DNA from: a virus
DNA: 64,000 nt
Direction: 5' to 3' (one strand)
IMG/VR virus record: IMGVR_UViG_3300009159_008491
Coordinates: 29,820 to 93,819 of that record
This document shows, in pieces, positions 1 to 64,000 of the stretch. The notes below the pieces were generated by a model that was not told where the DNA came from, did not search any database, and worked only from the letters and a program-made list of their open reading frames with translations. The position numbers and the translations under genes were made by a program. Every line of letters begins with the position of its first letter. The first letter of the stretch is position 1.

Positions 1-1013
1 GAAATTGCTGCTGCTTGCTTTTGTAATTCTAAATTTATTTTATCTAAAATTTTTTGTAAAATTGGATATAATACTAATGGTAAAAGATTAATCATTTTAT
101 CCAACATAATCCTAATCCAACTTTTCCTTACCGCAGCTGCATTTTCTTCACTGTTTATTCTTTGCGTTTCATTTTCAACGTGTCCATTCAAATCAACTAA
201 AACTCCTGCAGGGTTTTGGTAGGCAACTTGTCCTCCGCCTTGTGTTTGTCCTTGTAGGTAAACTTTTATATTATCAGCAATTACATCATCTGCACTTTGT
301 AAAATAGATTCTGGTAAATTAATTTTTACATCTTGACATGATACAGTAAATGTCACGATACCTTTTGCAAGTTGTTCTTTTAGTTGTACTATATTATATT
401 CTATATCTCCATAGGTATTACTAGCCACATTTACTGTTGTAAACATTACATCTTGTAATGCAGCATTGTCTAAATATTGATCAGGAGTTAAATCTGTATA
501 GTTTTGAGTTAAATAAAAATTATTACCATAATTATTAGGAGGTAAAGTCAGAGGCTTTATTTTATCTTTTGGTCCGAACATTAATTGAATTGCTTTTTTT
601 ACAAGAATAGCTTTTAATATTCTCATAGCTACATGTAGTTCAGGTTTTACATTCGCAGTTAGCCATTCTTCGTTGCTCATTCCTTGTTTAATGCTAATTG
701 GACTACCATCTGCTTTGGTTTTTGAATCAAGGGCTTTAGCTATTGCTTTAATAATTGATGACTCTAATTTCTCTGAATTTTTATCAAAAAGATCATTAAA
801 AAAAGTCATTATTAAATTATCAATATAACCCACACCTAATATAGCATCTGTTATTTTTGTTAAAAAATCTAATAATGATATTTGTTCTGATTTAGGTCTA
901 TCAAAAAACTTTTTAAAAGGAATTACAAGCAAATTATTCATTGTTTGTAATTTGCTAAGTGCTTCACTTTGGGCACCTGTTAAAGGATTTTGTACTGGTA
1001 CATTAAAAGCCAT
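1..1013 (-). CDS. Partial hypothetical protein (runs off the left edge), possibly virion-associated
   Basis: ATG at 1013-1011 overlaps the TAA of the 1013..1357 ORF (TAATG); reads MAFNVPVQNPLTGAQSEALSKLQTMNNLLVIPFKKF...; absent from the ORF track, presumably because its stop lies outside the window. Confidence 0.75.
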   Translation of the reverse strand, partial: MAFNVPVQNPLTGAQSEALSKLQTMNNLLVIPFKKFFDRPKSEQISLLDFLTKITDAILGVGYIDNLIMTFFNDLFDKNSEKLESSIIKAIAKALDSKTKADGSPISIKQGMSNEEWLTANVKPELHVAMRILKAILVKKAIQLMFGPKDKIKPLTLPPNNYGNNFYLTQNYTDLTPDQYLDNAALQDVMFTTVNVASNTYGDIEYNIVQLKEQLAKGIVTFTVSCQDVKINLPESILQSADDVIADNIKVYLQGQTQGGGQVAYQNPAGVLVDLNGHVENETQRINSEENAAAVRKSWIRIMLDKMINLLPLVLYPILQKILDKINLELQKQAAAI

Positions 1014-1357
1014 TATTGAATAGGTTCAGAATTATTTTCAGATGAATTAATCATCTTAAGGATTTCAGATTTAACTTGATCATCATTTAACATTGGTTTT
1101 CCGGCCCCATTTTCATCTTTATAAACAATGGTTGTAATCATTTTAGTTAAATTCATAAGTGCATCAGTTCTATCTGAAGCAGTTCTCAAAAAATCTACTA
1201 AATATTTTCCTTGAAGAATAAATTGTTCATTATTCTCAATAGTTTCATCTTGTCTCCTAAATCTTTCAAGTGCAAGATTTCTTTCTTCGTTAATATTGTC
1301 TTTTAAATTATTTAAAAGAGATTTGATTCCATCTTCAGAAATTTCAACTTTTCCCAT
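1013..1357 (-). CDS. Hypothetical helical protein
   Basis: 114-aa ORF, translationally coupled to the next gene, preceded by a TATTTAT motif. Confidence 0.7.
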   Translation of the reverse strand: MGKVEISEDGIKSLLNNLKDNINEERNLALERFRRQDETIENNEQFILQGKYLVDFLRTASDRTDALMNLTKMITTIVYKDENGAGKPMLNDDQVKSEILKMINSSENNSEPIQ

Positions 1358-1396
1358 TTTTGTTATTTTTTATAAATATATTATAGGAAAAAAAAA

Positions 1397-2281
1397 TCAC
1401 TTATTTTTATTTAAAAAATTAGTTTTAAAAACTTTGTAAAAAGATTTAAATCTACTTAAAGAGTAAGTAATTTCTTTTGTTTCTAGTCCAGTTCTTTCTT
1501 TTAAAAGATAATAAATGGTATTTTTGTTATATAATTTAAGTAATTCGTGATTTTTAAAAACCCAAACAATTGCTTCTCCTACCTTACGATCATTAGGTAA
1601 CATTTTGGGTTTTTGAATTTCATCTTCTAATTTATTGATTACAGTTTCGAAAATTTTCATGTTAAAATCTTCTTTTTCAATTTCCTCGTAATTAATTATA
1701 TTTTCTGGTCTACCTGATGCTTCTTCTATACTTTCATCAATATCAACATTAGATTTTATGTGTTTATATTGAATTCTCTTTTCACCCATCAAATAATGTT
1801 TGGCGATTGTTCCTAAATAGGAAAATGCTTGAGTTCCATTTTTTGGATTAAATTTATCAATCTTGGTTATTAAAAAAGACATACAATCAACTTGAAGTTC
1901 TTTAACTTCTACATCTGATCTAAAGAGCTTATAAGTAAAAATTATATTTTCAATCAATTTAATCATTGGTTTATATAAATGTTTACTATAGATTTTATTC
2001 TTCTCATCTATATCTTGAGAATTTATATAATCAACTATAGCCTTTTCTTGTTCAGTAAACCAATATCTTTTTGAGCCTTCATATTTTTTATCAAGCTCAT
2101 TCATTGTTACTAAGTCTTTATAGTATTCCCTTAAAACAGATATATCAGGCGATCCATTTTCAGACTTTAAAATATCAGAAAAAGCACTTTTAAATAAAGT
2201 TTCATGAAGATAAACGTATTCATCTCCTACTGTATCAAATTTTAATTCATCAAGTTTTAATAATTTTTTGTTTTTTTCCAT
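1397..2281 (-). CDS. T4 gp55-like late-transcription sigma factor
   Basis: KELQVDCMSFLITKIDKFNPKNGTQAFSYLGTIAKHYL resembles the sigma region 2 of gp55 (MIADGIE...[22 protein letters not shown]); phage context. Confidence 0.65.
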   Translation of the reverse strand: MEKNKKLLKLDELKFDTVGDEYVYLHETLFKSAFSDILKSENGSPDISVLREYYKDLVTMNELDKKYEGSKRYWFTEQEKAIVDYINSQDIDEKNKIYSKHLYKPMIKLIENIIFTYKLFRSDVEVKELQVDCMSFLITKIDKFNPKNGTQAFSYLGTIAKHYLMGEKRIQYKHIKSNVDIDESIEEASGRPENIINYEEIEKEDFNMKIFETVINKLEDEIQKPKMLPNDRKVGEAIVWVFKNHELLKLYNKNTIYYLLKERTGLETKEITYSLSRFKSFYKVFKTNFLNKNK

Positions 2282-2294
2282 AAAATTAGAATGT

Positions 2295-2321
2295 AAAAAA
2301 GGGGTTTTTAGACCCCTTTTT
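2295..2321. terminator. Intrinsic terminator (bidirectional-type hairpin)
   Basis: AAAAAAGGGGT-TTTTAG-ACCCCTTTTT directly after the stop of 2326..3267. Confidence 0.75.
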
Positions 2322-2325
2322 CTTT

Positions 2326-3267
2326 TTAGGCTGATTGATAGATTTTATTTCTATCATTATCAAAGAAATATTCTTTTTTGGCTAAATCTGTCCAAAATTT
2401 AAATTCCTCTACTTTTAATCCTCCATTTTCAGGAGTTTTTTGCACTAAATCCATAGGTAATTTAGAGCTAAAATAATCGTACTTTTCAATGGTTTTATTT
2501 ATTCTACAATCATACCCCATTCTTGGTATTGTATAAAACTTAAGATCATTGTAAATCATTCTTAATAAGAATTCATAAGAATAATTAATTTTCATACTTT
2601 CTTTCATTGGCTTATATAAACCATCTTTTTCCTCTGCATACTTAATAATAGATTGTGTTTTAAAGACTGTACCTGCAATATTGATACAATTGAATCTTAA
2701 CATAAGATTTAAATCAAAAATACCGGCAACTTCAGCAAAACCATCAACCCAACAAGCTTCATTCATAAAACCAACAAATCCCATAGGTGAAATTTGTCTT
2801 GAAAGTGGAACAAATGCATCATATTCATTTTTTTCTGTTGAATATAAGTTAAAATATTTAACCCAATTTTTGGTTAAACTATCATCCATTTCTAAAACTG
2901 TAAACCATTCGTATTTATTGACGTTGGCATAATTTAAAGATTCATTAAAAATTTTAGAAAATGTATCTGATGAAGTTTCCTCAATAATAAAATTAATTTT
3001 ATTTTTTGCAGTTAATGTTATTGTTTCTTGCTCTCCTTGTTTTCCTTTTAATCTATCAATCGTAGGGTTATCAATAATTCTTTTTATTGTATTGATTGAT
3101 TCATTGTTTAAATTATGGCCCAATATTAATAAATCAACTAATTCATCTTGCTCTCCAAGTGAATAAAGGCATTCATTTAAAAATTTTTCCTCTATGCTAT
3201 TATTAAGAGGTAATACAAACAAAATTTTATTATTGTTTGAGCTTTTGTAATTCTTCAATTCTTTCAT
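2326..3267 (-). CDS. GT-A (GT2-like) glycosyltransferase
   Basis: ILFVLPL start, FLNECLYSLGEQ, VLEMDD (DXD-like), YEFLLRM. Confidence 0.65.
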   Translation of the reverse strand: MKELKNYKSSNNNKILFVLPLNNSIEEKFLNECLYSLGEQDELVDLLILGHNLNNESINTIKRIIDNPTIDRLKGKQGEQETITLTAKNKINFIIEETSSDTFSKIFNESLNYANVNKYEWFTVLEMDDSLTKNWVKYFNLYSTEKNEYDAFVPLSRQISPMGFVGFMNEACWVDGFAEVAGIFDLNLMLRFNCINIAGTVFKTQSIIKYAEEKDGLYKPMKESMKINYSYEFLLRMIYNDLKFYTIPRMGYDCRINKTIEKYDYFSSKLPMDLVQKTPENGGLKVEEFKFWTDLAKKEYFFDNDRNKIYQSA

Positions 3268-4423
3268 GTTTATATTCGTTAAAGTTTTTTAGTAATGAAT
3301 TTTTTTCTGTTTCAGAAGTATATTTACTTAAAGTAATATCATATTGTTTATGAACTTCTTCTGAATCAAGTTGACCAGTGATCATTTTTTCAACAGCAAT
3401 ACCTAATAATTCTGCTAATTGGAATATATCACCATTAGCAGCCCAGAAACCATTATCTGCTGTCATGTATTCTTTTCCACCAAGTGGTGTCCAGCCTACA
3501 ACGTGTGTACCACAAGCCATTGCTTCTAAAGGCATTGTTCCAAAACCAGCAATTTCATCAGTGTATAGACAAATAGAAGATGAAGCTAATCTCTCAGAAA
3601 ATTCTTCTTTTGATAAGCCTTTTAGTTCATCAAATCTAATCCATCTAAAATTTGGATAAAATGAATAAAATGTTTTAATTACATTGTAAGTTTTTATAAC
3701 TGCATCTTGAGTTCTTCCCGGCATGAAAGCTATTTTAGGAAATTTATCAGTTATTTTATTTTTCTTAAAAGTTTCTCTATCTATTTCTTGAGTACAGTTC
3801 TTAATTTTTAAACCGGGCATAATTGCATTAATGTATTCAGATATTCCAGAAGAAATACTCATTACATCTTGAATTCCAAATTGTTGCCACTTTTGTCCAA
3901 TTTGCATTGAATTTAAAATATAATACCAGCTTTGTGCTAATATAATTTTTTTACATGCAATTTGAGAAAATTTTTCCATTACATTTGGAAAACCTTCTGG
4001 AATAATAACAAAATCTTCTGGGTTTATAACTAATTGTTGAGCTTTCATTGTTGTTCCATCATTGAAACGAATATCTCCTTCCCCTAATGTTATTAATTCA
4101 ACATCTGCGGCATCTTTTCCAATCCAACTAGTATCAAATTTTTCATGAACTGCAATTTGCTTCTTTTGTTTTTGTGATTCTTCATAAGAAGCTTTGTTAT
4201 CAACTCTTGGTTCATAAACAATAAAACTGTTGAATCCATTTTTCTTTAAAATGTTTACTTGTTTAAAAATAACTGAAATACCTCCAGAAGCTACATTCAT
4301 AGGTGGACAGTAATAATAAATTTTAAAATTATTGGACTCTAATTTTGAGATCACATCATTAATTATTTGGTTGTGATCTGGAGTTCCTTGTGAAATTTCC
4401 TTTTCTAATGTTTCTTGTGACAT
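3230..4423 (-). CDS. GT-B (GT4-like) glycosyltransferase
   Basis: N-terminal SGGISVI; C-terminal AGFGTMPLEAMACGTHVVG signature. Confidence 0.8.
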   Translation of the reverse strand: MSQETLEKEISQGTPDHNQIINDVISKLESNNFKIYYYCPPMNVASGGISVIFKQVNILKKNGFNSFIVYEPRVDNKASYEESQKQKKQIAVHEKFDTSWIGKDAADVELITLGEGDIRFNDGTTMKAQQLVINPEDFVIIPEGFPNVMEKFSQIACKKIILAQSWYYILNSMQIGQKWQQFGIQDVMSISSGISEYINAIMPGLKIKNCTQEIDRETFKKNKITDKFPKIAFMPGRTQDAVIKTYNVIKTFYSFYPNFRWIRFDELKGLSKEEFSERLASSSICLYTDEIAGFGTMPLEAMACGTHVVGWTPLGGKEYMTADNGFWAANGDIFQLAELLGIAVEKMITGQLDSEEVHKQYDITLSKYTSETEKNSLLKNFNEYKHERIEELQKLKQ

Positions 4424-4468
4424 ATTTATTTTTTGTTTTAAAAATATTTTTTTATTGTATAAAGTAAA

Positions 4469-5140
4469 TTATAAATTATTTTCTTTTATTAAATTAATAA
4501 AAAATGGATCTTCTATTTCGTTCAATGAATTAAATTCATAATCAGCTTGATCATACTGATTGTAGTCAGCTTTAATTTTCAAAACTTTTTTATTGTTCGG
4601 CTTGGATTCAATTATCTCTGGATTATCAGTTATAATTAAGTCGCAATAATCCCAAATTCTATTTAAATCATTTTCAAAAATTATTTTTTTAATTCTACAA
4701 GCTGATTTTGCTAAAAAGTGATATGTTGCTTGTATTGCTTGATCTTGCTCTGAAGAAAAAAGAACAATTTCATACTTTTCATTTACCTCTCCTATTTTTT
4801 GTAATTTATTAGCTTTATCCATCGCTTTTGCTATTGGTGGTGCTGAACCATAAATTTCAAAAACATAATCCAGATTCAAAAAATTATTATATTCTTCTTT
4901 TGACTCAAATATATAATGGTTTTGAAGGTCAAATGTATCTATTGGATATTTTATTTTTTCGTTAATTATATTTTGTATTCTCACGTCTTCTCCTTCATTT
5001 TCATCTTCAGGGACATAACGAAAATATTCATCCATTTTTACTATAGATTCATTCTTGATGAATTTCTTTCTATACATTTTATCAAATTGAGTGAATTTAT
5101 CTCTTAACACTCCGTCTATATTTATTCCTATAATTTTCAT
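4469..5140 (-). CDS. HAD-superfamily 5'(3')-deoxyribonucleotidase-like protein, motif I Asp replaced by Asn
   Basis: IIGINIDGVLRD (canonical DxDGV), WDYCDLIITDNP, ADYN. Confidence 0.65.
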   Translation of the reverse strand: MKIIGINIDGVLRDKFTQFDKMYRKKFIKNESIVKMDEYFRYVPEDENEGEDVRIQNIINEKIKYPIDTFDLQNHYIFESKEEYNNFLNLDYVFEIYGSAPPIAKAMDKANKLQKIGEVNEKYEIVLFSSEQDQAIQATYHFLAKSACRIKKIIFENDLNRIWDYCDLIITDNPEIIESKPNNKKVLKIKADYNQYDQADYEFNSLNEIEDPFFINLIKENNL

Positions 5141-5176
5141 AACTTAAAAATATGTTTTTAAAAAAATAAAGTAAAT

Positions 5177-5205
5177 AAAAAACCCCTCAAAATATAGAGG
5201 GGTTT
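5177..5205 (-). terminator. Intrinsic terminator
   Basis: AAAAAACCCCTC-AAAATATA-GAGGGGTTT; U-tract on the minus strand after 5230..5658. Confidence 0.7.
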
Positions 5206-5229
5206 ATAAAAATATTTTTTTTATATTTT

Positions 5230-5658
5230 TTATAGGACAAATGAAGATTGCGTCTTGTCAACTAAGTTAAAACCAAAAAGTTTATAATTACTTTGTACAA
5301 CACCTTCTCTAACTTCTGCTTTACCTTTTGGTATTATAACACAATTTTCTAAGTCTATTTTCTTTGAATAAATTTCTTCAGACTTATATCCCTCAGTAAA
5401 AAACTTAACTTTTCCATAAAGAGCATTTTCTTTGATATGTAATTTAGTAATAATTCCGCAGACTAAATCTGAATTGGTATATTCATATTGTATGTCTTTT
5501 GATTTAGAGCCTATTGCATATTCTAAATCATAACCATTTTCATCTAATGAGTTGATCCAGTTTTTAACCAGTTCTTCTGAGTATCTTCTAAAGTTTTTAT
5601 TTGGCTCATTAACTTTTAGAATAAAGAATTCTTTTTCTAATATGTTTTTATTTTTCAT
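5230..5658 (-). CDS. Degenerate T4 gp21-like prohead protease homologue (catalytic residues apparently absent)
   Basis: NKNFRRYSEELV ~ gp21 NRNKRLYPKRIL; VCGIITKLHIKENALYGKVKF ~ AAIIIEDMWWKGNDVYGRARV; VVQSNYKLFGFNLV ~ IVNEGFKLTVGVDAV. Confidence 0.55.
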   Translation of the reverse strand: MKNKNILEKEFFILKVNEPNKNFRRYSEELVKNWINSLDENGYDLEYAIGSKSKDIQYEYTNSDLVCGIITKLHIKENALYGKVKFFTEGYKSEEIYSKKIDLENCVIIPKGKAEVREGVVQSNYKLFGFNLVDKTQSSFVL

Positions 5659-5660
5659 TT

Positions 5661-7313
5661 TTAATATAATGTTATTTTGTTATAATCAAATCCATAACCA
5701 ATTTCTGGTTGTTTTCCTGTTATAAATCCCGGTAAATTATTGTTTCCTAATTCTTCTAAAATATATTTATCTGAAGAGGCGACAGAAGGAACTTTTAATG
5801 CTATAAAATTTGTCCCTTCTTCTACTTTTAGCGAATGCCAATGGCCTTGTACTAAAATAGTAAAACATCCGGGTTCTCCATATAAATTAACCAGTTCACT
5901 AGGTTTCTTTTTTGATAAAGAAGAATCTCCATGTTGGACAAATATACAAATGTTTTCTTTTACAATTTTGCAAAGATTATTTTTTGGTATAAAAAATTTC
6001 ATTCTATCATTTTCAAGTTCTCTTTTTAGAACATGTGAAATTACTTTTCCAGCAGTTCTACTTTTATCTTGATCTCTTCCAACTCCAACACGATCATGAT
6101 TTCCATGTATTGAATAAAATTCAATTGGACAAGAAGTATTGTTATGGATTTCTGATAATAAAACTTTAAGAGAGTCTACCGCATAGAAAATTTGTTCTTC
6201 TTGAAATAAATCCATTTCAGCTGTATGATTTGGATGCATACCATCTTCAAGAACACTCTCAACTAAATCTCCTAAATTTACTAATACAATTTCACTATTG
6301 TTTTGTTGATTATATTGCTCAAGAATTTTATTTTTTATTTCTATAATTCTTTCGTGAGCTATATTTTTATTATATCCTCTACCATAAATTGGATTATCAT
6401 ACTTTTTTCCATAGTGAATATCTCCAAAAAGACAGATAAGAGGTTTACCTTGATTTTTCTTTATCTTTTTATCTTTTGTTTCTTTTGGGGAAATAAGAGT
6501 ATTGCCACTAGAATTTTGAATGTATTTTGATACAACACTTTCAATCCATTCTTCATTATTTTTATATTCAATTATTAATTTGTGAGCATCTTTTAAGTTT
6601 TTCTCAACATATCTTCCACGTTCTTCTTCCAGTTTTTTAAGAATATTATTTTCTTTGTTTCTGAAAATTATATCCATAACTTCTTCCTCGGATGACTCTT
6701 CAATGATGTGAGGAGCCACAGGAATAGATGATTTTGTTATATTAAAAGCTCTTAAAATTCTTTTAAAATCTCTGAAGGTTAAGTTAGAAAAATGTCTTGA
6801 TACACTTCTTAAAGTCATTCCGGCACCATCCATATTTGAATATAGACGATAAACCAAATCCATTTCTTCTTTAGTAAAATAACCTTCTAAAGGTTTTTCA
6901 TCTCTAATAAAAATATTATAATGATACGATGTTATTTTTTTATTATCATCTCTTATTATTTCTGAAAAACTACGATCTTCATATTTATCATCTTCATATG
7001 CATCGTATTCTATTTGATTTTTTTCTTCATCAGTCAAATCCCCATTTTCAATAATAAGCTTTTCTACTACAGATAATTTGTTTTGTTTTTTATTATGAAA
7101 TTTATTTGTTTTGATGGTATTATAAAGGTCTAAAATTTCATCAGCTTGTTCTTGAGTTATTTGATTTTTATCAACTCTTTCATTTAAATCTTCGCAAAAT
7201 TTTGACACATAACCCTTTCCTCTTCCGTGTTTTAAACAAGCATCAGGTACTGAAACTTTTTTCTTAATTGAATAATTAAGGATTTGTATACAATTCTTGT
7301 AATATTGATTCAT
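5661..7313 (-). CDS. Calcineurin-like metallophosphoesterase with a long N-terminal extension
   Basis: GDIHYG, LGDLVE, GNHDR, QHGD and GHWH motifs. Confidence 0.85.
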   Translation of the reverse strand: MNQYYKNCIQILNYSIKKKVSVPDACLKHGRGKGYVSKFCEDLNERVDKNQITQEQADEILDLYNTIKTNKFHNKKQNKLSVVEKLIIENGDLTDEEKNQIEYDAYEDDKYEDRSFSEIIRDDNKKITSYHYNIFIRDEKPLEGYFTKEEMDLVYRLYSNMDGAGMTLRSVSRHFSNLTFRDFKRILRAFNITKSSIPVAPHIIEESSEEEVMDIIFRNKENNILKKLEEERGRYVEKNLKDAHKLIIEYKNNEEWIESVVSKYIQNSSGNTLISPKETKDKKIKKNQGKPLICLFGDIHYGKKYDNPIYGRGYNKNIAHERIIEIKNKILEQYNQQNNSEIVLVNLGDLVESVLEDGMHPNHTAEMDLFQEEQIFYAVDSLKVLLSEIHNNTSCPIEFYSIHGNHDRVGVGRDQDKSRTAGKVISHVLKRELENDRMKFFIPKNNLCKIVKENICIFVQHGDSSLSKKKPSELVNLYGEPGCFTILVQGHWHSLKVEEGTNFIALKVPSVASSDKYILEELGNNNLPGFITGKQPEIGYGFDYNKITLY

Positions 7314-7369
7314 AAATTTATAATAAGTTTCTGAAAAATAATTAAAATAAATTATAAAAACAAATTTTT

Positions 7370-8353
7370 TTATCTATAAGATTTTTTTCCTTGTAAAACA
7401 TCTAACCAATGATCACACATTTCATGTAAAAGTGTTTCAAAATAATACTCTGGTTCCCAATTTAATATTTTTCTTGCTTTTGAAGAATCTCCTTTTAAAT
7501 AAGGTAATTCTTCTGGCCTTAAATATTTTGCATCTTGTTTTATAACAATAGGATCAATATCAAGATAATTACAAACAATGTTGCACATTTCTCTTACCGT
7601 ATGTGTTTGCATTGTAGAAATTACAAAATCATCCGGTTCATTATGATTTAACATTAAATGCATTGCTTTCACATAATCTTTTGAATGTCCCCAATCACGA
7701 TATGAGTCCATGTTTCCTAAAAATAATTCTTTTTGTAATCCAAGTTTAATTGAACATAATCCTTTTGCAATTTTACTTGAAACGAAATTACTACCTCTTC
7801 TTGGCGATTCATGATTAAATAGAATTCCATTAGAAATAAATAAGTTATAAGCCCTTCTATAATGCCTAGTGATATTATAACCAAAGACCTTGGAACATCC
7901 ATATGGAGAAACAGGATTCATAATGGTTTTTTCTCTTTGAAATCCATCTTCATCTATGGTTAAACCAAACATCTCAGAAGAACTTGCTTGATAAAATTTT
8001 GCTTCAGGACAATTTTCTTTATAGGCTTCTAAAACATTTAACACGCCAAGAGCATTTATTTCTACTGTTAAATTTGGAATATCACTAGATATTCTCACAT
8101 GACTTTGTGCAGCTAAATTATAAATTTCATCAGGCTTTATTTTTGACAATAAATTATTTAAAGAATATTGATCAATTAGATCGCCATAATGTATATTTAT
8201 TTTATCTTCTATATGTTCTAATCTATAAGATTGATTTTCAGATACAGAGTGTCTTCTAACTATCCCATGAACCTCGTATCCTAAATTTAAAAGATGTTCA
8301 GAAAGATAACTTCCATCTTGACCTGATATTCCAGTTATAAAAGCTTTTTTCAT
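7370..8353 (-). CDS. gmd: GDP-mannose 4,6-dehydratase
   Basis: ITGISGQDGSYL, YNLAAQSHV, FYQASSSEMFG, SPYGCSK, NGILFNHESPRRG, RDWGH. Confidence 0.95.
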   Translation of the reverse strand: MKKAFITGISGQDGSYLSEHLLNLGYEVHGIVRRHSVSENQSYRLEHIEDKINIHYGDLIDQYSLNNLLSKIKPDEIYNLAAQSHVRISSDIPNLTVEINALGVLNVLEAYKENCPEAKFYQASSSEMFGLTIDEDGFQREKTIMNPVSPYGCSKVFGYNITRHYRRAYNLFISNGILFNHESPRRGSNFVSSKIAKGLCSIKLGLQKELFLGNMDSYRDWGHSKDYVKAMHLMLNHNEPDDFVISTMQTHTVREMCNIVCNYLDIDPIVIKQDAKYLRPEELPYLKGDSSKARKILNWEPEYYFETLLHEMCDHWLDVLQGKKSYR

Positions 8354-8961
8354 ATATTTTTTTTAAAAATTTTCATTTGTGTTAAATCGGGCCAATCGGT
8401 GAATACCCATTGTCTTGGTTTCTTCTCAATCGCTTCAGGTAATTTTTCAATACCCATTTTAGCAGTTTCAGGTGTCATATAATAATGGTAACCTACTGAT
8501 TCAATATTTTGCTCTCTCCAAGGTATGTTAGGAATTCTTCCGTCATAAGACATTTTTTTTAAACTTATTGCAGCAGTTTCATCATTTGTTAATATTATAC
8601 CCCCTCTTCCTAAGTTCAAATGCTTTTGAAATTGAAAACTAATACACATAAAAGTATTCGGTATATAACTATCTTTTTTCCATAAAACAGCGGAATCAAT
8701 TATGTTTTCTGTAACATAATAAAAATTACTCCATTCCTCATCCCTCCAATCTAAATCAATTTTAAGTTTGTGTGATAAAAATGGAATTGAAAGATAGGTT
8801 CTTTTTGGTGTACTAATTTTTTTTGCTTCTGTATACAATAAACATAATTCTATTCCATGTGTACAACTATCTACAGCAATAGCGTATTTTGAACCAAAGA
8901 ATTCAGCAATTTTACTTTCAAATTCAGAAACAACATTAAAATCAACTTTTTTTAATATCAT
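8350..8961 (-). CDS. Short DegT/DnrJ/EryC1/StrS-family PLP-dependent aminotransferase
   Basis: FESKIAEFFGSKYAIAVDSCT, IIDSA, ISFQFQKHL (Schiff-base Lys), GRGGIILT; only 203 aa. Confidence 0.8.
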   Translation of the reverse strand: MILKKVDFNVVSEFESKIAEFFGSKYAIAVDSCTHGIELCLLYTEAKKISTPKRTYLSIPFLSHKLKIDLDWRDEEWSNFYYVTENIIDSAVLWKKDSYIPNTFMCISFQFQKHLNLGRGGIILTNDETAAISLKKMSYDGRIPNIPWREQNIESVGYHYYMTPETAKMGIEKLPEAIEKKPRQWVFTDWPDLTQMKIFKKNI

Positions 8962-8965
8962 ATTT

Positions 8966-9505
8966 TCATTTTTTTACACATTCAATATTTAAACTTATTA
9001 ATACACCATTTTCTTTGTCCATATGAGGAATATACGCCTGAGAATGATCATCATAATTAGCATGTTCTGTGTTCCTCCAATCATATCTTTCTATTTGATA
9101 AAATCCACTTTGTTCTAGTAAGTCAAATAGTGAATTAAAATCATATGTGGTTTTATGGTATATGTTTGAATTTCCCATTGACATTTTTCCATAAAGTGGA
9201 CCTAAAATTTGATTTAAAGAAACAATTTTGTTTAAATATAATTCTGACATTTTTTCAAAATCAGGAACTGCAATTCTTAATGTTTTTTCCGGCTTTAAAA
9301 CTCTTTTCCACTCTTTTAAAATATCTAAAATTTCGACTCTATCAAAATATTCTATAACATGTGATGAGTAAATTAAATCTACAGAATCATCATCAAATGG
9401 CAATTTTGTAATATCATTATAATCTAAATGATCATAGGTTCCACCATCTATATGAATCCAATCTTTGCCAAAATTTCTCCAGCCACACCCTAAATGTAAT
9501 TTCAT
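8966..9505 (-). CDS. Class I SAM-dependent methyltransferase (Methyltransf_11-like)
   Basis: KLHLGCG, LPFDDDSVDLIYSSHVIEY, EWKRVLKP, LRIAVPD. Confidence 0.85.
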   Translation of the reverse strand: MKLHLGCGWRNFGKDWIHIDGGTYDHLDYNDITKLPFDDDSVDLIYSSHVIEYFDRVEILDILKEWKRVLKPEKTLRIAVPDFEKMSELYLNKIVSLNQILGPLYGKMSMGNSNIYHKTTYDFNSLFDLLEQSGFYQIERYDWRNTEHANYDDHSQAYIPHMDKENGVLISLNIECVKK

Positions 9506-9506
9506 A

Positions 9507-10229
9507 TTATTTTTTTTTAGTTAAATTATTTATAACATTTATTATAAAACAAATTGTTATAATTATAAAACTAATAAAAAAAGATAATTTTTGCAACCCT
9601 AAAATTGATAAAAATATTAATATTGTAAAAGTTCCTGTTCCAAAATATTTTATTAATTCAATTGATTTGAAAATTTTTTTGTTTTCTATTTTGTAGAAGA
9701 AATAATAAAAAGAATAATAACAAATATTTTTAGAAAAAAAGTAATATCTATAAAACAATCCATTTTTTTGATTTTCTACTGATTTACTTTTAAAAGAATT
9801 AGTTTTCTCAAAATTACTTACAGCATCAAGTGTTCCTATGTGTAGTAACATAGGAAATATGAATAGCAATATAGAGAAAAAAGCATAATAATCAGATTTT
9901 AAAAAAAATGTCAATAAGAATAGAAAGCCAACAATGTGATCTTTGTTCCAATCATATACTGCTCCAAAAAAAGAACATTCATTATACTTTCTTGCAACTT
10001 GCCCATCAACACAATCTAAAACATAATAAATAAAATAAAAAATTACTGCAATTATTAAATGATTATATAAATAAAATACAGGTGATAAAAATGAAAAAAA
10101 TAATGAAATTGTGGTTATGTTAGATGGCGATAAACCCATTTTATGTAATGGGTCTACAAGTATATTAGCTATTTTTCTAAATATATATAAATCTAAAGGG
10201 TCTTCTAGGTTTTTGTTGTAACTTGGCAT
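9507..10229 (-). CDS. CDP-alcohol phosphotransferase family membrane protein
   Basis: DCVDGQVARKYNECSFFGAVYDWNKD matches DxxDGxxAR...GxxxDxxxD; SPSNIT; several transmembrane segments. Confidence 0.85.
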   Translation of the reverse strand: MPSYNKNLEDPLDLYIFRKIANILVDPLHKMGLSPSNITTISLFFSFLSPVFYLYNHLIIAVIFYFIYYVLDCVDGQVARKYNECSFFGAVYDWNKDHIVGFLFLLTFFLKSDYYAFFSILLFIFPMLLHIGTLDAVSNFEKTNSFKSKSVENQKNGLFYRYYFFSKNICYYSFYYFFYKIENKKIFKSIELIKYFGTGTFTILIFLSILGLQKLSFFISFIIITICFIINVINNLTKKK

Positions 10230-10939
10230 TATTTTTTTTCTATTAATACATTATAACGATATGGTGCTGAAAGATTCCAATCAAAATTACAAATATCAAT
10301 TTGATTAAATATTTTAATATCACAATTGTTATCTTTAGCAAAATTTTCAAATAAAGATTTTGGTAAATATAAATGTTTTAAATCTTCTTTTATAATTTTA
10401 TCACTTGATTGATGTGTTTCCTTTCTTAATTTTTTTGCAAGTTCTTCTTTTTCTTTATCTGAAATATCTATAATTAATATTTTGCCGCTCTTAGAAGTCT
10501 GATACATTTTTTTAAGTACCTCTAAAGCATATTCTTCATTTTCAAGATAAATAAAAGTTCCAACATTAAAAACAAAATCATATTTTTCATCTTCACAAAC
10601 CCATTTCTCATTTTGAGCATCATCTACCCAAAAATTACCTTGTATATTATCTTTGCAGATTTTTATAAGTGACTCGGAATAATCAAATCCGTTTAATAAA
10701 ATATTTGGATAATTTTCATTTATAAATCTTATTGCAGCTCCTGCACCACAGCCAAGCTCCATAATAGAATCAATATTTTTTAAATAATCTTTAATAGGAA
10801 AAAAACTATTTGATAAAAAATTATCCCATTGTTTTTTTTCTAGGTGATCCCATCCATCTAACTGGTGAAGATCTTTGTTTTGAAAACCTTTTTTGTTCCA
10901 AACCTCTTTCCAATCATTTTTTTGTTTTACTACATCCAT
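10229..10939 (-). CDS. Class I SAM-dependent methyltransferase
   Basis: IMELGCGAGA, GFDYS, YDFVFNVGTFIYL. Confidence 0.85.
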   Translation of the reverse strand: MDVVKQKNDWKEVWNKKGFQNKDLHQLDGWDHLEKKQWDNFLSNSFFPIKDYLKNIDSIMELGCGAGAAIRFINENYPNILLNGFDYSESLIKICKDNIQGNFWVDDAQNEKWVCEDEKYDFVFNVGTFIYLENEEYALEVLKKMYQTSKSGKILIIDISDKEKEELAKKLRKETHQSSDKIIKEDLKHLYLPKSLFENFAKDNNCDIKIFNQIDICNFDWNLSAPYRYNVLIEKK

Positions 10940-12012
10940 TTAAATATGTTTTTCATTTTATTTACGTGACTATCAAAAAATTCTACATTTCCATTAAAAA
11001 TTTCTCTGCTTTTATAATTGAAATTAATAGATTTAAAATTATTTTCATTTAAAAAATAACTAGTTTGCTCTATTTTTAACGGCATATTGTTTTCCCATTC
11101 TTTACAAGAAATTGCACAAGAAGTTGTTGAGTTGTATAGATCGTATTGTGCCCTGCTATCTTCTAGAAAAAAAGTTCTTTCTTTATTAAATTGATCATAA
11201 ATACTTTGGCCCATCCAATCATTTTGTTTATCTATTCCAAATTCTTCACAAAATGAAGGTATAAAATCTAAAATAGATATTAAGCCATGATTACTTTTTC
11301 TATTTTTTATATTGTCTTTAGATAATACCCAAGTTGTCCAAGCGTGAGGTGGCGAATTAAATTTATCAATTTTTTTAAAATTTCCATGATCAGAAAAAAA
11401 CCAAAAAACAGAATCTTCTTCTTCAAAATCCCAAGCATCAATTATTTTAAATATAGATTCATCAAGATGGGAAAAATTTTCTAAATCTGTATTTGTAGCC
11501 TCATGATGATGGTGATAAATTATAAAATGAAATTCATTTAATTCACTTTTATTTTTTTGTATTTTTTTAATATGATTAATTTCTCTTTCGGTCATTTTAA
11601 GAGATTCTTCTGAAAAATGACAAAGTAAATCTTGAGTTTTCTTATCAGTCCAAATTCCAGTTTTTTCTCCAGAGCCATCAAGTTCTATTCCGCTTGTTCT
11701 ATCTAATTTAAATTTATTAAATATTACATTTTCAATCCAAACAGAGTTGTGTAAATAAATTTTCCACTTTTCTCTATCTAATTTTTCAAATAATTGAATA
11801 TCGCTTCTTTTTAAAACATCGGGTTCACTATTATAACCAAAACCATTATTGAAAACTTGTGATGGTAAATATCCAGTAAGTAATGAAAAGACAGAAGTAA
11901 AAGTAAAACTATTAGATATTTGATGATGAAAATCCAAACCTTTTTCCTTGCTAATATCTATTAATTTATCATAGAAAGGCATGCTATCAAACAATACGCA
12001 ATAAAATTTCAT
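10930..12012 (-). CDS. Alkaline phosphatase/sulfatase superfamily protein (Thr at the nucleophile position)
   Basis: VLFDS, TFTSVFSLLTG, FFSDHG, LISILDFIPS, GQS. Confidence 0.7.
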   Translation of the reverse strand: MKFYCVLFDSMPFYDKLIDISKEKGLDFHHQISNSFTFTSVFSLLTGYLPSQVFNNGFGYNSEPDVLKRSDIQLFEKLDREKWKIYLHNSVWIENVIFNKFKLDRTSGIELDGSGEKTGIWTDKKTQDLLCHFSEESLKMTEREINHIKKIQKNKSELNEFHFIIYHHHHEATNTDLENFSHLDESIFKIIDAWDFEEEDSVFWFFSDHGNFKKIDKFNSPPHAWTTWVLSKDNIKNRKSNHGLISILDFIPSFCEEFGIDKQNDWMGQSIYDQFNKERTFFLEDSRAQYDLYNSTTSCAISCKEWENNMPLKIEQTSYFLNENNFKSINFNYKSREIFNGNVEFFDSHVNKMKNIFKWM

Positions 12013-12076
12013 ATTTGATTAATATTATAATACTTTATAATAATAAGTAATTTTTAATCAAATGTAAATTTTTATT

Positions 12077-12805
12077 TTATAGTTTAACCCATTCTCTAGA
12101 TGAGTCTACGCTATAAAATTTCCACAAAATATTATCTGCATATTCATTCCAATGTTCTTTACTTGATGGAGGAGGATAGTTAAATGATGCATTATCTATG
12201 TTTATAAAGTTACTTAAAGGAATATTTTGTTCCTCTGAATTAAGAAATTCATTTTTAACAAAAATTAAATTTTGTTGATTAGATCTAAAAACCAAACTAT
12301 ATCCTTTTTCTTTACCTAAATTATAAAGAGCAGCTAAAGAAGCACCAAAATAATCTGTACTGGTGTTGCTTTTATCTGGAACAACTAATGGAATTGTTGG
12401 ATCTAATGATGAATTAAATTCTATAATTACAACTCTAGGGTTGTAATTACAACTTTTCCAACACCAATAATCATGAGAATCAATATCTATACTCAATAAA
12501 TCAAATTCATTTGGAACATTGTTTTGAGAAAATAAATCATTTATGTTTTCAGAAGTGACAGTACCCTGTATAATTCCATTTTGACATTTTGAACTATCAG
12601 ATTCTAAGAGTAAACCACTCCAATCGTGATTTAATTTTAAATTTGCTGTGTTGGATAAATGTACTCCATCCCACGCACCAAATTCAACAAAATATTTATT
12701 TATAGTACCTATTTTATTGAAAATTTCTAACAATATTCCATCTTCTCCATTTTGAGAATATACCTTTTTTTGAAAACTTTTTAAGTTACTAATAAACTTT
12801 TCCAT
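12077..12805 (-). CDS. FkbM-like methyltransferase
   Basis: YSQNGEDGI, FVEFGAWDG, LLSIDIDSHDYW, PRVVIIEFN, GASLAAL. Confidence 0.75.
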   Translation of the reverse strand: MEKFISNLKSFQKKVYSQNGEDGILLEIFNKIGTINKYFVEFGAWDGVHLSNTANLKLNHDWSGLLLESDSSKCQNGIIQGTVTSENINDLFSQNNVPNEFDLLSIDIDSHDYWCWKSCNYNPRVVIIEFNSSLDPTIPLVVPDKSNTSTDYFGASLAALYNLGKEKGYSLVFRSNQQNLIFVKNEFLNSEEQNIPLSNFINIDNASFNYPPPSSKEHWNEYADNILWKFYSVDSSREWVKL

Positions 12806-13778
12806 GCTCTATACTATTTATATCTTTTATATTAATAAATTTTTCCGAATCAAATTTTTCAAATCTTGCAAAATTTATACACGGAGTATAGATAATTATT
12901 CCTTTATTAAAATAACAAGCTAGAGTTGAAAATGTACTTTGTCCTGTTACTAAATAGGAAGAAGAAACTAAATGATGAAAAATTTCAGTATCTAAACCGC
13001 CAGAAATAATATTTATTTTACCTTCAAATTTATTATTTAAAATAGTATTGTTTTTTTCATTTGGATTCATACTAAATTTATGAAAATTACTATCTAAATT
13101 TAATATTTCTTGAAAATCTAAAAATTCTTCTTTTTCTCCTTCTGTAAAAATAAAAAAATTAGCATTTGGTATTTTTTCTTTTAGTATTTTTATTAATTCA
13201 ATATAATGATTATCGTTTTTCCATCGATCTGGATGAGCTAAAATTTTTACATCACCTCTTCTCATGTGAATTGCCACATTTATCTCTCCAGCATTATAAA
13301 TTGTATTTGATAAATTATTTTTTTTCCAATATGCTCTTTGAAATTTTTCTATAATCCATTCAGAATCATCAATCATCTTCCCCGGAAAATGTATTCCGGC
13401 TTCTGTACCAAGTTCAAACAATGTGTTATAATTATAGTCAACATATTTTTTTATGTAATTTGTCATATAATCATAATCTGGATTATGAAATCTTTCTAAT
13501 TCTGATAAATTTGAACTTAAATTTAGATGTACAGAAGGAATTGAAATTTTTCTATTAAATTCTATATCATCAATTGATTTAAATTCAGATCTTAAATTTA
13601 ATAATCTATTGAATCTTGAACTTGAATTTGTTAAATCAGAATGAATAAATTCAAAATCTAATTTTTTTGACAATAATAATCCGGTTATGTAGTTGTACAT
13701 ACAGTGACCTAGTGATCCTCTAAAATGGTTTGTACTACTATGATCATTAAGAAGATTTGATTTTAAAAAATTTTTCAT
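12789..13778 (-). CDS. GDP-sugar (fucosyl)transferase-like protein (GT11/GT23 clan)
   Basis: GSLGH near the N-terminus, VAIHMRRGD, GQSTFS. Confidence 0.7.
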   Translation of the reverse strand: MKNFLKSNLLNDHSSTNHFRGSLGHCMYNYITGLLLSKKLDFEFIHSDLTNSSSRFNRLLNLRSEFKSIDDIEFNRKISIPSVHLNLSSNLSELERFHNPDYDYMTNYIKKYVDYNYNTLFELGTEAGIHFPGKMIDDSEWIIEKFQRAYWKKNNLSNTIYNAGEINVAIHMRRGDVKILAHPDRWKNDNHYIELIKILKEKIPNANFFIFTEGEKEEFLDFQEILNLDSNFHKFSMNPNEKNNTILNNKFEGKINIISGGLDTEIFHHLVSSSYLVTGQSTFSTLACYFNKGIIIYTPCINFARFEKFDSEKFINIKDINSIEHGKVY

Positions 13779-13784
13779 AAATTA

Positions 13785-14339
13785 TTATTTTTTTTTATGA
13801 TACCATACTCCACCATCATGTAAATCATAATCAGAAAACACTTCATTAACAGCTTTTACAACCCCCATTCCGTTTTGATCATATCTAAAATCATGACCAG
13901 AAATTATACCACCTTTTCTTATTTTTGGCAACCAATTTTGAATGTCTTTTAAAACTGATTCATAGGAATGATCAGCATCTATAAAAACAAAATCTACAGA
14001 TTCATCTTCAAATTGACTGGCAGCTTCCCAAGAAATAGATTTAATATCGATAATCATATCTCTTACGTTTTTATTTTTGAGATTTGTATTATAGATTTCA
14101 TTTATATGTTTTACTTCATCTAATACATTTTTATTTTTATTCCAATCTTCAAAAATATCAACTGCGTAAATTTTTACATTAGGTTTATTTCTCAAATTAT
14201 TTGCTAGATAAGAAATTGAATGTCCTTTCCAAACTCCTAATTCTACAAATGTATTAAAATCTTCATGAGATGATATCATATTGTAGAAAGATTGATAATT
14301 AAACCAATTGTTTGTTTCTAATAAATTGTTTATATTCAT
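13785..14339 (-). CDS. Methyltransf_24-like SAM-dependent methyltransferase
   Basis: FVELGVWKGHS, VDFVFIDADHSYE, GGIISGHDF. Confidence 0.85.
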   Translation of the reverse strand: MNINNLLETNNWFNYQSFYNMISSHEDFNTFVELGVWKGHSISYLANNLRNKPNVKIYAVDIFEDWNKNKNVLDEVKHINEIYNTNLKNKNVRDMIIDIKSISWEAASQFEDESVDFVFIDADHSYESVLKDIQNWLPKIRKGGIISGHDFRYDQNGMGVVKAVNEVFSDYDLHDGGVWYHKKK

Positions 14340-14341
14340 AA

Positions 14342-14929
14342 TTAATTAATTTTAAAATTAAATATTTTTAAGTCTTTTTTATATATTTGATGTACTTTTT
14401 CTAATAAATCTTCATTATAATATTCTTTATAATCTTTATGATTGCTTTGGTTTATTTTTTTCAATTCTATGTTAAATAAACTTTTTAATTCTTCATTTAT
14501 GTTTTCATAATTTATTAAATGATCAACAATAATTTCTTTTTTTGAGTTTATGACATATGGATATTGAGAATCCCATCCCTGATGTTTGAACAAACTTCTG
14601 TCTTCATATAATAAATTTACACAACCAGCAAAATCAATATTCTTTAGTAAGTTATAATCTGGGTGTGGACCATAAAGTGTTTTGTTTGTGAAAGAATGCC
14701 AATAACTTTCATCTAATTTTGAATATTCATAATTAGATACAGTTCTATCCAAAGGATTTCTGATAACTGCAATTTTTTTGTAGTTTTCCCATTCGTTTGG
14801 ATATTTATTTTGATAATAATCAAATTTATGATGTCCTTCATCATCCATTTCCAACGCTTCAACTATTGATGTACCTGCGTTTTTGGGAATGTGAATAAAT
14901 ATAACTTTATATTTGTGTGATATTGGCAT
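14342..14929 (-). CDS. Sulfotransferase family 2 (carbohydrate sulfotransferase-like)
   Basis: FIHIPKNAGTSI (5'-PSB), VIRNPLDRTVSNY (3'-PB). Confidence 0.85.
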   Translation of the reverse strand: MPISHKYKVIFIHIPKNAGTSIVEALEMDDEGHHKFDYYQNKYPNEWENYKKIAVIRNPLDRTVSNYEYSKLDESYWHSFTNKTLYGPHPDYNLLKNIDFAGCVNLLYEDRSLFKHQGWDSQYPYVINSKKEIIVDHLINYENINEELKSLFNIELKKINQSNHKDYKEYYNEDLLEKVHQIYKKDLKIFNFKIN

Positions 14930-14930
14930 T

Positions 14931-15341
14931 TTAAATCATTTTTTTATCTAGTTCAATACCTAAATACGGTCCTGTTTTATATTCATATACAATTGTATTA
15001 GGCTCTAATATTTCATAATTATGACCACCTTCAAGGGTAAAAGAAGCATCTCCACTATATAAAATTTTTTCTTCTATAATTGTATCATCAATATCATAAA
15101 AAATACATTTTACAGATCCTTCTATAACAAGCCAACTTTCCTGTGGAATATATTTTTCATTATGCACTTCTCTGTGAAAATGTTTGTGTGGTTTAAATGT
15201 TTTTCCTTTTTGCAAATTCATAGTTGAACATTGTAAAAATTCTGTATCGCTAATTAAATTATTTCTTTCAGAAACTATATCTTCTTTTCTGTTTATGAAA
15301 TGTAATAATTTGCTGTTTATTTTAGAATATATTTTTTCCAT
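14931..15341 (-). CDS. Cupin-fold protein (WbuC-like, sugar isomerase/epimerase-like)
   Basis: PHKH, QESWLVIEG, GGHNYEILE, EYKTGPY. Confidence 0.7.
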   Translation of the reverse strand: MEKIYSKINSKLLHFINRKEDIVSERNNLISDTEFLQCSTMNLQKGKTFKPHKHFHREVHNEKYIPQESWLVIEGSVKCIFYDIDDTIIEEKILYSGDASFTLEGGHNYEILEPNTIVYEYKTGPYLGIELDKKMI

Positions 15342-15342
15342 T

Positions 15343-16050
15343 TTATAAATAATTTTTTATTGAATCATAACTAGCTTGTGAATTATGTATGTCAGAATAG
15401 CCACCTTCTTGATATGCTAGGAATGGCATCGCTATAAATGATTTAATTGATTCTTGAATTGTTACATAACAGGAATCAACTGGTTTAGTAAACATATTTG
15501 TCTCTAATAGTTTTATTAAAAATTTATAAGCCGATGAATTTACTGCATAAGAATGTGTGGTATGTGTACTTATTAACTCTGAATAATAATTAAATTTTTT
15601 TCCTTCTTTTACCAAAGAACCACTTAAATAAAACATATCCCATTCTGTAGGAAAATTTTTAGATAAATTTTCTAATTTTTGTTCAAAATCATCAGAAAAA
15701 GCCACATCATCTTCTAATACAAGAATGGAACTATAATTATTTTTTTGTGCTAATTTTAATGTTTCTAAATGAGAAATTAAACATCCAACTTGTCCTTTGA
15801 AATATCTATCGTGATAATTCTCAATTCCAAAAAAATTTCCCGGTTCATGTTTATAAAATTCATTTTTAATAAATGAAACTTTTTTATTTTCATAAGTAAA
15901 ATTCTCATCTATTAAAGAATAACCATCACAAGCTTTTATTCTTTCAAAAGAAAAATTATATTTTTCAGAAATTTTTAGAAATTTATCGTATCTATCTTTT
16001 CTTTTGTCTAAGTTTATTAGATAAATTTTTTCAAAAAGATTATTTAACAT
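15343..16050 (-). CDS. GT25-family glycosyltransferase
   Basis: IYLINLDKRKDR, GCLISH, ILVLEDD, WDMFYL, TTHSYAVN. Confidence 0.85.
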   Translation of the reverse strand: MLNNLFEKIYLINLDKRKDRYDKFLKISEKYNFSFERIKACDGYSLIDENFTYENKKVSFIKNEFYKHEPGNFFGIENYHDRYFKGQVGCLISHLETLKLAQKNNYSSILVLEDDVAFSDDFEQKLENLSKNFPTEWDMFYLSGSLVKEGKKFNYYSELISTHTTHSYAVNSSAYKFLIKLLETNMFTKPVDSCYVTIQESIKSFIAMPFLAYQEGGYSDIHNSQASYDSIKNYL

Positions 16051-16093
16051 TTTTTAAAATTAATTTTGTTTAATCAAAAAGGAATAATAAAAA

Positions 16094-16804
16094 TTATTTA
16101 GAATATTTTATTAACTCATTTACTTCCTTAAAATATTTTTCATAAGGTCTTAGAAGATGAGAATCTATATAGTGTCCTTTCTTTAATAGTTCTATATCAT
16201 AAGTCCATTTACTCCTATCAATTCTTTTTGAAAAATCTCTATCTTTTTTTACTATTAATTTATCTTTGTGATTTTCGAGTTTATCAAACATGAAGTTTTC
16301 ATCTGAATTCCATGCTAAACCATATTTTTCATTTAATAGATTACAATAACTTTCAAAATTTAAATCTTGAAGATCTAAGAGTTTTATATAAGTTTGAGAT
16401 TTTGATAATACATAACACATAGGATAAAATTTATTTTTATCATATGGCTGTCCGGAATAAAGTATCATATTATCACTAGTTAATTCATCATTATATTGAT
16501 TAAAATATTCTCCATTTAATGGTAACATATCAATGTCAGACATTAACAAATTACCATCAATAAATTTTGAAGTGAATAATCTAACTATTTGTGATTGAAA
16601 TCCAGTTGGAAAATTTTCTAATGCTTTTATGTTGTGTACAATACCCCATTTATTTTCATATATTGAGTTTTCATCTGTAATGTTTACATAATAAGTTTTA
16701 AATCCAAGATCAAGCCATTTTTTTGCAACTATTGGATAAAAATCTTTATAAAGTGAATTATCATCAGATGATATTACTACATAATCTATCTTTGTATTAT
16801 TCAT
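16094..16804 (-). CDS. Putative GT-A glycosyltransferase
   Basis: LMSDIDMLPL (DXD); position within the glycan locus. Confidence 0.5.
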   Translation of the reverse strand: MNNTKIDYVVISSDDNSLYKDFYPIVAKKWLDLGFKTYYVNITDENSIYENKWGIVHNIKALENFPTGFQSQIVRLFTSKFIDGNLLMSDIDMLPLNGEYFNQYNDELTSDNMILYSGQPYDKNKFYPMCYVLSKSQTYIKLLDLQDLNFESYCNLLNEKYGLAWNSDENFMFDKLENHKDKLIVKKDRDFSKRIDRSKWTYDIELLKKGHYIDSHLLRPYEKYFKEVNELIKYSK

Positions 16805-16817
16805 ATTATTAAAATGA

Positions 16818-17684
16818 TCAAATCATTTTTTGATCTTTAAGTATTTTTTCAAATTTTTGTTCTATAGTATACCATTTTGAATCCACTTCAACAGCATCTA
16901 ACCATTTGTTATGCCAGTGCCAACAAAATGATCCTTCATAAAGATCAAAATCATATTTTTTCATAGGATTCCATAAACCCATTAATGGATCTTGCCATTC
17001 ACTATTAAAAAAACCACTTGGGAAAATTGTCCAATCTTTATTATAGTTTCTAACTTTTTGATATAAATCTGTTGACCAATTTGTAGTATTTGGTTTTATA
17101 GCACCGTTATTTATTTCACTCATTAAATCATTGGAAAGTTTACTGTTTGCAAACAATCTCATTACAGCTCCATTTATCATTTTCTTTTCAAGTCCCCATT
17201 TATACATAAATTCTTGATCTAAAATTGGAGAAAATGATCTTAAAAAAGCTACATCTACATCAGTATATAAACCACCATATTTGTGTAGAATTAAAATTCT
17301 AAATAAATCTCCTTTTGCCCAATTCTTTTCATCTTGTGCTTCGATTATATCTTTTCTACCCTCTAAAACTGTACCTTTTATTTCTTCTGCAGGATTATAA
17401 ATTCTTAAATTTATAAAAGGTAAATAAGGCTTTAAAAATTCATTATTTTTTAAATCTACATTACACCATAAGTTAAATCTTGTATTTTCTAAATCTTGTG
17501 TACACAAATAAGATTTTATTCCTAATAATTGTTTTCTTTCAAAAGGTAATCCAACATTCCAAAAAACATGGAAATCAACTATTTCTTTTAATTTATTATT
17601 ATCTTCTATTGTTTTACAAAAATTTAGACATTCATCTAAGTCGTAATACAATATTTTGTTTTCATCTTCAGTTATTTTAACCAT
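16818..17684 (-). CDS. GT32-like (DXD) glycosyltransferase
   Basis: GDLFRILILHKYGGLYTDVD, NGAVM, HWHN. Confidence 0.8.
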   Translation of the reverse strand: MVKITEDENKILYYDLDECLNFCKTIEDNNKLKEIVDFHVFWNVGLPFERKQLLGIKSYLCTQDLENTRFNLWCNVDLKNNEFLKPYLPFINLRIYNPAEEIKGTVLEGRKDIIEAQDEKNWAKGDLFRILILHKYGGLYTDVDVAFLRSFSPILDQEFMYKWGLEKKMINGAVMRLFANSKLSNDLMSEINNGAIKPNTTNWSTDLYQKVRNYNKDWTIFPSGFFNSEWQDPLMGLWNPMKKYDFDLYEGSFCWHWHNKWLDAVEVDSKWYTIEQKFEKILKDQKMI

Positions 17685-18363
17685 TGTTCAAATATTTTTT
17701 TATTAATTTTTGAATATATCCTTTTTTTTCTATTTTTTTTAATTTTAAAAATAGGTTTATTTCAGGATTGTTTTCAAATATAGTTGAAATTTCTGTATTA
17801 ATCAATAAATTATAATTTAAATTTTTATTTAAATTGTTTGCCATTAAAGTAGCTAGGTTTAACACACTAATTTTTTCTACTGAAGAAAAGTTTAAGGTTC
17901 CAGAAATATTATTTTCTAAAGCATAAAAAACAAAATCCCTTACATCGTCAATATCAATTAAGGATCTTTCAGAATCTTTTATTATTGAAATAATTTCATC
18001 TTTAGAAATTTTATCTTTAAAAAAATTAAAAATATTATTTGAATTACCGCCAGTCCCAACTAGTTGTGGTAATCTTAATATTAAAAAATCATGAGATTTC
18101 TTTTTAATTATGTTTTCAATATTTGTTTTATGTTCATAATAGGGACTTTTTCTATTTATGAAAATACTACTAAAATAGACTAATTTTAAATTTTTATTCT
18201 CAGATAATACTTGATTAATTAAATCTACTTCCTTAGAAAAATTATTTAAATCACTTTCACTTGAATTGGAAACTCCCGATGCAAAAATTATACAATTAAA
18301 TTTTTTGTCTATTTTATGTTCCAAAAAAGATTTAGCCAATAATCCATTTCCTATTATCTTCAT
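17677..18363 (-). CDS. Short NAD-dependent epimerase/dehydratase-like protein
   Basis: IIGNGLLA, FASGVSNS, VYFSS, SPYYEHK (YxxxK), LRLPQLVG, RSLIDIDD. Confidence 0.75.
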   Translation of the reverse strand: MKIIGNGLLAKSFLEHKIDKKFNCIIFASGVSNSSESDLNNFSKEVDLINQVLSENKNLKLVYFSSIFINRKSPYYEHKTNIENIIKKKSHDFLILRLPQLVGTGGNSNNIFNFFKDKISKDEIISIIKDSERSLIDIDDVRDFVFYALENNISGTLNFSSVEKISVLNLATLMANNLNKNLNYNLLINTEISTIFENNPEINLFLKLKKIEKKGYIQKLIKKYLNNG

Positions 18364-18995
18364 TTATAAAATTCTTTTTTTAGCACAAATAAACTATCCC
18401 AATAATTTCTTCCTAATCCCATTGGAAAACCTTCGTGATCAGTTATTTCATGTTGTTTTATTTCGCAATAATTTAACATTTTTTCAAAAATTCTCTCATA
18501 ATACAAATGATTATCCGGATAGTTTGGATTCATAAATCTAAAATCATGAAATTCGACAGAATATTGTTTTGAAATAGTCCAATCAATATTTTCTAAAATT
18601 TTATATTCACCACCTTCTATGTCAAATTTTATAAGTTCAAATTGTTTTATATTATATTTATTCATAACATCTTTTATGGTTAACATAGGAACTTCAATTT
18701 TACCAATTAATTGACACCAATCTTTTTCTGGATTTAATAATGAGCACCCTTGATTGTCACTATAAATAAAAAATTCAGTCATTTCATTGTTTGAGTCATG
18801 TGAAATAGCTGCTCTTTCATATAATATTCCTTCTGGAGCTTTTTTGATTTTAGGATTAGGGTCAACACAAATAATGTTATCACATAATTCTTTCATTTTA
18901 AGTGTAAATCCAAAATTTACACAACCCAAATCTAATACATATCCATTTCTATCAATAGTAGTTTCTTCTATTGTGTGTTCAGCAAGTGTAATCAT
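18360..18995 (-). CDS. FkbM-family methyltransferase
   Basis: VLDLGC, VDPNP, LIKFDIEGGEY, SVEFH. Confidence 0.8.
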   Translation of the reverse strand: MITLAEHTIEETTIDRNGYVLDLGCVNFGFTLKMKELCDNIICVDPNPKIKKAPEGILYERAAISHDSNNEMTEFFIYSDNQGCSLLNPEKDWCQLIGKIEVPMLTIKDVMNKYNIKQFELIKFDIEGGEYKILENIDWTISKQYSVEFHDFRFMNPNYPDNHLYYERIFEKMLNYCEIKQHEITDHEGFPMGLGRNYWDSLFVLKKEFYK

Positions 18996-19675
18996 TTTAA
19001 TGTTTTTAGATATTGTTTTAAATTTTCTATATGTTCAATAACTGTTTCATCATTCTCGTTAAATACCTGACCTACAAATTCAAAATCATTACGATCTGAT
19101 GGGAATGGATAGTTGTTAGGGAAATCAAAAAAATCATCATGACAAATCATACTATCCATGTATGCTTTATGTATTTTAATTAAAAATCTTTGATCATCTC
19201 CATAATTAAAAAGATTCTTATCTTTTAAATATGTATTGATCATTTCAGACATATTAAATTTATGATCATTTTTCATTCCCCAAGTACCGCCTAAAATCAA
19301 TACTCCATGTTGTGGATGATCTCTCATAATGTGAAGATTTTTATCACTCTCAATCCATTGATCTACGGCTTCTTTTTCTCTTGTGTTTAATCTAGAGTCT
19401 GTATCTCTAACAATAAATCTTTCTACTTCTTTATCGTCATAAACCATAAAACGCCAAAACATTCCAAATCCATTAAGGTTGGTATTTGACATATCAACTA
19501 ATTCAGCATTAAATTTTTTTAATTCATTGATATAATAACTTGGAACTGTATAGTTATAATAAACTCTACAAATCCAATCTGGATATATTTCTGGTTGTAA
19601 CAATATATTTTTTATTGCTCCAACGCAATATTTTGGGTTGTCTCCGTATAAGCTAAAAGCGATTATTTTTTTCAT
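18992..19675 (-). CDS. Putative GT-A glycosyltransferase-like protein
   Basis: FSLYG, MFWRF, VRDTDSR, HIMRDHP, ILGGTWG, DDQRFL. Confidence 0.55.
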   Translation of the reverse strand: MKKIIAFSLYGDNPKYCVGAIKNILLQPEIYPDWICRVYYNYTVPSYYINELKKFNAELVDMSNTNLNGFGMFWRFMVYDDKEVERFIVRDTDSRLNTREKEAVDQWIESDKNLHIMRDHPQHGVLILGGTWGMKNDHKFNMSEMINTYLKDKNLFNYGDDQRFLIKIHKAYMDSMICHDDFFDFPNNYPFPSDRNDFEFVGQVFNENDETVIEHIENLKQYLKTLK

Positions 19676-20538
19676 TAGTATAATATTTCTTTTAATAATT
19701 CTGTTAGTTGTTGTGCTCTAACAAAATATGTATGATTATCTAAAACATGATTATACCCTTCATTAGATATGTTTTCTAGTTTATCTGTGTTTTTAAGATA
19801 GTAACTTATTTTATCTAACAAATCTTTTTCTGAATTATAAACCACTAAGTGTTTGTTTAAATCAAATAATTTTTCTAAACTGGGAGTATGATTTGTAAAA
19901 AGCGTTGTTTTGCATCCAAGAGTTTCGAATGTTCTAAAGTTAATATCATCAGCTAAGTTTCTATTAAAATGAATCTTGTAAGAATTTATGGCTTTTACCA
20001 TATCGTTCCCAATTACAAAAACATCTTCTCTTAACCTATATTTACTTTTTATTAGATCAATCCAATTTTTTCTATTAAGATAGTTTCCACAAAATCCAAT
20101 GTCATATTTTTTTTCTATTTCTGACATTGGAAAAATTAAATCATCAGGATATGCATTCGGAAACCAAATTGTTTGTTGCTTTTTAAAATATGTTTGATGA
20201 TGTTCTATAGCACATAAAACCAATTGTATTTTATGTTTATTACAAGTATCTACATGTTGCTGTGGAACACAGTGAGAATCAATCGACCAAAAAATTTTGA
20301 ATTTTTTACTTTGAGATAAATCTGGAATCCAGCCGTTTATTTCATAGTTTTCCAACAATATGATAACATCACATTTTTCCTCCAGTTCTTTAAATGAAAT
20401 ATTGAAGTTATCGTAGTTTAAACCCCATACAACAGAATCATGACCCAATTTCTTTAAAGCTCTACTTAAATTGAGTGCCTCCCTAAATTCTTGATTTGCT
20501 AAGTGCCTTCCTTTTTCCTGTATTAATAAAAAATTCAT
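19675..20538 (-). CDS. CgeB/Glyco_trans_1_2-like GT-B glycosyltransferase
   Basis: YDIGFCG, INFRTFETLGC, ISNEGYNHVLDNHTY. Confidence 0.8.
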   Translation of the reverse strand: MNFLLIQEKGRHLANQEFREALNLSRALKKLGHDSVVWGLNYDNFNISFKELEEKCDVIILLENYEINGWIPDLSQSKKFKIFWSIDSHCVPQQHVDTCNKHKIQLVLCAIEHHQTYFKKQQTIWFPNAYPDDLIFPMSEIEKKYDIGFCGNYLNRKNWIDLIKSKYRLREDVFVIGNDMVKAINSYKIHFNRNLADDINFRTFETLGCKTTLFTNHTPSLEKLFDLNKHLVVYNSEKDLLDKISYYLKNTDKLENISNEGYNHVLDNHTYFVRAQQLTELLKEILY

Positions 20539-21206
20539 TATAATGCTAGATCAAAATTATTTTTTTTTCTTTTTTCATAATTCACTTTATCAACATTATT
20601 AAATGAATCATTTTTTACTTGTAAATTATCCCACTTTTCTCCTAACCATACCGGATGTTCATGTTTAATTATTACATGTGGTATGTATTTTACTTTATTA
20701 AGTATTCTAGAAACATCTGTAAATTCAGTATCACACCAAAGACTTACATATGTGGGGTTATATATATAACCAAATCGATCATAATATTTTTTGCCAAGTA
20801 TGGATAATGTATTTAAGTTTGAACCTTGATATCCATCGTTAAACCATAAAACTCCATCAGTATCTGGAAAGAATTTTTTAAAACTTTGTTTAATTATTGT
20901 ATCATATCCTTTTTCTTGAGGTATCATGTCATCAGAAGCAAGTAAAATCATATCATAATCATTATCATTCATATCAGCATTAATTGCCTCTATTTTGTTT
21001 TTATTATTTCCAAAGTAGAATTTTAGATTTTCATATTCTTTAAATTTGTTTATAATAATTTCATTATTCATTGTAGAATCGTCAGCGTCACAACTGATTA
21101 TGAATCTAGTATTTGACAAATCATCCAAAAGATTATAATATTTATCTAAAACTAAAAAAAACTTATCAGGTCTTGATCTTGTAGGGAATTTAATTAGTAA
21201 TTTCAT
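20538..21206 (-). CDS. GT2-like glycosyltransferase
   Basis: KFPTRSRP, LASDDMIP, WCDTEF, IKHEHP. Confidence 0.75.
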   Translation of the reverse strand: MKLLIKFPTRSRPDKFFLVLDKYYNLLDDLSNTRFIISCDADDSTMNNEIIINKFKEYENLKFYFGNNKNKIEAINADMNDNDYDMILLASDDMIPQEKGYDTIIKQSFKKFFPDTDGVLWFNDGYQGSNLNTLSILGKKYYDRFGYIYNPTYVSLWCDTEFTDVSRILNKVKYIPHVIIKHEHPVWLGEKWDNLQVKNDSFNNVDKVNYEKRKKNNFDLAL

Positions 21207-21894
21207 TTGTAATTTGTGATTTTATTAAAAATTTCATTCTGTCAATATTTAAAATTTTAAAATTAAAGTTAATAATTTCATTTCTATTTTCAAAAATTAG
21301 TTCTATTGTTTTGCTTTGTTCAAAACAAGCCATTAAGTTTTTGGGGTAATTATCAAATATTTGTAAATTATTCTCAAGCTCAATAGTATCAGAAAAATTT
21401 ATATTTTTTATAAACTTTAAAAGTTCTTTTCCTCTATATACTGTTCCGTCTAAATTAAACGGATAACCAAAGTCCATATAGTGCTTTGACCAGTCCCAAA
21501 TTAAAATTCCATCATCTTCTCTTTCAGATATGAAAACATTATCGCAACCCATATTAGAACAATATGTTATATTTTTTCCAAGACCTAATCCGAAGCAAAA
21601 TATTTCTTGATATAAAAGTGTATTTTTTATTTTTTCTATATCAACCCTGTCATAGAAAAATTTATTTTCATCAATTATTGTAAAATTATTTTTGACATCA
21701 TTTTCAATAATTTCAACTAATTGCCTTTTTAAATCATTAACAACCAAAACATTATATTTATTTTGACTGTCTTTTAAAAGATTATTTTGATCTAAAATTG
21801 CAATTGAATATTCTCCAATAACTTGATTTTCAATACTTTTAATGAGTAAATCAAGATTTTCTAAGTTTCTGTTTAAAATAATTATAAATTTCAT
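21190..21894 (-). CDS. Degenerate GT-A-like protein
   Basis: IIDEN at the DXD position, WDWSK, DFGYPFNLDGTVY; operon context. Confidence 0.4.
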   Translation of the reverse strand: MKFIIILNRNLENLDLLIKSIENQVIGEYSIAILDQNNLLKDSQNKYNVLVVNDLKRQLVEIIENDVKNNFTIIDENKFFYDRVDIEKIKNTLLYQEIFCFGLGLGKNITYCSNMGCDNVFISEREDDGILIWDWSKHYMDFGYPFNLDGTVYRGKELLKFIKNINFSDTIELENNLQIFDNYPKNLMACFEQSKTIELIFENRNEIINFNFKILNIDRMKFLIKSQITNEITN

Positions 21895-22721
21895 AATAAT
21901 AGTGGTTTTTTATTTTGAATTAAATCTTGTGTATTATAATATAAATCTGAATTTGTTTTTTCAGAATTAATTGGATTGTCTACATTATAGATATAAATGA
22001 CATCTTTTATATGTAAAACATTATTAAAACCAGCTAATTCTGCTAAAGGATAAAAAATAGCCATGTTTGAACAACATGAAAACCAACTTCCATTTTCATC
22101 TGTGAAACTATTAAATAGGGGATCAGTTTCCATGAATTTTGAGTACAAAGAATTTTTAAAAGTAATAGGATGTGAAAGTTTTGAAGTAATTCTCCTTAGA
22201 ACAGAAAATTCTTTTTCTGAATAAGGTCCAGAATAGCACTTTTTTCCATCTGATAATTTTGCTGAACCATAAGTTAATAAACAGTTAGTCTGATTATAAT
22301 AATCATTTATTTTACTTAGTACGTTTTTATTTACTAACCAATCATCTCCATATAATATAAATATAATATCATCTGGATCCTGACTTGCATTTATTATTGC
22401 ATTATGTATATTGGGCAAAGCAGTTAATCTTTTGTTTGATCTCCAAGCATTTACTTTGTTGCACTTTGTTATTTCTAATATTGGATGAATTTCAGTAATA
22501 ATCAATTCTCCTTTTTCATCTCTTACTGGTTCATTGTTTTCATCAGTTTGATATGTACAGGCAGGTATTTTATTATAACTATCATCAGTTGATGAATCGT
22601 CTATAAATAAAACATCATAATTATCATAATCTTGAGTTAGGACTGAATTTATACACATATCTAAAAAATCGCCCGGATTGTGGAAAGGAATAATAACCTT
22701 TATTTTATTGTTTTTTGACAT
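21891..22721 (-). CDS. GT2-family glycosyltransferase
   Basis: VIIPFHN, CINSVLTQDYDNY, IDDSSTD, LYGDDWL. Confidence 0.85.
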   Translation of the reverse strand: MSKNNKIKVIIPFHNPGDFLDMCINSVLTQDYDNYDVLFIDDSSTDDSYNKIPACTYQTDENNEPVRDEKGELIITEIHPILEITKCNKVNAWRSNKRLTALPNIHNAIINASQDPDDIIFILYGDDWLVNKNVLSKINDYYNQTNCLLTYGSAKLSDGKKCYSGPYSEKEFSVLRRITSKLSHPITFKNSLYSKFMETDPLFNSFTDENGSWFSCCSNMAIFYPLAELAGFNNVLHIKDVIYIYNVDNPINSEKTNSDLYYNTQDLIQNKKPLLL

Positions 22722-22725
22722 GTCT

Positions 22726-22739
22726 CAAAAGTATAAATA
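22726..22739 (-). promoter_or_regulatory. Overlapping TATTTAT and Bacteroidota -7 (TACTTTTG) elements at the head of the glycan locus
   Basis: Minus strand reads TTATTTATACTTTTGAGAC-ATG. Confidence 0.4.
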
Positions 22740-22786
22740 AACTTTTTAATAGAAATAATAGTTTTTAAAAAATTCTTTCTATTTAT

Positions 22787-23164
22787 ATGAAAATATTAAA
22801 TATGAAGACCAATAAAATATCTAAAGATTTTATTTTAGAATCTATTGAAAAGCAAGCTAAAATATACGCTAGAAAATCTGAATTATATGATTTAATTAAA
22901 GAGGTAAATGAAGAATTAAAACAATTAAATGAAAATTCTCCTATTGCTTCTTTTGGTTTTATAGCATCAAATGATGCTTTTGGAATGGGAAAAGCTGCAA
23001 GAACAGGCTTTGTTAATACTCCAAATATTTCTTATATAGCTCAACTTGAACAAGAAATGAATTCTAATAATATAAATGAAGAGAATTTAATGGAAATTGA
23101 TGAGCTGAAAAAAGAAAATGACGCTTTAAAAAAAGAATTAGAAGATTTAAAAAAGAAAAAATAA
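22787..23164 (+). CDS. Hypothetical coiled-coil protein, putative head-associated; true start probably 22802
   Basis: TATTTAT at 22780-22786 abuts the first ATG but lies 15 nt before the second; contains ILE, LNE and INE motifs. Confidence 0.65.
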   Translation: MKILNMKTNKISKDFILESIEKQAKIYARKSELYDLIKEVNEELKQLNENSPIASFGFIASNDAFGMGKAARTGFVNTPNISYIAQLEQEMNSNNINEENLMEIDELKKENDALKKELEDLKKKK

Positions 23165-23222
23165 TTTTTTTACATATTTAGTATTATATACTTAATTCAA
23201 TTAATTAAAAAATTCAAATAAA

Positions 23223-23861
23223 ATGAAAATAACAAAATCACAGCTTGTACAAATAATTAAAGAAGAAGCTGCAAGTTTCAAAAAAGAATTGACTCTTAAA
23301 AAGCAGTTAGCTGAAATTGAAAAACAATTAAACGAAGTTCATGCTGGAGCTGAAATGAGTTCAACCTCAAATAATGGTGTTCATGCTGGTCAAAAGAAAC
23401 CTGTTTTCAATAAAAAAGGTTCTAGTTTAATTGAGATTGAAGATGAAATGCAAAATCAAGAAGCTATTCTTGATGCTTTAAAAACTATTGCTGCAGCTTG
23501 TGGTTTAACAGGGACAATTGAATTAGCTGGAGAAGAAGAATCTGGTGAAGAGGGCGAAGAAGAAGTTGATGTTGATGTGATTGAGCCTGCTGAAGAAGAA
23601 GAAGAAGAAGAAGAAGAAGAAGAAGGTGAAGGCGAAGAAGAAACTGAAACTGAGACTGAGACTGAGACTGAGACTGAGGCTGAAATGGAAGAAGGTGAAA
23701 TGGAAGAAGGTCGTGGCATTGTGAATCAAGAAGGCGAAATGGAAGAAGGAGAAATGGAAGAAGAAGGTCGTGCTATTGTGAATCAAGAAGAAGAAGGTAA
23801 AATGATGAATGAATCTGTTGAAAGAAAAAGAATGATGCAACTTGCTGGTCTTAAAAAATAA
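23223..23861 (+). CDS. Highly acidic putative head/scaffold-type protein
   Basis: MKITKSQLVQIIKEE start, poly-Glu and ET tracts, C-terminal NESVERKRMMQLAGLKK. Confidence 0.65.
   Translation: MKITKSQLVQIIKEEAASFKKELTLKKQLAEIEKQLNEVHAGAEMSSTSNNGVHAGQKKPVFNKKGSSLIEIEDEMQNQEAILDALKTIAAACGLTGTIELAGEEESGEEGEEEVDVDVIEPAEEEEEEEEEEEGEGEEETETETETETETEAEMEEGEMEEGRGIVNQEGEMEEGEMEEEGRAIVNQEEEGKMMNESVERKRMMQLAGLKK
23592..23790 (+). repeat. Coding simple repeats: (GAA)11, (GARACT)6 and a duplicated EMEEGEMEE(E)GRxIVNQE unit
   Basis: Seen directly in the sequence. Confidence 0.9.
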
Positions 23862-23891
23862 ACTACCACTACTCTTTATATAAATAAAATT

Positions 23892-23916
23892 AGCCCGGAG
23901 AAATCTGGGCTTTTTT
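23892..23916 (+). terminator. Intrinsic terminator
   Basis: AGCCCGGA-GAAA-TCTGGGCT followed by a T-tract. Confidence 0.85.
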
Positions 23917-23938
23917 ATTGCTTATATTTTTACAAAAT

Positions 23939-23968
23939 AAAAAAAACCCGACTTAAAAAAATCGGGTT
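23939..23968 (-). terminator. Intrinsic terminator of the convergent minus-strand genes
   Basis: A-tract-CCCGA...TCGGGTT hairpin. Confidence 0.7.
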
Positions 23969-23992
23969 ATTAAAAATTATTATTTTAAAATA

Positions 23993-24208
23993 CTAATACA
24001 ATAAGTTATTTGTGGATCTTTGATGCATTTCAAAAATTGAACCACAGCAAGTACAATTATAAACTTTTACTTTTTTTACTTTTGGTTGTTGGTTTGATGA
24101 CTCATTTAAGAGTTGACTATTATTTTCAACAATAGTCTTTACTGATTCTGCAAATACTGGATTTGAACATCCATTGGGACAATTTACCCTATTAATTAAT
24201 TCTGCCAT
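23993..24208 (-). CDS. Small zinc-ribbon protein
   Basis: CPNGC ... CTCC pairs; TATTTAT upstream. Confidence 0.65.
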   Translation of the reverse strand: MAELINRVNCPNGCSNPVFAESVKTIVENNSQLLNESSNQQPKVKKVKVYNCTCCGSIFEMHQRSTNNLLY

Positions 24209-24240
24209 TTTACTTATGTTTTACAATAAATAGTATTAAA

Positions 24241-24948
24241 TTATTTATACTTATCTAAAATCTTGCTTATTACCTTATTTCTAACAATATCATTTTCAGA
24301 GAATTTAAAAACACCTATTTCTTCGATATCTGATAATCTATTTAAAGCATCATATAATCCAGTTTCTTTTGTATCTTTATATCTATCAGATTGTTCAAGA
24401 TCACCGCTTATAATGAATTTTGAATTATATCCTATTCTAGTTAATAATGTTTTAACTTGTCTTGGAGTAGCATTTTGAAATTCCTCTGCTATTACTATAG
24501 CATTATCAATATTTATACCCCTCATAAAAGCAAGTGGTATAACTTTAATATATTCTCTTTCAATTAAACTTTGAACTCTACTTTTACCTAAAGCTTTCTC
24601 AAAAAGATAGATAGAAGAGTATATATATGGTTCCATCTTTTCCTCTAGTGAACCTTTTAAATAGCCAAGTTTTTCATCAGCTTCTACTGCTGGTGTACAT
24701 AATATAATTTGATAAAAATCATTATTAGGATCTTTTAAAATTTCTAGTGCTTTTAGAATAGAAATCATTGATTTCCCAACTCCTGCGGGACCAGAACAAA
24801 TAATTATTTCTTTGTTATCAATTAAATTTAAAAATTCTTTTTGACTATTATTTTTTGGTTGATAGTAAAGATCTCCTATTAAAATTTCAAGATCTTTTTT
24901 TGTCTCAGTTTGATAGTATGAGTTTGGTTTTTTCTTTTTTGATGGCAT
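24241..24948 (-). CDS. phoH: PhoH-like ATPase
   Basis: GPAGVGKS, PAVEADEKLGYLKG, PLAFMRG, AEEFQN, LTRIG, GDLEQSD, DIVRN. Confidence 0.92.
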   Translation of the reverse strand: MPSKKKKPNSYYQTETKKDLEILIGDLYYQPKNNSQKEFLNLIDNKEIIICSGPAGVGKSMISILKALEILKDPNNDFYQIILCTPAVEADEKLGYLKGSLEEKMEPYIYSSIYLFEKALGKSRVQSLIEREYIKVIPLAFMRGINIDNAIVIAEEFQNATPRQVKTLLTRIGYNSKFIISGDLEQSDRYKDTKETGLYDALNRLSDIEEIGVFKFSENDIVRNKVISKILDKYK

Positions 24949-25066
24949 AAAAAACTTATTTATTTATAAATATACTATAAATATTATTATATGTGATTAT
25001 TAGATTAAATTATAAATTTAAAAAATAATATTTTAGTAAACTATTTATTTAAATAAATCTCAAAAG

Positions 25067-25966
25067 ATGAAAAAAAACATTTCAGTTCAAGAAATTGAAG
25101 AAATTATTAAAAATAAGCTTCGTCAAAATGGAGTTTTGGATATAGTTGGTCAAGAAAAAGTTTCAGAAATAAAAAATAAAATCAAAGATATTCTGGAAAA
25201 TGGAAAGAAATTACAAGAAGTGGAAGCTCAAAATCCGACAGCAGCACAACCTGCTCCTGAAAAAGTACAAACTTCTAACCCTAATATAACTGTAAAAACT
25301 ACTGAAGATCCTGAGAAAACTGAGATAGTAAAAAAAGAAACAGAGATTGAAATAAAACAGAGAGAATTATTACAAAAAGAATTTGAATTAGAGCAAAAAG
25401 AAAAAGAATTACAACAGAGAGAAAAAGAATTAAGTTATAGACCAGAAATGCCGGAAGTTCTCAAGAATATAGAACCAGAATCAATTATTGTTTTTAGTGA
25501 AAATGAATTAAGTCTTGGTTCAGAAAGTTTATCTAATAGAAAATTCAGAATGAAATCTGACCCTGATGATAAAAAATCTATTCATGATTTATGGTTATTA
25601 AGTGCTATAACTAAGGCTAATGTTTATGTGGTTGAATTAAAAAAAATAGGCGATCTTATTTTTAATCCTTATGAAGGTAATGCTACTTTTGAGAATGTAA
25701 CTGAATTACTTGAGTTGCCTAAACTTGATGATGAATATGAAATGAATCATAATGTAGAACAAGCAGTCCAAAGTCAACAACCAAAAGAAGAAATGCTTGA
25801 TGCTATAAAACCTATTACAGATGTAAGTCAACCAATAATGAATGTTGATGAATTAGAAAAAGAAAAGTTTCATAATAATTTTAAAGATGCTATTTCAAAG
25901 ATAGTAAGTGATGAACTTAATAAAATTAGTAGTCAAACTACAAAAAAGAATATTTTTAGCTTATGA
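25067..25966 (+). CDS. Acidic coiled-coil hypothetical protein
   Basis: Heptads KETEIEIKQRELLQKEFELEQKEKELQQREKEL; TATTTAT upstream. Confidence 0.7.
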   Translation: MKKNISVQEIEEIIKNKLRQNGVLDIVGQEKVSEIKNKIKDILENGKKLQEVEAQNPTAAQPAPEKVQTSNPNITVKTTEDPEKTEIVKKETEIEIKQRELLQKEFELEQKEKELQQREKELSYRPEMPEVLKNIEPESIIVFSENELSLGSESLSNRKFRMKSDPDDKKSIHDLWLLSAITKANVYVVELKKIGDLIFNPYEGNATFENVTELLELPKLDDEYEMNHNVEQAVQSQQPKEEMLDAIKPITDVSQPIMNVDELEKEKFHNNFKDAISKIVSDELNKISSQTTKKNIFSL

Positions 25967-26433
25967 TAATTTCTGAAACATATAAGAGTAGATTAAGAGA
26001 GCTAAGCGGAATTGTTAACGAAATAGAACTTAAAGCCACCTCCGGTAGAAGTGGTGTTAATACATTAAGTTATTTTGTTGAAGAATATCTTCTTAATCTA
26101 GGTGGTATGATTTTAGATATATTGAATAAAAAAACTGAAGAAAATCCAAATAAAAATTTTAAAATAAATCAACCAGAAAATAAAATTTCAAACAATTCGC
26201 TTTTCATGTCTTTTCAGATTGAAGATTTAACAGATAAAAATAATGTTAAAGAAATCAATTTTAATTTGAATTTGTTGGTGAAATTAGAATCTAATTCTAA
26301 TACGGTTGCTATCTTGAAATATGAAAATGTTAATGATGAATTTAATTTACAATCTAAACATTCAGAACAAGATATTCAAGACTTTTTAAATGAAATTACA
26401 ACAAGAGTATTTAATATAGAAAAAACTGCTTAA
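25963..26433 (+). CDS. Hypothetical protein, putative head-associated
   Basis: MIISETYKSRLRELSGIVNE N-terminus. Confidence 0.65.
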   Translation: MIISETYKSRLRELSGIVNEIELKATSGRSGVNTLSYFVEEYLLNLGGMILDILNKKTEENPNKNFKINQPENKISNNSLFMSFQIEDLTDKNNVKEINFNLNLLVKLESNSNTVAILKYENVNDEFNLQSKHSEQDIQDFLNEITTRVFNIEKTA

Positions 26434-26480
26434 TATTCTTTTTTGTATTAAATTGAATTAATTTAATAAAAATAAATAAA

Positions 26481-26798
26481 ATGAATTACTGGAAAATTAC
26501 AAATTTGTCTACACAAAATGCTAAGCTTATTGTTAGTACTGCCCCTAATCACTCAAAAGGTTTAGTGTTAAGACCGGGTGAATTTTGCCTATCAAATCCA
26601 AAACAAACCCCTGTTATGGATGCTCAAATAAGAAGAAAATTAATTTCTGTTGAAAAAGATTTTGATAACTCAAAATATAATTTCAAAATCGCTGAAGCTT
26701 ATAATTTAGATATTTTAAACAATCTTATTCAAGAAGAAAATGATAAGATGAAAGAAGCAAAAGTTGATGCTGAAAATTATATGAATAATCCTGAATAA
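26481..26798 (+). CDS. Hypothetical protein
   Basis: 105-aa ORF with an A-rich start context. Confidence 0.65.
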   Translation: MNYWKITNLSTQNAKLIVSTAPNHSKGLVLRPGEFCLSNPKQTPVMDAQIRRKLISVEKDFDNSKYNFKIAEAYNLDILNNLIQEENDKMKEAKVDAENYMNNPE

Positions 26799-26808
26799 AA
26801 ATTTTTTT

Positions 26809-27387
26809 ATGAAAGAAACAATTGGTGGAATATCAAATGAATATTGTTATCTGAACTATAGTGATTTTAACAACATAACTACTACTACAAGTTTAACTGG
26901 AACTAGTGGTAGTTATGTATATGATATAAATACAACAACTAATGTTCCATACAATTATACTTATGTAAATGGTTCTAATAGTAGTAATATTATATCATTA
27001 AATGCAGATTATTTTAAAGACGGATTAATTAAGAATTTATTAGATAGATTCATTGAAATAAGAAGTTTGATAAAAAAACAATCTTTTTATGAAATTTTTA
27101 ATGTTAAAAAAATCAGTTTTTTAAAAGATAAAACTAAAATTGTTTGCACGAAAGATATTGACATGGATTATATAAATGAATTAAAAAGTGAATCAGTTTT
27201 GTTGTTGGAATGTATTGATGTTCCGACTGATAATTATAAGGAAAAAGCAATTAATCACAATAATCATAAGTTATCAGATTCTAATTTTATGTGGACAACT
27301 AATAATACATATTTTGCAGTTGCAGATAATCCTGTTAATATTAATTGGACTAATTCCATAAATAATACTATAACTTATACTATTTAG
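26809..27387 (+). CDS. Hypothetical protein with Thr/Asn-rich termini
   Basis: 192-aa ORF fitting the gene-dense layout. Confidence 0.55.
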   Translation: MKETIGGISNEYCYLNYSDFNNITTTTSLTGTSGSYVYDINTTTNVPYNYTYVNGSNSSNIISLNADYFKDGLIKNLLDRFIEIRSLIKKQSFYEIFNVKKISFLKDKTKIVCTKDIDMDYINELKSESVLLLECIDVPTDNYKEKAINHNNHKLSDSNFMWTTNNTYFAVADNPVNINWTNSINNTITYTI

Positions 27388-27436
27388 TATTCTATTTGTT
27401 TTTTTTATTTATTATTTTTTCGGAAACAATTAATAT

Positions 27437-28699
27437 ATGTCAGATAACAAAATTAAAATTTTATTGGTGCCAAGTGATTTGGCAGGTGTAGGTCATTACA
27501 GAAACATTTGGCCGGGTCAAGAAATTAATAAAAAATTTGGAGATAGATTTAAAATTGAAATAGATCACACACCAGATTTTAATGATGTAAACTTTTTCGC
27601 ACAATTTGATATTGTACATTTCCATAGACAATTAGGTCAATTTGAAAATCAAGAAAAATTAATTAAAGAATTACGTAACAGAGGAGTTATCACAATTATG
27701 GATCTTGACGATTATTGGATGCCACCGAAAGAACATCCAATGTATGGAGCAGCTATAAAAGAAAGGCTTGCAGAAAAAGTTACAGCAACATTTAAAATGG
27801 TTGATTATGTTACAACTACAACTGATATTTTTGCTAGTCATATAAAAAAATATAATCAAAATGTTGCAGTAATTCCAAATGCAATTGATATGTCTCATCC
27901 TATGTGGTCACAGGAAGATACAAGAAAATCAGATAGAATAAGAATCTCTTGGATCGGAGGATCTAGTCATGAAAAAGATTTAGAGTTACTTAAGAGTTCT
28001 ATGAATATTCTTCATAATGATTCTAATCTAAATGGAAAATATCAAATAGTAATGTGTGGATATGATGTTAGAGGGTATATTACTGAAGTAGACCAAAATG
28101 GTAATGTTATCAATAATAGAAAAATATTCCCACACGAAACAATATGGAATAAATTTGAATCAATATTCACTGATAATTATAATACAAATTTAATTTCAGA
28201 ATCTTATAAAAAATATTTATTAAGATATGAAAATATTAATTTTAAAGATCAAGATGTTTATGAAGGGCCATATGTTAGAAGATGGACATTGCCATTAACT
28301 CAATATGGTAAACATTATAACTATTGTGATGTTTGTTTGGCCCCTCTTGCTGAAAATACTTTTAATGAAGTAAAATCCGAATTAAAGATCATTGAGGCTG
28401 GACTGACTAAAAAAGTGTTAATAGCTCAAGAATACGGTATTTATAAAGATTTAATCAAACATGGTGAAAATGGTATTTTAATACCAAAATCAAAAAATGT
28501 TAGAGGGTGGTACGAAGCCATAAAAAAGGTTGTTAATGATAAAGAGTACAGAGAAATGCTTTCAAGTAACTTGTATGATTTTGTAAAAGATAAATATACT
28601 CTTGAGGTAGTAACGGCAAAGAGAGTTGCTTGGTACGAAGAAATATTTGAAAAAAATAAGAAAAATAGTCTGATTTTAACGGAATCATTATCAAACTAA
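27437..28699 (+). CDS. GT-B glycosyltransferase
   Basis: GVGHYR, MDLDDYW, VIPNAID, WIGGSSH, LAPLAENTFNEVKSELKIIEAG. Confidence 0.85.
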   Translation: MSDNKIKILLVPSDLAGVGHYRNIWPGQEINKKFGDRFKIEIDHTPDFNDVNFFAQFDIVHFHRQLGQFENQEKLIKELRNRGVITIMDLDDYWMPPKEHPMYGAAIKERLAEKVTATFKMVDYVTTTTDIFASHIKKYNQNVAVIPNAIDMSHPMWSQEDTRKSDRIRISWIGGSSHEKDLELLKSSMNILHNDSNLNGKYQIVMCGYDVRGYITEVDQNGNVINNRKIFPHETIWNKFESIFTDNYNTNLISESYKKYLLRYENINFKDQDVYEGPYVRRWTLPLTQYGKHYNYCDVCLAPLAENTFNEVKSELKIIEAGLTKKVLIAQEYGIYKDLIKHGENGILIPKSKNVRGWYEAIKKVVNDKEYREMLSSNLYDFVKDKYTLEVVTAKRVAWYEEIFEKNKKNSLILTESLSN

Positions 28700-28734
28700 T
28701 TAATTTCTAGATATTTATTATAAAAAATAATATA

Positions 28735-29544
28735 ATGAAGAATATTAGTTTAAACTTAGGTTCAATAAAAGATACTATTTTTAGATACTCATCTAAAACT
28801 ATTATTAGCGAAGGTAAAAGTTCAAGTTTTGTTGATTTATTCATAAATGAGCTTAAAAACAAGCCTATTTTGAAGCTCCAGTACTTGATTTATAAAAATT
28901 TAGAGAATTCTAATTTTGAAAAAGAATATCTTGCCGAAAGATATCTTAATCAAAATATCAATCTAATTAAAGATTGTGATTGGAACGATATTCTTAAAGA
29001 AAACAAGTCATTTAGAACTGATATTTTAAAGAATTTTCATGTAGAAGGAGATAAAAATAAAGAAGAATTGTATGAGTGTATACATACTCTTATAAAATCA
29101 AAATCTATGAAAAATTTTACTGATTTTGATGATGAAAATAAAGCTTATGAATATGTTGTAAATTATTTAACTAAAAAAGAGTCTAATAACATTCAAGAAA
29201 ACACCACTAATTCAGAAGAAAATGAGATTCCTAAATTGCTTTCTTGGAAGTATGTTACAGAATTAGCAGTAAATAGTTTTAATGATAGATATGCTCATTT
29301 AAGTGAATCAGAACAAAGTTTACTTAAAATATTAATGTCTGATTCAGATTATAAAAATAATTACCTACAAGATCTTAAACAAGAAAATTTAAATTTAATT
29401 AATGGACTTTTAATTAAAGAATCTGATGATGAAGTTAAAAGTAATTTGATGAAATTTAAAAATAAAATTCAAGTTCTTAAAGAGGGTAATGTAGACGAAT
29501 CAATAATTAACTTGTATGAGTTAAAAATGAATCTTGAAAATTAA
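28735..29544 (+). CDS. Hypothetical helical phage protein
   Basis: 269-aa ORF with FNDRYAHLSESEQ; TATTTAT upstream. Confidence 0.7.
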   Translation: MKNISLNLGSIKDTIFRYSSKTIISEGKSSSFVDLFINELKNKPILKLQYLIYKNLENSNFEKEYLAERYLNQNINLIKDCDWNDILKENKSFRTDILKNFHVEGDKNKEELYECIHTLIKSKSMKNFTDFDDENKAYEYVVNYLTKKESNNIQENTTNSEENEIPKLLSWKYVTELAVNSFNDRYAHLSESEQSLLKILMSDSDYKNNYLQDLKQENLNLINGLLIKESDDEVKSNLMKFKNKIQVLKEGNVDESIINLYELKMNLEN

Positions 29545-29548
29545 AAAG

Positions 29549-29576
29549 AAAGCCCCGAAATTCCGGGGCTTTTTTT
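29549..29576. terminator. Bidirectional intrinsic terminator between convergent genes
   Basis: AAAGCCCCG-AAATTC-CGGGGCTTTTTTT. Confidence 0.85.
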
Positions 29577-30405
29577 ATTGATTTAAAACATGTTTTTTTC
29601 GATAATTATCCATTAACTCAAATAATATTTTTCTAGTTTGAGTGGTAAATTCACCTTTAGTCATAATCCAATCATAATATGATTTATCTTTTTCCAAAAC
29701 TGTAGTAACCGATTGCCCTTGATATTTCCCAAAACCAAATACCGGAATATTATCAGAATTTAATTTAATTGTCCCTGCAAAATCAACACTATCAAAGTCC
29801 TTTGTGAAATTAGCAAGAGATTCCATATTGTTTTGTATTGGTTCAGAAACCACTGTATCATCTTTATCTACACAATCCACACCTTTGTAGTAATCTAGCA
29901 TTGATTCTAGAACCTCTACGGTGGCTTTTACGTCATTTAAAGCATCATGGGCACCTTCTAGTGGCTTTTTACAATAAAATTCATATGCGGCCTTTAAATC
30001 ACGTCTTTCCATTCGGTGAAAGATCCTTTTGACATCAATACAGTTACGATTGGTCATGTCTAATTCAAAGTCAGCTCTCGAAAATTCCTCCATGAGCATG
30101 GGTATGTCAAATCGGTTTCCATTAAAAGTGCAGAAATCAGAGTCACCAATTAAATCAAAAAGTGATTTTGCAACACGATCAAAAGATGGTTGGTCTTTGA
30201 CCATTTCATCAGTTAAATGGTGAACATCACTTGCTGCTTTAGGGATAGGAATACCCGGATTTATTAATCTGGTTTTTACCAAATTTTCTCTTCCATCAGC
30301 AAAAATTTTAATAATCGCTAATTGTACAATACGATCATTTTTTACACTTAATCCAGTTGATTCAATGTCAAAACAGATTAAATCCTTTTCTAAATTTAAT
30401 TTCAT
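29575..30405 (-). CDS. DEDDh 3'-5' exonuclease (DNA Pol III epsilon-like, Bacteroidota type)
   Basis: FDIESTG, FNGNRFDIPML, AHDALND, FGFGKYQG. Confidence 0.9.
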   Translation of the reverse strand: MKLNLEKDLICFDIESTGLSVKNDRIVQLAIIKIFADGRENLVKTRLINPGIPIPKAASDVHHLTDEMVKDQPSFDRVAKSLFDLIGDSDFCTFNGNRFDIPMLMEEFSRADFELDMTNRNCIDVKRIFHRMERRDLKAAYEFYCKKPLEGAHDALNDVKATVEVLESMLDYYKGVDCVDKDDTVVSEPIQNNMESLANFTKDFDSVDFAGTIKLNSDNIPVFGFGKYQGQSVTTVLEKDKSYYDWIMTKGEFTTQTRKILFELMDNYRKKHVLNQ

Positions 30406-30425
30406 ATGTGCTTATTTTAATTAAG

Positions 30426-30433
30426 CAAATATA
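30426..30433 (-). promoter_or_regulatory. Bacteroidota-type -7 promoter element TATATTTG
   Basis: Matches TAnnTTTG, 20 nt upstream of the exonuclease ATG. Confidence 0.5.
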
Positions 30434-30443
30434 ATAAAAAAAA

Positions 30444-30845
30444 TTAAATTTCGGTTATTTCAAATTCATCTAAACCACAACCTTCTCCATCTTCACCAAA
30501 ATCTCCTGTTTTTTCATCGGTTAACCAACCCCTAAATACAGCAGAATATCCATTTTTGTCATCTCCATCAGGATAAGATTCTAAATAAGCCTCTGTACCT
30601 TGATCAAACCACTCATCTGGTTTGGTTATAAATCTATAGTTTTGTTTATAAATTTTATAACTATAATTGTTATCTGGTTTAAAATAATCAATAAATCTAT
30701 CTTCAAAAATACTGAACCATTTATTATTTATTATTATAAAATGATCATAAGATGATCTTCCTTCATATGATAAATAAATTATATCATTATTTTTAAGGTC
30801 TTCAATTTTTATTTCTTGCCAGAATGGTTTATTGAATCTACTCAT
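30444..30845 (-). CDS. Hypothetical protein
   Basis: 133-aa ORF coupled to the topA stop. Confidence 0.65.
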   Translation of the reverse strand: MSRFNKPFWQEIKIEDLKNNDIIYLSYEGRSSYDHFIIINNKWFSIFEDRFIDYFKPDNNYSYKIYKQNYRFITKPDEWFDQGTEAYLESYPDGDDKNGYSAVFRGWLTDEKTGDFGEDGEGCGLDEFEITEI

Positions 30846-33172
30846 TTTTTCTTAGCGTATTTTTTGGGTTTAGCTGAACTTTTACCTTCTCCGATTATGT
30901 CTTCACAATCTTTTTTGGTAATAGTTTCTATATCATAAATAGCCGGAATCTTATAATTTTTATTCTTGAATTTAATATATGGTCCATATTGACCACTTAA
31001 TACTTTAATTTCACCGAATTCTTTTGTAGATCCCGATTTTTCATTGCTTGAATTTTCTTTTATTAATTCTGTAGCTTCCTTTAGAGTTATTTTTTCAGGA
31101 TCATATTCCGTATTCGATAATCCAACAAATTTACCATCATATTTGATATATGGTCCAAATTTACCAATTGCTACCAGTACAGGTTTTGATTTATATTCTC
31201 CTAGATTTCTAGGCCATTTTAAAAGTTCTAAAGCCTCTTCGAGATTTATGCCACCAACTTCTTTATCTTTAGGGATAGATGCATATTTTAAATCTTCATC
31301 TCCTTTTTCACCTAATTGTACCATTGGCCCAAATCTTCCAAAACGAGCATAAATATTTTTCTTGGTAGATTTATCAACACCAATTAATCTTTCGTTTGAT
31401 GTTCCGGTTTCACCAAGAGCAGATTTAACTTTCTTATCAAAAGGAGAATAAAAATCTTTTAACATTGTTTTCCATTCTTTACTGCCTTCTGAAATTTCAT
31501 CTAATTGATTTTCTATTCCAGCAGTAAATTTATAATCCATGATATCTGGAAAATTTTCTGTAAGATAATCACAAACTACAATACCAATTTCTGTAGGTAT
31601 CATCTTAGCTTTTTCTGTACCAAATTTTTCATCTAGTTCAGTAGTAGATAAATTATCATTTTTTAATGAAAGGTTTTTTACTTTTCTAGATTTTGCTGGT
31701 AAATCTTTTTTCTCAACATATTCTCTTTTTTGAATAGTTGATAAAATTGAAGCATAGGTAGAAGGTCTTCCTATTCCAAGTTCTTCTAGTCTCTTTACTA
31801 AAGACGCTTCATTATATCTAGCTGATGGTTTTGAATAGATTTCTAAACCTTCAATTTGTTCGTAATTAAGAATTTGACCTTTCTCCATTTTTGGTAAAGT
31901 GCCATTGTCATCTTGATCTTCTTGATTTTCTTCCTCTTCAACATCATCATTATTATAAACCTTTAAGAAACCATCGAATGTAATCACTTCTCCTTTGGCA
32001 ACAAATAATTCTTTTTTTCCAGTATTAGAACTTTCAATTTCAATAGTGGTTTTATCAAGTAATGCATCCGACATTTGAGAGGCTACTGCTCTTTTCCAAA
32101 TTAAACTATAAAGTTTCATTTCATCTTGACCAGAAACTACTTCTTCATGTTCAAAATGAGTTGGTCTTATTGCTTCATGGGCTTCTTGAGCACTGGCGTT
32201 TTTATTTTTAAATTTTTTCGGATTTGAAAATTTATTACCATACTTCTCAACTATAAATTGAGTTGCTGTTTGAACAGATTCTTCTGATAAATTTACACTG
32301 TCAGTACGATGGTAAGATATATGACCTTGCTCGTAAAGATTTTGAGCAGTTCTCATAGTTCTATCCACACTGAATCCAAATTTTTTTGATGCTTCTTGTT
32401 GTAATCCTGAAGTTGTAAATGGAGCAGGTGAACTTCTTTTTCCCGGTTTAGTTTCAATTAAACTAACACTAAATTCTGAACCAATTAATTTGCTTAAAAA
32501 CTTTTCTGTTTCCTCATAGTTTTTAAATCTTTTATTTAATACGGCTTTTATTTTTTGTTTTTTACCACCTTTATCAATTGAGAAAATTGCAACAACTTTG
32601 TAATCAGAAGTTGAATCAAAAGACTTGTGTTCTTTTTCTCTTTCAACAAGAATTCTTAAAGCAACACTTTGAACTCTTCCTGCAGATAAACCTAATTTGA
32701 TTTTTTTCCAAAGCAATAGAGAAAGATCAAATCCTACTAAACGATCTAATACCCTTCTTGCTTGTTGGGCATTAACCATATTCATATTAAGTGTTGTAGG
32801 ATTATTTATTGCATCCTTAAGAGCTTTTTCAGTAATCTCTTTAAAAATAATTCTTTTTGTTTTTTTGATGTTTAAACCAAGTACTTCTGCAACGTGCCAA
32901 GAGATTGCTTCACCTTCCAAATCGTAGTCACCAGCAAGAATTACTTCATCACATTTTTTTGCTAACTCTTTTAGTTCTTTTACTACATCTTTTTTATCAG
33001 ATGAAATTTGGTATGAAGGTTCAAAATCATTTTTTTTATCAATACCTTCTTTTCCTTTTTTTAATTCACGAATATGTCCAACACTTGCTTTTACAACATA
33101 ATCTTTTCCTAGGAAAGATTGAATTTTTTTAATCTTTCCGGGACTTTCACATATAACTAATTTTTTACCCAT
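30842..33172 (-). CDS. topA: DNA topoisomerase I (type IA) with C-terminal Topo_C repeats
   Basis: LVICESPGK, ASVGH, DYDLEGE, SAGRVQS, ISYHRTD (catalytic Tyr), GIGRPSTYA, GRFGP/GKFGPY repeats. Confidence 0.95.
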   Translation of the reverse strand: MGKKLVICESPGKIKKIQSFLGKDYVVKASVGHIRELKKGKEGIDKKNDFEPSYQISSDKKDVVKELKELAKKCDEVILAGDYDLEGEAISWHVAEVLGLNIKKTKRIIFKEITEKALKDAINNPTTLNMNMVNAQQARRVLDRLVGFDLSLLLWKKIKLGLSAGRVQSVALRILVEREKEHKSFDSTSDYKVVAIFSIDKGGKKQKIKAVLNKRFKNYEETEKFLSKLIGSEFSVSLIETKPGKRSSPAPFTTSGLQQEASKKFGFSVDRTMRTAQNLYEQGHISYHRTDSVNLSEESVQTATQFIVEKYGNKFSNPKKFKNKNASAQEAHEAIRPTHFEHEEVVSGQDEMKLYSLIWKRAVASQMSDALLDKTTIEIESSNTGKKELFVAKGEVITFDGFLKVYNNDDVEEEENQEDQDDNGTLPKMEKGQILNYEQIEGLEIYSKPSARYNEASLVKRLEELGIGRPSTYASILSTIQKREYVEKKDLPAKSRKVKNLSLKNDNLSTTELDEKFGTEKAKMIPTEIGIVVCDYLTENFPDIMDYKFTAGIENQLDEISEGSKEWKTMLKDFYSPFDKKVKSALGETGTSNERLIGVDKSTKKNIYARFGRFGPMVQLGEKGDEDLKYASIPKDKEVGGINLEEALELLKWPRNLGEYKSKPVLVAIGKFGPYIKYDGKFVGLSNTEYDPEKITLKEATELIKENSSNEKSGSTKEFGEIKVLSGQYGPYIKFKNKNYKIPAIYDIETITKKDCEDIIGEGKSSAKPKKYAKKK

Positions 33173-33173
33173 A

Positions 33174-33545
33174 TTATTTTAATTTTTTTGGTCTTCCTCT
33201 TTTTTTCTGAGGTAATACATTTTTTTCTGAAATTGAATCTATAATAATTATTTTTTTATTTTCTTCTAATTTAGAAGGAATATCAAACCAAGTTTCTTTC
33301 AAATCCTTAATATGTTCCTCTAATTTCTTTTTGGTCCATATGTAATTTTTTACAATAGTAATTGTGCCTTGATCTTCGGTTATCCAAAATATTTTTTTTA
33401 TATTATTGTTTTCGTTTAATTCAACATTATAAAAAGGGCCTTCCTTGTAATTCATTCTTACAGAAGTTCCTTTGTCAATTATCGTCCCATCATTTAATTT
33501 GATGTTCTCAATAAGTTTCATATAAGTTATTTTAATATTTGTCAT
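33174..33545 (-). CDS. Hypothetical protein with a C-terminal AT-hook
   Basis: C-terminal KKRGRPKK. Confidence 0.6.
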   Translation of the reverse strand: MTNIKITYMKLIENIKLNDGTIIDKGTSVRMNYKEGPFYNVELNENNNIKKIFWITEDQGTITIVKNYIWTKKKLEEHIKDLKETWFDIPSKLEENKKIIIIDSISEKNVLPQKKRGRPKKLK

Positions 33546-33549
33546 ATTT

Positions 33550-34416
33550 TTAAATGTGTTGACGTAATACTTTACTGTTTTTGTTGCACTTTAAAATTCT
33601 AATGGTCATATCTTTAATTTGACGAACACGTTCTCTGGTTAAATCAAGATAATCTCCAATTTCCTCTAAAGTCATAGTTTGATAACCAAGTATACCATAA
33701 TACATGCAAATAATTACACGCTGTCTAGGTTGAAGACTCTTTAAAATTTTTTCAAGATCCTTAGAAAAAGATTCTTTTATTAAAAATTCATCCGGAGATT
33801 TTGTTTCTTTGTTAACAATACAATCACTTAAAAAAACATCGTCACTATCTGAGGAAACAGGGCTATCAAGAGATGCTACTCTTCCAGTGTTGCTTAGCAT
33901 TGTATCTCTAACTTTAATTTCACTCTCTTCTAAAACTTGAGCAAGTTCTTCTTCTGTAGGTTCTCTTTCAAGTTTTATTTCAAGTTTTTGAATAGTTTTA
34001 TTTAGTTTGTTTATTGCTAAATTTTGATTGTTCGGCAATCTTATTAATTTTCCATTATCAGAAATTGATTGCATAATAGATTGACGTATCCACCACACAG
34101 CATAAGATATAAATTTAAAACCTCTGGAATTATCAAATCTTTCCGCAGCTTTTATTAATCCTACATTTCCGTCTGAAATTAAATCTTCTAAACTTAAACC
34201 TTGGTTTTGAAATTGCTTTGCCACTGAAACAACAAAACGGAGATTAGCTTTCACTATATCATTTAGTGCTGCTTTATCTCCGTTTGCTACTCCTTGTAAA
34301 AGATTGTGTTCTTCCTCTTCTGTTAATAGTTTTATTTTTGAAACTTCTGAGAAATAATAATCTAAAGATTTACTTTCTCGCTTGGTGATTGATTTTGTTA
34401 TTTTTAGTTGCCTCAT
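33550..34416 (-). CDS. rpoD: Bacteroidota-type primary sigma-70 factor homologue (copy B)
   Basis: MRQLKITKSITKRE, ANLRFVVSVAKQFQNQGL, GFKFISYAVWWIRQSI, LTRERVRQIK. Confidence 0.9.
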   Translation of the reverse strand: MRQLKITKSITKRESKSLDYYFSEVSKIKLLTEEEEHNLLQGVANGDKAALNDIVKANLRFVVSVAKQFQNQGLSLEDLISDGNVGLIKAAERFDNSRGFKFISYAVWWIRQSIMQSISDNGKLIRLPNNQNLAINKLNKTIQKLEIKLEREPTEEELAQVLEESEIKVRDTMLSNTGRVASLDSPVSSDSDDVFLSDCIVNKETKSPDEFLIKESFSKDLEKILKSLQPRQRVIICMYYGILGYQTMTLEEIGDYLDLTRERVRQIKDMTIRILKCNKNSKVLRQHI

Positions 34417-34448
34417 AGTGTGTGATTGCTTTAATTAAAAGTAATTCA

Positions 34449-34479
34449 CAAATATAATAAACAACCGTCATAAAGACAA
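34449..34479 (-). promoter_or_regulatory. Bacteroidota sigma-A-type promoter (TTG-N20-TATATTTG)
   Basis: Minus strand TTG-tctttatgacggttgtttat-TATATTTG upstream of sigma copy B. Confidence 0.6.
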
Positions 34480-34507
34480 CTAATTTTTTATAATTTTATA
34501 ATTTTTA

Positions 34508-35365
34508 TTAAAGTTCAATTTCTGATTTGAAATGTCTTTCCAAATAATGTCTTAATTTTTTTAAAGCTTTAATCTTTATCTGTCTTACACGTTCTCCGGA
34601 TAATTCTAATCTATATCCAACTTCACTGTAAGTCATTTCCCTGTTTTCTTTGTTTAAACCAAAAGAATACAATAAAACTTCTTTTTCCATGTGTCCTAAA
34701 CAAGAAAATGCTAATTTGAGTTGTATTTTTCTTGAATCATCAGAAATAAATTTTTCAATACCTGCATTTTTATCCTCAATAACATCTAAAAGAGTAGTTT
34801 CATTATCATTACTTATTTTAGAATCTAATGAAGTTGCACTGTTTCCGCTAACAAGAATGTTATATGTTTCATGGTCTATATTAAGTTCTTTACAAACTTC
34901 ATCAATAGAAAAATTACCATTATTTTCTTGGCTCTTTTTAGCTACTAAATGTTTTAATTCATGTTGTTGTTGAATTTTGTTCTGCGGCATTCTAACGGTT
35001 TTTGCATTTTTGCTCAACGCCTCTAAAATACATTGTCTAATCCAGCTTACTGCATAAGAAATAAATTTAAAACCTCTTGTTTCATCAAATCTTTGTGCTG
35101 CTTTAATTAAACCCATATTTCCTTCTGCAATTAATTCTTCTAATGGAAGGCCTCTGTTTTGATATTGTTTAGCAACAGAAATTACAAACCTTAAATTTGA
35201 TGTAACTAGCTCATTTTCAGCAATTTTATCGCCTTTTTTAATTCTTTGTGCTAGTTCAATTTCTTTAGCAGGATCAATCATTGGAATTGATTGAATTTCA
35301 TTGAAATACTTTTCAGAAATAAATGACCTTTCTGTAATTGTAGCAGTAATTTTTAGTTGTCTCAT
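34508..35365 (-). CDS. rpoD: Bacteroidota-type primary sigma-70 factor homologue (copy A, more divergent)
   Basis: MRQLKITATITER, SNLRFVISVAKQYQNRGL, FDETRGFKFISYAVSWIRQ, SGERVRQIK. Confidence 0.88.
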   Translation of the reverse strand: MRQLKITATITERSFISEKYFNEIQSIPMIDPAKEIELAQRIKKGDKIAENELVTSNLRFVISVAKQYQNRGLPLEELIAEGNMGLIKAAQRFDETRGFKFISYAVSWIRQCILEALSKNAKTVRMPQNKIQQQHELKHLVAKKSQENNGNFSIDEVCKELNIDHETYNILVSGNSATSLDSKISNDNETTLLDVIEDKNAGIEKFISDDSRKIQLKLAFSCLGHMEKEVLLYSFGLNKENREMTYSEVGYRLELSGERVRQIKIKALKKLRHYLERHFKSEIEL

Positions 35366-35442
35366 TTTAATCTATCTTATCAGGTTAATTAAAACGAAAT
35401 TATAAAAAAAAAGTTACATCCAATTATTTTTTATAATTATTT

Positions 35443-36270
35443 TTATTTTTTAGATTTAATTTCGTCCAAACGATCTCTAATTTTTGCACAAAATTCATAT
35501 TGTTCTTTTTCCTCAGCACTTAATTTAAGTGCCTCTAAAAACTCTATGTTATTGATATTCTGTATGTTTTTTTCAGAAAGTCCATCATAAAAAGTGAAAC
35601 CAGAGCTTTTAAAGTAACTATAATCAGTATTAAAATTATCAATTATTAGAAAAGGTGGGGGGGTAATGTTTTCCAAAATGTTATTGATGTATTTATCTTG
35701 TTCTTCAGTATTTAATTTAGAAAATTTTTCAAATTCTTCTTTTTCTTTTTTTAACTGATCTTGGGTCTTTTTATGAAATTCAGTACACAGATCATCAATT
35801 TCTTTTGGTAAATTTTTATAATCAAGTTTAATTAAAATAAGATTATTTCTGTTTTTAAAATCTAAATCTCTAATATGATTTACGCTTTTTTTGTTTGTAC
35901 CAACTAGATAACATCCAACTACTTCATTTAATAAGCCTAATTTTTTAAAACAAGAAGGTTCATTAACTTTTTTTTCTTGAATGTATTTTTCAATTTTTTC
36001 CTTTTCTTCAATTAATTTATCTAAATCAATTGAATTATTTTTTTTTGAATTTTTATCAAAAATATTTTTAAAATTAAATTTTTTTTTAAAAATGTTTTCG
36101 TATTCTATAACAAAAAAATAATTTAACTTAGAAGCATCTTTTGTTCTCTTAATTGAATTGTGCTTATCAATATTTGTATCTTCTTTAAATTTATCAAAAA
36201 TCGATAATACTTTTTTATATTGTGGTAATTGCATTACTCTTTTAAAAGTAATTTTTTTAATCAACTTCAT
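35443..36270 (-). CDS. Hypothetical protein with a C-terminal UVR (UvrB/C) coiled-coil motif
   Basis: LEALKLSAEEKEQYEFCAKIRDRLDEI. Confidence 0.65.
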   Translation of the reverse strand: MKLIKKITFKRVMQLPQYKKVLSIFDKFKEDTNIDKHNSIKRTKDASKLNYFFVIEYENIFKKKFNFKNIFDKNSKKNNSIDLDKLIEEKEKIEKYIQEKKVNEPSCFKKLGLLNEVVGCYLVGTNKKSVNHIRDLDFKNRNNLILIKLDYKNLPKEIDDLCTEFHKKTQDQLKKEKEEFEKFSKLNTEEQDKYINNILENITPPPFLIIDNFNTDYSYFKSSGFTFYDGLSEKNIQNINNIEFLEALKLSAEEKEQYEFCAKIRDRLDEIKSKK

Positions 36271-36288
36271 AAAATAAAAAAATTTAAA

Positions 36289-36582
36289 TTAACTATTCCA
36301 TTCTAACTGACCGAAAAATTCTCTTATAGTATTAAAAGCTTCTTCATTGTCAATATTCAAAAATGCACTTTGTACTTGGCCAGTTTTTGGATTTATACCA
36401 CTGAAAGTAAAAGACAAATATCTCATTGAAACATTTTTCTCTCTGAATTGAACTAAATCAATTTCAAGTTGACCATCATTCTGATTTCCTATACATAAGT
36501 AAGTTGATGGAGAATTATCATAATTATTAGAGTTTTCATTATTTAAATCATCACTCATAAATTTAGTATCTTTATCTATCAT
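36289..36582 (-). CDS. Hypothetical protein
   Basis: 97-aa ORF. Confidence 0.6.
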   Translation of the reverse strand: MIDKDTKFMSDDLNNENSNNYDNSPSTYLCIGNQNDGQLEIDLVQFREKNVSMRYLSFTFSGINPKTGQVQSAFLNIDNEEAFNTIREFFGQLEWNS

Positions 36583-36623
36583 TTTTTTATTTTAAATTTA
36601 GTAAAATAAAAAAAGAAAGTAAA

Positions 36624-36848
36624 TCAATATTCTGAATCAAAATCTTGGCCTTGATGCATAATTCCTATGCTAATTTTATGAGCCAGTTCTTTTATCTTAA
36701 TTAATTTTTTCCTTGATCTTCTACCTGCTTTTCTATTTCTTGTTGGTCCAATAAATTTATAAATATCTTGTTCGGCTTGTTGAATCAAAAATTTTAATTT
36801 CTGAAAGTTTTCATCAATATGATGATCGTCATTGAAATCAGGTATCAT
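36624..36848 (-). CDS. Hc1/histone H1-like small basic nucleoid protein
   Basis: FQKLKFLIQQAEQDIYKF...NRKAGRRSRKKLIKIKELAHKI resembles the Bacteroidota/Chlamydia Hc1 pattern GNKAAGTRxRK. Confidence 0.55.
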   Translation of the reverse strand: MIPDFNDDHHIDENFQKLKFLIQQAEQDIYKFIGPTRNRKAGRRSRKKLIKIKELAHKISIGIMHQGQDFDSEY

Positions 36849-36857
36849 AATAATTTT

Positions 36858-38708
36858 TTATTCAGAAGCATTATCGTTAGATTGATCTTTTATTTTATCT
36901 AAATAAGAATCAATACTCTTCATCATTTTTCTAGTTTGAATATCAAACTTTCTATTCTCAACAATTAATTTATTCTCAGCTAATGGAGCTGCTTCTGCGC
37001 CTGCTTCTACTCCACCTGCCTCTGCTCCACCTGCTTCAGTTCCACCTAATTCAGTTCCACCTAATTCTGGACCAGCAGTTTCACCACCTCCACCTAAGCC
37101 ACCTAATACACTAGAACCTCCAAATCCACCTCCTCCACTTTCTTCTCCTCCACCTGCTTCAGATCCAGATTCTCCTCCGCCTGTACTTTCACCAGCATCA
37201 AAATCAGATTTTCTAAATTTCTCATCCAATTCTTTAAATATACCTGTATCCATATATTCATCATTTGCTCTTTCAATTTCAGAAAACATTTTCTTTTCAA
37301 CTTTCTTTTGTCTAAGAATTTGTTTAATTTCTGATTTAGAAAAACCAAGAATATATTCCATTGCCCAAGAATAAGAAACAGGTGCAGTTGCATCTGCAGA
37401 AAATAATTCTTTGAAAACTTCCATTCTTGCTTTCCAAGTTTCTAATTTTAATAATTCTAACTGAGTAGATGGATTTGTTAATGTTAAAGTGAAATTATCT
37501 AAGTCATCTTCAAATCCTAAGAAATATAAATGAACGTTTGCTATCCTTCTTAATTCAAGAATTATTTGTTCTTGAATTCTATTAATAGTTCTTGCAAATC
37601 TTAAATCAACCTGAGAAAGTGTTGAACCTCCCGGCATTGATTCAGAATAGTTTAAATAAGTCTTAGGAACTTTTATTGCTGCAAATAATTTATTTTGTAA
37701 GTATTCTATATCTGCTATAGCATCTAAGTTGCTTGCTCCGGGTAAAGTTTCAATTTTTGAACTCTTATCTCCTCTTATTGGCAAGAAATAATCTTCTTCA
37801 TAAGTGATAGGATTATATTTTAAATTTACTTGACCACTATTCGGATCAACTACAGGAGATTTCTTTACATTCTTTTTAACCTGTTCAATTAATTGAAAAA
37901 CATCATTTGGATCAGTATTACCAACTTCAATATAAAAAATTCTTCTTTCTGGAGCTCTTGATAAACGGTAAACTAACATAGCATCTTCTGCTAATTGTAA
38001 TTGTTTCCAAAGTTTTCTTGCTGGATCTAATAAACTTCTACCATATGGCAATCTCGATGCATCAAATAACAAGCAAAAGTGTGCAACTTGCCATTCTTCA
38101 AAAAACATATTATTAATATCCCATTTATATCTTGTTGATTTTGGATTACCATCATAACCAACTTCTTTGTGAAGTTCTCCTACTGGTAAAATCATACAAT
38201 CATAAATACCTTCATCTTGATCAATTTCTAATTTCAAGAAACAGTCACCGTATTTACACAATTCTCTTGTCCAAAAACCTAAGTTAAATTCCGCATTTAA
38301 AGTGTTGTAAAACAACTCTTGAAGTATTTTTTTAATTCTTAAATTATCAGAATATATCGTAATTACATGACCTCTTTCATTTCTAGTACAAACTTCATCT
38401 GAAATAATATCTAAAGCTGCAGCAATTTCCGGAGATAAATCCATTGAACGGAAATCGTTATAAGCTGTAATTCTATCAGAATCGTAAAATAATGTTCTAG
38501 AATATAAATCTTGAGCAATTTTTACAGATTGTATATCAAGATATTGTTGTTGTTTCTGCTGAATAAAATTAATATCAGAAGATTGAGTGGGTGGCGTACC
38601 CATTAAAACATCTTTAGATTGCTCAGCGGATTTTGCAGGATCTTTACGGCCTCGTAAAGCTCTCATTACGCCATAAAATACACTTTTTGGTTGAAATTCG
38701 TTTGCCAT
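36858..38708 (-). CDS. Portal protein (T4 gp20-like)
   Basis: LAEDAMLVYRLSRAPERRIFYIEVGN, EEDYFLPIRG, IETLPG, DIEYLQNKLFAAIKVP. Confidence 0.92.
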   Translation of the reverse strand: MANEFQPKSVFYGVMRALRGRKDPAKSAEQSKDVLMGTPPTQSSDINFIQQKQQQYLDIQSVKIAQDLYSRTLFYDSDRITAYNDFRSMDLSPEIAAALDIISDEVCTRNERGHVITIYSDNLRIKKILQELFYNTLNAEFNLGFWTRELCKYGDCFLKLEIDQDEGIYDCMILPVGELHKEVGYDGNPKSTRYKWDINNMFFEEWQVAHFCLLFDASRLPYGRSLLDPARKLWKQLQLAEDAMLVYRLSRAPERRIFYIEVGNTDPNDVFQLIEQVKKNVKKSPVVDPNSGQVNLKYNPITYEEDYFLPIRGDKSSKIETLPGASNLDAIADIEYLQNKLFAAIKVPKTYLNYSESMPGGSTLSQVDLRFARTINRIQEQIILELRRIANVHLYFLGFEDDLDNFTLTLTNPSTQLELLKLETWKARMEVFKELFSADATAPVSYSWAMEYILGFSKSEIKQILRQKKVEKKMFSEIERANDEYMDTGIFKELDEKFRKSDFDAGESTGGGESGSEAGGGEESGGGGFGGSSVLGGLGGGGETAGPELGGTELGGTEAGGAEAGGVEAGAEAAPLAENKLIVENRKFDIQTRKMMKSIDSYLDKIKDQSNDNASE

Positions 38709-38767
38709 ATTAGTAAATATCTCCTAAATTAATTAATTTGACTGATAAAACATATAATAATTATTGT

Positions 38768-41509
38768 TTAGCTAGAGATTAGCCAACTAATATCATTATC
38801 ATCGTCTGCTTTTGTATTTCTACTAGTTAAAATAACCCCTTCTGTAGATTTTGCATCTAAGTTTATTTTTTCTCCTATGCCAGTTTTCTGATTAGAAATA
38901 GACCCAATCATTGCTTTGTATAAATCTCTACTTGCAAAATTTTTGAAATATTCTGTATCTCTAACAAAAAGTAAAACCCCTAAAGCAAAAATCAAATCAT
39001 CATTAAATCCATCAGAGTGTTCTGGTTTATTTCCGTTATAAATAAAAGTATCAAATTCTTCTAATAACCTTACTGAGTTAATTTTTATTTTACCCTCTCT
39101 CATATAAGAATTTAAACTGCTTATAATTAAAGGTCTTGTTACTTGAGTAGTTTGAATACCCGGAATATCATCGTTTTCTTTTATCCTAACTTTAGCTGAT
39201 GGGTTTATAATATCTTTAATTGATTTTGAATGATAAATTCTATCTTCAGGATATTTTAAAGCGTTTTTAATATTTAAAGTTGTTGCTAAACCAAAACTGT
39301 TACACTCAATTACTAAATAAGCATTATTGTAATCTCTACCAACTCTATCTATTAAACTACCAAAAACATCTGGTGGAATTTTACCTTGATATTCTGCTAC
39401 CTGTTCACAAGTATCAGCATCAAAAACTTCTAAGGTTGAAAAGTCTTTTGAGTCGCCTCTAGCGACATCCCCACCTATGATATAATTCTTTCCATGCTCT
39501 GGTTTTTTCCAAACCCAGAAATTTGTTTTTGTGTTTATAAATCTTTCTTCCGTTCTTGTATAATCATAGAAAAATTCAGGCTTTTCATTAATAATAGATC
39601 TTTTATATTTTTCTATAATTCCACTTTCTATAACTAATTGTCTTGAACCTTCAAAAGATAAATCTAACTCTTGAGCAATTTTTACTCTATCATATTGTAA
39701 ACGTTCACATTCTTTTTCGTACCATGGACTGGTAAAATATTTTTGACCATAATCATTAATTTTTTCCTCCATCTCTTTACAATATACAGGATGTTGAGTC
39801 CAATGTATTTCGAAAGGAGAAAAATCATTCTCACCTTTTTTGGTTCCAACCCAAGTTCTATGGTATAGGTTACCCGTTCCTTGGGGTGTGCTAATCATGA
39901 TACATTTACCCTGTGTTGCAGATAATGCAAGACCAGCTGCCATCCAAATATCTTCTGCATTCTCAATGAAAGCGGTCTCATCCAATATTAACATTGTTAA
40001 TGATTCTCCACGACCTGCGTTTTTAGAACTTGCTACTGCTTTGACCCATGATATTTTACCTTCTGGATTTTTAATGGAAAAGAATTTTTCATTATCCTTT
40101 TCTGCTTGAGTATCCGGATCAAATAAAAATTTTGGTAAAAATTGAAAATATTGTTTTACTGTTCCTAAAAATCGTACAGCACCAGCACCATCGTTGGCCA
40201 CGATTAATATTCTCTGATCCATTTTAAAAAGTAACATCCAAACAACAAATCCTGCTGTAATTACAGAAAGTCCAGTATTATGAACTAAAAGACCATCAAT
40301 AAAGTAGTTTTCATTTTTAGTTACGGAAATATCATAACAATTAATTTTTCCTACTCTTTCTATTTTTCTAACTTTTGATTGATCTTTTACATCATGTTTT
40401 CTTGAATTTGCAATTAAAATATGTTCTGAATTTATTTTTTTATAAATTCCTATGTCATTAATAAATTTTATTATACTTTTTGAGTGAGTTATTCTCAATT
40501 TGAAAAAACGATTTTTTTGAAGTTTCATATTTTTAACTTCATAAATATTGCATTTAATATCAAATTTTTTTAATAAAAATTTTACTTGTTCTAAAAATTT
40601 CTTACTTGGGGAAGCTATTCCTATTTCTAATCTTTTATTTGTTTTTTTCTTTAAAATACTTATCCACCCATCTCCTGCAAACATTCTATTTAATAAAATT
40701 GATAATGAATCTTTATTCCAATAAAAAACTTCTTCAGGTAATATTTTATTCTCTGTTTTTTTTCCAGCTATTTTTTTATTTTCACACCATTCCATGATTG
40801 GGCTTTTGGTGTTAACCCCATGTTTTTGATGGGGTAAATAATCGAACCCTTTTAGTTTTGGTGTTTTTCTTAAACTTAATTCTGGAAAAATATAATTTAC
40901 TGATTCTTCAAATTCATTTAGATAATCAATATTGTTGTTCGTAAATTTTACTTGTTTGATTGTACTTCCATCCGTTATGAGATAAGCTAACAATTTTATT
41001 TCATTTATATCAGCTTCAATTTCCCCAAATTGAAATTTTTGATCTAAAATTTCATCGTCAATTTCTAAATCTTTTGCTGATACCCATTTATTTTTATTTT
41101 TTATGAAGAAAGGGTGATTTTCACCAATAACAATATTTCTTGAATCTTTTAATTTTATTTTGACACAATCTATTTCTCCACAATCCCAGTGATCATAAAC
41201 TGTATCTAATTCGTATTTATTTTTTTCAAAATTATAGGAATAAATTATATCTCCTTTATTAATTTCTTTTATCAATTTAGGTCCATCTGGTGTACTTATA
41301 AAAGTATCTTCTGGTAAACATTGTCTTGATTTTAGAATAATATTATTCTGATATTTTACAAAGTTTCTAATTGCATTTTCTTGATACTCAAAACAAGATA
41401 ATTTATCTACTCTGCTTTTTCTAATATCATAAACATATCCATAGTTATTTAAAAAATAAATTGGATCTTTTGCACACTTAATATATTCTTGTATTTCTTG
41501 GGGTGTCAT
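38768..41509 (-). CDS. terL: Terminase large subunit (T4 gp17-like) containing an intein
   Basis: KCAKDPIYF, LKSRQ/TGLS Walker A split by the intein, ILDETAF, ISTPQG, GGDVARG, DDLIFA. Confidence 0.95.
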   Translation of the reverse strand: MTPQEIQEYIKCAKDPIYFLNNYGYVYDIRKSRVDKLSCFEYQENAIRNFVKYQNNIILKSRQCLPEDTFISTPDGPKLIKEINKGDIIYSYNFEKNKYELDTVYDHWDCGEIDCVKIKLKDSRNIVIGENHPFFIKNKNKWVSAKDLEIDDEILDQKFQFGEIEADINEIKLLAYLITDGSTIKQVKFTNNNIDYLNEFEESVNYIFPELSLRKTPKLKGFDYLPHQKHGVNTKSPIMEWCENKKIAGKKTENKILPEEVFYWNKDSLSILLNRMFAGDGWISILKKKTNKRLEIGIASPSKKFLEQVKFLLKKFDIKCNIYEVKNMKLQKNRFFKLRITHSKSIIKFINDIGIYKKINSEHILIANSRKHDVKDQSKVRKIERVGKINCYDISVTKNENYFIDGLLVHNTGLSVITAGFVVWMLLFKMDQRILIVANDGAGAVRFLGTVKQYFQFLPKFLFDPDTQAEKDNEKFFSIKNPEGKISWVKAVASSKNAGRGESLTMLILDETAFIENAEDIWMAAGLALSATQGKCIMISTPQGTGNLYHRTWVGTKKGENDFSPFEIHWTQHPVYCKEMEEKINDYGQKYFTSPWYEKECERLQYDRVKIAQELDLSFEGSRQLVIESGIIEKYKRSIINEKPEFFYDYTRTEERFINTKTNFWVWKKPEHGKNYIIGGDVARGDSKDFSTLEVFDADTCEQVAEYQGKIPPDVFGSLIDRVGRDYNNAYLVIECNSFGLATTLNIKNALKYPEDRIYHSKSIKDIINPSAKVRIKENDDIPGIQTTQVTRPLIISSLNSYMREGKIKINSVRLLEEFDTFIYNGNKPEHSDGFNDDLIFALGVLLFVRDTEYFKNFASRDLYKAMIGSISNQKTGIGEKINLDAKSTEGVILTSRNTKADDDNDISWLISS
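40277..41320 (-). mobile_element. Intein (348 aa) with LAGLIDADG homing endonuclease
   Basis: Begins CLPEDT after KSRQ and ends NYFIDGLLVHN/T; LAGLIDADG-like motifs LLAYLITDG and LLNRMFAGDG. Confidence 0.93.
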
Positions 41510-41563
41510 TAAAGATAAATATACTTATTATTAAAAATAAGAATATACTAATAATTTTGAATA

Positions 41564-41872
41564 TTAGAGCCCTACATAGATTACAGGTTGAGTAGCATCA
41601 GTAATAACACTATAAACTTCTGAAACATAAGAAACATTTGTTGTTTCATTTTTTAAATAAAACTGATGAAACCCTATTGTATTTGATGACCAACTTACTT
41701 CATAAGTTCCTGTTGGCCCATTACTCAAATTAATATTTGGAGTAACGGTGTTTGTTTTTTGGCCGTCTATAAAAAAAGCTAAATCAAATGTAACTCCTGT
41801 TACAGGATTATTGTTCACATCAAAAGATTGAACTATTTCATATACTGTTTGTCCTAATGATACGTTTGGCAT
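41564..41872 (-). CDS. Small Ig-like, probably structural protein
   Basis: Beta-rich; FDVNNNPVTGVT, TGTYEVSW; TATTTAT upstream. Confidence 0.6.
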   Translation of the reverse strand: MPNVSLGQTVYEIVQSFDVNNNPVTGVTFDLAFFIDGQKTNTVTPNINLSNGPTGTYEVSWSSNTIGFHQFYLKNETTNVSYVSEVYSVITDATQPVIYVGL

Positions 41873-41895
41873 TTTTAATAAATATTACTTTAATT

Positions 41896-44800
41896 TTAAA
41901 CTTTATATATTTGATATGAGAATTTTAAATTGGCATAAGTTCTATCTGCTGGTAAAATACTGAAAACTAAATAAGAGTCGCACTTAACTAATCCGGTACC
42001 AACCTCAAATTCAACAGAAAAACAAGTTACGTCATTAGCACTTGCAGTATATGGAATATAAGACCCTCTACCATCAACTAAATTAAGTGTTGCTGGATCA
42101 CTACAATTAAAATATTGTAAAGCAAACCAAAAAACGTCATTTGCTACTATATCATCGGAATGCAAAACTCCACATACAATTATTTTTTCACTAATTCCAA
42201 TATCAAATGAAATAGGAATCCCGCAATTAACATATGCTACATTCCATGCACCCGATATATTCCAAGGCTCTCCATTCCAGCCTGCTCGATCATTTCCATA
42301 ATAAAAAGTACTTTGTACGGCAGTCTCAATATAAGAAGAATTGTTTGCAATTAAACCTCCTCCATTAACACCGGAAGTACCAGAAGAACCTGCACTACCA
42401 GAAGTACCATTGATGCCAGAAGTACCTCTACTTCCTGAACTACCTGATGTACCAGCAGCACCTGAACTACCACTAGAACCTGCACTACCACTAGATCCTG
42501 CACTACCTGAGCTACCGCTAGATCCTGCACTACCAGATGATCCTGCACTACCTGAACTTCCAGAAGAACCTGAAGAACCAGCTGTTCCGTTAGCACCTGA
42601 TGAACCAGATGACCCTGCACTACCACTTGTCCCACTTCCTCCACCTCCGCCTGTTGTTCCAGTAGAATAAACATAACCATTTGCATCTACTGTTAGGAAT
42701 CTTGTTCCTCCGTTAGGAGTATTCTCTATTTTTAAATAAGGAACAAACACATGATCATTATCATTTCCGGTTGAAGATAATGATACTGCATTGAGAGTAT
42801 TTGAAACTCCTCCTAATATTACACCTCTTGTTACATCAAAAATAGAACTGGCATTACTTCCAATTATTAAAGAGTTAGTTGAACCTGTTATTGTTGAAGA
42901 TGTAGATGAAACAATTGTAGATTTGGTTGAAGAGGATATTACACTAAAATTTGATTGTAAAATAGTTGAATTTGTACCCGAATAAACTTTATTATTATAA
43001 CCAGACACAAGATTATAAGAACCTTTTTTCAAGTAGTTGGAAACTCCATTAATTATCGTTGAAAAAGTGGCCCCATTATTAGCAGGTTGTAAAGCTTGAT
43101 ATATTGTATTGTTCGCACCTTGAAGAATTATGTTAGTATTCCCTCCAGCTTTATTATTAGATCCATTTAAAATACTTGTGAATCTTCCTTGTCTTATTGC
43201 ATTTCCAGAACCAGTTCCAATAAAATTATATCTCCTATTAAATCCAGAACCGTAAAAATCGTCCATTACAATACTGTTGCTATTACCATTGATAATTGTT
43301 GCAAATGTGACACCACATAAAATATGTGATTGTCCACCACCCACTAAAAATCTATAAGAACTATAGGCTTTTGTTCCAGTTCCGTTAATTATCGTTGAAA
43401 GGGCACATACATCAGGAAAAGGATTACCAGCCCCTCTTATAGAATAACTAACGCCAGATATAATATTATTGTTTCCATTTAATATTGAAATCATTCCAAA
43501 ATTTGAACCAGCACCTCCTAAAGTTTCTCCAGTATTGAAAGCAATTCTATTATTATAACCATTGCCAATTGTACTATATTGTACTAAACTCTGATTTATT
43601 CTACCTCCTATTATTGAAGAAAATCTAGTTTGAGCAGTATTGCTGTCACCGTTTAAAATAGTTTCTTTTCCAGATATTGTACTTCTTTTTATCCTATTGC
43701 TTTCTCCGTTTCCTATTAAAGAATATTCAACTGAATAAGTTATATTTGATCTTCCGGCACCAATAAAACTTCTTGATCCCCCTGAAATTAAATTAAAATC
43801 TCCGTTACCAATAAAGTTATAAATATTGGTTGCTAATGTGCCTCCTGATATTATATTATTTCTTCCGTTTCCTATGAAATTGGTGTTGCCAGAAACATAA
43901 TTATTTCTTCCATTTCCTATAAAAGAATAAATACCAGTTACCTCGTTATATTCACCACCTAAAATGGTTGAATAATTACTATTTGTTAAGTTGCTTTTTC
44001 CATTTAAAATAGTTGAAAACTTTCCAAAAGTTGAATTTCCAGAACCGTTTAAAATTGTCGCATAATTATTTGTTCCGGCTGTGTTAAAATCGCCATTTCC
44101 AATAAATGCACGTCTAGAACCAGTGATTAAATTAAAATTACCAGCAGCTATTAAACTTGTAACTGAGGTATTTCTTATAATGTTACCGGTACCGTTTCCA
44201 ATGGCTGCTCCATCGCTAGTACTTAAAATTGAATTTGAAACTCCATTTAATATGCTTCCGAATATAGTAGAACTTATTGTATTCGCTGAGCCCGCTAACA
44301 TTACAGAGTAATTACCGGTACTTAATGTATTTTTAAATCCATTGACTATTGAAGAAAAATTAGATGAACTTACGGTGTTTCCTGAACCGGCACCAATAAA
44401 AGAATAAGGTGAACTTGAATTAATCGTGTTTGTTTTACCACCGATTATTGTGGAATATTGAGAAAGGCCTGAATTTGACTTGCCAGCAACTAAAACAAAA
44501 TTTGCGGATGCTTGATTATCTCCTTTTTGTAACTGAGCGGCCATTGTAGCAGTAGTATAAGCACCAGTGCTTGTTCTACCACTTTCCCAAATTGTATGTC
44601 TTATTGTAAATGGATCACTTAAGGTATTTCCAGAAATTATTTGTGTAGCAGTTCCTGCAGAAATATTAGGTGCGGTCACACCTGTGACAGCAATTGTGAT
44701 ATAATTATTGTTTGTTGCTCTTGTAACTGATATATTATTTCCACCAGATAAACTCCTCAGATAAACAGTTCCTAAGTTTTGATTACTGTAAATATTTCCA

Positions 44801-46101
44801 GCTGGAGAACCTGCATTACCTAAATTATTAAAAACTTGTGTGTATGCAATTCCTAAAGTTATACCCGTTTTATATACGTAACCATTATTATCAATTGTTA
44901 AAAATTGGAATGGTGTTGTTGGACCTTGATATATATTAGCTATTCTTAAATAAGGAACTGCAGTTGTATATGCAGATAATCCTATTGTAATATTTTTACC
45001 ACCAGTTATTGTAGAATAACTTTTATAAATTTTATTACTTGCACCTCCTAAAACAGTTGAATGAGTTGAATAAACTTTATTATCGGATCCTTGTACTATA
45101 GTTGAATAGGTTCCTCCACTAACGAAATTTTGTCTACCATTTACAATTAAAGAATAATGTGAATTTCTAATTTTATTTTTATAACCAGAAACTAAAGTTG
45201 AATATGAAGAAGCACTAATTATATTATATGAACCACCTACAATTGAAGATTTTTGACTAAAATATGATTTATTTTGTATACCATTTAATATTGAAGAATA
45301 TGGTGATCCACTAATTGTATTATAAGATCCATTTCCAATTGTAGAATTTGGACTAACATTTGATATTTGATTATTTATACCATTTATTGTTGTTGAATAT
45401 GGCGAACCACTAATTCCATTATAATGTCCATTTCCAATTATAGAGTATCTAGAAGAATTAATATTACCTTTATAACCATTTAATATTACTGAATATGGAG
45501 ATCCAGTTATATTATTTTGATACCCAGTACCAATTAAAGAGTTTCTAGAAAATAGAATACCCATTTTAGGACCATTCAATATTATTGAATAGTTTGATCC
45601 ACTAATAATGTTTTTATAACCATTTGTTATCGTAGAATGCAAAGAAGTAATTGCAGAATTTGCTCTGCCATTACCTATCAAAGAAAAACTCGAATAATTA
45701 TTCTGATTATTTTGTCCTCCTAAAATTCCAGAATAATTACTTTGATTATTAATTGTATTACCACTTCCTGCAACTATTGACCAATTAGAATTAGATGTAT
45801 TTTGACCATTTTGTAATTGAATCGGCATCAAATAAGAAGAATAACTTCCTCCAGCACTTGTTCTTCCACTTTCCCATAAAGTATGTCTTATGGTAACTTT
45901 AGTTCCAGCACTTATTAACTCTATTGCTGTTCCAGCTGACAAGTTATTAATACTTCCACCACCAGTAGATCCTGTTGCAGTGTTAACATAATATCTCAAA
46001 GAACGTAGATTTACTACATCCTTATCATGAATTGGATCTGATGCGTTTACGCCTCTCCTACCAAAAAAATTTACACCTTCTGGACCTAAAAGTTCTACCA
46101 T
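41896..46101 (-). CDS. Long tail-fibre/adhesin-like protein with beta-solenoid repeats and a collagen-like segment
   Basis: Dozens of ~15-aa S-x-I-x-N/G-G-x-x-N repeats, an internal module duplication and a Gly-X-Y run. Confidence 0.75.
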   Translation of the reverse strand: MVELLGPEGVNFFGRRGVNASDPIHDKDVVNLRSLRYYVNTATGSTGGGSINNLSAGTAIELISAGTKVTIRHTLWESGRTSAGGSYSSYLMPIQLQNGQNTSNSNWSIVAGSGNTINNQSNYSGILGGQNNQNNYSSFSLIGNGRANSAITSLHSTITNGYKNIISGSNYSIILNGPKMGILFSRNSLIGTGYQNNITGSPYSVILNGYKGNINSSRYSIIGNGHYNGISGSPYSTTINGINNQISNVSPNSTIGNGSYNTISGSPYSSILNGIQNKSYFSQKSSIVGGSYNIISASSYSTLVSGYKNKIRNSHYSLIVNGRQNFVSGGTYSTIVQGSDNKVYSTHSTVLGGASNKIYKSYSTITGGKNITIGLSAYTTAVPYLRIANIYQGPTTPFQFLTIDNNGYVYKTGITLGIAYTQVFNNLGNAGSPAGNIYSNQNLGTVYLRSLSGGNNISVTRATNNNYITIAVTGVTAPNISAGTATQIISGNTLSDPFTIRHTIWESGRTSTGAYTTATMAAQLQKGDNQASANFVLVAGKSNSGLSQYSTIIGGKTNTINSSSPYSFIGAGSGNTVSSSNFSSIVNGFKNTLSTGNYSVMLAGSANTISSTIFGSILNGVSNSILSTSDGAAIGNGTGNIIRNTSVTSLIAAGNFNLITGSRRAFIGNGDFNTAGTNNYATILNGSGNSTFGKFSTILNGKSNLTNSNYSTILGGEYNEVTGIYSFIGNGRNNYVSGNTNFIGNGRNNIISGGTLATNIYNFIGNGDFNLISGGSRSFIGAGRSNITYSVEYSLIGNGESNRIKRSTISGKETILNGDSNTAQTRFSSIIGGRINQSLVQYSTIGNGYNNRIAFNTGETLGGAGSNFGMISILNGNNNIISGVSYSIRGAGNPFPDVCALSTIINGTGTKAYSSYRFLVGGGQSHILCGVTFATIINGNSNSIVMDDFYGSGFNRRYNFIGTGSGNAIRQGRFTSILNGSNNKAGGNTNIILQGANNTIYQALQPANNGATFSTIINGVSNYLKKGSYNLVSGYNNKVYSGTNSTILQSNFSVISSSTKSTIVSSTSSTITGSTNSLIIGSNASSIFDVTRGVILGGVSNTLNAVSLSSTGNDNDHVFVPYLKIENTPNGGTRFLTVDANGYVYSTGTTGGGGGSGTSGSAGSSGSSGANGTAGSSGSSGSSGSAGSSGSAGSSGSSGSAGSSGSAGSSGSSGAAGTSGSSGSRGTSGINGTSGSAGSSGTSGVNGGGLIANNSSYIETAVQSTFYYGNDRAGWNGEPWNISGAWNVAYVNCGIPISFDIGISEKIIVCGVLHSDDIVANDVFWFALQYFNCSDPATLNLVDGRGSYIPYTASANDVTCFSVEFEVGTGLVKCDSYLVFSILPADRTYANLKFSYQIYKV
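42361..42633 (-). repeat. About 30 Gly-X-Y triplets (GSS/GSA/GTS), collagen-like
   Basis: GTSGSAGSSGSSGANGTAGSS... read directly. Confidence 0.9.
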
Positions 46102-46172
46102 TTAATTTAAATACTATATCTCAAAATAAATAGTATTTAAAATAAAACGATATTGAAAATAATCAATAAAAA

Positions 46173-47600
46173 TTATCTAAATAAGATTTGGACGATTCCA
46201 AAATCACCATCAAATTCTTTTGTGGTTTTAAGAACGTGATATTTTGTCCCATTTATTGCTCTTCCATCAGAACCAACATCAATTTTTTGTGATGTAATTT
46301 TTTCTGAAGTTCTAACATATAATTTACCCAATAATCCTATTGGAGCCCATTCTTTTCTTTCTGATCTTGGAATATATTCTTGATTTGGATTATAATTTTC
46401 ATTAAAAACATTAATTTTTAAAACATGTATTAAGTTTTTAAGATTTATATCATTAATTGAAATATTTTCAGCTATAGTTCCTTTTATATTTGTAGCACTA
46501 GGATGTTCTGTATAAATCTTATTGTCAGGACCTAAATGATAAATTTGATTGTTTTCTGATTTTTCACTATTCAACAAAGTAAATCCTGAATAATTTTGAT
46601 ACATTTCTCTTCCCCATATATCTCTTTTATGCAATTGATTCCAAAATTCTTCAGCTCCATCACCAATAATACATGGAGTAGCAGATACAATACCAACAAT
46701 ATTAGAATTGTCTATTTTAATTTTATCTTTATTTAAACTTACAAAAAAACCAGTTCTATCCTGATTGTTTGGGTTTTGATCTTCCCATTCAAAATATTCT
46801 GCATAATCGGCTGTTCCATTCTGAGTTAATGCTCCATTCATGGTCGCAGCACCAGTTGAATCTATTCTAAATCTATTGTTTGTAACAGCTGGTGTTGTAG
46901 TGGTACCGCCATTTGCAAATACAAAACTATTAGCTCCTCTGGTTCTACCACCTGTTCCTAAAACAACTGATCCAGTATGATCAACAAAATTGCCTGATCC
47001 ACCTAAAAGTGTTGAATAAGGTGCTGTAATTTTATTGTTTCTTCCACCTCCCATAAAGGAAAAATTTGCATTAGTCATGTAATTTGATTTACCCCAAACT
47101 ATAGCCGAATAATTACCTGCATATATACCATTACTAGACCCTCCTATTAATGAGCATTCAGGCCCACCATATGGTTCTGCATTTGTATAAGAGTTTTTTC
47201 CACCAAGATGAGTAGAATAAGGTCTACCTACATAATTATTTTTGCCATTCAAAACAATACTATAATCACCAAAAGCTCTATTTTGACTTCCATTTACAAC
47301 TGTTCCAAAAGCATTATAAACTTTATTTTTAAAACCACCAACTATTGTAGCAAAATTAAATCCACCAAAAGTATTTCCAGAGCCACCCAAAATTGAGCTA
47401 TAAGATCCAGAACCAATTGTATTTCTTTTTCCAGTTACAAATGAATAACTTCCTCCATTAGTATTATTTCCACCAACTGTTAATACAGAATATGCTCCAG
47501 TACCAGCTGATAAAAGATTACTATTATTTATGAAAAAATCATTGATTTTTATCCTTCCTTGGTTTAAGGTATCTGTAGATAATATTAGTTGATATGCCAT
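46173..47600 (-). CDS. Tail spike/fibre protein with a C-terminal peptidase G2-like intramolecular chaperone
   Basis: Beta-solenoid repeats followed by ADYAEYFEW, GIVSATP, YIPRSERKEWAPIGLLGKL. Confidence 0.8.
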   Translation of the reverse strand: MAYQLILSTDTLNQGRIKINDFFINNSNLLSAGTGAYSVLTVGGNNTNGGSYSFVTGKRNTIGSGSYSSILGGSGNTFGGFNFATIVGGFKNKVYNAFGTVVNGSQNRAFGDYSIVLNGKNNYVGRPYSTHLGGKNSYTNAEPYGGPECSLIGGSSNGIYAGNYSAIVWGKSNYMTNANFSFMGGGRNNKITAPYSTLLGGSGNFVDHTGSVVLGTGGRTRGANSFVFANGGTTTTPAVTNNRFRIDSTGAATMNGALTQNGTADYAEYFEWEDQNPNNQDRTGFFVSLNKDKIKIDNSNIVGIVSATPCIIGDGAEEFWNQLHKRDIWGREMYQNYSGFTLLNSEKSENNQIYHLGPDNKIYTEHPSATNIKGTIAENISINDINLKNLIHVLKINVFNENYNPNQEYIPRSERKEWAPIGLLGKLYVRTSEKITSQKIDVGSDGRAINGTKYHVLKTTKEFDGDFGIVQILFR

Positions 47601-47643
47601 TTTTAATAACTTTTAATAATAAATAGTAAACATTATAAATAAA

Positions 47644-49452
47644 CTATAAAAAAGTTTCGTTTGATAAGCTATCAAAAGTATTATTATTACCCCATTCAAT
47701 ATAAAAAATTAAATCTAAATTCGTATTAGAATTGATTGTAATATAGGTATTAATTGTAATATATGCATTATATTGTGGACTCGGAGCAGTAGCAACTAAT
47801 TTATAGTATCCTCCATTAACATTCCCAAAATCAAACAAACCTTCTATTGAAGAAACTTGTGCATATTCAATTCCGGTTACCATATCATTATAATTACCAA
47901 CTTTGTTCGATGTTCTTTGAGAAGAGCTCGCAATGTCAATAGCTAAATCAACCTGTGTATTGTTGTATACTTGGTATAATGTTATACTAGCACCTTCAAT
48001 ACCTCTTGAAGCTGTTGTAAAACCAAAAGATGAATTTGTTAAGCCAGTATTTGGACTTTCTCCAACTACATATAACCCTAAAGAAGACCAAGTTGCAGAA
48101 GAATAAAGTGCATTTCTCCAATCTTGAGTATATAAAGTTCCATTATAGTGTACAGTTACATCATATATTGTACTTGTGTTTGCTGATGTTGAAGCTGAAA
48201 TTGTGTTTGCTACCATAACACCGTTTGTAGTAGTCGCAAAATTATATGTAATTGCACCTACTGTATTTGGTGATACGATTGTCATTCCTGAAATTTGGTA
48301 TTGACCAGAATAATCATAATCAACATAATTTCTCCAAGTATGACCCGAAAGCCTAAAATCACCTGTAGCTATTATACTAGCTTCAACAGAATCAGACCAA
48401 GTTGTAATATTTTGTTTAGTATTAAAAATATTAATAATTTCTTTTGTATTTCCTATTCTATAGATAAATGAATCATTGGCTCTTAAAGGTGTTGAAAAAG
48501 TTCTTACAAATTCAGCATCTCCAACTTGTTTGTTTATAATATAATTATAAATATCTGAACCAGAAAACGGTGTATCTTGTGTATCATAATTGACTTGTAG
48601 TTGATAATAATCTCCATCATCAACGTTAGAAAAATTAAAAACTGGACTTAAATTTGTTGTGGTTCCTTGTACTGCTATTGCAGAATTACCACCAGAAACA
48701 TTTAGATTAGCTTTTTTAGGAGGAACAAAATATGTAAAAAAGGCACCATTTATTACAGATCCAGAAAATGGCGTATTTCCCGTTATTGTAGCAGGTCCAA
48801 TTCCAGATTTGTATGTGGTAGTAGCAGAAGGTTCCAAAAATAATCTAGTTGGAGTATTGTTATTATTGGTATCTAAATAATAGCAATCTCCTAATGTCAT
48901 ATCATTCGGTTCTTCAAATGAAAATACCGTATCTATTATATATTGATCTTTATCTGAAAATACATATTTCGTAAAATTACCTATATCTTTATATTGTGTT
49001 GGAAAACTATATGTATAAGCACTATTTATGATGGTAATTCCCGAAGTATTTTCTTGTATTTCTATTAATGGAGTAGTTAAATAACTATCAACATTAGCAG
49101 TTGAAGTGTTTGGATTTGATACATAATCAGTATAAGCAGAAAATGGTAATCTATATAATTCATGTATAATTAATGTTGATCCGGTATTTGTTAGTAAAGA
49201 ATTTATAGAATCTCCTGAAAAATATATAGTATATTCTTTACCATTATTTATATCATAACTTATAGAATTATAATCTACTCCATAATAATTTAAACTAGCA
49301 CCTTGTATTCTATAGTATGCAGGATAATCATATGAAAAAAAATTACCTAAAGATATTTTATTAAAATATCCTAAGGTATTTTGTGTTAAAACTTGTGAAG
49401 ATGTATCGTTATCTCCAGTTGTTTGTGATATTATATAATTTTCTAATGACAT
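47644..49452 (-). CDS. Putative virion structural protein
   Basis: 602 aa, rich in S/T/N/Y beta-strand-like sequence; structural cluster. Confidence 0.6.
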   Translation of the reverse strand: MSLENYIISQTTGDNDTSSQVLTQNTLGYFNKISLGNFFSYDYPAYYRIQGASLNYYGVDYNSISYDINNGKEYTIYFSGDSINSLLTNTGSTLIIHELYRLPFSAYTDYVSNPNTSTANVDSYLTTPLIEIQENTSGITIINSAYTYSFPTQYKDIGNFTKYVFSDKDQYIIDTVFSFEEPNDMTLGDCYYLDTNNNNTPTRLFLEPSATTTYKSGIGPATITGNTPFSGSVINGAFFTYFVPPKKANLNVSGGNSAIAVQGTTTNLSPVFNFSNVDDGDYYQLQVNYDTQDTPFSGSDIYNYIINKQVGDAEFVRTFSTPLRANDSFIYRIGNTKEIINIFNTKQNITTWSDSVEASIIATGDFRLSGHTWRNYVDYDYSGQYQISGMTIVSPNTVGAITYNFATTTNGVMVANTISASTSANTSTIYDVTVHYNGTLYTQDWRNALYSSATWSSLGLYVVGESPNTGLTNSSFGFTTASRGIEGASITLYQVYNNTQVDLAIDIASSSQRTSNKVGNYNDMVTGIEYAQVSSIEGLFDFGNVNGGYYKLVATAPSPQYNAYITINTYITINSNTNLDLIFYIEWGNNNTFDSLSNETFL

Positions 49453-49467
49453 TTTTTAATTAATTAA

Positions 49468-52020
49468 TTAATCTATAGGTGGTACTGCTGGTTGTGGTCC
49501 ATAGGTTCCACCACCGCTAGTATTTCCTGTATAAGGTTGAGGTGTAGGCGGAGGAGTTCCAATTGGTGTTCCAGAAAGCGGAAATAGTATAGTTGTTCCT
49601 ATAAATCCAACTTTTTGTTGTGTTTGTGTTAAAGCACTTAAAATATTCGCACTAACATTTACTGTATTTATAACAGGTTGAAAGAGCTTTACTACTTGTG
49701 CTTGAGTTTTTACAGTGCTAAAATTTAAATTTGTGATATCATTTACATTTGAATTTACTACTATGCCATTTATATTGCTTTTGAATATGTTATTTACTTT
49801 GGAAGTAACTACAACACCATCAATTTGATTATAAAATTGATCTGGTAATTTTGTTTGAAATTCAGAACCATCATTTATTCCTTTTGGGTAAATAAATTTT
49901 TGTCTATTGAAAACTGTATTTCTATAAATTACTGAAATTCCTTCAAATATTGTTGTAGCTGGAATAATTTGCTCAATATAAGTAAAAACTTTAGATTCAA
50001 TTAGTTTTAAAAAGTTTTCTAATTTTCTAAAAGTTATCATGTTTGAAATTTCACCATTTACATTCCAATAATAATAAGTCAAATAAATTTTTCTTAAATT
50101 AGGGTAAAAGTAATTGTGGTGAGGTTCAAAAGATGTTTTTCTTGTTTTAACATCAATATTATTATTATAAACAAAATTTAACCATTCAGACATTGTCCAA
50201 CCACTTATTTCTGGGGGTGCAACTAAATTTACATCTGATAATTTATAATCTGATGGTAAATTAACTGTTGTATTTCCTGTATAAAAAAATCCTATTTTAT
50301 ACCAATCAAAAACATCACATTCTATTGCTGATGCTGGATCTAAACCAACAGTTATTTCTTTTGAATTAATTATATTTTCAGTTCCACTATAAGTAGGATC
50401 TCCAGTATAAATTTTTACATTATCAACAGTTCTAATTGGATCAAATTCTGGTCTCCATTGATTTATGTAATAATCACCGTTACCTCTTCCCGGACCGCCT
50501 TCTTGAAAAGCAAATTTACTCTCATTATAATTAATATATCCATTTTCATTAACAACAGTTGTTGGTTCAGGTGTGAAAAAGGCAGTTGAAGTACCTACAG
50601 TTTGATCACCTAATCTTGAAAGAACTGTACTTGCATTTTTTTCAATTTTATAAACAAATTCATTGAAATTTACTAAACAATCTGGTGCCCCAATTAATTT
50701 AAAAATAAAAGTTATTGCTTCTCTAGTTCCTTTTCTTTTGTATAACCAATTAATGTTGGTTAACATTCTTCTCCATAATTCTAAATTATAATCCTCTAAA
50801 GTCTTGTTGTTTCCATCTTCTTGGCCCAAATATTCAAAAAAATCAGTGTCTGTAAAATTAATAGGTTGTTTCCAGCCTAATAATTCTGTTAATCTTCCTA
50901 AAAATTTATTTGAAATAGTTTCTGATTCCGTATAATCATATGAATGAGAATATGCTAAATTATCAATATATTCTTTTATTTTATCAAATTCTTCAGCGTA
51001 TGTTTGTATTAATTTATTATAAATTTGACCATCGGTATCAAGTTCTAAATAGTTTTCTGGGACTATTGCTCTAACCATCCAATTAGTTTTTATTTGATCA
51101 GTTAGTGTTGCATATTTTAATAATTCATCAGTGAAATTATCAAAATTAGTTCCATAAGAATCTGGGGCAAAACCATCTATTGATCTTGGCCAAGGTATCG
51201 ATTTTTCAAAAAATTGATCATTATCTGGATTTGGAACAAGCCATTTACCACCTTCTGTTAATTGATACTCTAAATTATTTAAACTTCTTTTATATTCAAA
51301 ATAACGTTTTTTTGAAGGTCTTATATATATAGCATCAGTAGTATTGGCTGTAAAAATACCAGATATTCTAAAGTTTAAATGATAATAATCTGAATAAGCA
51401 CTATAATTATAAGATAAAATTGGATAAGCTGGAGTTGTATTTAAAGTTGTAGAACTTAATTGAATTTCAAATTGATTAAAATTATCAAAAACAGTTAAAG
51501 TATTAGAGCTCAATGCATTATAACTATTTCCTGAAGTAAAAATTATATTTCCTTGATTAGTAAATGCAGAGCTTATTAATGTAATTTCAGTATAACTTAG
51601 TTGAGTGCTTGAAAGTGTAATAAAATTTGTTTCTCCAACATTTGAATCATAAGCTAATATAGCATACGGATATCCTTCAATTGTTTTATTAATAGAATTT
51701 GCTAATCTTGTATAGAAAGAGCCAAAAAATGAATAAGAATTTGGATCAGTTAAATCAGGGTTCAAATCATTTTCAGTGAGGCCTAATGCTTTATTTACAT
51801 TAAAATCAGAGGAAGTAAGAGATGTAAGGTTTTGTAGTCTATCAAAACTTAAATTTTTAATACCTGTTGAAAGTGTATTTGTTAAGCTTCTTTCAATTCT
51901 AAAGTCACCAAAAGTAAAAATTGATTCGGTATTAGTGTTTTGATATAGTTTATCCTGCCCCGGAATACTTAGGGTTGATAATGTATTATTGGTAAAAAGA
52001 GGATCCGGATCAAAAAACAT
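49468..52020 (-). CDS. Putative baseplate/tail structural protein
   Basis: LGRLTELLGW and ELWRRMLTNINWLYKRKGTREAI, a pattern typical of baseplate wedge (P2 gpI-like) proteins. Confidence 0.6.
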   Translation of the reverse strand: MFFDPDPLFTNNTLSTLSIPGQDKLYQNTNTESIFTFGDFRIERSLTNTLSTGIKNLSFDRLQNLTSLTSSDFNVNKALGLTENDLNPDLTDPNSYSFFGSFYTRLANSINKTIEGYPYAILAYDSNVGETNFITLSSTQLSYTEITLISSAFTNQGNIIFTSGNSYNALSSNTLTVFDNFNQFEIQLSSTTLNTTPAYPILSYNYSAYSDYYHLNFRISGIFTANTTDAIYIRPSKKRYFEYKRSLNNLEYQLTEGGKWLVPNPDNDQFFEKSIPWPRSIDGFAPDSYGTNFDNFTDELLKYATLTDQIKTNWMVRAIVPENYLELDTDGQIYNKLIQTYAEEFDKIKEYIDNLAYSHSYDYTESETISNKFLGRLTELLGWKQPINFTDTDFFEYLGQEDGNNKTLEDYNLELWRRMLTNINWLYKRKGTREAITFIFKLIGAPDCLVNFNEFVYKIEKNASTVLSRLGDQTVGTSTAFFTPEPTTVVNENGYINYNESKFAFQEGGPGRGNGDYYINQWRPEFDPIRTVDNVKIYTGDPTYSGTENIINSKEITVGLDPASAIECDVFDWYKIGFFYTGNTTVNLPSDYKLSDVNLVAPPEISGWTMSEWLNFVYNNNIDVKTRKTSFEPHHNYFYPNLRKIYLTYYYWNVNGEISNMITFRKLENFLKLIESKVFTYIEQIIPATTIFEGISVIYRNTVFNRQKFIYPKGINDGSEFQTKLPDQFYNQIDGVVVTSKVNNIFKSNINGIVVNSNVNDITNLNFSTVKTQAQVVKLFQPVINTVNVSANILSALTQTQQKVGFIGTTILFPLSGTPIGTPPPTPQPYTGNTSGGGTYGPQPAVPPID

Positions 52021-52160
52021 GTTTAGCTAAAATAATTTGTTTTAATTTAAAATAAATAGAGATTCAAATTTTTTACTATCTTTTGTTTTAAGATTTTTTA
52101 TTTTTTTTTTTCTAATTCTATTTACTTTAAGTATATAAAAAATATCTTTAAAAATAAAAA

Positions 52161-54197
52161 ATGCCATTTTTACCACCAGAATCAAATACATATATAAATG
52201 TTAAATTGACAGATGCAGGTCGAAGAATGCTTTCTTTGGGTCAATTGCAGTTTTCTAAAGCTGTTGTTTCTGATAGAGAAATAGATTATGATATTGACAG
52301 AAAAGATTTAAATGGATTAAGTCTTTATAATATTAGTAACAATAGAGTTTTATCACCAGTTGGGGATTATCCAAATGTTGATCCTATAAATTTTGATGGA
52401 ACACAACCAGTTCAATTAACTAATCAAATCATTCAATCAGTAAAACAGTTTGCTACAGCTCAAACGGCAACTTTTGGATTACTTTCTGGATATTCTAATG
52501 CTTGGCAAATTCTATATCAACCATCAAATTATGGTTTAGGTTATGCTAATGTTGTTTATGGATCACAAACATTTGGAAGTAACGAAATAACGTTTAGCAG
52601 CGTAAGTGCTGGTTATACTCCAGCAGTAAACGATTTAGTTTATATTACTTGGGTTCCGGGGCAGTATGCTACTAATTTTCCGGTAACTACTAGTACTGGT
52701 CTTTTAGTGTCAGGAGCTCCATTTAATGGTATGTGGTATAAACTTACTTCTGGCATAACATCAACTAAATTTATATTAGACAGATCAATTCCAAATATAA
52801 CTGGAACAGGTACTGTTGGTGCTTATTTTTATCCAAATGATGCTATAGAAACATATTTTGGTTCAGGATCTACGCAACAAACTAAGTTTTGGAATATGAA
52901 TATTGTAAGACCTTATGATGTTGCCGGAACTGATTTAACTGTTCAAGGTGTTTCTGGATATTCAAGTTATGGTTCAATTGAATATGCTGGAACAAAGCAT
53001 TATTTAGGTTTTGATGAAAGTTATCCTGCTGTAGGAATAATTCATTATACGAATAAATTCAGTGGGGAAACTTATGGAGAACAATTTATAGAAAAATCTG
53101 TTATTTTAAATATGCCAACAATTTTATGGCATAACTATCCAGCCAATAATGGCGAAGCAACACAATATGGTTTAACTTTATATGATCAATACGGTACTAC
53201 ACAATATGATTCAGTTTCTAAAACCACTTATAGAGATTTAAGAGACGGAATTCAATCTACAAATAAAGTTATTGGAAGAGTTTATCATAAACTTCAATTA
53301 TTTGTTATTACCGATCAAGATTTATTAATGACTATGACCTATAAAGGCAATAGATCATATACCTTACCAGAACCAATAGTTAATTTAGTATCAAACCCTA
53401 AAGCACCATTAACAACTAATCAAGTAACTGGTTTATGTGAATCTGGAAAAACTTATTTTGTTACTTATTTGGTTGAACCTAATATTGGTGGAACTTATAG
53501 TTTTGGATATACCAATCCTATTTTTTGTGGATATATTAAACAAATTGATGGACAAGTTGATATTAATGGAAATCCTCAATTTTTATCAATTCAATTCCCA
53601 ACTAACAGTTTTCCTTATATGAGGAACGATGCAGCAATAGCTAATACAGGAACTGGTTGGAATGCACAAAGGGTTAAAATATTAGTTAATGAACAAGAGA
53701 AATCATATGATTACATGGCAGGTAATGTTCCTGCTACTGATTGGGTTGTAATGTCTGGTCAGGGTATATTTGATTGTACAACTGCAACTCCAGCGACAAA
53801 TACTATAGATCCTGTAGCTTTGAATTCATATCAATTTATAATGTCTAGAGAAGATTATACATCAGGATCAACAGATGGAAATTATGTAATGTGGTCTGGA
53901 CATACATCTAATGGAAATTATTTAAATTTTGGTGATGAGGCTTTTTTCTTTGGAACAGTAGATGCTCAAGTTTTTACAACTACTTATAAAACAATAATAA
54001 CAGTAGTTGCCACAAATTATGAATATAACTCATCAACGAATGATACATTTAATTCATTAAATGATGATTATACTTATATAACAGAAGTAGCAATTCTAGA
54101 TGAACAAAATAATACTGTGGCTGTTGGAAAACCAACTTATCCACTCAAAAAAGCTAATTCTAGATATTTAGCTTTTCAACTTATAATAGATTTTTAA
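52161..54197 (+). CDS. Putative tail/baseplate structural protein
   Basis: N-terminal INVKLTDAGR and C-terminal YITEVAILDEQNNTVAVGK (tail-collar-like). Confidence 0.6.
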   Translation: MPFLPPESNTYINVKLTDAGRRMLSLGQLQFSKAVVSDREIDYDIDRKDLNGLSLYNISNNRVLSPVGDYPNVDPINFDGTQPVQLTNQIIQSVKQFATAQTATFGLLSGYSNAWQILYQPSNYGLGYANVVYGSQTFGSNEITFSSVSAGYTPAVNDLVYITWVPGQYATNFPVTTSTGLLVSGAPFNGMWYKLTSGITSTKFILDRSIPNITGTGTVGAYFYPNDAIETYFGSGSTQQTKFWNMNIVRPYDVAGTDLTVQGVSGYSSYGSIEYAGTKHYLGFDESYPAVGIIHYTNKFSGETYGEQFIEKSVILNMPTILWHNYPANNGEATQYGLTLYDQYGTTQYDSVSKTTYRDLRDGIQSTNKVIGRVYHKLQLFVITDQDLLMTMTYKGNRSYTLPEPIVNLVSNPKAPLTTNQVTGLCESGKTYFVTYLVEPNIGGTYSFGYTNPIFCGYIKQIDGQVDINGNPQFLSIQFPTNSFPYMRNDAAIANTGTGWNAQRVKILVNEQEKSYDYMAGNVPATDWVVMSGQGIFDCTTATPATNTIDPVALNSYQFIMSREDYTSGSTDGNYVMWSGHTSNGNYLNFGDEAFFFGTVDAQVFTTTYKTIITVVATNYEYNSSTNDTFNSLNDDYTYITEVAILDEQNNTVAVGKPTYPLKKANSRYLAFQLIIDF

Positions 54198-54207
54198 AAA
54201 TAAAAAA

Positions 54208-54942
54208 ATGGGACTTATACAAAGTGCAACAACAGTTTATGCTAGGGCATATTTAACCGAACTAGGAAGACAGTATCTTTTTGATAGTTTGTCTAAACCT
54301 AGATATATTCAATTATCAAATGGTCAAACAGTTGATAGATTAAAAATTGCTAGATTTTCTTTAGGTGATCCGGATGTAAATTATAATATAACAGATCCTT
54401 TAACTTCTGGACAAATTCCAGATTTATCTGGTGAAAACGAAAACGCTGTTACAGGAGCTAAGGGAAGAACTTTAGATAATTTAATTAGCCCGGGAACTTC
54501 AAATATTCCAGCTGAAACTATAGATAGTGTTGAATATAAAACAACAACAACAAGTATTAATTTTAATACTTCAACAGCACCTTCGGCATTTCCGGTTGTT
54601 ATAACACAACAATTACAAACTTTTGTTGATGGTTCATTGGTCAATGATGGTGTTTATATTGTTTCCCCAACTAGTTATGGTCCAAATGTTTTAAATAATA
54701 ATGAATTAATTATTACATTAAAACGACCAACTACTACGAGTCCGGGATATAGATTAAGGATTTTTTATCCAACAACTGGTTCTAATTACAATAAAGTAAC
54801 TTTTCAATTTGAAAAGGCAAATCAAGTTCAAGGAGTACCTACAACATCTGTTGTTACTGGTATAAACCCATTAAATCCAAATGCAGGCGAAGGTAGAGGT
54901 ATTGTGAACTTAGATACTGCAACTAATAATAATGCAGGTTAA
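54208..54942 (+). CDS. Putative structural protein
   Basis: AYLTELGRQ, FSLGDPDVNY. Confidence 0.6.
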   Translation: MGLIQSATTVYARAYLTELGRQYLFDSLSKPRYIQLSNGQTVDRLKIARFSLGDPDVNYNITDPLTSGQIPDLSGENENAVTGAKGRTLDNLISPGTSNIPAETIDSVEYKTTTTSINFNTSTAPSAFPVVITQQLQTFVDGSLVNDGVYIVSPTSYGPNVLNNNELIITLKRPTTTSPGYRLRIFYPTTGSNYNKVTFQFEKANQVQGVPTTSVVTGINPLNPNAGEGRGIVNLDTATNNNAG

Positions 54943-54971
54943 TTAAAAATAATAAAATAAAAAAATATAAA

Positions 54972-55376
54972 ATGGGAAGAGCTATAGTAAATAAATCATT
55001 ATCATCAAGATTAACTCAGACAAACTTTTCTGAGTCAAATACCTCATTAACCTTAGGTCCGCCAACTAGTAATGCAACAAATCAAGGCGAGGCAGTATTG
55101 CCATCGGCTAATGAAGCTGTTTCTGTAAATCAGTGGGTTGCAATGACTCAAGCAGATCAAGGTTTATTGGATGCTATTTATGATTTTATTAACACAACCA
55201 AAGAAGGTGTTTCGGTGATACCAAATAATTTAACGGGAAGAACAAAAAAATTGTTCTTTAATTTTTACGGAACGATGGGAAAAAGTGTGAAGCCCGGTGA
55301 AATTGGACAATTTGAGGTTAATTTCAGTTATCCTCCTGTATCATTCACAGACACTTCAACTCCATCAATAGCATAA
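54972..55376 (+). CDS. Hypothetical protein, probably structural
   Basis: 134-aa ORF within the structural operon. Confidence 0.6.
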   Translation: MGRAIVNKSLSSRLTQTNFSESNTSLTLGPPTSNATNQGEAVLPSANEAVSVNQWVAMTQADQGLLDAIYDFINTTKEGVSVIPNNLTGRTKKLFFNFYGTMGKSVKPGEIGQFEVNFSYPPVSFTDTSTPSIA

Positions 55377-55408
55377 AATAAAATTTAAAAAATAAAAAAT
55401 AATAAAAA

Positions 55409-56593
55409 ATGAGTATAATAGATCCTAGGTTTACAAAAGCAGTAAGTTCATCACTTACAGTACAGGCAGAAACTTTAGATGATAAAATAATATTTGGCAG
55501 TGATTTGTTGTTTACTGTTTGTAACAGATCTTCTATTGTAGATAATAAAGGTAATTATTTTGTATCATTTAATTTACCAACAGATTCAACTGAATTATCA
55601 ACTGAATCAACTGTAGCAAAATATTTTCCAGAATTATATCAATTAAATAATGATAAAATTGTTTTTTGTTCTATTCCATCATCTCAATACTCAGAATATA
55701 TTGATGGTAGGTCTATTACATTATTTGTCCCTACTGGAGGATCAAACCCTGCTTCTGTAACAGGTTTAAAAATTTATTCTTCTACTTATACATCTGATAA
55801 ACCATTGAAATATGGTGAAACAAATCAACTATTAGGTGATAATGTATGTTTTTTATTTTCTGATTCAATTAATAAACCTTATACCGGATACACTGCTAAT
55901 GAGATTGGAGTGAAAACAAGTATGTCAGGAAACACTACTTGGGAACCAGATCCAACAGATTATACAAAAAGACCATCAGCTGTTTCATATAGAGAAGTTT
56001 TAGGTGGTGGTGTTTCTTCTTTGTTGAATCAATATAATACCCCTAATGGTTTAAATACTGATACAAGAACTGGTAGTTATTCGATAACGCCTCCAACTAA
56101 TTTTCCTGATGGAATTGCAGGATATAATTATGATGTTCCTGTTGGTTTTTGTTATTTGGATATGGGTATTTGTGTGATAACACATTCTGCAATTACAAAT
56201 AATATTCTTTGGTCCTTAGGTACTTTAGCTAATGGTGGTACTTTATTAAATGATTCTGGTAGAACAGATGTTTATTTTGCAGGAACTCAATCTAATGGAG
56301 ATCCAGCGGCATATTTAGAATATACTGATATAAACACTTCATTTAAAACAACAGCAGTTTGTTTAGCAATGCCAACAGAATTTTGGATTTCTAATAATTC
56401 AACTTGGGATAGAAATAGTGCATTAAATAACTTAAACTCTCAAACTGGTATTTTAACTATTGATCCAGTTTATGTAACCGAAGTAGGTCTATATAATCAA
56501 TTAAATGAATTGGTGGCTGTTGCTAAAATGTCTGAATACGTTGAAAAAAATTATATTAATTTAATAACTTTCAATATTGATATAGATATGTAA
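55409..56593 (+). CDS. Putative structural protein (paralogue of 56630..58084)
   Basis: C-terminal YVTEVGLYNQLNELVAVAK. Confidence 0.65.
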   Translation: MSIIDPRFTKAVSSSLTVQAETLDDKIIFGSDLLFTVCNRSSIVDNKGNYFVSFNLPTDSTELSTESTVAKYFPELYQLNNDKIVFCSIPSSQYSEYIDGRSITLFVPTGGSNPASVTGLKIYSSTYTSDKPLKYGETNQLLGDNVCFLFSDSINKPYTGYTANEIGVKTSMSGNTTWEPDPTDYTKRPSAVSYREVLGGGVSSLLNQYNTPNGLNTDTRTGSYSITPPTNFPDGIAGYNYDVPVGFCYLDMGICVITHSAITNNILWSLGTLANGGTLLNDSGRTDVYFAGTQSNGDPAAYLEYTDINTSFKTTAVCLAMPTEFWISNNSTWDRNSALNNLNSQTGILTIDPVYVTEVGLYNQLNELVAVAKMSEYVEKNYINLITFNIDIDM

Positions 56594-56629
56594 TTCTATT
56601 TGATATTGTAAATCATATAGAATCATACT

Positions 56630-58084
56630 ATGATAGACCCTAGATTCACATCGCCTGTAAGTGGCTTTTTGTATATAAATGAAGAAAATGAAATACCAGT
56701 ATCATTATCCGGTGCTAATATTTCTTTGACTTTATGTAATAGAACAGCAACTACAAGTAATTTAGGAAATTATTTTGTTTCATTAAATTTACCAGCTAAA
56801 GAATCTGATTTCCCAAAAAATTCTGGTTTGTCTTTTTTTTATCCAGAATTACAACAATTAAATGTTGATAAAATATTATTACTAAAAATACCCAATACAG
56901 CATATACTGAATATATTGATGCAAGGTCAATAAAATTAAATTTACCGGGATCTGGAAGTACTGCTAATTTTTATACTTTATTTTCTAGTACATATTCTGG
57001 TGTTTTTCCTGATAAGTATGGAGAAAGAAGTCCATTATTAGGAGATAATATAACTTATTTATTTTCTGATAGTGTCAATTTACCATATACTGGTTTAACT
57101 GTAAATGAATTGGGTATAATCACATCACATTCTGCTAATACTTCTTGGAACCCTATTTCAAGAAGATATGAACAAAGACCATCTGCTGTTTCTTATGGTG
57201 AAGCAAAGTTAAGTAATGATACTATTAATACTGATAGAAGAAGGAGAATGAACAAAGCTGTTTTTACTGATGGTCTCTATCCTGATTATCGTGGGATAGG
57301 ATTAAGTTTTTATAGTATTATTAGTTTTCCCCCATCTTCTTTAATAGGTTATGTTGTAAAACCTGATCAAAATTATTTTAAAGCAGGAGATTATATAACA
57401 GTTGATTTATTTTTAAATACAACACCACCTTGTGTTGCAGGTACTGGTTATCCAGTTATTGTTTCAATTAGCTCTGATACTAGTACCAATAAATATTATC
57501 AGTATTCTCCAGATCCAAATTATGGTGGACCTTGGGATATAATTTATGCTACCACATGTAATCCGGGTGTTATTACAAATAAAAATCAACCCGGATATAT
57601 ATTTGAAAGTGGTGGAACATATTATAATTATGATATACCAGTTGGTTTTGCTGTTTTAGATAAAGGATTAATAGCTATTACCCATCCCGACATAGTTGAT
57701 TCTATAGATTGGGATTCAGGTTATCTTCCAGATGGTTCTCCAAATACTTTGGCTGAGACAACCGATATTTATTTTACAGATACAAACACATCAATATATG
57801 GCGATACAGAAGCTGTTTGCCAATTAGATTTTTCAGCACTTGATACAGTATTTAAAATAAGAACAACTTGTAATACATTGATTGGGCAGTATTATGTATC
57901 AAATAATTCAACTTGGGATAATGCACTTGCATTAAATCCATTTTCTACTAATCAATCAGTATCAATTACGGAATTAGGATTATACAACGAATTAAACGAA
58001 TTAGTAGCAGTGGGTAAGTTTTCAGAACCAGTATATAAAACTGCTTTTGATATTTTTACTTTTGAAGTTGATATTAATCTTTAA
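56630..58084 (+). CDS. Putative structural protein (paralogue of 55409..56593)
   Basis: Shares IDPRFT, GNYFVS, EYID.RSI, RPSAVSY, YNYD.PVGF, SNNSTWD and TE.GLYN.LNELVAV with its neighbour. Confidence 0.65.
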   Translation: MIDPRFTSPVSGFLYINEENEIPVSLSGANISLTLCNRTATTSNLGNYFVSLNLPAKESDFPKNSGLSFFYPELQQLNVDKILLLKIPNTAYTEYIDARSIKLNLPGSGSTANFYTLFSSTYSGVFPDKYGERSPLLGDNITYLFSDSVNLPYTGLTVNELGIITSHSANTSWNPISRRYEQRPSAVSYGEAKLSNDTINTDRRRRMNKAVFTDGLYPDYRGIGLSFYSIISFPPSSLIGYVVKPDQNYFKAGDYITVDLFLNTTPPCVAGTGYPVIVSISSDTSTNKYYQYSPDPNYGGPWDIIYATTCNPGVITNKNQPGYIFESGGTYYNYDIPVGFAVLDKGLIAITHPDIVDSIDWDSGYLPDGSPNTLAETTDIYFTDTNTSIYGDTEAVCQLDFSALDTVFKIRTTCNTLIGQYYVSNNSTWDNALALNPFSTNQSVSITELGLYNELNELVAVGKFSEPVYKTAFDIFTFEVDINL

Positions 58085-58114
58085 TTTTTGTTTTAAGTTT
58101 TTAATTTAAAAATT

Positions 58115-58663
58115 ATGATTTTAGCATTAGATATTTCCACTTCTGTAATAGGTGTAGCTTTATTTGGTTTAGAGAATGATAATTATAAATTGCATGAATT
58201 ATCTTATAAAAAATTTAAACCTAAACATAATTTATTTGAAAAAATAGATGAATTTAAAGATTTTTTTAAGGAATATGAAGATATTATAATCACTGATATT
58301 AGCATAGAAGAACCTTTAAAAAAATTCAAAGGAAAATTTTCTAACGCAGACACTATTCAAAAATTAACTCAAATGAATGCTATGGTCAGTTTATTTCTTT
58401 ATGAAAAAACTGGCATACAACCAACTTATTATAATGTTTCTTCAGCCAGAGGTATTGTTTTTCCTGAATTAAAAATGCCAAAGTCCCATCCCAATAAAAA
58501 ATATCTTATTTGGGAAGCTGTTAATAAAGCTGAACCTAAAATTATATGGAAATATAGTAAAACTACTCACAAACTAATTGATGAGAATTTTGATATGGCC
58601 GATGCTTGGGTAGTTGGTATGGCCCATGTTTGTTCTAAAATAAATTCCAAAACTTTAGCATAA
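58115..58663 (+). CDS. RuvC-like Holliday junction resolvase
   Basis: ILALDISTSVIG, ISIEEP, FDMADA. Confidence 0.8.
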   Translation: MILALDISTSVIGVALFGLENDNYKLHELSYKKFKPKHNLFEKIDEFKDFFKEYEDIIITDISIEEPLKKFKGKFSNADTIQKLTQMNAMVSLFLYEKTGIQPTYYNVSSARGIVFPELKMPKSHPNKKYLIWEAVNKAEPKIIWKYSKTTHKLIDENFDMADAWVVGMAHVCSKINSKTLA

Positions 58664-58691
58664 GTTCTAATTTTTTATTATTTTTGCTATA

Positions 58692-59753
58692 ATGATGAGT
58701 GGCGAAAATAATATTGTAATAAGTTCTATCCTAAAAAGGATGCTAGGGGATCCTAAGGATGAGTATGAAAATATTGTCCAGTTTGAATTTAATTGCCCAA
58801 GCTCATATTGTCGTAATGATGTTGATAAGTTTAATTTAGGATATAATTCTGACCTTAACATTTTTCATTGTTGGAAATGTAAATATAAAGGTTTTGTTAA
58901 AAAATTAGCGGATGATTATGGTAATGAAGATGAAAAGGAAAAAATAAGATTAATATTTCCAAAAGCTTCAAAAAATTATACTCAAAACATACAGCAAAAT
59001 AACAATATAAAGAAAGTTAGTTCAGAAGATGTAATTTGTGAGCTTCCTGAAGGATTTAAACCTCTTGTTGAAAAATCAAGTTCTCCGAATTATAGGAAAG
59101 CGATTAAATATTTGCAGAGTAGGAAAGTAGATTTTGATACTATAAAAAAATATAATATTGGTTATACTGAAGATGGTCCAAGGAAATTTAGAATTATAAT
59201 TCCTTCTTATAATTTGGATGGTAAAATTAATTATTATGAAGCTAGAAGTTATGTACCTTCAATAAAGCCAACTTATTTAAAACCAGATTATCCTGATAAA
59301 CAGGATATAATTTTTAATTTAAAAAACATAAATTTCAATTTGCCAGTTTATTTAGTTGAGGGTGTTTTTGATATGTTTCCTATAATAAATGCTATACCAT
59401 TATTAGGAAAAACAATTTCAGAAATTTTACTTAATAAATTAATAGAGAATCAATCTAAAGTCATAATTTGTTTAGATGAGGATGCAAAAAAAGATGCTTA
59501 TGATTTATATTTTAAATTAGAAAGTATGGGTTTAGATGTTTATTATGTTGAAATTCAGAACGATATAGCTAAATACTATGAGACAAATGGCAGAGAAGCA
59601 TTAATAAATCTTATAAAAAAACATAAAAAATTAGATTTTAACCATATTTTTGTGGATAAGTTAAGAAATAGAAAGAAGGGATACGCAAAAAACCTTAATT
59701 CTGATTTTGTAAAGAGAGAGTTTGAAAGATTAAAAAATAAAATTAATGAATAA
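58692..59753 (+). CDS. DNA primase (zinc-binding + TOPRIM domains)
   Basis: FNCPSSYC...FHCWKC, YLQSR, RIIIPSY, LVEGVFD, ICLDEDA. Confidence 0.88.
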   Translation: MMSGENNIVISSILKRMLGDPKDEYENIVQFEFNCPSSYCRNDVDKFNLGYNSDLNIFHCWKCKYKGFVKKLADDYGNEDEKEKIRLIFPKASKNYTQNIQQNNNIKKVSSEDVICELPEGFKPLVEKSSSPNYRKAIKYLQSRKVDFDTIKKYNIGYTEDGPRKFRIIIPSYNLDGKINYYEARSYVPSIKPTYLKPDYPDKQDIIFNLKNINFNLPVYLVEGVFDMFPIINAIPLLGKTISEILLNKLIENQSKVIICLDEDAKKDAYDLYFKLESMGLDVYYVEIQNDIAKYYETNGREALINLIKKHKKLDFNHIFVDKLRNRKKGYAKNLNSDFVKREFERLKNKINE

Positions 59754-62700
59754 TAAAATTGCACATGTAGCGGATCTTCATATAAGATTCGGGTCAAGAC
59801 ATCAAGAATATAAAACTGTTTTTAATAGACTTGTAAAAGATTTAAAAAATGAATCTCCAAGAAGAATAGTTATTGCTGGAGATATTTTCCATTTGAAAAT
59901 AAATTTATCACCAACATCTATTGATATTGCTGGTAATTTACTTAAGACTTTATCTAAAATAGCACCTGTTGATATAATTATTGGTAATCACGATTTTAAT
60001 CAGCAAGATTTAACTCAAGGGGATGCTATATCACCTTTAATTGATTTATTAGAAAATGGTTATATTGTAACAAAAGATTCTCCTAAGCTAAAAAAACCTA
60101 AGAGTGGTAATGGTGTTTATTTTTTCAGAGATTCCGGTTTTTATAATATTGAAGAAGATTTAGTTTATGGTGTTTATTCTTTATTGGATGAAGAGATAAT
60201 TACTTTGACTGAAAAGGAAAAAGATAAAAAATACATAGCTCTTTATCATGGTCCTGTTTATGGTTGTGTTAATGACAATGGTTATCAATTAAAAGGTGAT
60301 GAGTTACTTAAGATAACTGCTTTTAATAATTTTGATATTGTTATGCTTGGTGATATTCATGAACATCAGTCGTTTGAAAGAAAAAATGGTGATACTGCTG
60401 CTTATGCATCTTCTTTAATCCAACAAAATTTTGGTGAATCAATTGAAAAGGGTTATTTAATGTGGGATTTAGAAACATTAGAGTTTGAAAGAAGATATGT
60501 TCCAAATGATTATGGTTATTGTAAGTTAAATATCACAAAGGGCGAATTAGTTGATGAACGTTTACAAGATTTAAAATTTTCTGTTGATAAAAAGAAAACA
60601 CGCATTTATATTGAGATCGAAGATGATGCTGAAAATGAAAATGTAGAAAAGAAATCTCAGATTAGAAAATGGATTAAAGACATTCATGGGTGCGAAAATG
60701 TTACCGTAGAATTTAAACCTATTCATAAAGAAAAAACTCTAGAGTCAGAAAGCGAAAGTTTATCTTATGAAGATTCTGAAAATTTTGAGAAGTTACTTTT
60801 GGATTATTTAACACAGAATTCTTATGAAAACATTGATGATGTAATCGGTTTAAGTAAAGAGATAGACTCAAAAATAAATTTGGAAGTCCAAGAGAAAAAA
60901 GGTGCCGAATGGGATCTTAATAAAATGGAAACATTTAATATTTTTTCTCATCCTGCACAAATTAATCAATTCGATTTCGATAAACTAAATGGAATTACTG
61001 GAATATTTGGTAAAAACTATTCTGGTAAATCTAATATTATTAAGGCTTTAGTATGGGGTTTATACGAAAAGATTCTTGGCGGTGGTGATAATCATAAAGT
61101 TGTAAATTTATATACTGGTAACAATAAAGCTTGGGTTAGGATTTATCTTACTATAGCCGGAACTCAATATAGAATTGAAAGGGGCATAACTGTTACTATG
61201 AAGAAAGATGGTACAACTAAAGCAGCTTATTCAATCAAGTATGAGTATTTGACTTATGATGAAGACGGTGATGTAGTTTGGGTTAATGAAGAATCAGATA
61301 GAGCTGCTAAAGAGAAAAAAGAATTTAAAAAATTAATTGTTGATAGTATTGGAACATTTGATGATTTTACAAAGATTTCTTTGCAAACACAAGGGGGAAA
61401 AGATGATTATTTAAGTTTACAGCAACAACCTAAAAATGATTTGATCAGGAAGTTTTTTGGATTAGAAACATTTGATGTGAAATACGAGTTTGCTAATAAA
61501 ATTTTTAATCAAGTAAAATCAGTTCAAAAACATTTAGGTGATCCTGCAGAGATAGAAAAGCAAATAGAAGATTTTAATAAAAACATAGGTGAAGAAAAAA
61601 ACAAATTAGATTTCTTGACTGAGGATAAACAAAAAAATCAAGAACAAATTGATATTCATAACAATGAAATTCTTGAATTAACTCAAAAAATAACTCAGCT
61701 TGAAACTACTACTGAAACTAGTGTTGATGGTGCAAATGAAAAGATAAATAAAAACAATACTGCTCTTGAAAAGCTGAATGATAAAATTGATTTTTTAACT
61801 GATTGGAATTCTAAAAACTTTATCAAAGAAATTCCTCAAGAATTAATCGGTTTAGATTCTGCAACACTTGATTCTAAAATAGAAAAACTAAGAGATAATT
61901 TTCAAAAAAATAAAAATAGTTATCTTTTAATAGATCAGTGGTTAAAAGATAATCCTAAAAAAGATGTAGAAGATTCCGCTTCTTATGAAAATTCATTAGA
62001 CCAAAATAGACAAGAAAAAATAGTTTTAGAAAATGAATTAAAAATTTCAAGAGGAGAAAAGTGTCCAACTTGTAAACAAATAACAAAGGAAGCGAATCCT
62101 AATATTGAAACTGATTGTCTAGCTAAAATTGCGAATATTAATGATGAACTTAAAAAACTTCAGGATAAATTAACAGAAATAAAAAACATTGCTAATCATA
62201 ATATTAAATTTGATGGAGAGAAAAACAAGTTAGATTCACTTAAAAATTCTTTACAATCAGATAAAATTGAAATAGATAGATTAAAGTTAAACATTGATAA
62301 GTTAGCTCAAGTAGAAAGTGATATTAAACACAATGAAGAGGTTAAAAAAAATAATCTTGAATTAGATAGTTTAAAAAATCAAAAACAAAAAGTAGAGGAA
62401 TCTAGTAAGGATTTAAAAGATCAGATTGAAAAGATTAAAAATAATAAATCAAAAAAGGAATCCAACGATAAAATACAAAACGAAATTCAGGCTCTTAAGC
62501 AAAGTGTTGTTGAATATAAATCTGTTTTGTTACAAATTGATAATAATATAAAAGAAGCATCCGGAAACATCAAAGTACAAGAAAGTAATGTTCAAAATCT
62601 TACAGATAAATTAAATCAGATTAAAGAATCGGTAAGAATTTATGCTAAGTATTCAGTATATCTTCAAGCTGTTTCTAGAGATGGGATACCAGCACAGATA

Positions 62701-63177
62701 CTTAAGAAAAAATTACCAATAGTAAACTATAGAATAAATACTATTTTATCAAACATAGTTAATTTCAAAATTGATATGTTTGTAAAAAACAATGGAGATG
62801 TTCAAGAGATATTTTATTTTAACCCTGATAAATCTGATGCTCTTCCATTATCAATGGGTTCAGGTTCTCAGAAGTTTGTTGGAAGTATAGCTATTACAGA
62901 CGCTTTACATTCTGTAAGTTGTTTAATGAAACCAAATCTTAGAATCATTGATGAAGGATTTGGAACACTTGATGAAGATAAAACTGCTGATATTGGAAAA
63001 GTATTTTCATATTTGAGTAATCGTTATAAAAACATATTAATCATTACTCATAGAACTGAAATAAAAGATTTCGTCAACAATATTATTCAAGTAACAAAAT
63101 CAACTTCTGGATTATTGAAAGAGCAAATTGAATCAAATCCAGATGCAGGTGTTTCACAATTTTCTATAACTTGTTAA
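59746..63177 (+). CDS. Fused Mre11/SbcD nuclease-Rad50/SbcC ATPase (gp47/gp46-like)
   Basis: ADLH, AGDIFH, GNHD, LGDIH; Walker A GKNYSGKS, Q-loop LQTQ, zinc hook CPTC, SMGSGSQ, Walker B IIDEGFGTLD, IITH. Confidence 0.92.
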   Translation: MNNKIAHVADLHIRFGSRHQEYKTVFNRLVKDLKNESPRRIVIAGDIFHLKINLSPTSIDIAGNLLKTLSKIAPVDIIIGNHDFNQQDLTQGDAISPLIDLLENGYIVTKDSPKLKKPKSGNGVYFFRDSGFYNIEEDLVYGVYSLLDEEIITLTEKEKDKKYIALYHGPVYGCVNDNGYQLKGDELLKITAFNNFDIVMLGDIHEHQSFERKNGDTAAYASSLIQQNFGESIEKGYLMWDLETLEFERRYVPNDYGYCKLNITKGELVDERLQDLKFSVDKKKTRIYIEIEDDAENENVEKKSQIRKWIKDIHGCENVTVEFKPIHKEKTLESESESLSYEDSENFEKLLLDYLTQNSYENIDDVIGLSKEIDSKINLEVQEKKGAEWDLNKMETFNIFSHPAQINQFDFDKLNGITGIFGKNYSGKSNIIKALVWGLYEKILGGGDNHKVVNLYTGNNKAWVRIYLTIAGTQYRIERGITVTMKKDGTTKAAYSIKYEYLTYDEDGDVVWVNEESDRAAKEKKEFKKLIVDSIGTFDDFTKISLQTQGGKDDYLSLQQQPKNDLIRKFFGLETFDVKYEFANKIFNQVKSVQKHLGDPAEIEKQIEDFNKNIGEEKNKLDFLTEDKQKNQEQIDIHNNEILELTQKITQLETTTETSVDGANEKINKNNTALEKLNDKIDFLTDWNSKNFIKEIPQELIGLDSATLDSKIEKLRDNFQKNKNSYLLIDQWLKDNPKKDVEDSASYENSLDQNRQEKIVLENELKISRGEKCPTCKQITKEANPNIETDCLAKIANINDELKKLQDKLTEIKNIANHNIKFDGEKNKLDSLKNSLQSDKIEIDRLKLNIDKLAQVESDIKHNEEVKKNNLELDSLKNQKQKVEESSKDLKDQIEKIKNNKSKKESNDKIQNEIQALKQSVVEYKSVLLQIDNNIKEASGNIKVQESNVQNLTDKLNQIKESVRIYAKYSVYLQAVSRDGIPAQILKKKLPIVNYRINTILSNIVNFKIDMFVKNNGDVQEIFYFNPDKSDALPLSMGSGSQKFVGSIAITDALHSVSCLMKPNLRIIDEGFGTLDEDKTADIGKVFSYLSNRYKNILIITHRTEIKDFVNNIIQVTKSTSGLLKEQIESNPDAGVSQFSITC

Positions 63178-63178
63178 T

Positions 63179-64000
63179 ATGACAGAAGTTAAAAATAAAT
63201 ACACTGAAGAACAGCTATCTTTTATTCAGGCAGATGTAAAATCTAATATTATACTTAGAGCAACCGCTGGATCAGGGAAGACCTTTTCTGCAGTTGAAAG
63301 AGTTAGATTTTTATTATCTAAAGGAGTTGATCCATCTAAAATTTTATTTTTTTCTTATACTAAAGCTGCGGTTGAAGAGTTTAGAGCAAGGTTAAATAAT
63401 GATCAAATAAAGATTACAACTATTCATGCTTTTTGTCAAGGTATGTTATCCAAGATGAAAAAGTTTAAAAAAGTTGTTGAAATATATGAGTTTATTTCTT
63501 GGTATAAAGAAAAAAACAAACCAAAGCCAAGTGCTTCTAGTGAGGTTAAAATCAAATTTTATGAATTAGTAAATGACCTTTATGAAAATGCTCAATATAT
63601 AAGTGCGGAAATAACTGCATATAAGTTGCAAATTGCTGAAGGTATTCGTTGTAAAAAACCAAACTTTTTTGAAGAATACAATAAATTCAAAAAAGAAACA
63701 AAGACCAGAGATTTCTCTGATATGCTTATTGAAATTCGTGATTTGCTAAAAGAAAACAAATGGTTAGTTATGTTTAGAAATAAATATGATTATATTCTTA
63801 TAGATGAATTTCAGGATACATCATCCATTCAAATGGATATTTTATTGAAGCTAAATGCAAAGTATTATACTTTAATTGGAGATATAGGTCAATCTATATT
63901 TGGTTATAGTGGTGCCAATGCATTTACGGTAATGGATATGTTAAAAAAGAGAAGACAGGTTGAGGAAATGACTTTGAGTATTAATTTTAGAAGTTGTAAA
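63179..64000 (+). CDS. UvrD/Rep/PcrA-like SF1 helicase (partial, runs off the right edge)
   Basis: MTEVKNKYTEEQ..., ATAGSGKT, FSYTKAA, TTIHAF, LIDEFQD, IGDIGQSIFGY, NFRS. Confidence 0.9.
   Translation, partial: MTEVKNKYTEEQLSFIQADVKSNIILRATAGSGKTFSAVERVRFLLSKGVDPSKILFFSYTKAAVEEFRARLNNDQIKITTIHAFCQGMLSKMKKFKKVVEIYEFISWYKEKNKPKPSASSEVKIKFYELVNDLYENAQYISAEITAYKLQIAEGIRCKKPNFFEEYNKFKKETKTRDFSDMLIEIRDLLKENKWLVMFRNKYDYILIDEFQDTSSIQMDILLKLNAKYYTLIGDIGQSIFGYSGANAFTVMDMLKKRRQVEEMTLSINFRSCK

Follow-up and report, generated by a model that had tools for sequence, protein, structure and literature searches.

What a phage makes with a block of 21 glycan-synthesis genes, and on which acceptor, is the question raised by a 64,000-nucleotide stretch of viral DNA (the window; positions 29,820 to 93,819 of IMG/VR record IMGVR_UViG_3300009159_008491). 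The contig measures 94 kb (G000) and its closest relative 217 kb (G001, estimated completeness 83%); all phage records used are incomplete (32-88%). The original prediction took the DNA to be that of a phage, and the T4-like portal, intein-bearing TerL and baseplate wedge gene agree: the source is a large uncultured T4-like phage, whose host probably belongs to the Bacteroidota/Flavobacteriia (freshwater Flavobacteria-type).

In the list of open reading frames (ORFs), the 21 co-directional genes lie on the minus strand and span exactly positions 7370-22721 of the window, as tightly packed as predicted, with 11 junctions overlapping by 1-17 nt and the biggest gaps measuring 64 and 43 bp (Table 1). 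A search for terminator-like hairpins inside the island found none, and the genes appear to form one operon-like array. In the divergent region upstream, the island strand has TACTTTTG, of the host-like TAnnTTTG type, 6 nt ahead of the first-gene ATG; G001 does not conserve this motif. Of the canonical late type, CTATTTATA occurs there on the opposite strand only, and the canonical late-type motif that precedes structural genes, CTATTTAT[AT], is absent upstream of the island on the island strand. Because the island is thus preceded by a host-like instead of a late-type motif, co-expression with the virion genes is not supported.

Table 1. Features of the glycan island and its surroundings (positions in the window)
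Position	Strand	Feature	Basis
3230..4423	-	GT1/GT4-family glycosyltransferase outside island, conserved in relatives	PF00534 E 6.8e-7; 83% identical in G001
5180..5205	-	Terminator-like hairpin, first downstream of array	9-bp stem + T run
7370..8353	-	GDP-mannose 4,6-dehydratase (Gmd)	PF16363 E 2e-109, full length
8350..8961	-	Compact DegT-like PLP enzyme, 203 aa	PF01041 E 4e-16, Lys motif kept
8966..9505	-	Methyltransferase (Methyltransf_11)	PF08241 E 1.1e-9
9507..10229	-	CDP-alcohol phosphotransferase, membrane protein	PF01066 (CDP-OH_P_transf) E 7.5e-14
10229..10939	-	Class I SAM methyltransferase (Methyltransf_25)	PF13649 E 1.1e-11
10930..12012	-	Alkaline-phosphatase-superfamily protein, soluble, phosphotransferase-like	AlphaFold2 pLDDT 73 + Foldseek
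12077..12805	-	FkbM-like methyltransferase (fifth)	Iterated HMM E 4e-27
12789..13778	-	GT11-like (alpha-1,2-fucosyltransferase type) glycosyltransferase	HxRRGD motif
13785..14339	-	Class I SAM methyltransferase (Methyltransf_24)	PF13578 E 5.9e-23
14342..14929	-	Carbohydrate-type sulfotransferase (Sulfotransfer_2)	PF03567 E 1.8e-10
14931..15341	-	WbuC-like cupin	TIGR04366 E 1e-9
15343..16050	-	GT25 glycosyltransferase	PF01755 E 1.4e-17
16094..16804	-	236-aa protein, GT-A suspected (candidate)	DxD-like SDIDM motif
16818..17684	-	GT32 (DXD) glycosyltransferase	PF04488 E 4.5e-10
17677..18363	-	Short SDR, 228 aa, RmlD-like 4-reductase candidate	Partial PF04321 + PF01370 matches
18360..18995	-	FkbM-type methyltransferase	PF05050 E 2.5e-13
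18992..19675	-	GT-A glycosyltransferase candidate, virus-dominated family	ESM Atlas language-model lead only
19675..20538	-	CgeB-like GT-B glycosyltransferase	PF13524 E 4.3e-27
20538..21206	-	Phage-type glycosyltransferase	phrog_14945 E 2.5e-21; 84% identical in G001
21190..21894	-	GT-A fold glycosyltransferase, anchor partner, unnamed family	AlphaFold2 + Foldseek
21891..22721	-	GT2-family glycosyltransferase, first array gene, conserved anchor	PF00535 E 1.3e-10
22722..22786		Divergent intergenic region, 65 bp, upstream of array	Sequence inspected
27437..28699	+	GT1/GT4-family glycosyltransferase outside island	PF00534 E 1.7e-8

Profile searches confirm the GDP-sugar enzyme classes that had been proposed (Gmd, DegT-like, short epimerase and cupin), the WbuC-like cupin scoring 38.4 bits, under the TIGR04366 cut-off of 42. 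The short SDR is WbcJ/RmlD-like by NCBIfam and keeps YxxxK. The DegT-like enzyme, on whose compact sequence an amino sugar in the glycan would perhaps depend, has a 209-aa paralogue that aligns end to end, and homologues are present in cultured phages. All five expected methyltransferases were recovered, four by Pfam and the fifth by iterated HMM and hhalign (99.7% to the FkbM set). The sulfotransferase, also foreseen, has both PAPS-binding motifs readable (PKxxGTS and RNPxxR) and a 45% identical homologue in the island of the related record G004. The CDP-alcohol phosphotransferase was likewise correctly named, as it carries the full catalytic signature (DxxDGxxAR...GxxxDxxxD); with at least 4 hydrophobic segments it is the only island protein with transmembrane segments, which fits the expectation that almost all the enzymes are soluble. 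What had been described as a phospho-/sulfo-transferase fold is an alkaline-phosphatase-superfamily fold (Foldseek matches to YejM/PbgA, sulfatases and LtaS, prob 1.0), in which DHG is invariant, the sulfatase C/SxPxR motif is absent and only 8 homologues are known.

Eight of the approximately nine island glycosyltransferases (GTs) predicted are supported, and the 236-aa candidate is left without a family (no match in Pfam, PHROGs, NCBIfam or PDB). The second gene product of the array has no Pfam match; its AlphaFold2 model (pLDDT 87) matches SpsA, TarP and GnT-I (Foldseek prob 1.0), its family comprises 2999 representative clusters at E<=1e-3, and the model suggests a newly recognised GT-A glycosyltransferase. 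Another GT-A enzyme is probable at 18992..19675, where the nearest ESM Atlas clusters (0.99) are virus-dominated and without a Pfam family, one of them bearing the automatic name hexosyltransferase; GT8/Nucleotid_trans clusters come no closer than 0.92 in the same resource, which is not a fold search. Bacterial proteins related to it in structure are fusions with TPR repeats, and G001 has a 63% identical protein. For the GT11-like enzyme, PF01531 is carried by 7 of 18 homologues. Three additional GTs had been placed outside the island, of which those starting at 3230 and 27437 stand (the latter conserved across the lineage, 50-58% identical in most relatives), and the one at 2326 is not confirmed, having given no match. 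The families of the conserved GTs are dominated by viruses and are not host-like LPS families.

It had further been claimed that the locus lacks an initiating transferase, Wzx, Wzy and a ligase, and is therefore not a displaced bacterial export locus. Both statements hold: searches of five related phage records (G000, G001, G002, G004 and G005) found none of the families of the initiating phosphoglycosyl transferase, Wzx and Wzy/ligase (PF02397, PF00953, PF01943, PF04932), the control genomes having responded, no protein with more than 4 hydrophobic segments is encoded in G000 or G001, and polytopic membrane proteins are missing among the 152 island ORFs of 12 relatives. As the lineage is without lipid-carrier initiation, flipping, polymerisation and ligation, assembly is most likely cytoplasmic and on a non-lipid acceptor.

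The main new feature, beyond the first reading, is the hypervariability of the island around a conserved GT2/GT-A anchor. The proposed comparison among related phages (relatives' islands taken to 10 kb and found with one of two anchor genes) revealed cassette swapping between retained flanks. Specifically, flanks and island position, between an exonuclease-like gene and the PhoH module, are the same in at least 16 independent IMG/VR viral contigs from different samples; flank proteins of G001 and the contig are 77-94% identical, with only 6 of 22 island genes in common, and G004 and the IMG/VR contigs show the same island synteny with the GT2 and GT-A pair first. Across 14 islands compared, 67 of 91 protein families are confined to one island, GT2 homologues occupy the promoter-proximal end in 13, and the GT-A partner, which itself served as search query, is present in all 14. 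Cassettes are swapped at this locus throughout the lineage, and the conserved GT pair is its anchor. Glycan chemistry is also the predicted business of the relatives' islands (GT2 26, FkbM 12, GT10 10, epimerases 8, Gmd 6, GT6 4, GT11 3). Since relatives keep the position of the block and swap most of its genes, the glycans that the lineage makes within infected cells probably differ from strain to strain.

In the pathway that we infer, Gmd would convert host GDP-mannose to GDP-4-keto-6-deoxymannose, from which the short SDR, the cupin and the DegT-like enzyme may produce donors of 6-deoxyhexose (of the fucose or rhamnose type), perhaps along with some of 4-amino-6-deoxyhexose. The two promoter-proximal GTs would lay down the acceptor-proximal sugars, with about eight soluble GTs assembling the oligosaccharide and the swapped downstream genes setting its outer structure; methyl groups would come from the five methyltransferases, sulfate from the PAPS-dependent sulfotransferase, and phospho-alcohol groups from the CDP-alcohol phosphotransferase with its alkaline-phosphatase-fold partner. 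That soluble phage enzymes build such a decorated glycan on a cytoplasmic non-lipid acceptor, most plausibly virion proteins such as Ser/Thr-rich fibres, has in our judgement about an even chance of being right, and would make the surface glycan specific to the phage strain. Virions of chloroviruses, Megavirinae and mycobacteriophages are glycosylated by virus-encoded soluble enzymes. Outside the window, this phage also encodes a GT2-TibC fusion that matches TibC (PDB 4rb4, E 3e-54) over 340 residues and adjoins a Ser-rich collagen-like fibre (36.6% Ser+Thr), which shows a capacity for cytoplasmic protein glycosylation. Points that weigh against virion proteins are that (i) one island enzyme is membrane-embedded, (ii) host export machinery could be borrowed and (iii) the TibC operon is a locus separate from the island, absent from G004 and G005, both of which have an island.

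A somewhat unlikely reading is that the phage enzymes modify host undecaprenyl-linked O-antigen, capsule or teichoic-like precursors at the cytoplasmic face, with the host initiating enzyme, flippase and ligase exporting the altered glycan, which would block superinfection or change how grazers or the host population recognise the cell. One of the proteins that the GT-A anchor partner resembles is TarP, which is encoded by a prophage and adds sugar to wall teichoic acid before the host exports it; O-antigen loci typically contain families such as GT25, the WbuC cupin and the RmlD-like SDR, and the membrane-embedded CDP-alcohol transferase and the host-type motif ahead of the first gene also fit. 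Host O-chain modification is, moreover, the standard and favoured reading of similar LPS-like islands in pelagimyophages and cyanomyophages (PMC7029224; PMC12801897). However, the phage supplies no membrane step in the five records, the conserved core enzymes come from virus-dominated families, the host flippase and ligase would need to accept the heavily decorated product of about eight GTs, and the phage has an O-glycosyltransferase dedicated to proteins. A T4-like lytic lifestyle would also leave little time to profit from a changed host surface.

Improbable, in turn, is another cytoplasmic acceptor (a non-virion protein, a small molecule, or a phospholipid from the CDP-alcohol transferase), for which a decoy or metabolic sink is one possible role. 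The adjacency of the CDP-alcohol phosphotransferase and alkaline-phosphatase-fold genes, and promoter evidence that does not link the island to late genes, speak for it, but the CDP-alcohol enzyme is conserved in none of the 13 other islands and therefore cannot be what determines the acceptor across the lineage, and no precedent was found in the literature searched.

Glycosylation of hydroxylated pyrimidines in phage DNA, as a means of restriction evasion, has precedents: phage GTs related to LPS enzymes attach mono- to trisaccharides to 5hmC (bioRxiv 10.1101/2023.12.21.572611), and others attach arabinose chains to 5-hydroxycytosine (PMC13326640). Here it is very improbable, and this alternative in the original prediction has been weakened: thymidylate-synthase homologues are missing from G000, G001, G002 and G005, and C5 cytosine methylases from G000, G001, G002 and G004, so that the closest relatives yielded no sign of a pathway to hydroxylated pyrimidines (a Tet_JBP search had no match in the five records, with controls likewise silent). 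Flavobacterium phage immuto, a cultured relative, has a related glycan cluster, yet its DNA contains canonical dA, dC and dT, and has fdPreQ1 in place of dG (PMC10516641). Fucosyltransferase-type GTs, the sulfotransferase and five methyltransferases point instead to an oligosaccharide acceptor.

A chimeric assembly, or the joining of phage DNA to a piece of a bacterial O-antigen locus, as the metagenomic origin of the contig and the match of its gene families to bacterial glycan loci might suggest, is effectively refuted by the synteny conserved in those 16 or more independent viral contigs, and GC content is uniformly low across the junctions (0.23-0.26 inside the island, 0.25-0.28 beside it).

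Among known systems, the fusion protein resembles the bacterial autotransporter heptosyltransferases (TibC/Aah) in retaining four iron-finger Cys and the catalytic Asp, but it is phage-encoded, fused to a GT2 domain, placed beside a collagen-like fibre outside the 21-gene island, missing in distant relatives that keep the island, and found in a phage where no heptose pathway was seen.

The capsid glycans of chlorovirus PBCV-1 and the fibril glycans of Megavirinae have been shown chemically on virion proteins. These giant viruses share with the phage island Gmd-type enzymes, soluble GTs of multiple families, O-methyltransferases and a core that is conserved beside parts that vary by clade, and they too are not known to encode lipid-carrier or export steps; they are viruses of eukaryotes, and no sequence-level kinship between the two systems was found. 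Mycobacteriophage GTs similarly act inside the cell, decorating capsid and tail proteins (Freeman et al. 2023, as related in PMC12619734 and PMC12801897); these are few-gene clusters of siphoviruses of actinobacteria, not known to include a sugar-nucleotide pathway, sulfation or cassette swapping on the scale of this island.

The published islands of cyano- and pelagimyophages (P-SSM2, S-SCSM1, S-SCSM2R with 22 LPS-like genes and 13 GTs, and pelagimyophage HRC; PMC7029224, PMC12801897) also occur in large aquatic T4-like myophages as fixed, non-syntenic islands, rich in GTs and sugar-nucleotide enzymes (Gmd, epimerases, GT2, GT11, GT25), with tail-fibre and structural genes nearby. That work assumes host O-chain modification without a test for missing export genes. 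In contrast, the present phage probably infects Bacteroidota, encodes a BAHT-type protein O-glycosyltransferase elsewhere in its genome, and combines a conserved two-GT anchor followed by a swapped cassette with sulfotransferase, CDP-alcohol transferase and alkaline-phosphatase-fold decoration genes.

The island at positions 7370-22721 is filled by exactly 21 minus-strand ORFs; 11 of their junctions overlap and the largest gaps measure 64 and 43 bp, so that the array of 21 packed, co-directional genes described in the original prediction is confirmed in both number and shared direction. No terminator-like hairpin was found inside it, and the nearest ones on the island strand lie outside (see the table). 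Profiles support Gmd, a 203-aa DegT-like protein, four methyltransferases, a CDP-alcohol phosphotransferase, a sulfotransferase, a short SDR and a WbuC-like cupin (the last slightly under the curated cut-off), together with GT25, GT32, CgeB-like, GT2 and phage-type glycosyltransferases; sugar-nucleotide enzymes and glycosyltransferases thus stand together in one operon. Given these profile, fold and homologue assignments, the gene classes originally proposed are essentially right, except that the outlying 'GT' at 2326 was not confirmed. Tail-fibre genes, a feature of the hypervariable glycan islands in aquatic T4-like myophages, are absent here, all 21 members being enzymes or unassigned, and the fibres are at least 19 kb away (41896-46101, others upstream of the window).

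Some assignments are less direct. The product of 10930-12012 has an invariant DHG and lacks the formylglycine motif, and therefore resembles a phosphotransferase rather than a sulfatase. For 18992-19675, GT8-type Atlas clusters are weaker leads only, and the bacterial proteins related to it in structure carry fused TPR repeats. Searches of PDB with phmmer returned no match for the ORFs starting at 10930, 12789 and 12077, nor for 16094-16804, the sole island ORF without an assigned class, while profiles A1 and A3 against PDB gave no match or E 0.25; a search of viral contigs with the GT11-like protein was likewise empty. The family of the GT-A partner, which with the GT2 forms the anchor pair at the promoter-proximal end, numbers 2999 representative clusters at E<=1e-3, and no Pfam model covers it.

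Positions of the main features (window coordinates; L001 is the region upstream of the window, in genome coordinates)
Feature	Position	Evidence or remark
GT2, first anchor	21891-22721	
GT-A glycosyltransferase fold, second anchor	21190-21894	predicted structure pLDDT 87; Foldseek: SpsA, TarP, GnT-I
Virus-dominated family, glycosyltransferase lead	18992-19675	nearest Atlas clusters without Pfam family; one auto-named hexosyltransferase
GT11-like	12789-13778	PF01531 in homologues and HxRRGD motif
FkbM-like methyltransferase	12077-12805	hhalign 99.7%
Alkaline-phosphatase-superfamily fold	10930-12012	closest: YejM/PbgA, sulfatases, LtaS
Nearest terminator-like hairpin, island strand, upstream	23945-23968	
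Nearest terminator-like hairpin, island strand, downstream	5180-5205	
GT2-TibC fusion	L001:5052-7418	phmmer vs PDB 4rb4: E 3e-54, TibC residues 44-387
T4 gp20-type portal	36858-38708	
Large terminase with intein	38768-41509	LAGLIDADG domain
CTATTTAT[AT], candidate late promoter	22779, 25041, 46133, 47626, 52059, others	

Two compact DegT-like paralogues are encoded by the phage, one of 203 aa in the island (8350-8961) and one of 209 aa upstream of the window (L001:8899-9528), which align end to end with 29% identity (E 2e-26) and both retain the PLP-lysine motif. Normal DegT enzymes have about 370 aa. Homologues are encoded by cyanophage S-SCSM2R, by the immuto phages of Flavobacterium and by two huge phages known from uncultured material, and the two proteins look like members of a putative compact family rather than a truncation.

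The source contig (93.8 kb, GC 27.7%; the window covers its bases 29820-93819) represents part of the genome of a jumbo T4-like phage, because it carries T4-like core genes (gp20-type portal, TerL, and a baseplate wedge gene immediately upstream of the window), because its portal is closest, among cultured phages, to those of Microcystis phage Mel-JY01 and the Flavobacterium phages vB_FspM_immuto (39-43% identity), and because its best close uncultured IMG/VR relative, G001, measures 216.7 kb at an estimated completeness of 83%. Collagen-like fibres, a pre-neck-appendage-like protein, a type IA topoisomerase and two sigma-70-family proteins are also encoded in the window. The latter are adjacent full-length genes (33550-34416 and 34508-35365) with regions 1.2, 2, 3 and 4, in a T4-like phage. 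The large terminase reaches 913 aa owing to an intein with a LAGLIDADG homing-endonuclease domain at about residues 71-411, and the portal ORF, 616 aa here, has 1047 aa in the related records G001, G002 and G003 (L005:3175-6318) through an in-frame insertion of about 430 aa (at window position ~37732), a candidate intein by appearance. The host is likely a member of the Bacteroidota, judging from the literature (PMC12619734) and from the closest cultured phages, those of Flavobacterium; a search of genome contigs with a sigma-70 query gave chance-level matches only. The cultured relative vB_FspM_immuto is grown on Flavobacterium sp. LMO8.

The comparison among related phages suggested in the original prediction did reveal cassette swapping. 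In G001 the genes flanking the island on both sides are 77-94% identical at the protein level to those of the source contig, and its island holds 22 genes, only six of which are common to both: Gmd (52%), four promoter-proximal genes and one FkbM-like gene. The rest include three further SDRs, a UDP-glucose/GDP-mannose dehydrogenase, an NAD-synthase-like amidotransferase, two FkbM methyltransferases, a GT2 and a GT-D-like protein. The more distant G004 has the same neighbours, and its island again opens with GT2 and the GT-A partner, followed by about 13 other genes, including a GT25 and a sulfotransferase 45% identical to that of the source. More generally, a profile of the GT-A partner retrieved 26 viral loci, at least 16 of which are ordered as GT4, two small genes, PhoH, two small genes, GT2 and GT-A, and 10-14 co-directional genes, most of these downstream genes having no BLASTP match to the source island. 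When 193 proteins from 14 islands were clustered, 67 of the 91 resulting families were confined to a single island, and 10 of the 21 source genes were unique to theirs; these loci had been retrieved via one of the two anchors (GT-A) and each extends only 10 kb downstream. A fixed position with non-syntenic content, as in the hypervariable host-recognition islands of aquatic T4-like myophages, thus recurs in G001, G004, the loci of shared order and the clustered islands. The content is again glycan chemistry, as the pooled 150 island ORFs of relatives gave Pfam matches to GT2 (26), FkbM (12), GT10 (10), epimerases (8), Gmd (6), GT6 (4) and GT11 (3). Jointly, the relatives' islands (L052-L067) hold GT6 (best E 1e-50), GT10 and GT11, the trio of families behind the ABO/Lewis-type fucosylated glycans of animals. 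A chimeric join with bacterial DNA, or a one-off arrangement, is effectively ruled out by the conserved flanks around differing contents, and the island is indeed a phage locus. The contigs of two close relatives end about 2.3 kb from the island and not at its edge, and therefore no argument is drawn from assembly breaks.

Bacterial Wzx/Wzy- or ABC-dependent loci comprise initiation, flippase or transporter, and polymerase or ligase steps, and none of these was detected. As anticipated from the sequence, initiating phosphoglycosyl transferases (PF02397, PF00953), Wzx (PF01943) and Wzy/O-antigen ligase (PF04932, Wzy_C) had no match in five lineage records (G000, the source contig, with G001, G002, G004 and G005), among them those of 83% and 88% completeness; the controls gave hits, those for the initiating transferases in 10-12 of 14 genomes. 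The flippase was judged by the PF01943 profile and by counts of hydrophobic segments, and ABC-type transporters by these counts only: no ORF in the source contig or G001 has more than four such segments, and none of 152 island ORFs of relatives has two or more. Within the source island, a hydropathy scan found transmembrane segments in a single protein, the CDP-alcohol transferase with its intact catalytic signature, in keeping with the earlier view that almost all the enzymes are soluble. Since export families and polytopic proteins are absent, the phage lineage supplies cytoplasmic chemistry alone. Soluble virus-encoded glycosyltransferases with donor synthesis, and no lipid-carrier or export steps, are a trait that the lineage shares with the autonomous virion glycosylation systems of giant viruses and mycobacteriophages.

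The chances that the island glycan goes onto the virion are about even. A wider proposal, held more tentatively, is that the virions of a whole lineage of jumbo T4-like phages infecting freshwater Bacteroidota are covered with strain-specific 'serotype' glycans, methylated, sulfated, fucose-type oligosaccharides built in the cytoplasm directly on virion proteins. Chain synthesis would then begin with the conserved GT2 and GT-A and be completed by 10-20 enzymes of a freely exchanged cassette, and the result would be the viral counterpart of bacterial O-antigen diversity under selection at the particle surface.

Protein glycosylation does appear, from its gene content, to be within the source phage's reach. 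Upstream of the window, a second glycan operon combines a GT4-FkbM multidomain enzyme and the second compact DegT-like protein with an acetyltransferase and a GT2-TibC fusion. This fusion resembles the autotransporter heptosyltransferase TibC and keeps CxGC...WCPRH...FECT (the four iron-finger Cys) and LGD (the catalytic Asp), and so combines the full-length similarity, cysteines and aspartate of the BAHT (TibC/Aah) enzymes; its counterparts in G001 and G002 share 77% identity with it. It adjoins a Ser-rich collagen-like fibre (36.6% Ser+Thr), its candidate acceptor, and four fibre-tip paralogues, and no proteins in the contig are richer in Ser/Thr than the fibre proteins. A heptose pathway, which would supply the ADP-heptose donor of BAHT enzymes, was not seen. 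The operon is separate from the island, because it is missing from G004 and G005 despite their having an island. The island GT2 was considered as a paralogue of the TibC-fused GT2 domain and rejected, only a generic N-terminal nucleotide-binding motif being alignable.

Remodelling of the host envelope by the island enzymes, the usual interpretation of similar pelagi- and cyanomyophage glycan islands (PMC7029224; PMC12801897), would require just that host machinery accept the product, and is here considered less likely than virion decoration. Other acceptors are improbable, and sugar hypermodification of DNA, an alternative in the original prediction, is very improbable. The known entry points to sugar-modified pyrimidines are a ThyA homologue, or a C5 methylase with a TET-like dioxygenase; among lineage records PF00303 (ThyA) occurs only in G004 and PF00145 (C5 methylase) only in G005, leaving the closest relatives with neither, PF12851 (TET-like) had no match in a search whose control was uninformative, and in the closest relatives an enzyme making a hydroxylated pyrimidine was accordingly not found. 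Immuto, moreover, carries a related 13-gene glycan cluster, yet its DNA bases are non-sugar (canonical dA, dC and dT, with dG replaced by fdPreQ1; PMC10516641), which likewise disfavours DNA as the target.

Beside the island lie two genes (22787-23164 and 23223-23861) whose products were considered as acceptor or scaffold proteins but had no match in the phage collection. The second product (212 aa) is very acidic (31% Asp+Glu); its sequence includes runs of Glu, a TETETE stretch and a pair of EGR[G/A]IVNQ repeats. It has no match in cultured phages, and it and its 125-aa coiled-coil neighbour are conserved beside the island in most relatives. As for expression, the strand-specific motif CTATTTAT[AT] occurs 8-51 nt upstream of structural genes six times in the source contig against 0.4 expected, and 11 times in G001 against 1.0, which makes it a candidate late promoter of the lineage. 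The canonical motif is absent before the island, where a T-variant is no commoner than in shuffles and a TAnnTTTG match lacks conservation in G001; promoter analysis found no link between the island and the late genes.

If the particle is where the glycan is placed, variable sugar coats would be worn by many large environmental phages; the anchor GT-A family by itself numbers about 3000 sequence clusters. Such coats would influence adsorption, stability, recognition by grazers and immune systems, and the definition of phage 'strains'. If the host envelope is rewritten instead, lytic phages would have in these islands a large reservoir of serotype-converting chemistry that is still unexplored. 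In both cases, the layout of fixed anchors and swapped cassette offers a concrete, testable handle, with immuto available as a cultured relative.

For giant viruses and mycobacteriophages it is established that virions are glycosylated by virus-encoded enzymes. Glycan gene islands have already been published for large aquatic T4-like phages (PMC7029224; PMC12801897). New in the present case are the fixed anchor pair with a swapped cassette across a lineage probably infecting Bacteroidota, an explicit check that export genes are missing, the presence of sulfate and phospho-alcohol decoration genes in the island, and its co-occurrence with a BAHT-type protein glycosyltransferase.

Follow-up and report, generated by a model that had tools for sequence, protein, structure and literature searches.

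The window analysed here is a stretch of 64,000 nucleotides from the IMG/VR virus record IMGVR_UViG_3300009159_008491. Several proteins of its virion module carry a short Ser/Thr motif, counted either in the broad form [ST][GA]x[ST] or as the narrower core S-[GA]-x-T. The genes and features are listed below and are named by their first coordinate; motif counts are given as observed versus expected from composition shuffles.

36858..41509, minus strand: portal protein (616 aa, PHROG portal 5e-68) and large terminase, TerL (913 aa)
41564..41872, minus strand: 102-aa protein with a single motif (1 vs 0.4, not significant)
41896..46101, minus strand: 1401-aa tail fibre (tail-fibre PHROGs) with N-terminal beta-solenoid-type repeats
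42352..42681, minus strand: collagen-like, Pro-poor G-S-S tract of the 41896 fibre, aa 1141-1250 (Pfam Collagen 2.4e-10)
46173..47600, minus strand: 475-aa spike with solenoid repeats and a Peptidase_G2/pre-neck-appendage C-terminal domain (PF11962 2e-31; phrog_4775)
47644..49452, minus strand: 602-aa virion-module protein with FN3-like and transthyretin/CnaB-like beta-sandwich domains
49468..52020, minus strand: 850-aa virion-module protein (broad 8 vs 2.4, z 3.7; core 3 vs 0.59)
52161..54197, plus strand: 678-aa virion-module protein (broad 9 vs 3.1; core 6 vs 0.74)
54208..55376, plus strand: two small virion-module ORFs of 244 and 134 aa, unenriched (2 vs 1.3 and 1 vs 0.9)
55409..56593, plus strand: 394-aa paralog of 56630 (E 1e-67) without the inserted beta-barrel (broad 6 vs 2.0)
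56630..58084, plus strand: 484-aa paralog of 55409 with a beta-barrel inserted at residues 222-328 (broad 8 vs 2.0)

The initial annotation had reported the motif as recurrent in a set of structural proteins and much rarer in TopA, TerL and the Rad50 fusion, and had suggested counting it against composition-shuffled controls. That count bears out most of the claim: the listed non-fibre proteins together contain 45 broad motifs vs 13.7 expected (3.3x, p=1.9e-11), and the remaining 50 ORFs of the window are at expectation (16 vs 12.2, p=0.17). The exception is 41564, named as a repeated carrier but possessing only its one non-significant motif; its ortholog in the related genome G002 has 3 core motifs vs 0.12. 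Whole-protein shuffles put all three enzymes near expectation for the broad motif (TopA-like w30842, 2 vs 1.4; TerL, 1 vs 1.1; Rad50-fusion w59746, 1 vs 1.1), and portal and TerL, pooled as internal negative controls, have 1 vs 2.2 broad and 0 vs 0.52 core motifs. A short, specific Ser/Thr motif under selection holds for the virion-module subset and not for portal, TerL and baseplate wedge, which like the enzymes are at or below expectation; over-representation with a defined residue specificity is confined to an outer virion subset. Nor are the carriers all non-homologous, as had been stated: 55409 and 56630 are paralogs, 52161 has a C-terminal domain in common with both (E 7e-4), and the solenoid repeats of 46173 are homologous to those of the 41896 fibre (E 5e-10).

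That the excess is a compositional or low-complexity artefact can be practically dismissed. The structural proteins are indeed rich in Ser, Thr and Gly, and the G-S-S tract inflates the fibre count, but under local 20- and 40-aa shuffles and against permuted-order patterns only the [ST][GA]x[ST] residue order keeps its excess. The same is seen in G011, a complete, syntenic 519-kb relative with 40-65% identity, where the motif reaches 5.0x in S/T-rich proteins vs 0.9-1.9x for four permuted (reversed or rotated) patterns. Moreover, no motif enrichment over composition is seen in the four fibre-tip paralogs, which are S/T-rich and probably more exposed than any other protein, and the pooled p values are about 1e-11 to 1e-12. 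For the non-fibre proteins the artefact is thus refuted by the shuffles, the order controls and the pooled p. Codon usage within the motif equals background, so selection acts at the protein level.

The [ST][GA].[TS] pattern originally proposed does exceed chance, but its symmetric treatment of Ser and Thr is too loose, and the form actually enriched is the core S-[GA]-x-T, found at 6.8x over expectation in the window carriers. At position 1, observed/expected values are 35/8.3 for Ser, 16/9.9 for Thr, 9/9.1 for Asn and 2/4.9 for Asp; position 2 is occupied by Gly (31/11.4) or Ala (20/6.9), position 3 is free, and position 4 shows 40/9.9 for Thr, 11/8.3 for Ser, 5/5.6 for Val and 2/6.7 for Ile. 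Asn, Tyr, His and Trp are favoured at x and in the flanks from +1 to +3. When the 47644 family is examined in 73 homologs, the core is present at 7.5-8.6x and [ND][GA]x[ST] at 0.4-1.2x; [ST][GA]x[VI] is at 0.4-0.6x in two large homolog groups and rises to 1.6x only in the most distant three sequences. Gly and Ala interchange within the same alignment columns of this family, so a small residue seems to be wanted and a positive-phi turn disfavoured. Within variable columns the motif positions co-vary, with Mantel-Haenszel odds ratios of 1.5 and 2.2 for S(i)~T(i+3) and 1.9 and 4.9 for G(i+1)~T(i+3), computed with no tree correction and with most offset controls at ~1 and two in the smaller family reaching about 2. 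Some sites are gained or lost as whole units (SAYT vs EDYL, SGAT vs NGAF).

The strongest non-repetitive carrier is 47644, with 13 vs 3.6 broad (z 5.3) and 8 vs 0.94 core motifs, and its family has motif columns conserved in 70/74, 68/74 and 61/74 sequences. The AF2 model of this protein (pLDDT 78) gives VIA Z scores of 10-12 to transthyretin-like and about 9 to FN3 domains, with motif residues 369, 419 and 423 predicted within beta-strands. In 56630 the T-G-x-T site at residue 154 is invariant (122/122 sequences), 43 homologs carry the motif at 3.96x, and each of the 8 motifs in the AF2 model (pLDDT 86.9) is placed in a loop, at a strand end or at a helix N-cap; a functional assignment of this fold was sought by comparison and none was found. 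Matches to CBM96-like and ConA-like domains are weak and suggestive only. For 55409, 77 homologs are at 3.7x. The predicted contexts as a whole are mixed, including helix N-caps, one hairpin turn, in-strand positions and loops.

The tail fibre and spike differ in organization. The whole 41896 protein has 42 vs 17 broad motifs (z 6.2), of which 16 belong to the low-complexity G-S-S tract (16 vs 9.7 broad, 0 vs 1.45 core). The matches outside the tract fall mostly in periodic solenoid units of the ...N-x-(I/V)-S-G-x-T arc type, residues 1-1140 having 26 vs 12.2 broad and 14 vs 2.9 core motifs. The 46173 spike is at expectation for the broad motif (3 vs 2.2) and marginal for the core (3 vs 0.55). 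One motif per repeat at a fixed register is found only in 41896, 46173 and the fibres of G011, which contain tandem S-x-x-T-h units (SANT, SGGT, SGNT); the description does not apply to 47644, 49468, 52161, 55409 and 56630. The tetrapeptide doubles as an architectural arc in the solenoids of 41896 and 46173, and for these two proteins the initial annotation, which had named motifs buried as beta-solenoid turns as evidence against a glycosylation sequon, is not supported.

A structural origin throughout is quite possible and a close rival of the explanation preferred below: S-[GA]-x-T may be a lineage-specific strand-end, arc or capping piece of beta-sandwich and beta-solenoid modules, passed on when modules were duplicated long ago and retained because folding or assembly needs it, without any modification. 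The strong positional conservation of the sites, their placement in the 56630 model, the periodic N-x-I-SGxT arcs of 41896 and 46173 together with the G011 units, and the cryptic domains shared by 52161 with 55409/56630 and by 41896 with 46173 all fit such an origin, as does the persistence of the enrichment whatever the GT content and the lack of motif avoidance in enzymes. It accommodates less easily that Asn/Asp fail to replace Ser and Val/Ile fail to replace Thr, unlike in known Asx/ST turns, that Gly is equivalent to Ala, that the secondary-structure contexts are heterogeneous, that the beta-rich virion proteins of T4 and of the phages G007 and G009 are without the motif, and that some sites come and go as whole units.

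The enrichment is specific to a lineage of uncultured jumbo phages of about 260-520 kb. G011 retains it in the orthologs of 55409 (core 5 vs 0.38), 52161 (10 vs 1.2), 49468 (core 3 vs 0.46), 47644 and g23734, with no motifs in its portal and TerL orthologs and 0.82x, not significant and hence no avoidance, in its enzymes. The 49468 ortholog of G002 has 10 vs 2.3, and that of 52161 in G006, at 26% identity, 6 vs 0.65. Many sites keep their position across more than 60% sequence divergence (70/74, 68/74, 122/122). The enrichment is absent from T4 structural proteins (1.06x broad, 0.81x core) and from the complete phages G007 (1.00x) and G009 (1.35x).

The initial annotation had linked the motif to the roughly 12 glycosyltransferases (GTs) of the genome. 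Those discussed here, and the accessory island, are:

3230..4423, minus strand: core GT1/GT4-type (GT-B) glycosyltransferase w3230 (PF00534 6.8e-7, PDB 8xsg 1.4e-7)
8350..21894, minus strand: accessory glycan-building island with GTs, methyltransferases and other genes (Pfam)
21891..22721, minus strand: core GT2 glycosyltransferase w21891 at the edge of the island (PF00535 1.3e-10)
genome positions 5052-7418, minus strand: GT2-TibC fusion, about 25 kb upstream of the window and outside it

The fusion is a true TibC/Aah-type enzyme (BAHT), scoring 294.8 bits against TIGR04414 (cut-off 200) and E 3e-54 against PDB 4RB4, with the iron-finger Cys motif CxGC...WCPRHK...FECT kept in the alignment to 4RB4. 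Its family makes an attractive candidate, in which Ser residues of strand-loop-strand elements across the virion would be heptosylated or otherwise glycosylated by the phage's own enzyme. The TibC acceptor serines Ser-313 (SGGA) and Ser-322 (SAAV) have been mapped by MS and Ser-176 (SASV) is an acceptor in the structural model of the same paper, TibC using Ser and not Thr and all the named acceptors having Gly or Ala at +1 (PMC4358343). A preference for S-[GA] thus has a precedent in a cytoplasmic protein O-glycosyltransferase; moreover, the AIDA-I passenger is rich in S-G-x-T (11 vs 2.4), and the fibre arcs resemble its ...LN-SGGT-Q... units. Against this, the 47644 homologs reach 9.2x, 12.2x and 6.9x in three genomes that the profile used scores as BAHT-negative, namely the complete G011 and G013 and the 88% complete G012, vs 7.1x in the BAHT-positive G002, and G011 is enriched across several protein families without the enzyme. 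Conversely, the BAHT-positive G007 and G009 are unenriched. Of 852 ORFs lying no more than 10 kb from any of 80 phage BAHT genes, only 6 show enrichment; a reversed control pattern gives more. Enzyme and motif are decoupled both ways, which leaves the BAHT as the cause of the motif largely refuted and very unlikely.

The accessory island fares no better. Within w8350-w21190 only w10229 (weakly) and w21190 have G011 matches and most island genes have no homolog there; on either side of the stretch, w7370 (Gmd) and w21891 are conserved. Because G011 is enriched while lacking the TibC-like enzyme and most of the island, the proposed link to the roughly 12 GTs fails, and the enrichment is independent of both. 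Among GTs only the core w3230 (GT4-like) and w21891 (GT2) travel with the motif, with ancestry as a confounder. The former is found in G002 (83%), G011 (63%), G012 (53%), G013 (51%) and G006 (29%), and the latter has a G011 ortholog at 51% identity and a GT2 match in a 277-aa frame of G002. Thus w3230 is present in 6/6 motif-positive genomes checked and in 0/2 motif-negative ones (G007, G009). The six positives are all related, and the correlation provides no more than two independent phylogenetic contrasts; w3230 is inherited together with the motif-rich proteins and is a candidate writer only.

What is observed directly is that the motif is enriched and that the enrichment is residue-specific, persists in evolution, is restricted to certain virion proteins and does not depend on the TibC-like gene or the island. 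To account for this we tentatively prefer that a conserved modifying enzyme recognizes the motif or uses it as its acceptor. Selection would keep S-[GA]-x-T as a short linear motif on a defined outer virion subset in one jumbo-phage lineage, where a trans-acting factor would recognize it, most likely a protein Ser O-modifying enzyme, with glycosylation as the leading candidate. Such an enzyme may be encoded in the conserved core, for example by w3230 or w21891; neither the accessory island nor the TibC-like enzyme fits the writer role. Reading by an enzyme, Ser as the acceptor residue and a sugar as the modification are inferred. This is argued by the spread of the enrichment over families with different folds and without BLAST-detectable homology (47644, FN3 plus transthyretin-like; 56630, unassigned with a beta-barrel; 41896, solenoid), by the sharp specificity repeated in 73 homologs, by the unenriched T4, G007 and G009, by the mixed predicted contexts, co-varying positions and background codon usage, by the S-[GA] precedent of the TibC acceptor serines, and by the distribution of w3230. 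It is weakened by the positional conservation of the sites, as would be expected of structural residues, by the in-strand sites and the periodic fibre units, and by the unenriched fibre-tip paralogs and enzymes that avoid nothing.

The same signatures of selection would be left if Ser/Thr were modified in another way, by phosphorylation or with a phospho-linked head group, or if the motif bound an assembly chaperone or host-surface glycans. The favoured Asn, Tyr, His and Trp at x and in the flanks, as on carbohydrate-binding surfaces, and the CBM96-like and ConA-like matches are consistent with the latter. However, no kinase or chaperone candidate was identified and these options are computationally indistinguishable from glycosylation; we consider them unlikely. 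Within the preferred acceptor reading, a fuller scenario is rather doubtful: a widespread freshwater jumbo-phage lineage would write an S-[GA]-x-T sequon into at least six virion families, cytoplasmic priming would fall to the core GT4-like w3230, possibly together with the GT2 w21891, and hypervariable GT islands would elaborate strain-specific glycans.

An acceptor tag, if that is what the motif is, would give phage virion O-modification its first defined sequon, and the modified sites of hundreds of uncultured jumbo phages could be predicted from their sequences. The pairing of a conserved GT with swappable GT islands would then be explained as well: the attachment chemistry would stay fixed and the glycan coat would vary, which would bear on host recognition and the evasion of grazers or defences. 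If the motif is structural, it is a clean case of a lineage-specific tetrapeptide building block and a caution that motif enrichment beside GT genes does not identify a sequon. On either account, assigning the motif to the TibC-like enzyme is attractive but wrong, as the decoupling demonstrates.

Among known systems, the repeats of right-handed beta-helix and pre-neck-appendage spikes resemble 41896 and 46173, in which the motif occurs once per repeat as a turn or arc, but leave unexplained the enrichment in non-repetitive FN3/transthyretin-like and other globular proteins and its lineage specificity. The Bacteroidota sequon D-(S/T)-(A/I/L/V/M/T) is likewise a short, three-position Ser/Thr motif that marks many unrelated surface proteins for O-glycosylation. 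As the initial annotation rightly held, it is a different sequence, and it is not enriched here (0.8-1.3x; 1.33, 0.82 and 0.88 in three 47644-family groups). Bacteroidota O-glycosylation acts in the periplasm on exported proteins, and phage virion proteins fold in the cytoplasm. TibC and Aah, whose substrates are TibA and AIDA-I, work in the cytoplasm as protein-Ser O-glycosyltransferases and modify many sites on beta-rich surface proteins, and the phage encodes a member of the family. The S-[GA] and the strand-end positions would fit the TibC-type acceptor context, but several predicted sites are in strands or at helix N-caps; unlike the motif described here, TibA sites have no Thr at +3, and unlike in that system, the phage motif does not co-occur with the enzyme and its carriers also include globular beta-sandwich proteins, not beta-helices alone. 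In mycobacteriophages, capsid and tail-tube subunits are glycosylated by phage GTs, and there too structural proteins are the proposed targets of GTs that the phage encodes. To our knowledge, the mycobacteriophage sites lie in C-terminal extensions and have no defined tetrapeptide, whereas here the modification is a candidate deduced from sequence and a defined internal motif recurs over several virion proteins.

The broad motif [ST][GA]x[ST] was counted in the window ORFs, named here by their start positions, and compared with whole-protein shuffles. It exceeded expectation in the tail fibre 41896 (42 vs 17) and in the virion-module proteins 47644 (13 vs 3.6), 49468 (8 vs 2.4), 52161 (9 vs 3.1), 55409 (6 vs 2.0) and 56630 (8 vs 2.0), so most of the proteins in which the initial annotation had noticed a recurrent motif do carry it above chance, with the exception of the 102-aa protein 41564, which has one match only. 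When residues were shuffled inside 20- or 40-residue blocks and the residue classes were taken in permuted order, an excess remained for the order [ST][GA]x[ST] alone. The suggested shuffle comparison of structural and other proteins gave, for the listed proteins pooled without the fibre, 45 matches vs 13.7 expected (p=1.9e-11), against 16 vs 12.2 in the remaining 50 window ORFs. Portal and TerL together have 1 vs 2.2, and little or no excess is seen in 46173 (the spike), 54208 and 54972. For the non-fibre proteins the local shuffles and permuted-order patterns reject an origin in composition or low complexity, and a composition artefact as the source of the excess is highly improbable. The structural proteins of T4 are at expectation (37 vs 35.0), so the enrichment is not general to virion proteins.

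Varying single positions refined the motif to S-[GA]-x-T, hereafter the core motif.

Residues enriched at each motif position (observed/expected)
Position 1: enriched S (35/8.3) and, weakly, T (16/9.9); not enriched N (9/9.1), D (2/4.9)
Position 2: enriched G (31/11.4) and A (20/6.9); not enriched all other residues
Position 4: enriched T (40/9.9); not enriched S (11/8.3), V (5/5.6), I (2/6.7)

The listed non-fibre proteins contain 23 core motifs vs 3.37 expected, a 6.8-fold excess (p=2e-12). For S, G, A and T, codon choice inside the motif does not differ from the background of these genes, which indicates selection on the protein and rules out a DNA-level cause. The motif range is a virion module, with the portal (w36858) and TerL (w38768) in its flank. 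One further protein, located upstream of the window, has 3 core motifs vs 0.35:
genome 23734-25170 (-) (L009:3734-5170 (-)), a 478-aa protein (g23734) with a weak CBM96-like match.

The carriers had been described as non-homologous, which does not hold for all of them: 55409 and 56630 are paralogs (E 1e-67), and the C-terminal domain of 52161 is common to both (E 7e-4). Solenoid repeats are shared by 41896 and the spike 46173 (E 5e-10). In 41896 the majority of matches fall within periodic ...N-x-(I/V)-S-G-x-T units, and a collagen-like G-S-S tract (aa 1141-1250) accounts for 16 broad matches and has no core motif.

The motif is well conserved. It is found at 3.7-4.0x in 120 homologs of 55409/56630, and 73 homologs of 47644, with identity down to 27%, show the core motif at 7.5-8.6x and [ND][GA]x[ST] at 0.4-1.2x; [ST][GA]x[VI] is at 0.4-0.6x in the two large groups of these homologs and, in the three most divergent members, at 1.6x. 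Several columns hardly vary apart from the free x (70/74, 68/74 and 61/74), and one T-G-x-T site is kept in 122/122 sequences. Other columns change as entire units (SAYT vs EDYL, SGAT vs NGAF), and G and A exchange within one column. In variable columns the motif positions co-vary with Mantel-Haenszel odds ratios of 1.5-4.9 in a test that ignores the tree; offset controls in the same sequences are mostly about 1, with two in the smaller family about 2.

In the 56630 model (pLDDT 86.9) secondary-structure mapping places 8/8 motifs at strand ends, loops or helix N-caps. Foldseek found nothing below E 1e-3 in the PDB for this protein, VIA-align recognised the inserted beta-barrel alone, and the BFVD matches are uncharacterised phage proteins. 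The model of 47644 (pLDDT 78) strings together sandwiches of the FN3-like and transthyretin/CnaB-like types, with motifs at helix N-caps (79, 105), in a two-residue hairpin (388), in strands (369, 419, 423) and in loops (90, 209, 224, 469); SGDS79, TGST90 and SGIT137 belong to its first FN3-like domain. Use as a beta-solenoid turn, which the initial annotation had named (as buried turns) among the arguments against a glycosylation sequon, applies to the fibre 41896 and the spike 46173, in which the motif is a periodic arc, and not to 47644, whose modelled motifs are in mixed contexts.

It is quite possible that the motif is a purely structural element. Its strong positional conservation, its periodic use in fibres, including those of the 519-kb relative G011 (SANT, SGGT, SGNT), and the in-strand positions of the 47644 model are in line with this, as are the lack of detectable motif avoidance in the enzymes and the lack of enrichment in the four S/T-rich paralogs of the fibre tip, which are encoded upstream of the window. 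The alternative is that a trans-acting factor, such as a modifying enzyme, would read S-[GA]-x-T. In favour of such a reader we count the spread over unrelated folds, the sharp chemistry (S and not N/D, T and not V/I/S, G equivalent to A), the lineage specificity, the mixed structural contexts and the gain or loss of motifs as units. We tentatively favour the view that a conserved core enzyme reads the motif as a recognition or acceptor site; a recognition motif of another kind is rather unlikely.

The fibre-like proteins of G011 are encoded at:
G011:C1:439758-440939 and 316276-317268, tandem units SANT, SGGT and SGNT in succession.
The motifs are spaced by one or two hydrophobic residues, and the units end with N-L-Y-S-I-F-Q-Q. 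One 393-aa protein has 18 core motifs.

The window covers bases 29820-93819 of a 93.8-kb phage contig with 27% GC. Searches of GenBank phages by tblastn with 47644 and 56630 gave no match, and a search of genome contigs with the 47644 family, aimed at host identification, found no relative. Metagenomes contain many relatives, including one of 217 kb (estimated completeness 83%, protein identity 61-89% to this contig) and two of 389 and 519 kb, both 100% complete and syntenic with it, so the contig represents a fragment from a lineage of jumbo phages. Two genes differ in length among the relatives:
window 38768-41509 (-), TerL, 913 aa vs 561 aa in G011 and 585 aa in the relative G006;
G006:C1:259870-263220, portal homolog, 1116 aa vs 616 aa here and 631 aa in G011, which implies a large extra region.
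The PHROG terminase matches of TerL are split (residues 4-138 and 406-852), and residues 379-414 have a short recombinase-like match, which suggests an insert, e.g. a putative intein or homing-endonuclease domain.

The initial annotation had linked the motif to the glycosyltransferases (GTs) of this genome. The loci concerned are:
genome 5052-7418 (-) (L008:5052-7418), some 25 kb upstream of the window, a true protein O-glycosyltransferase of the TibC/Aah type (BAHT) in fusion with a GT2 domain;
window 7370-22721, the glycan island;
window 1397-4423 (-), a block with the conserved GT4-like gene w3230, which overlaps w2326 (no family) and adjoins w1397.

The fusion protein matches PDB 4RB4 (E 3e-54) and TIGR04414 (294.8 bits vs the cut-off of 200), and its iron-finger cysteines are present. 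The motif and BAHT are decoupled in both directions across the genomes compared. The complete G011 and G013 and the 88% complete G012 have no BAHT, and their 47644 homologs are enriched 9.2x, 12.2x and 6.9x, respectively, against 7.1x in the BAHT-positive G002; conversely, G007 (1.00x) and G009 (1.35x), which do have a BAHT and are complete or nearly so, contain no ORF with strong enrichment. G011 is syntenic with the contig at 40-65% identity and lacks homologs of most of the island (w8350-w21190), and still has an excess of core motifs in its orthologs of 55409 (5 vs 0.38), 52161 (10 vs 1.2), 49468 (3 vs 0.46), 47644 (8 vs 0.87) and g23734 (7 vs 0.35), with none in its portal, TerL and baseplate wedge. 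The island is therefore accessory and the motif core, and the proposed link to the GTs of this genome is not supported. Of the genes flanking the island, Gmd (w7370) has a homolog elsewhere in the G011 genome and the GT2 gene w21891 one in a conserved position; the genes in between have hardly any homologs there.

Two core GTs travel with the motif. The GT1/GT4-type w3230 is present in G002, G011, G012, G013 and, at 29% identity, G006, and absent from G007 and G009; w21891 has a G011 ortholog, and in G002 a similar frame of 277 aa matches GT2. All carriers are relatives, so this correlation is inseparable from shared ancestry. The presence of GT2 is useless as a discriminator, such genes occurring in 5/5 genomes tested. 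In G011 and G006 the w1397-w3230 block is kept in synteny beside structural genes, and w1397 has a weak sigma-70/ECF-like match (1e-4).

Phage-borne BAHT enzymes are common, as 493 viral contigs in IMG/VR have a relative of the TibC/Aah-type domain (the best 80 of 493 being 46-82% identical), many of them of 160-290 kb. In the 10-kb flanks of 80 phage BAHT genes few ORFs are motif-enriched, and these are very large and fibre-like; the structural modules are usually farther off. Our literature searches found no description of a phage-encoded BAHT or of the S-[GA]-x-T motif. Given the decoupling, it is very improbable that the motif is an acceptor specific to BAHT. There is nonetheless a real likeness to the known systems: the mapped TibC sites are Ser and not Thr, with Ser-313 in SGGA and Ser-322 in SAAV (PMC4358343), the acceptor of the structural model, Ser-176 (PMC4358343), is in an SASV context by the chain offset derived here, and the AIDA-I passenger has 11 S-G-x-T motifs vs 2.4 expected.
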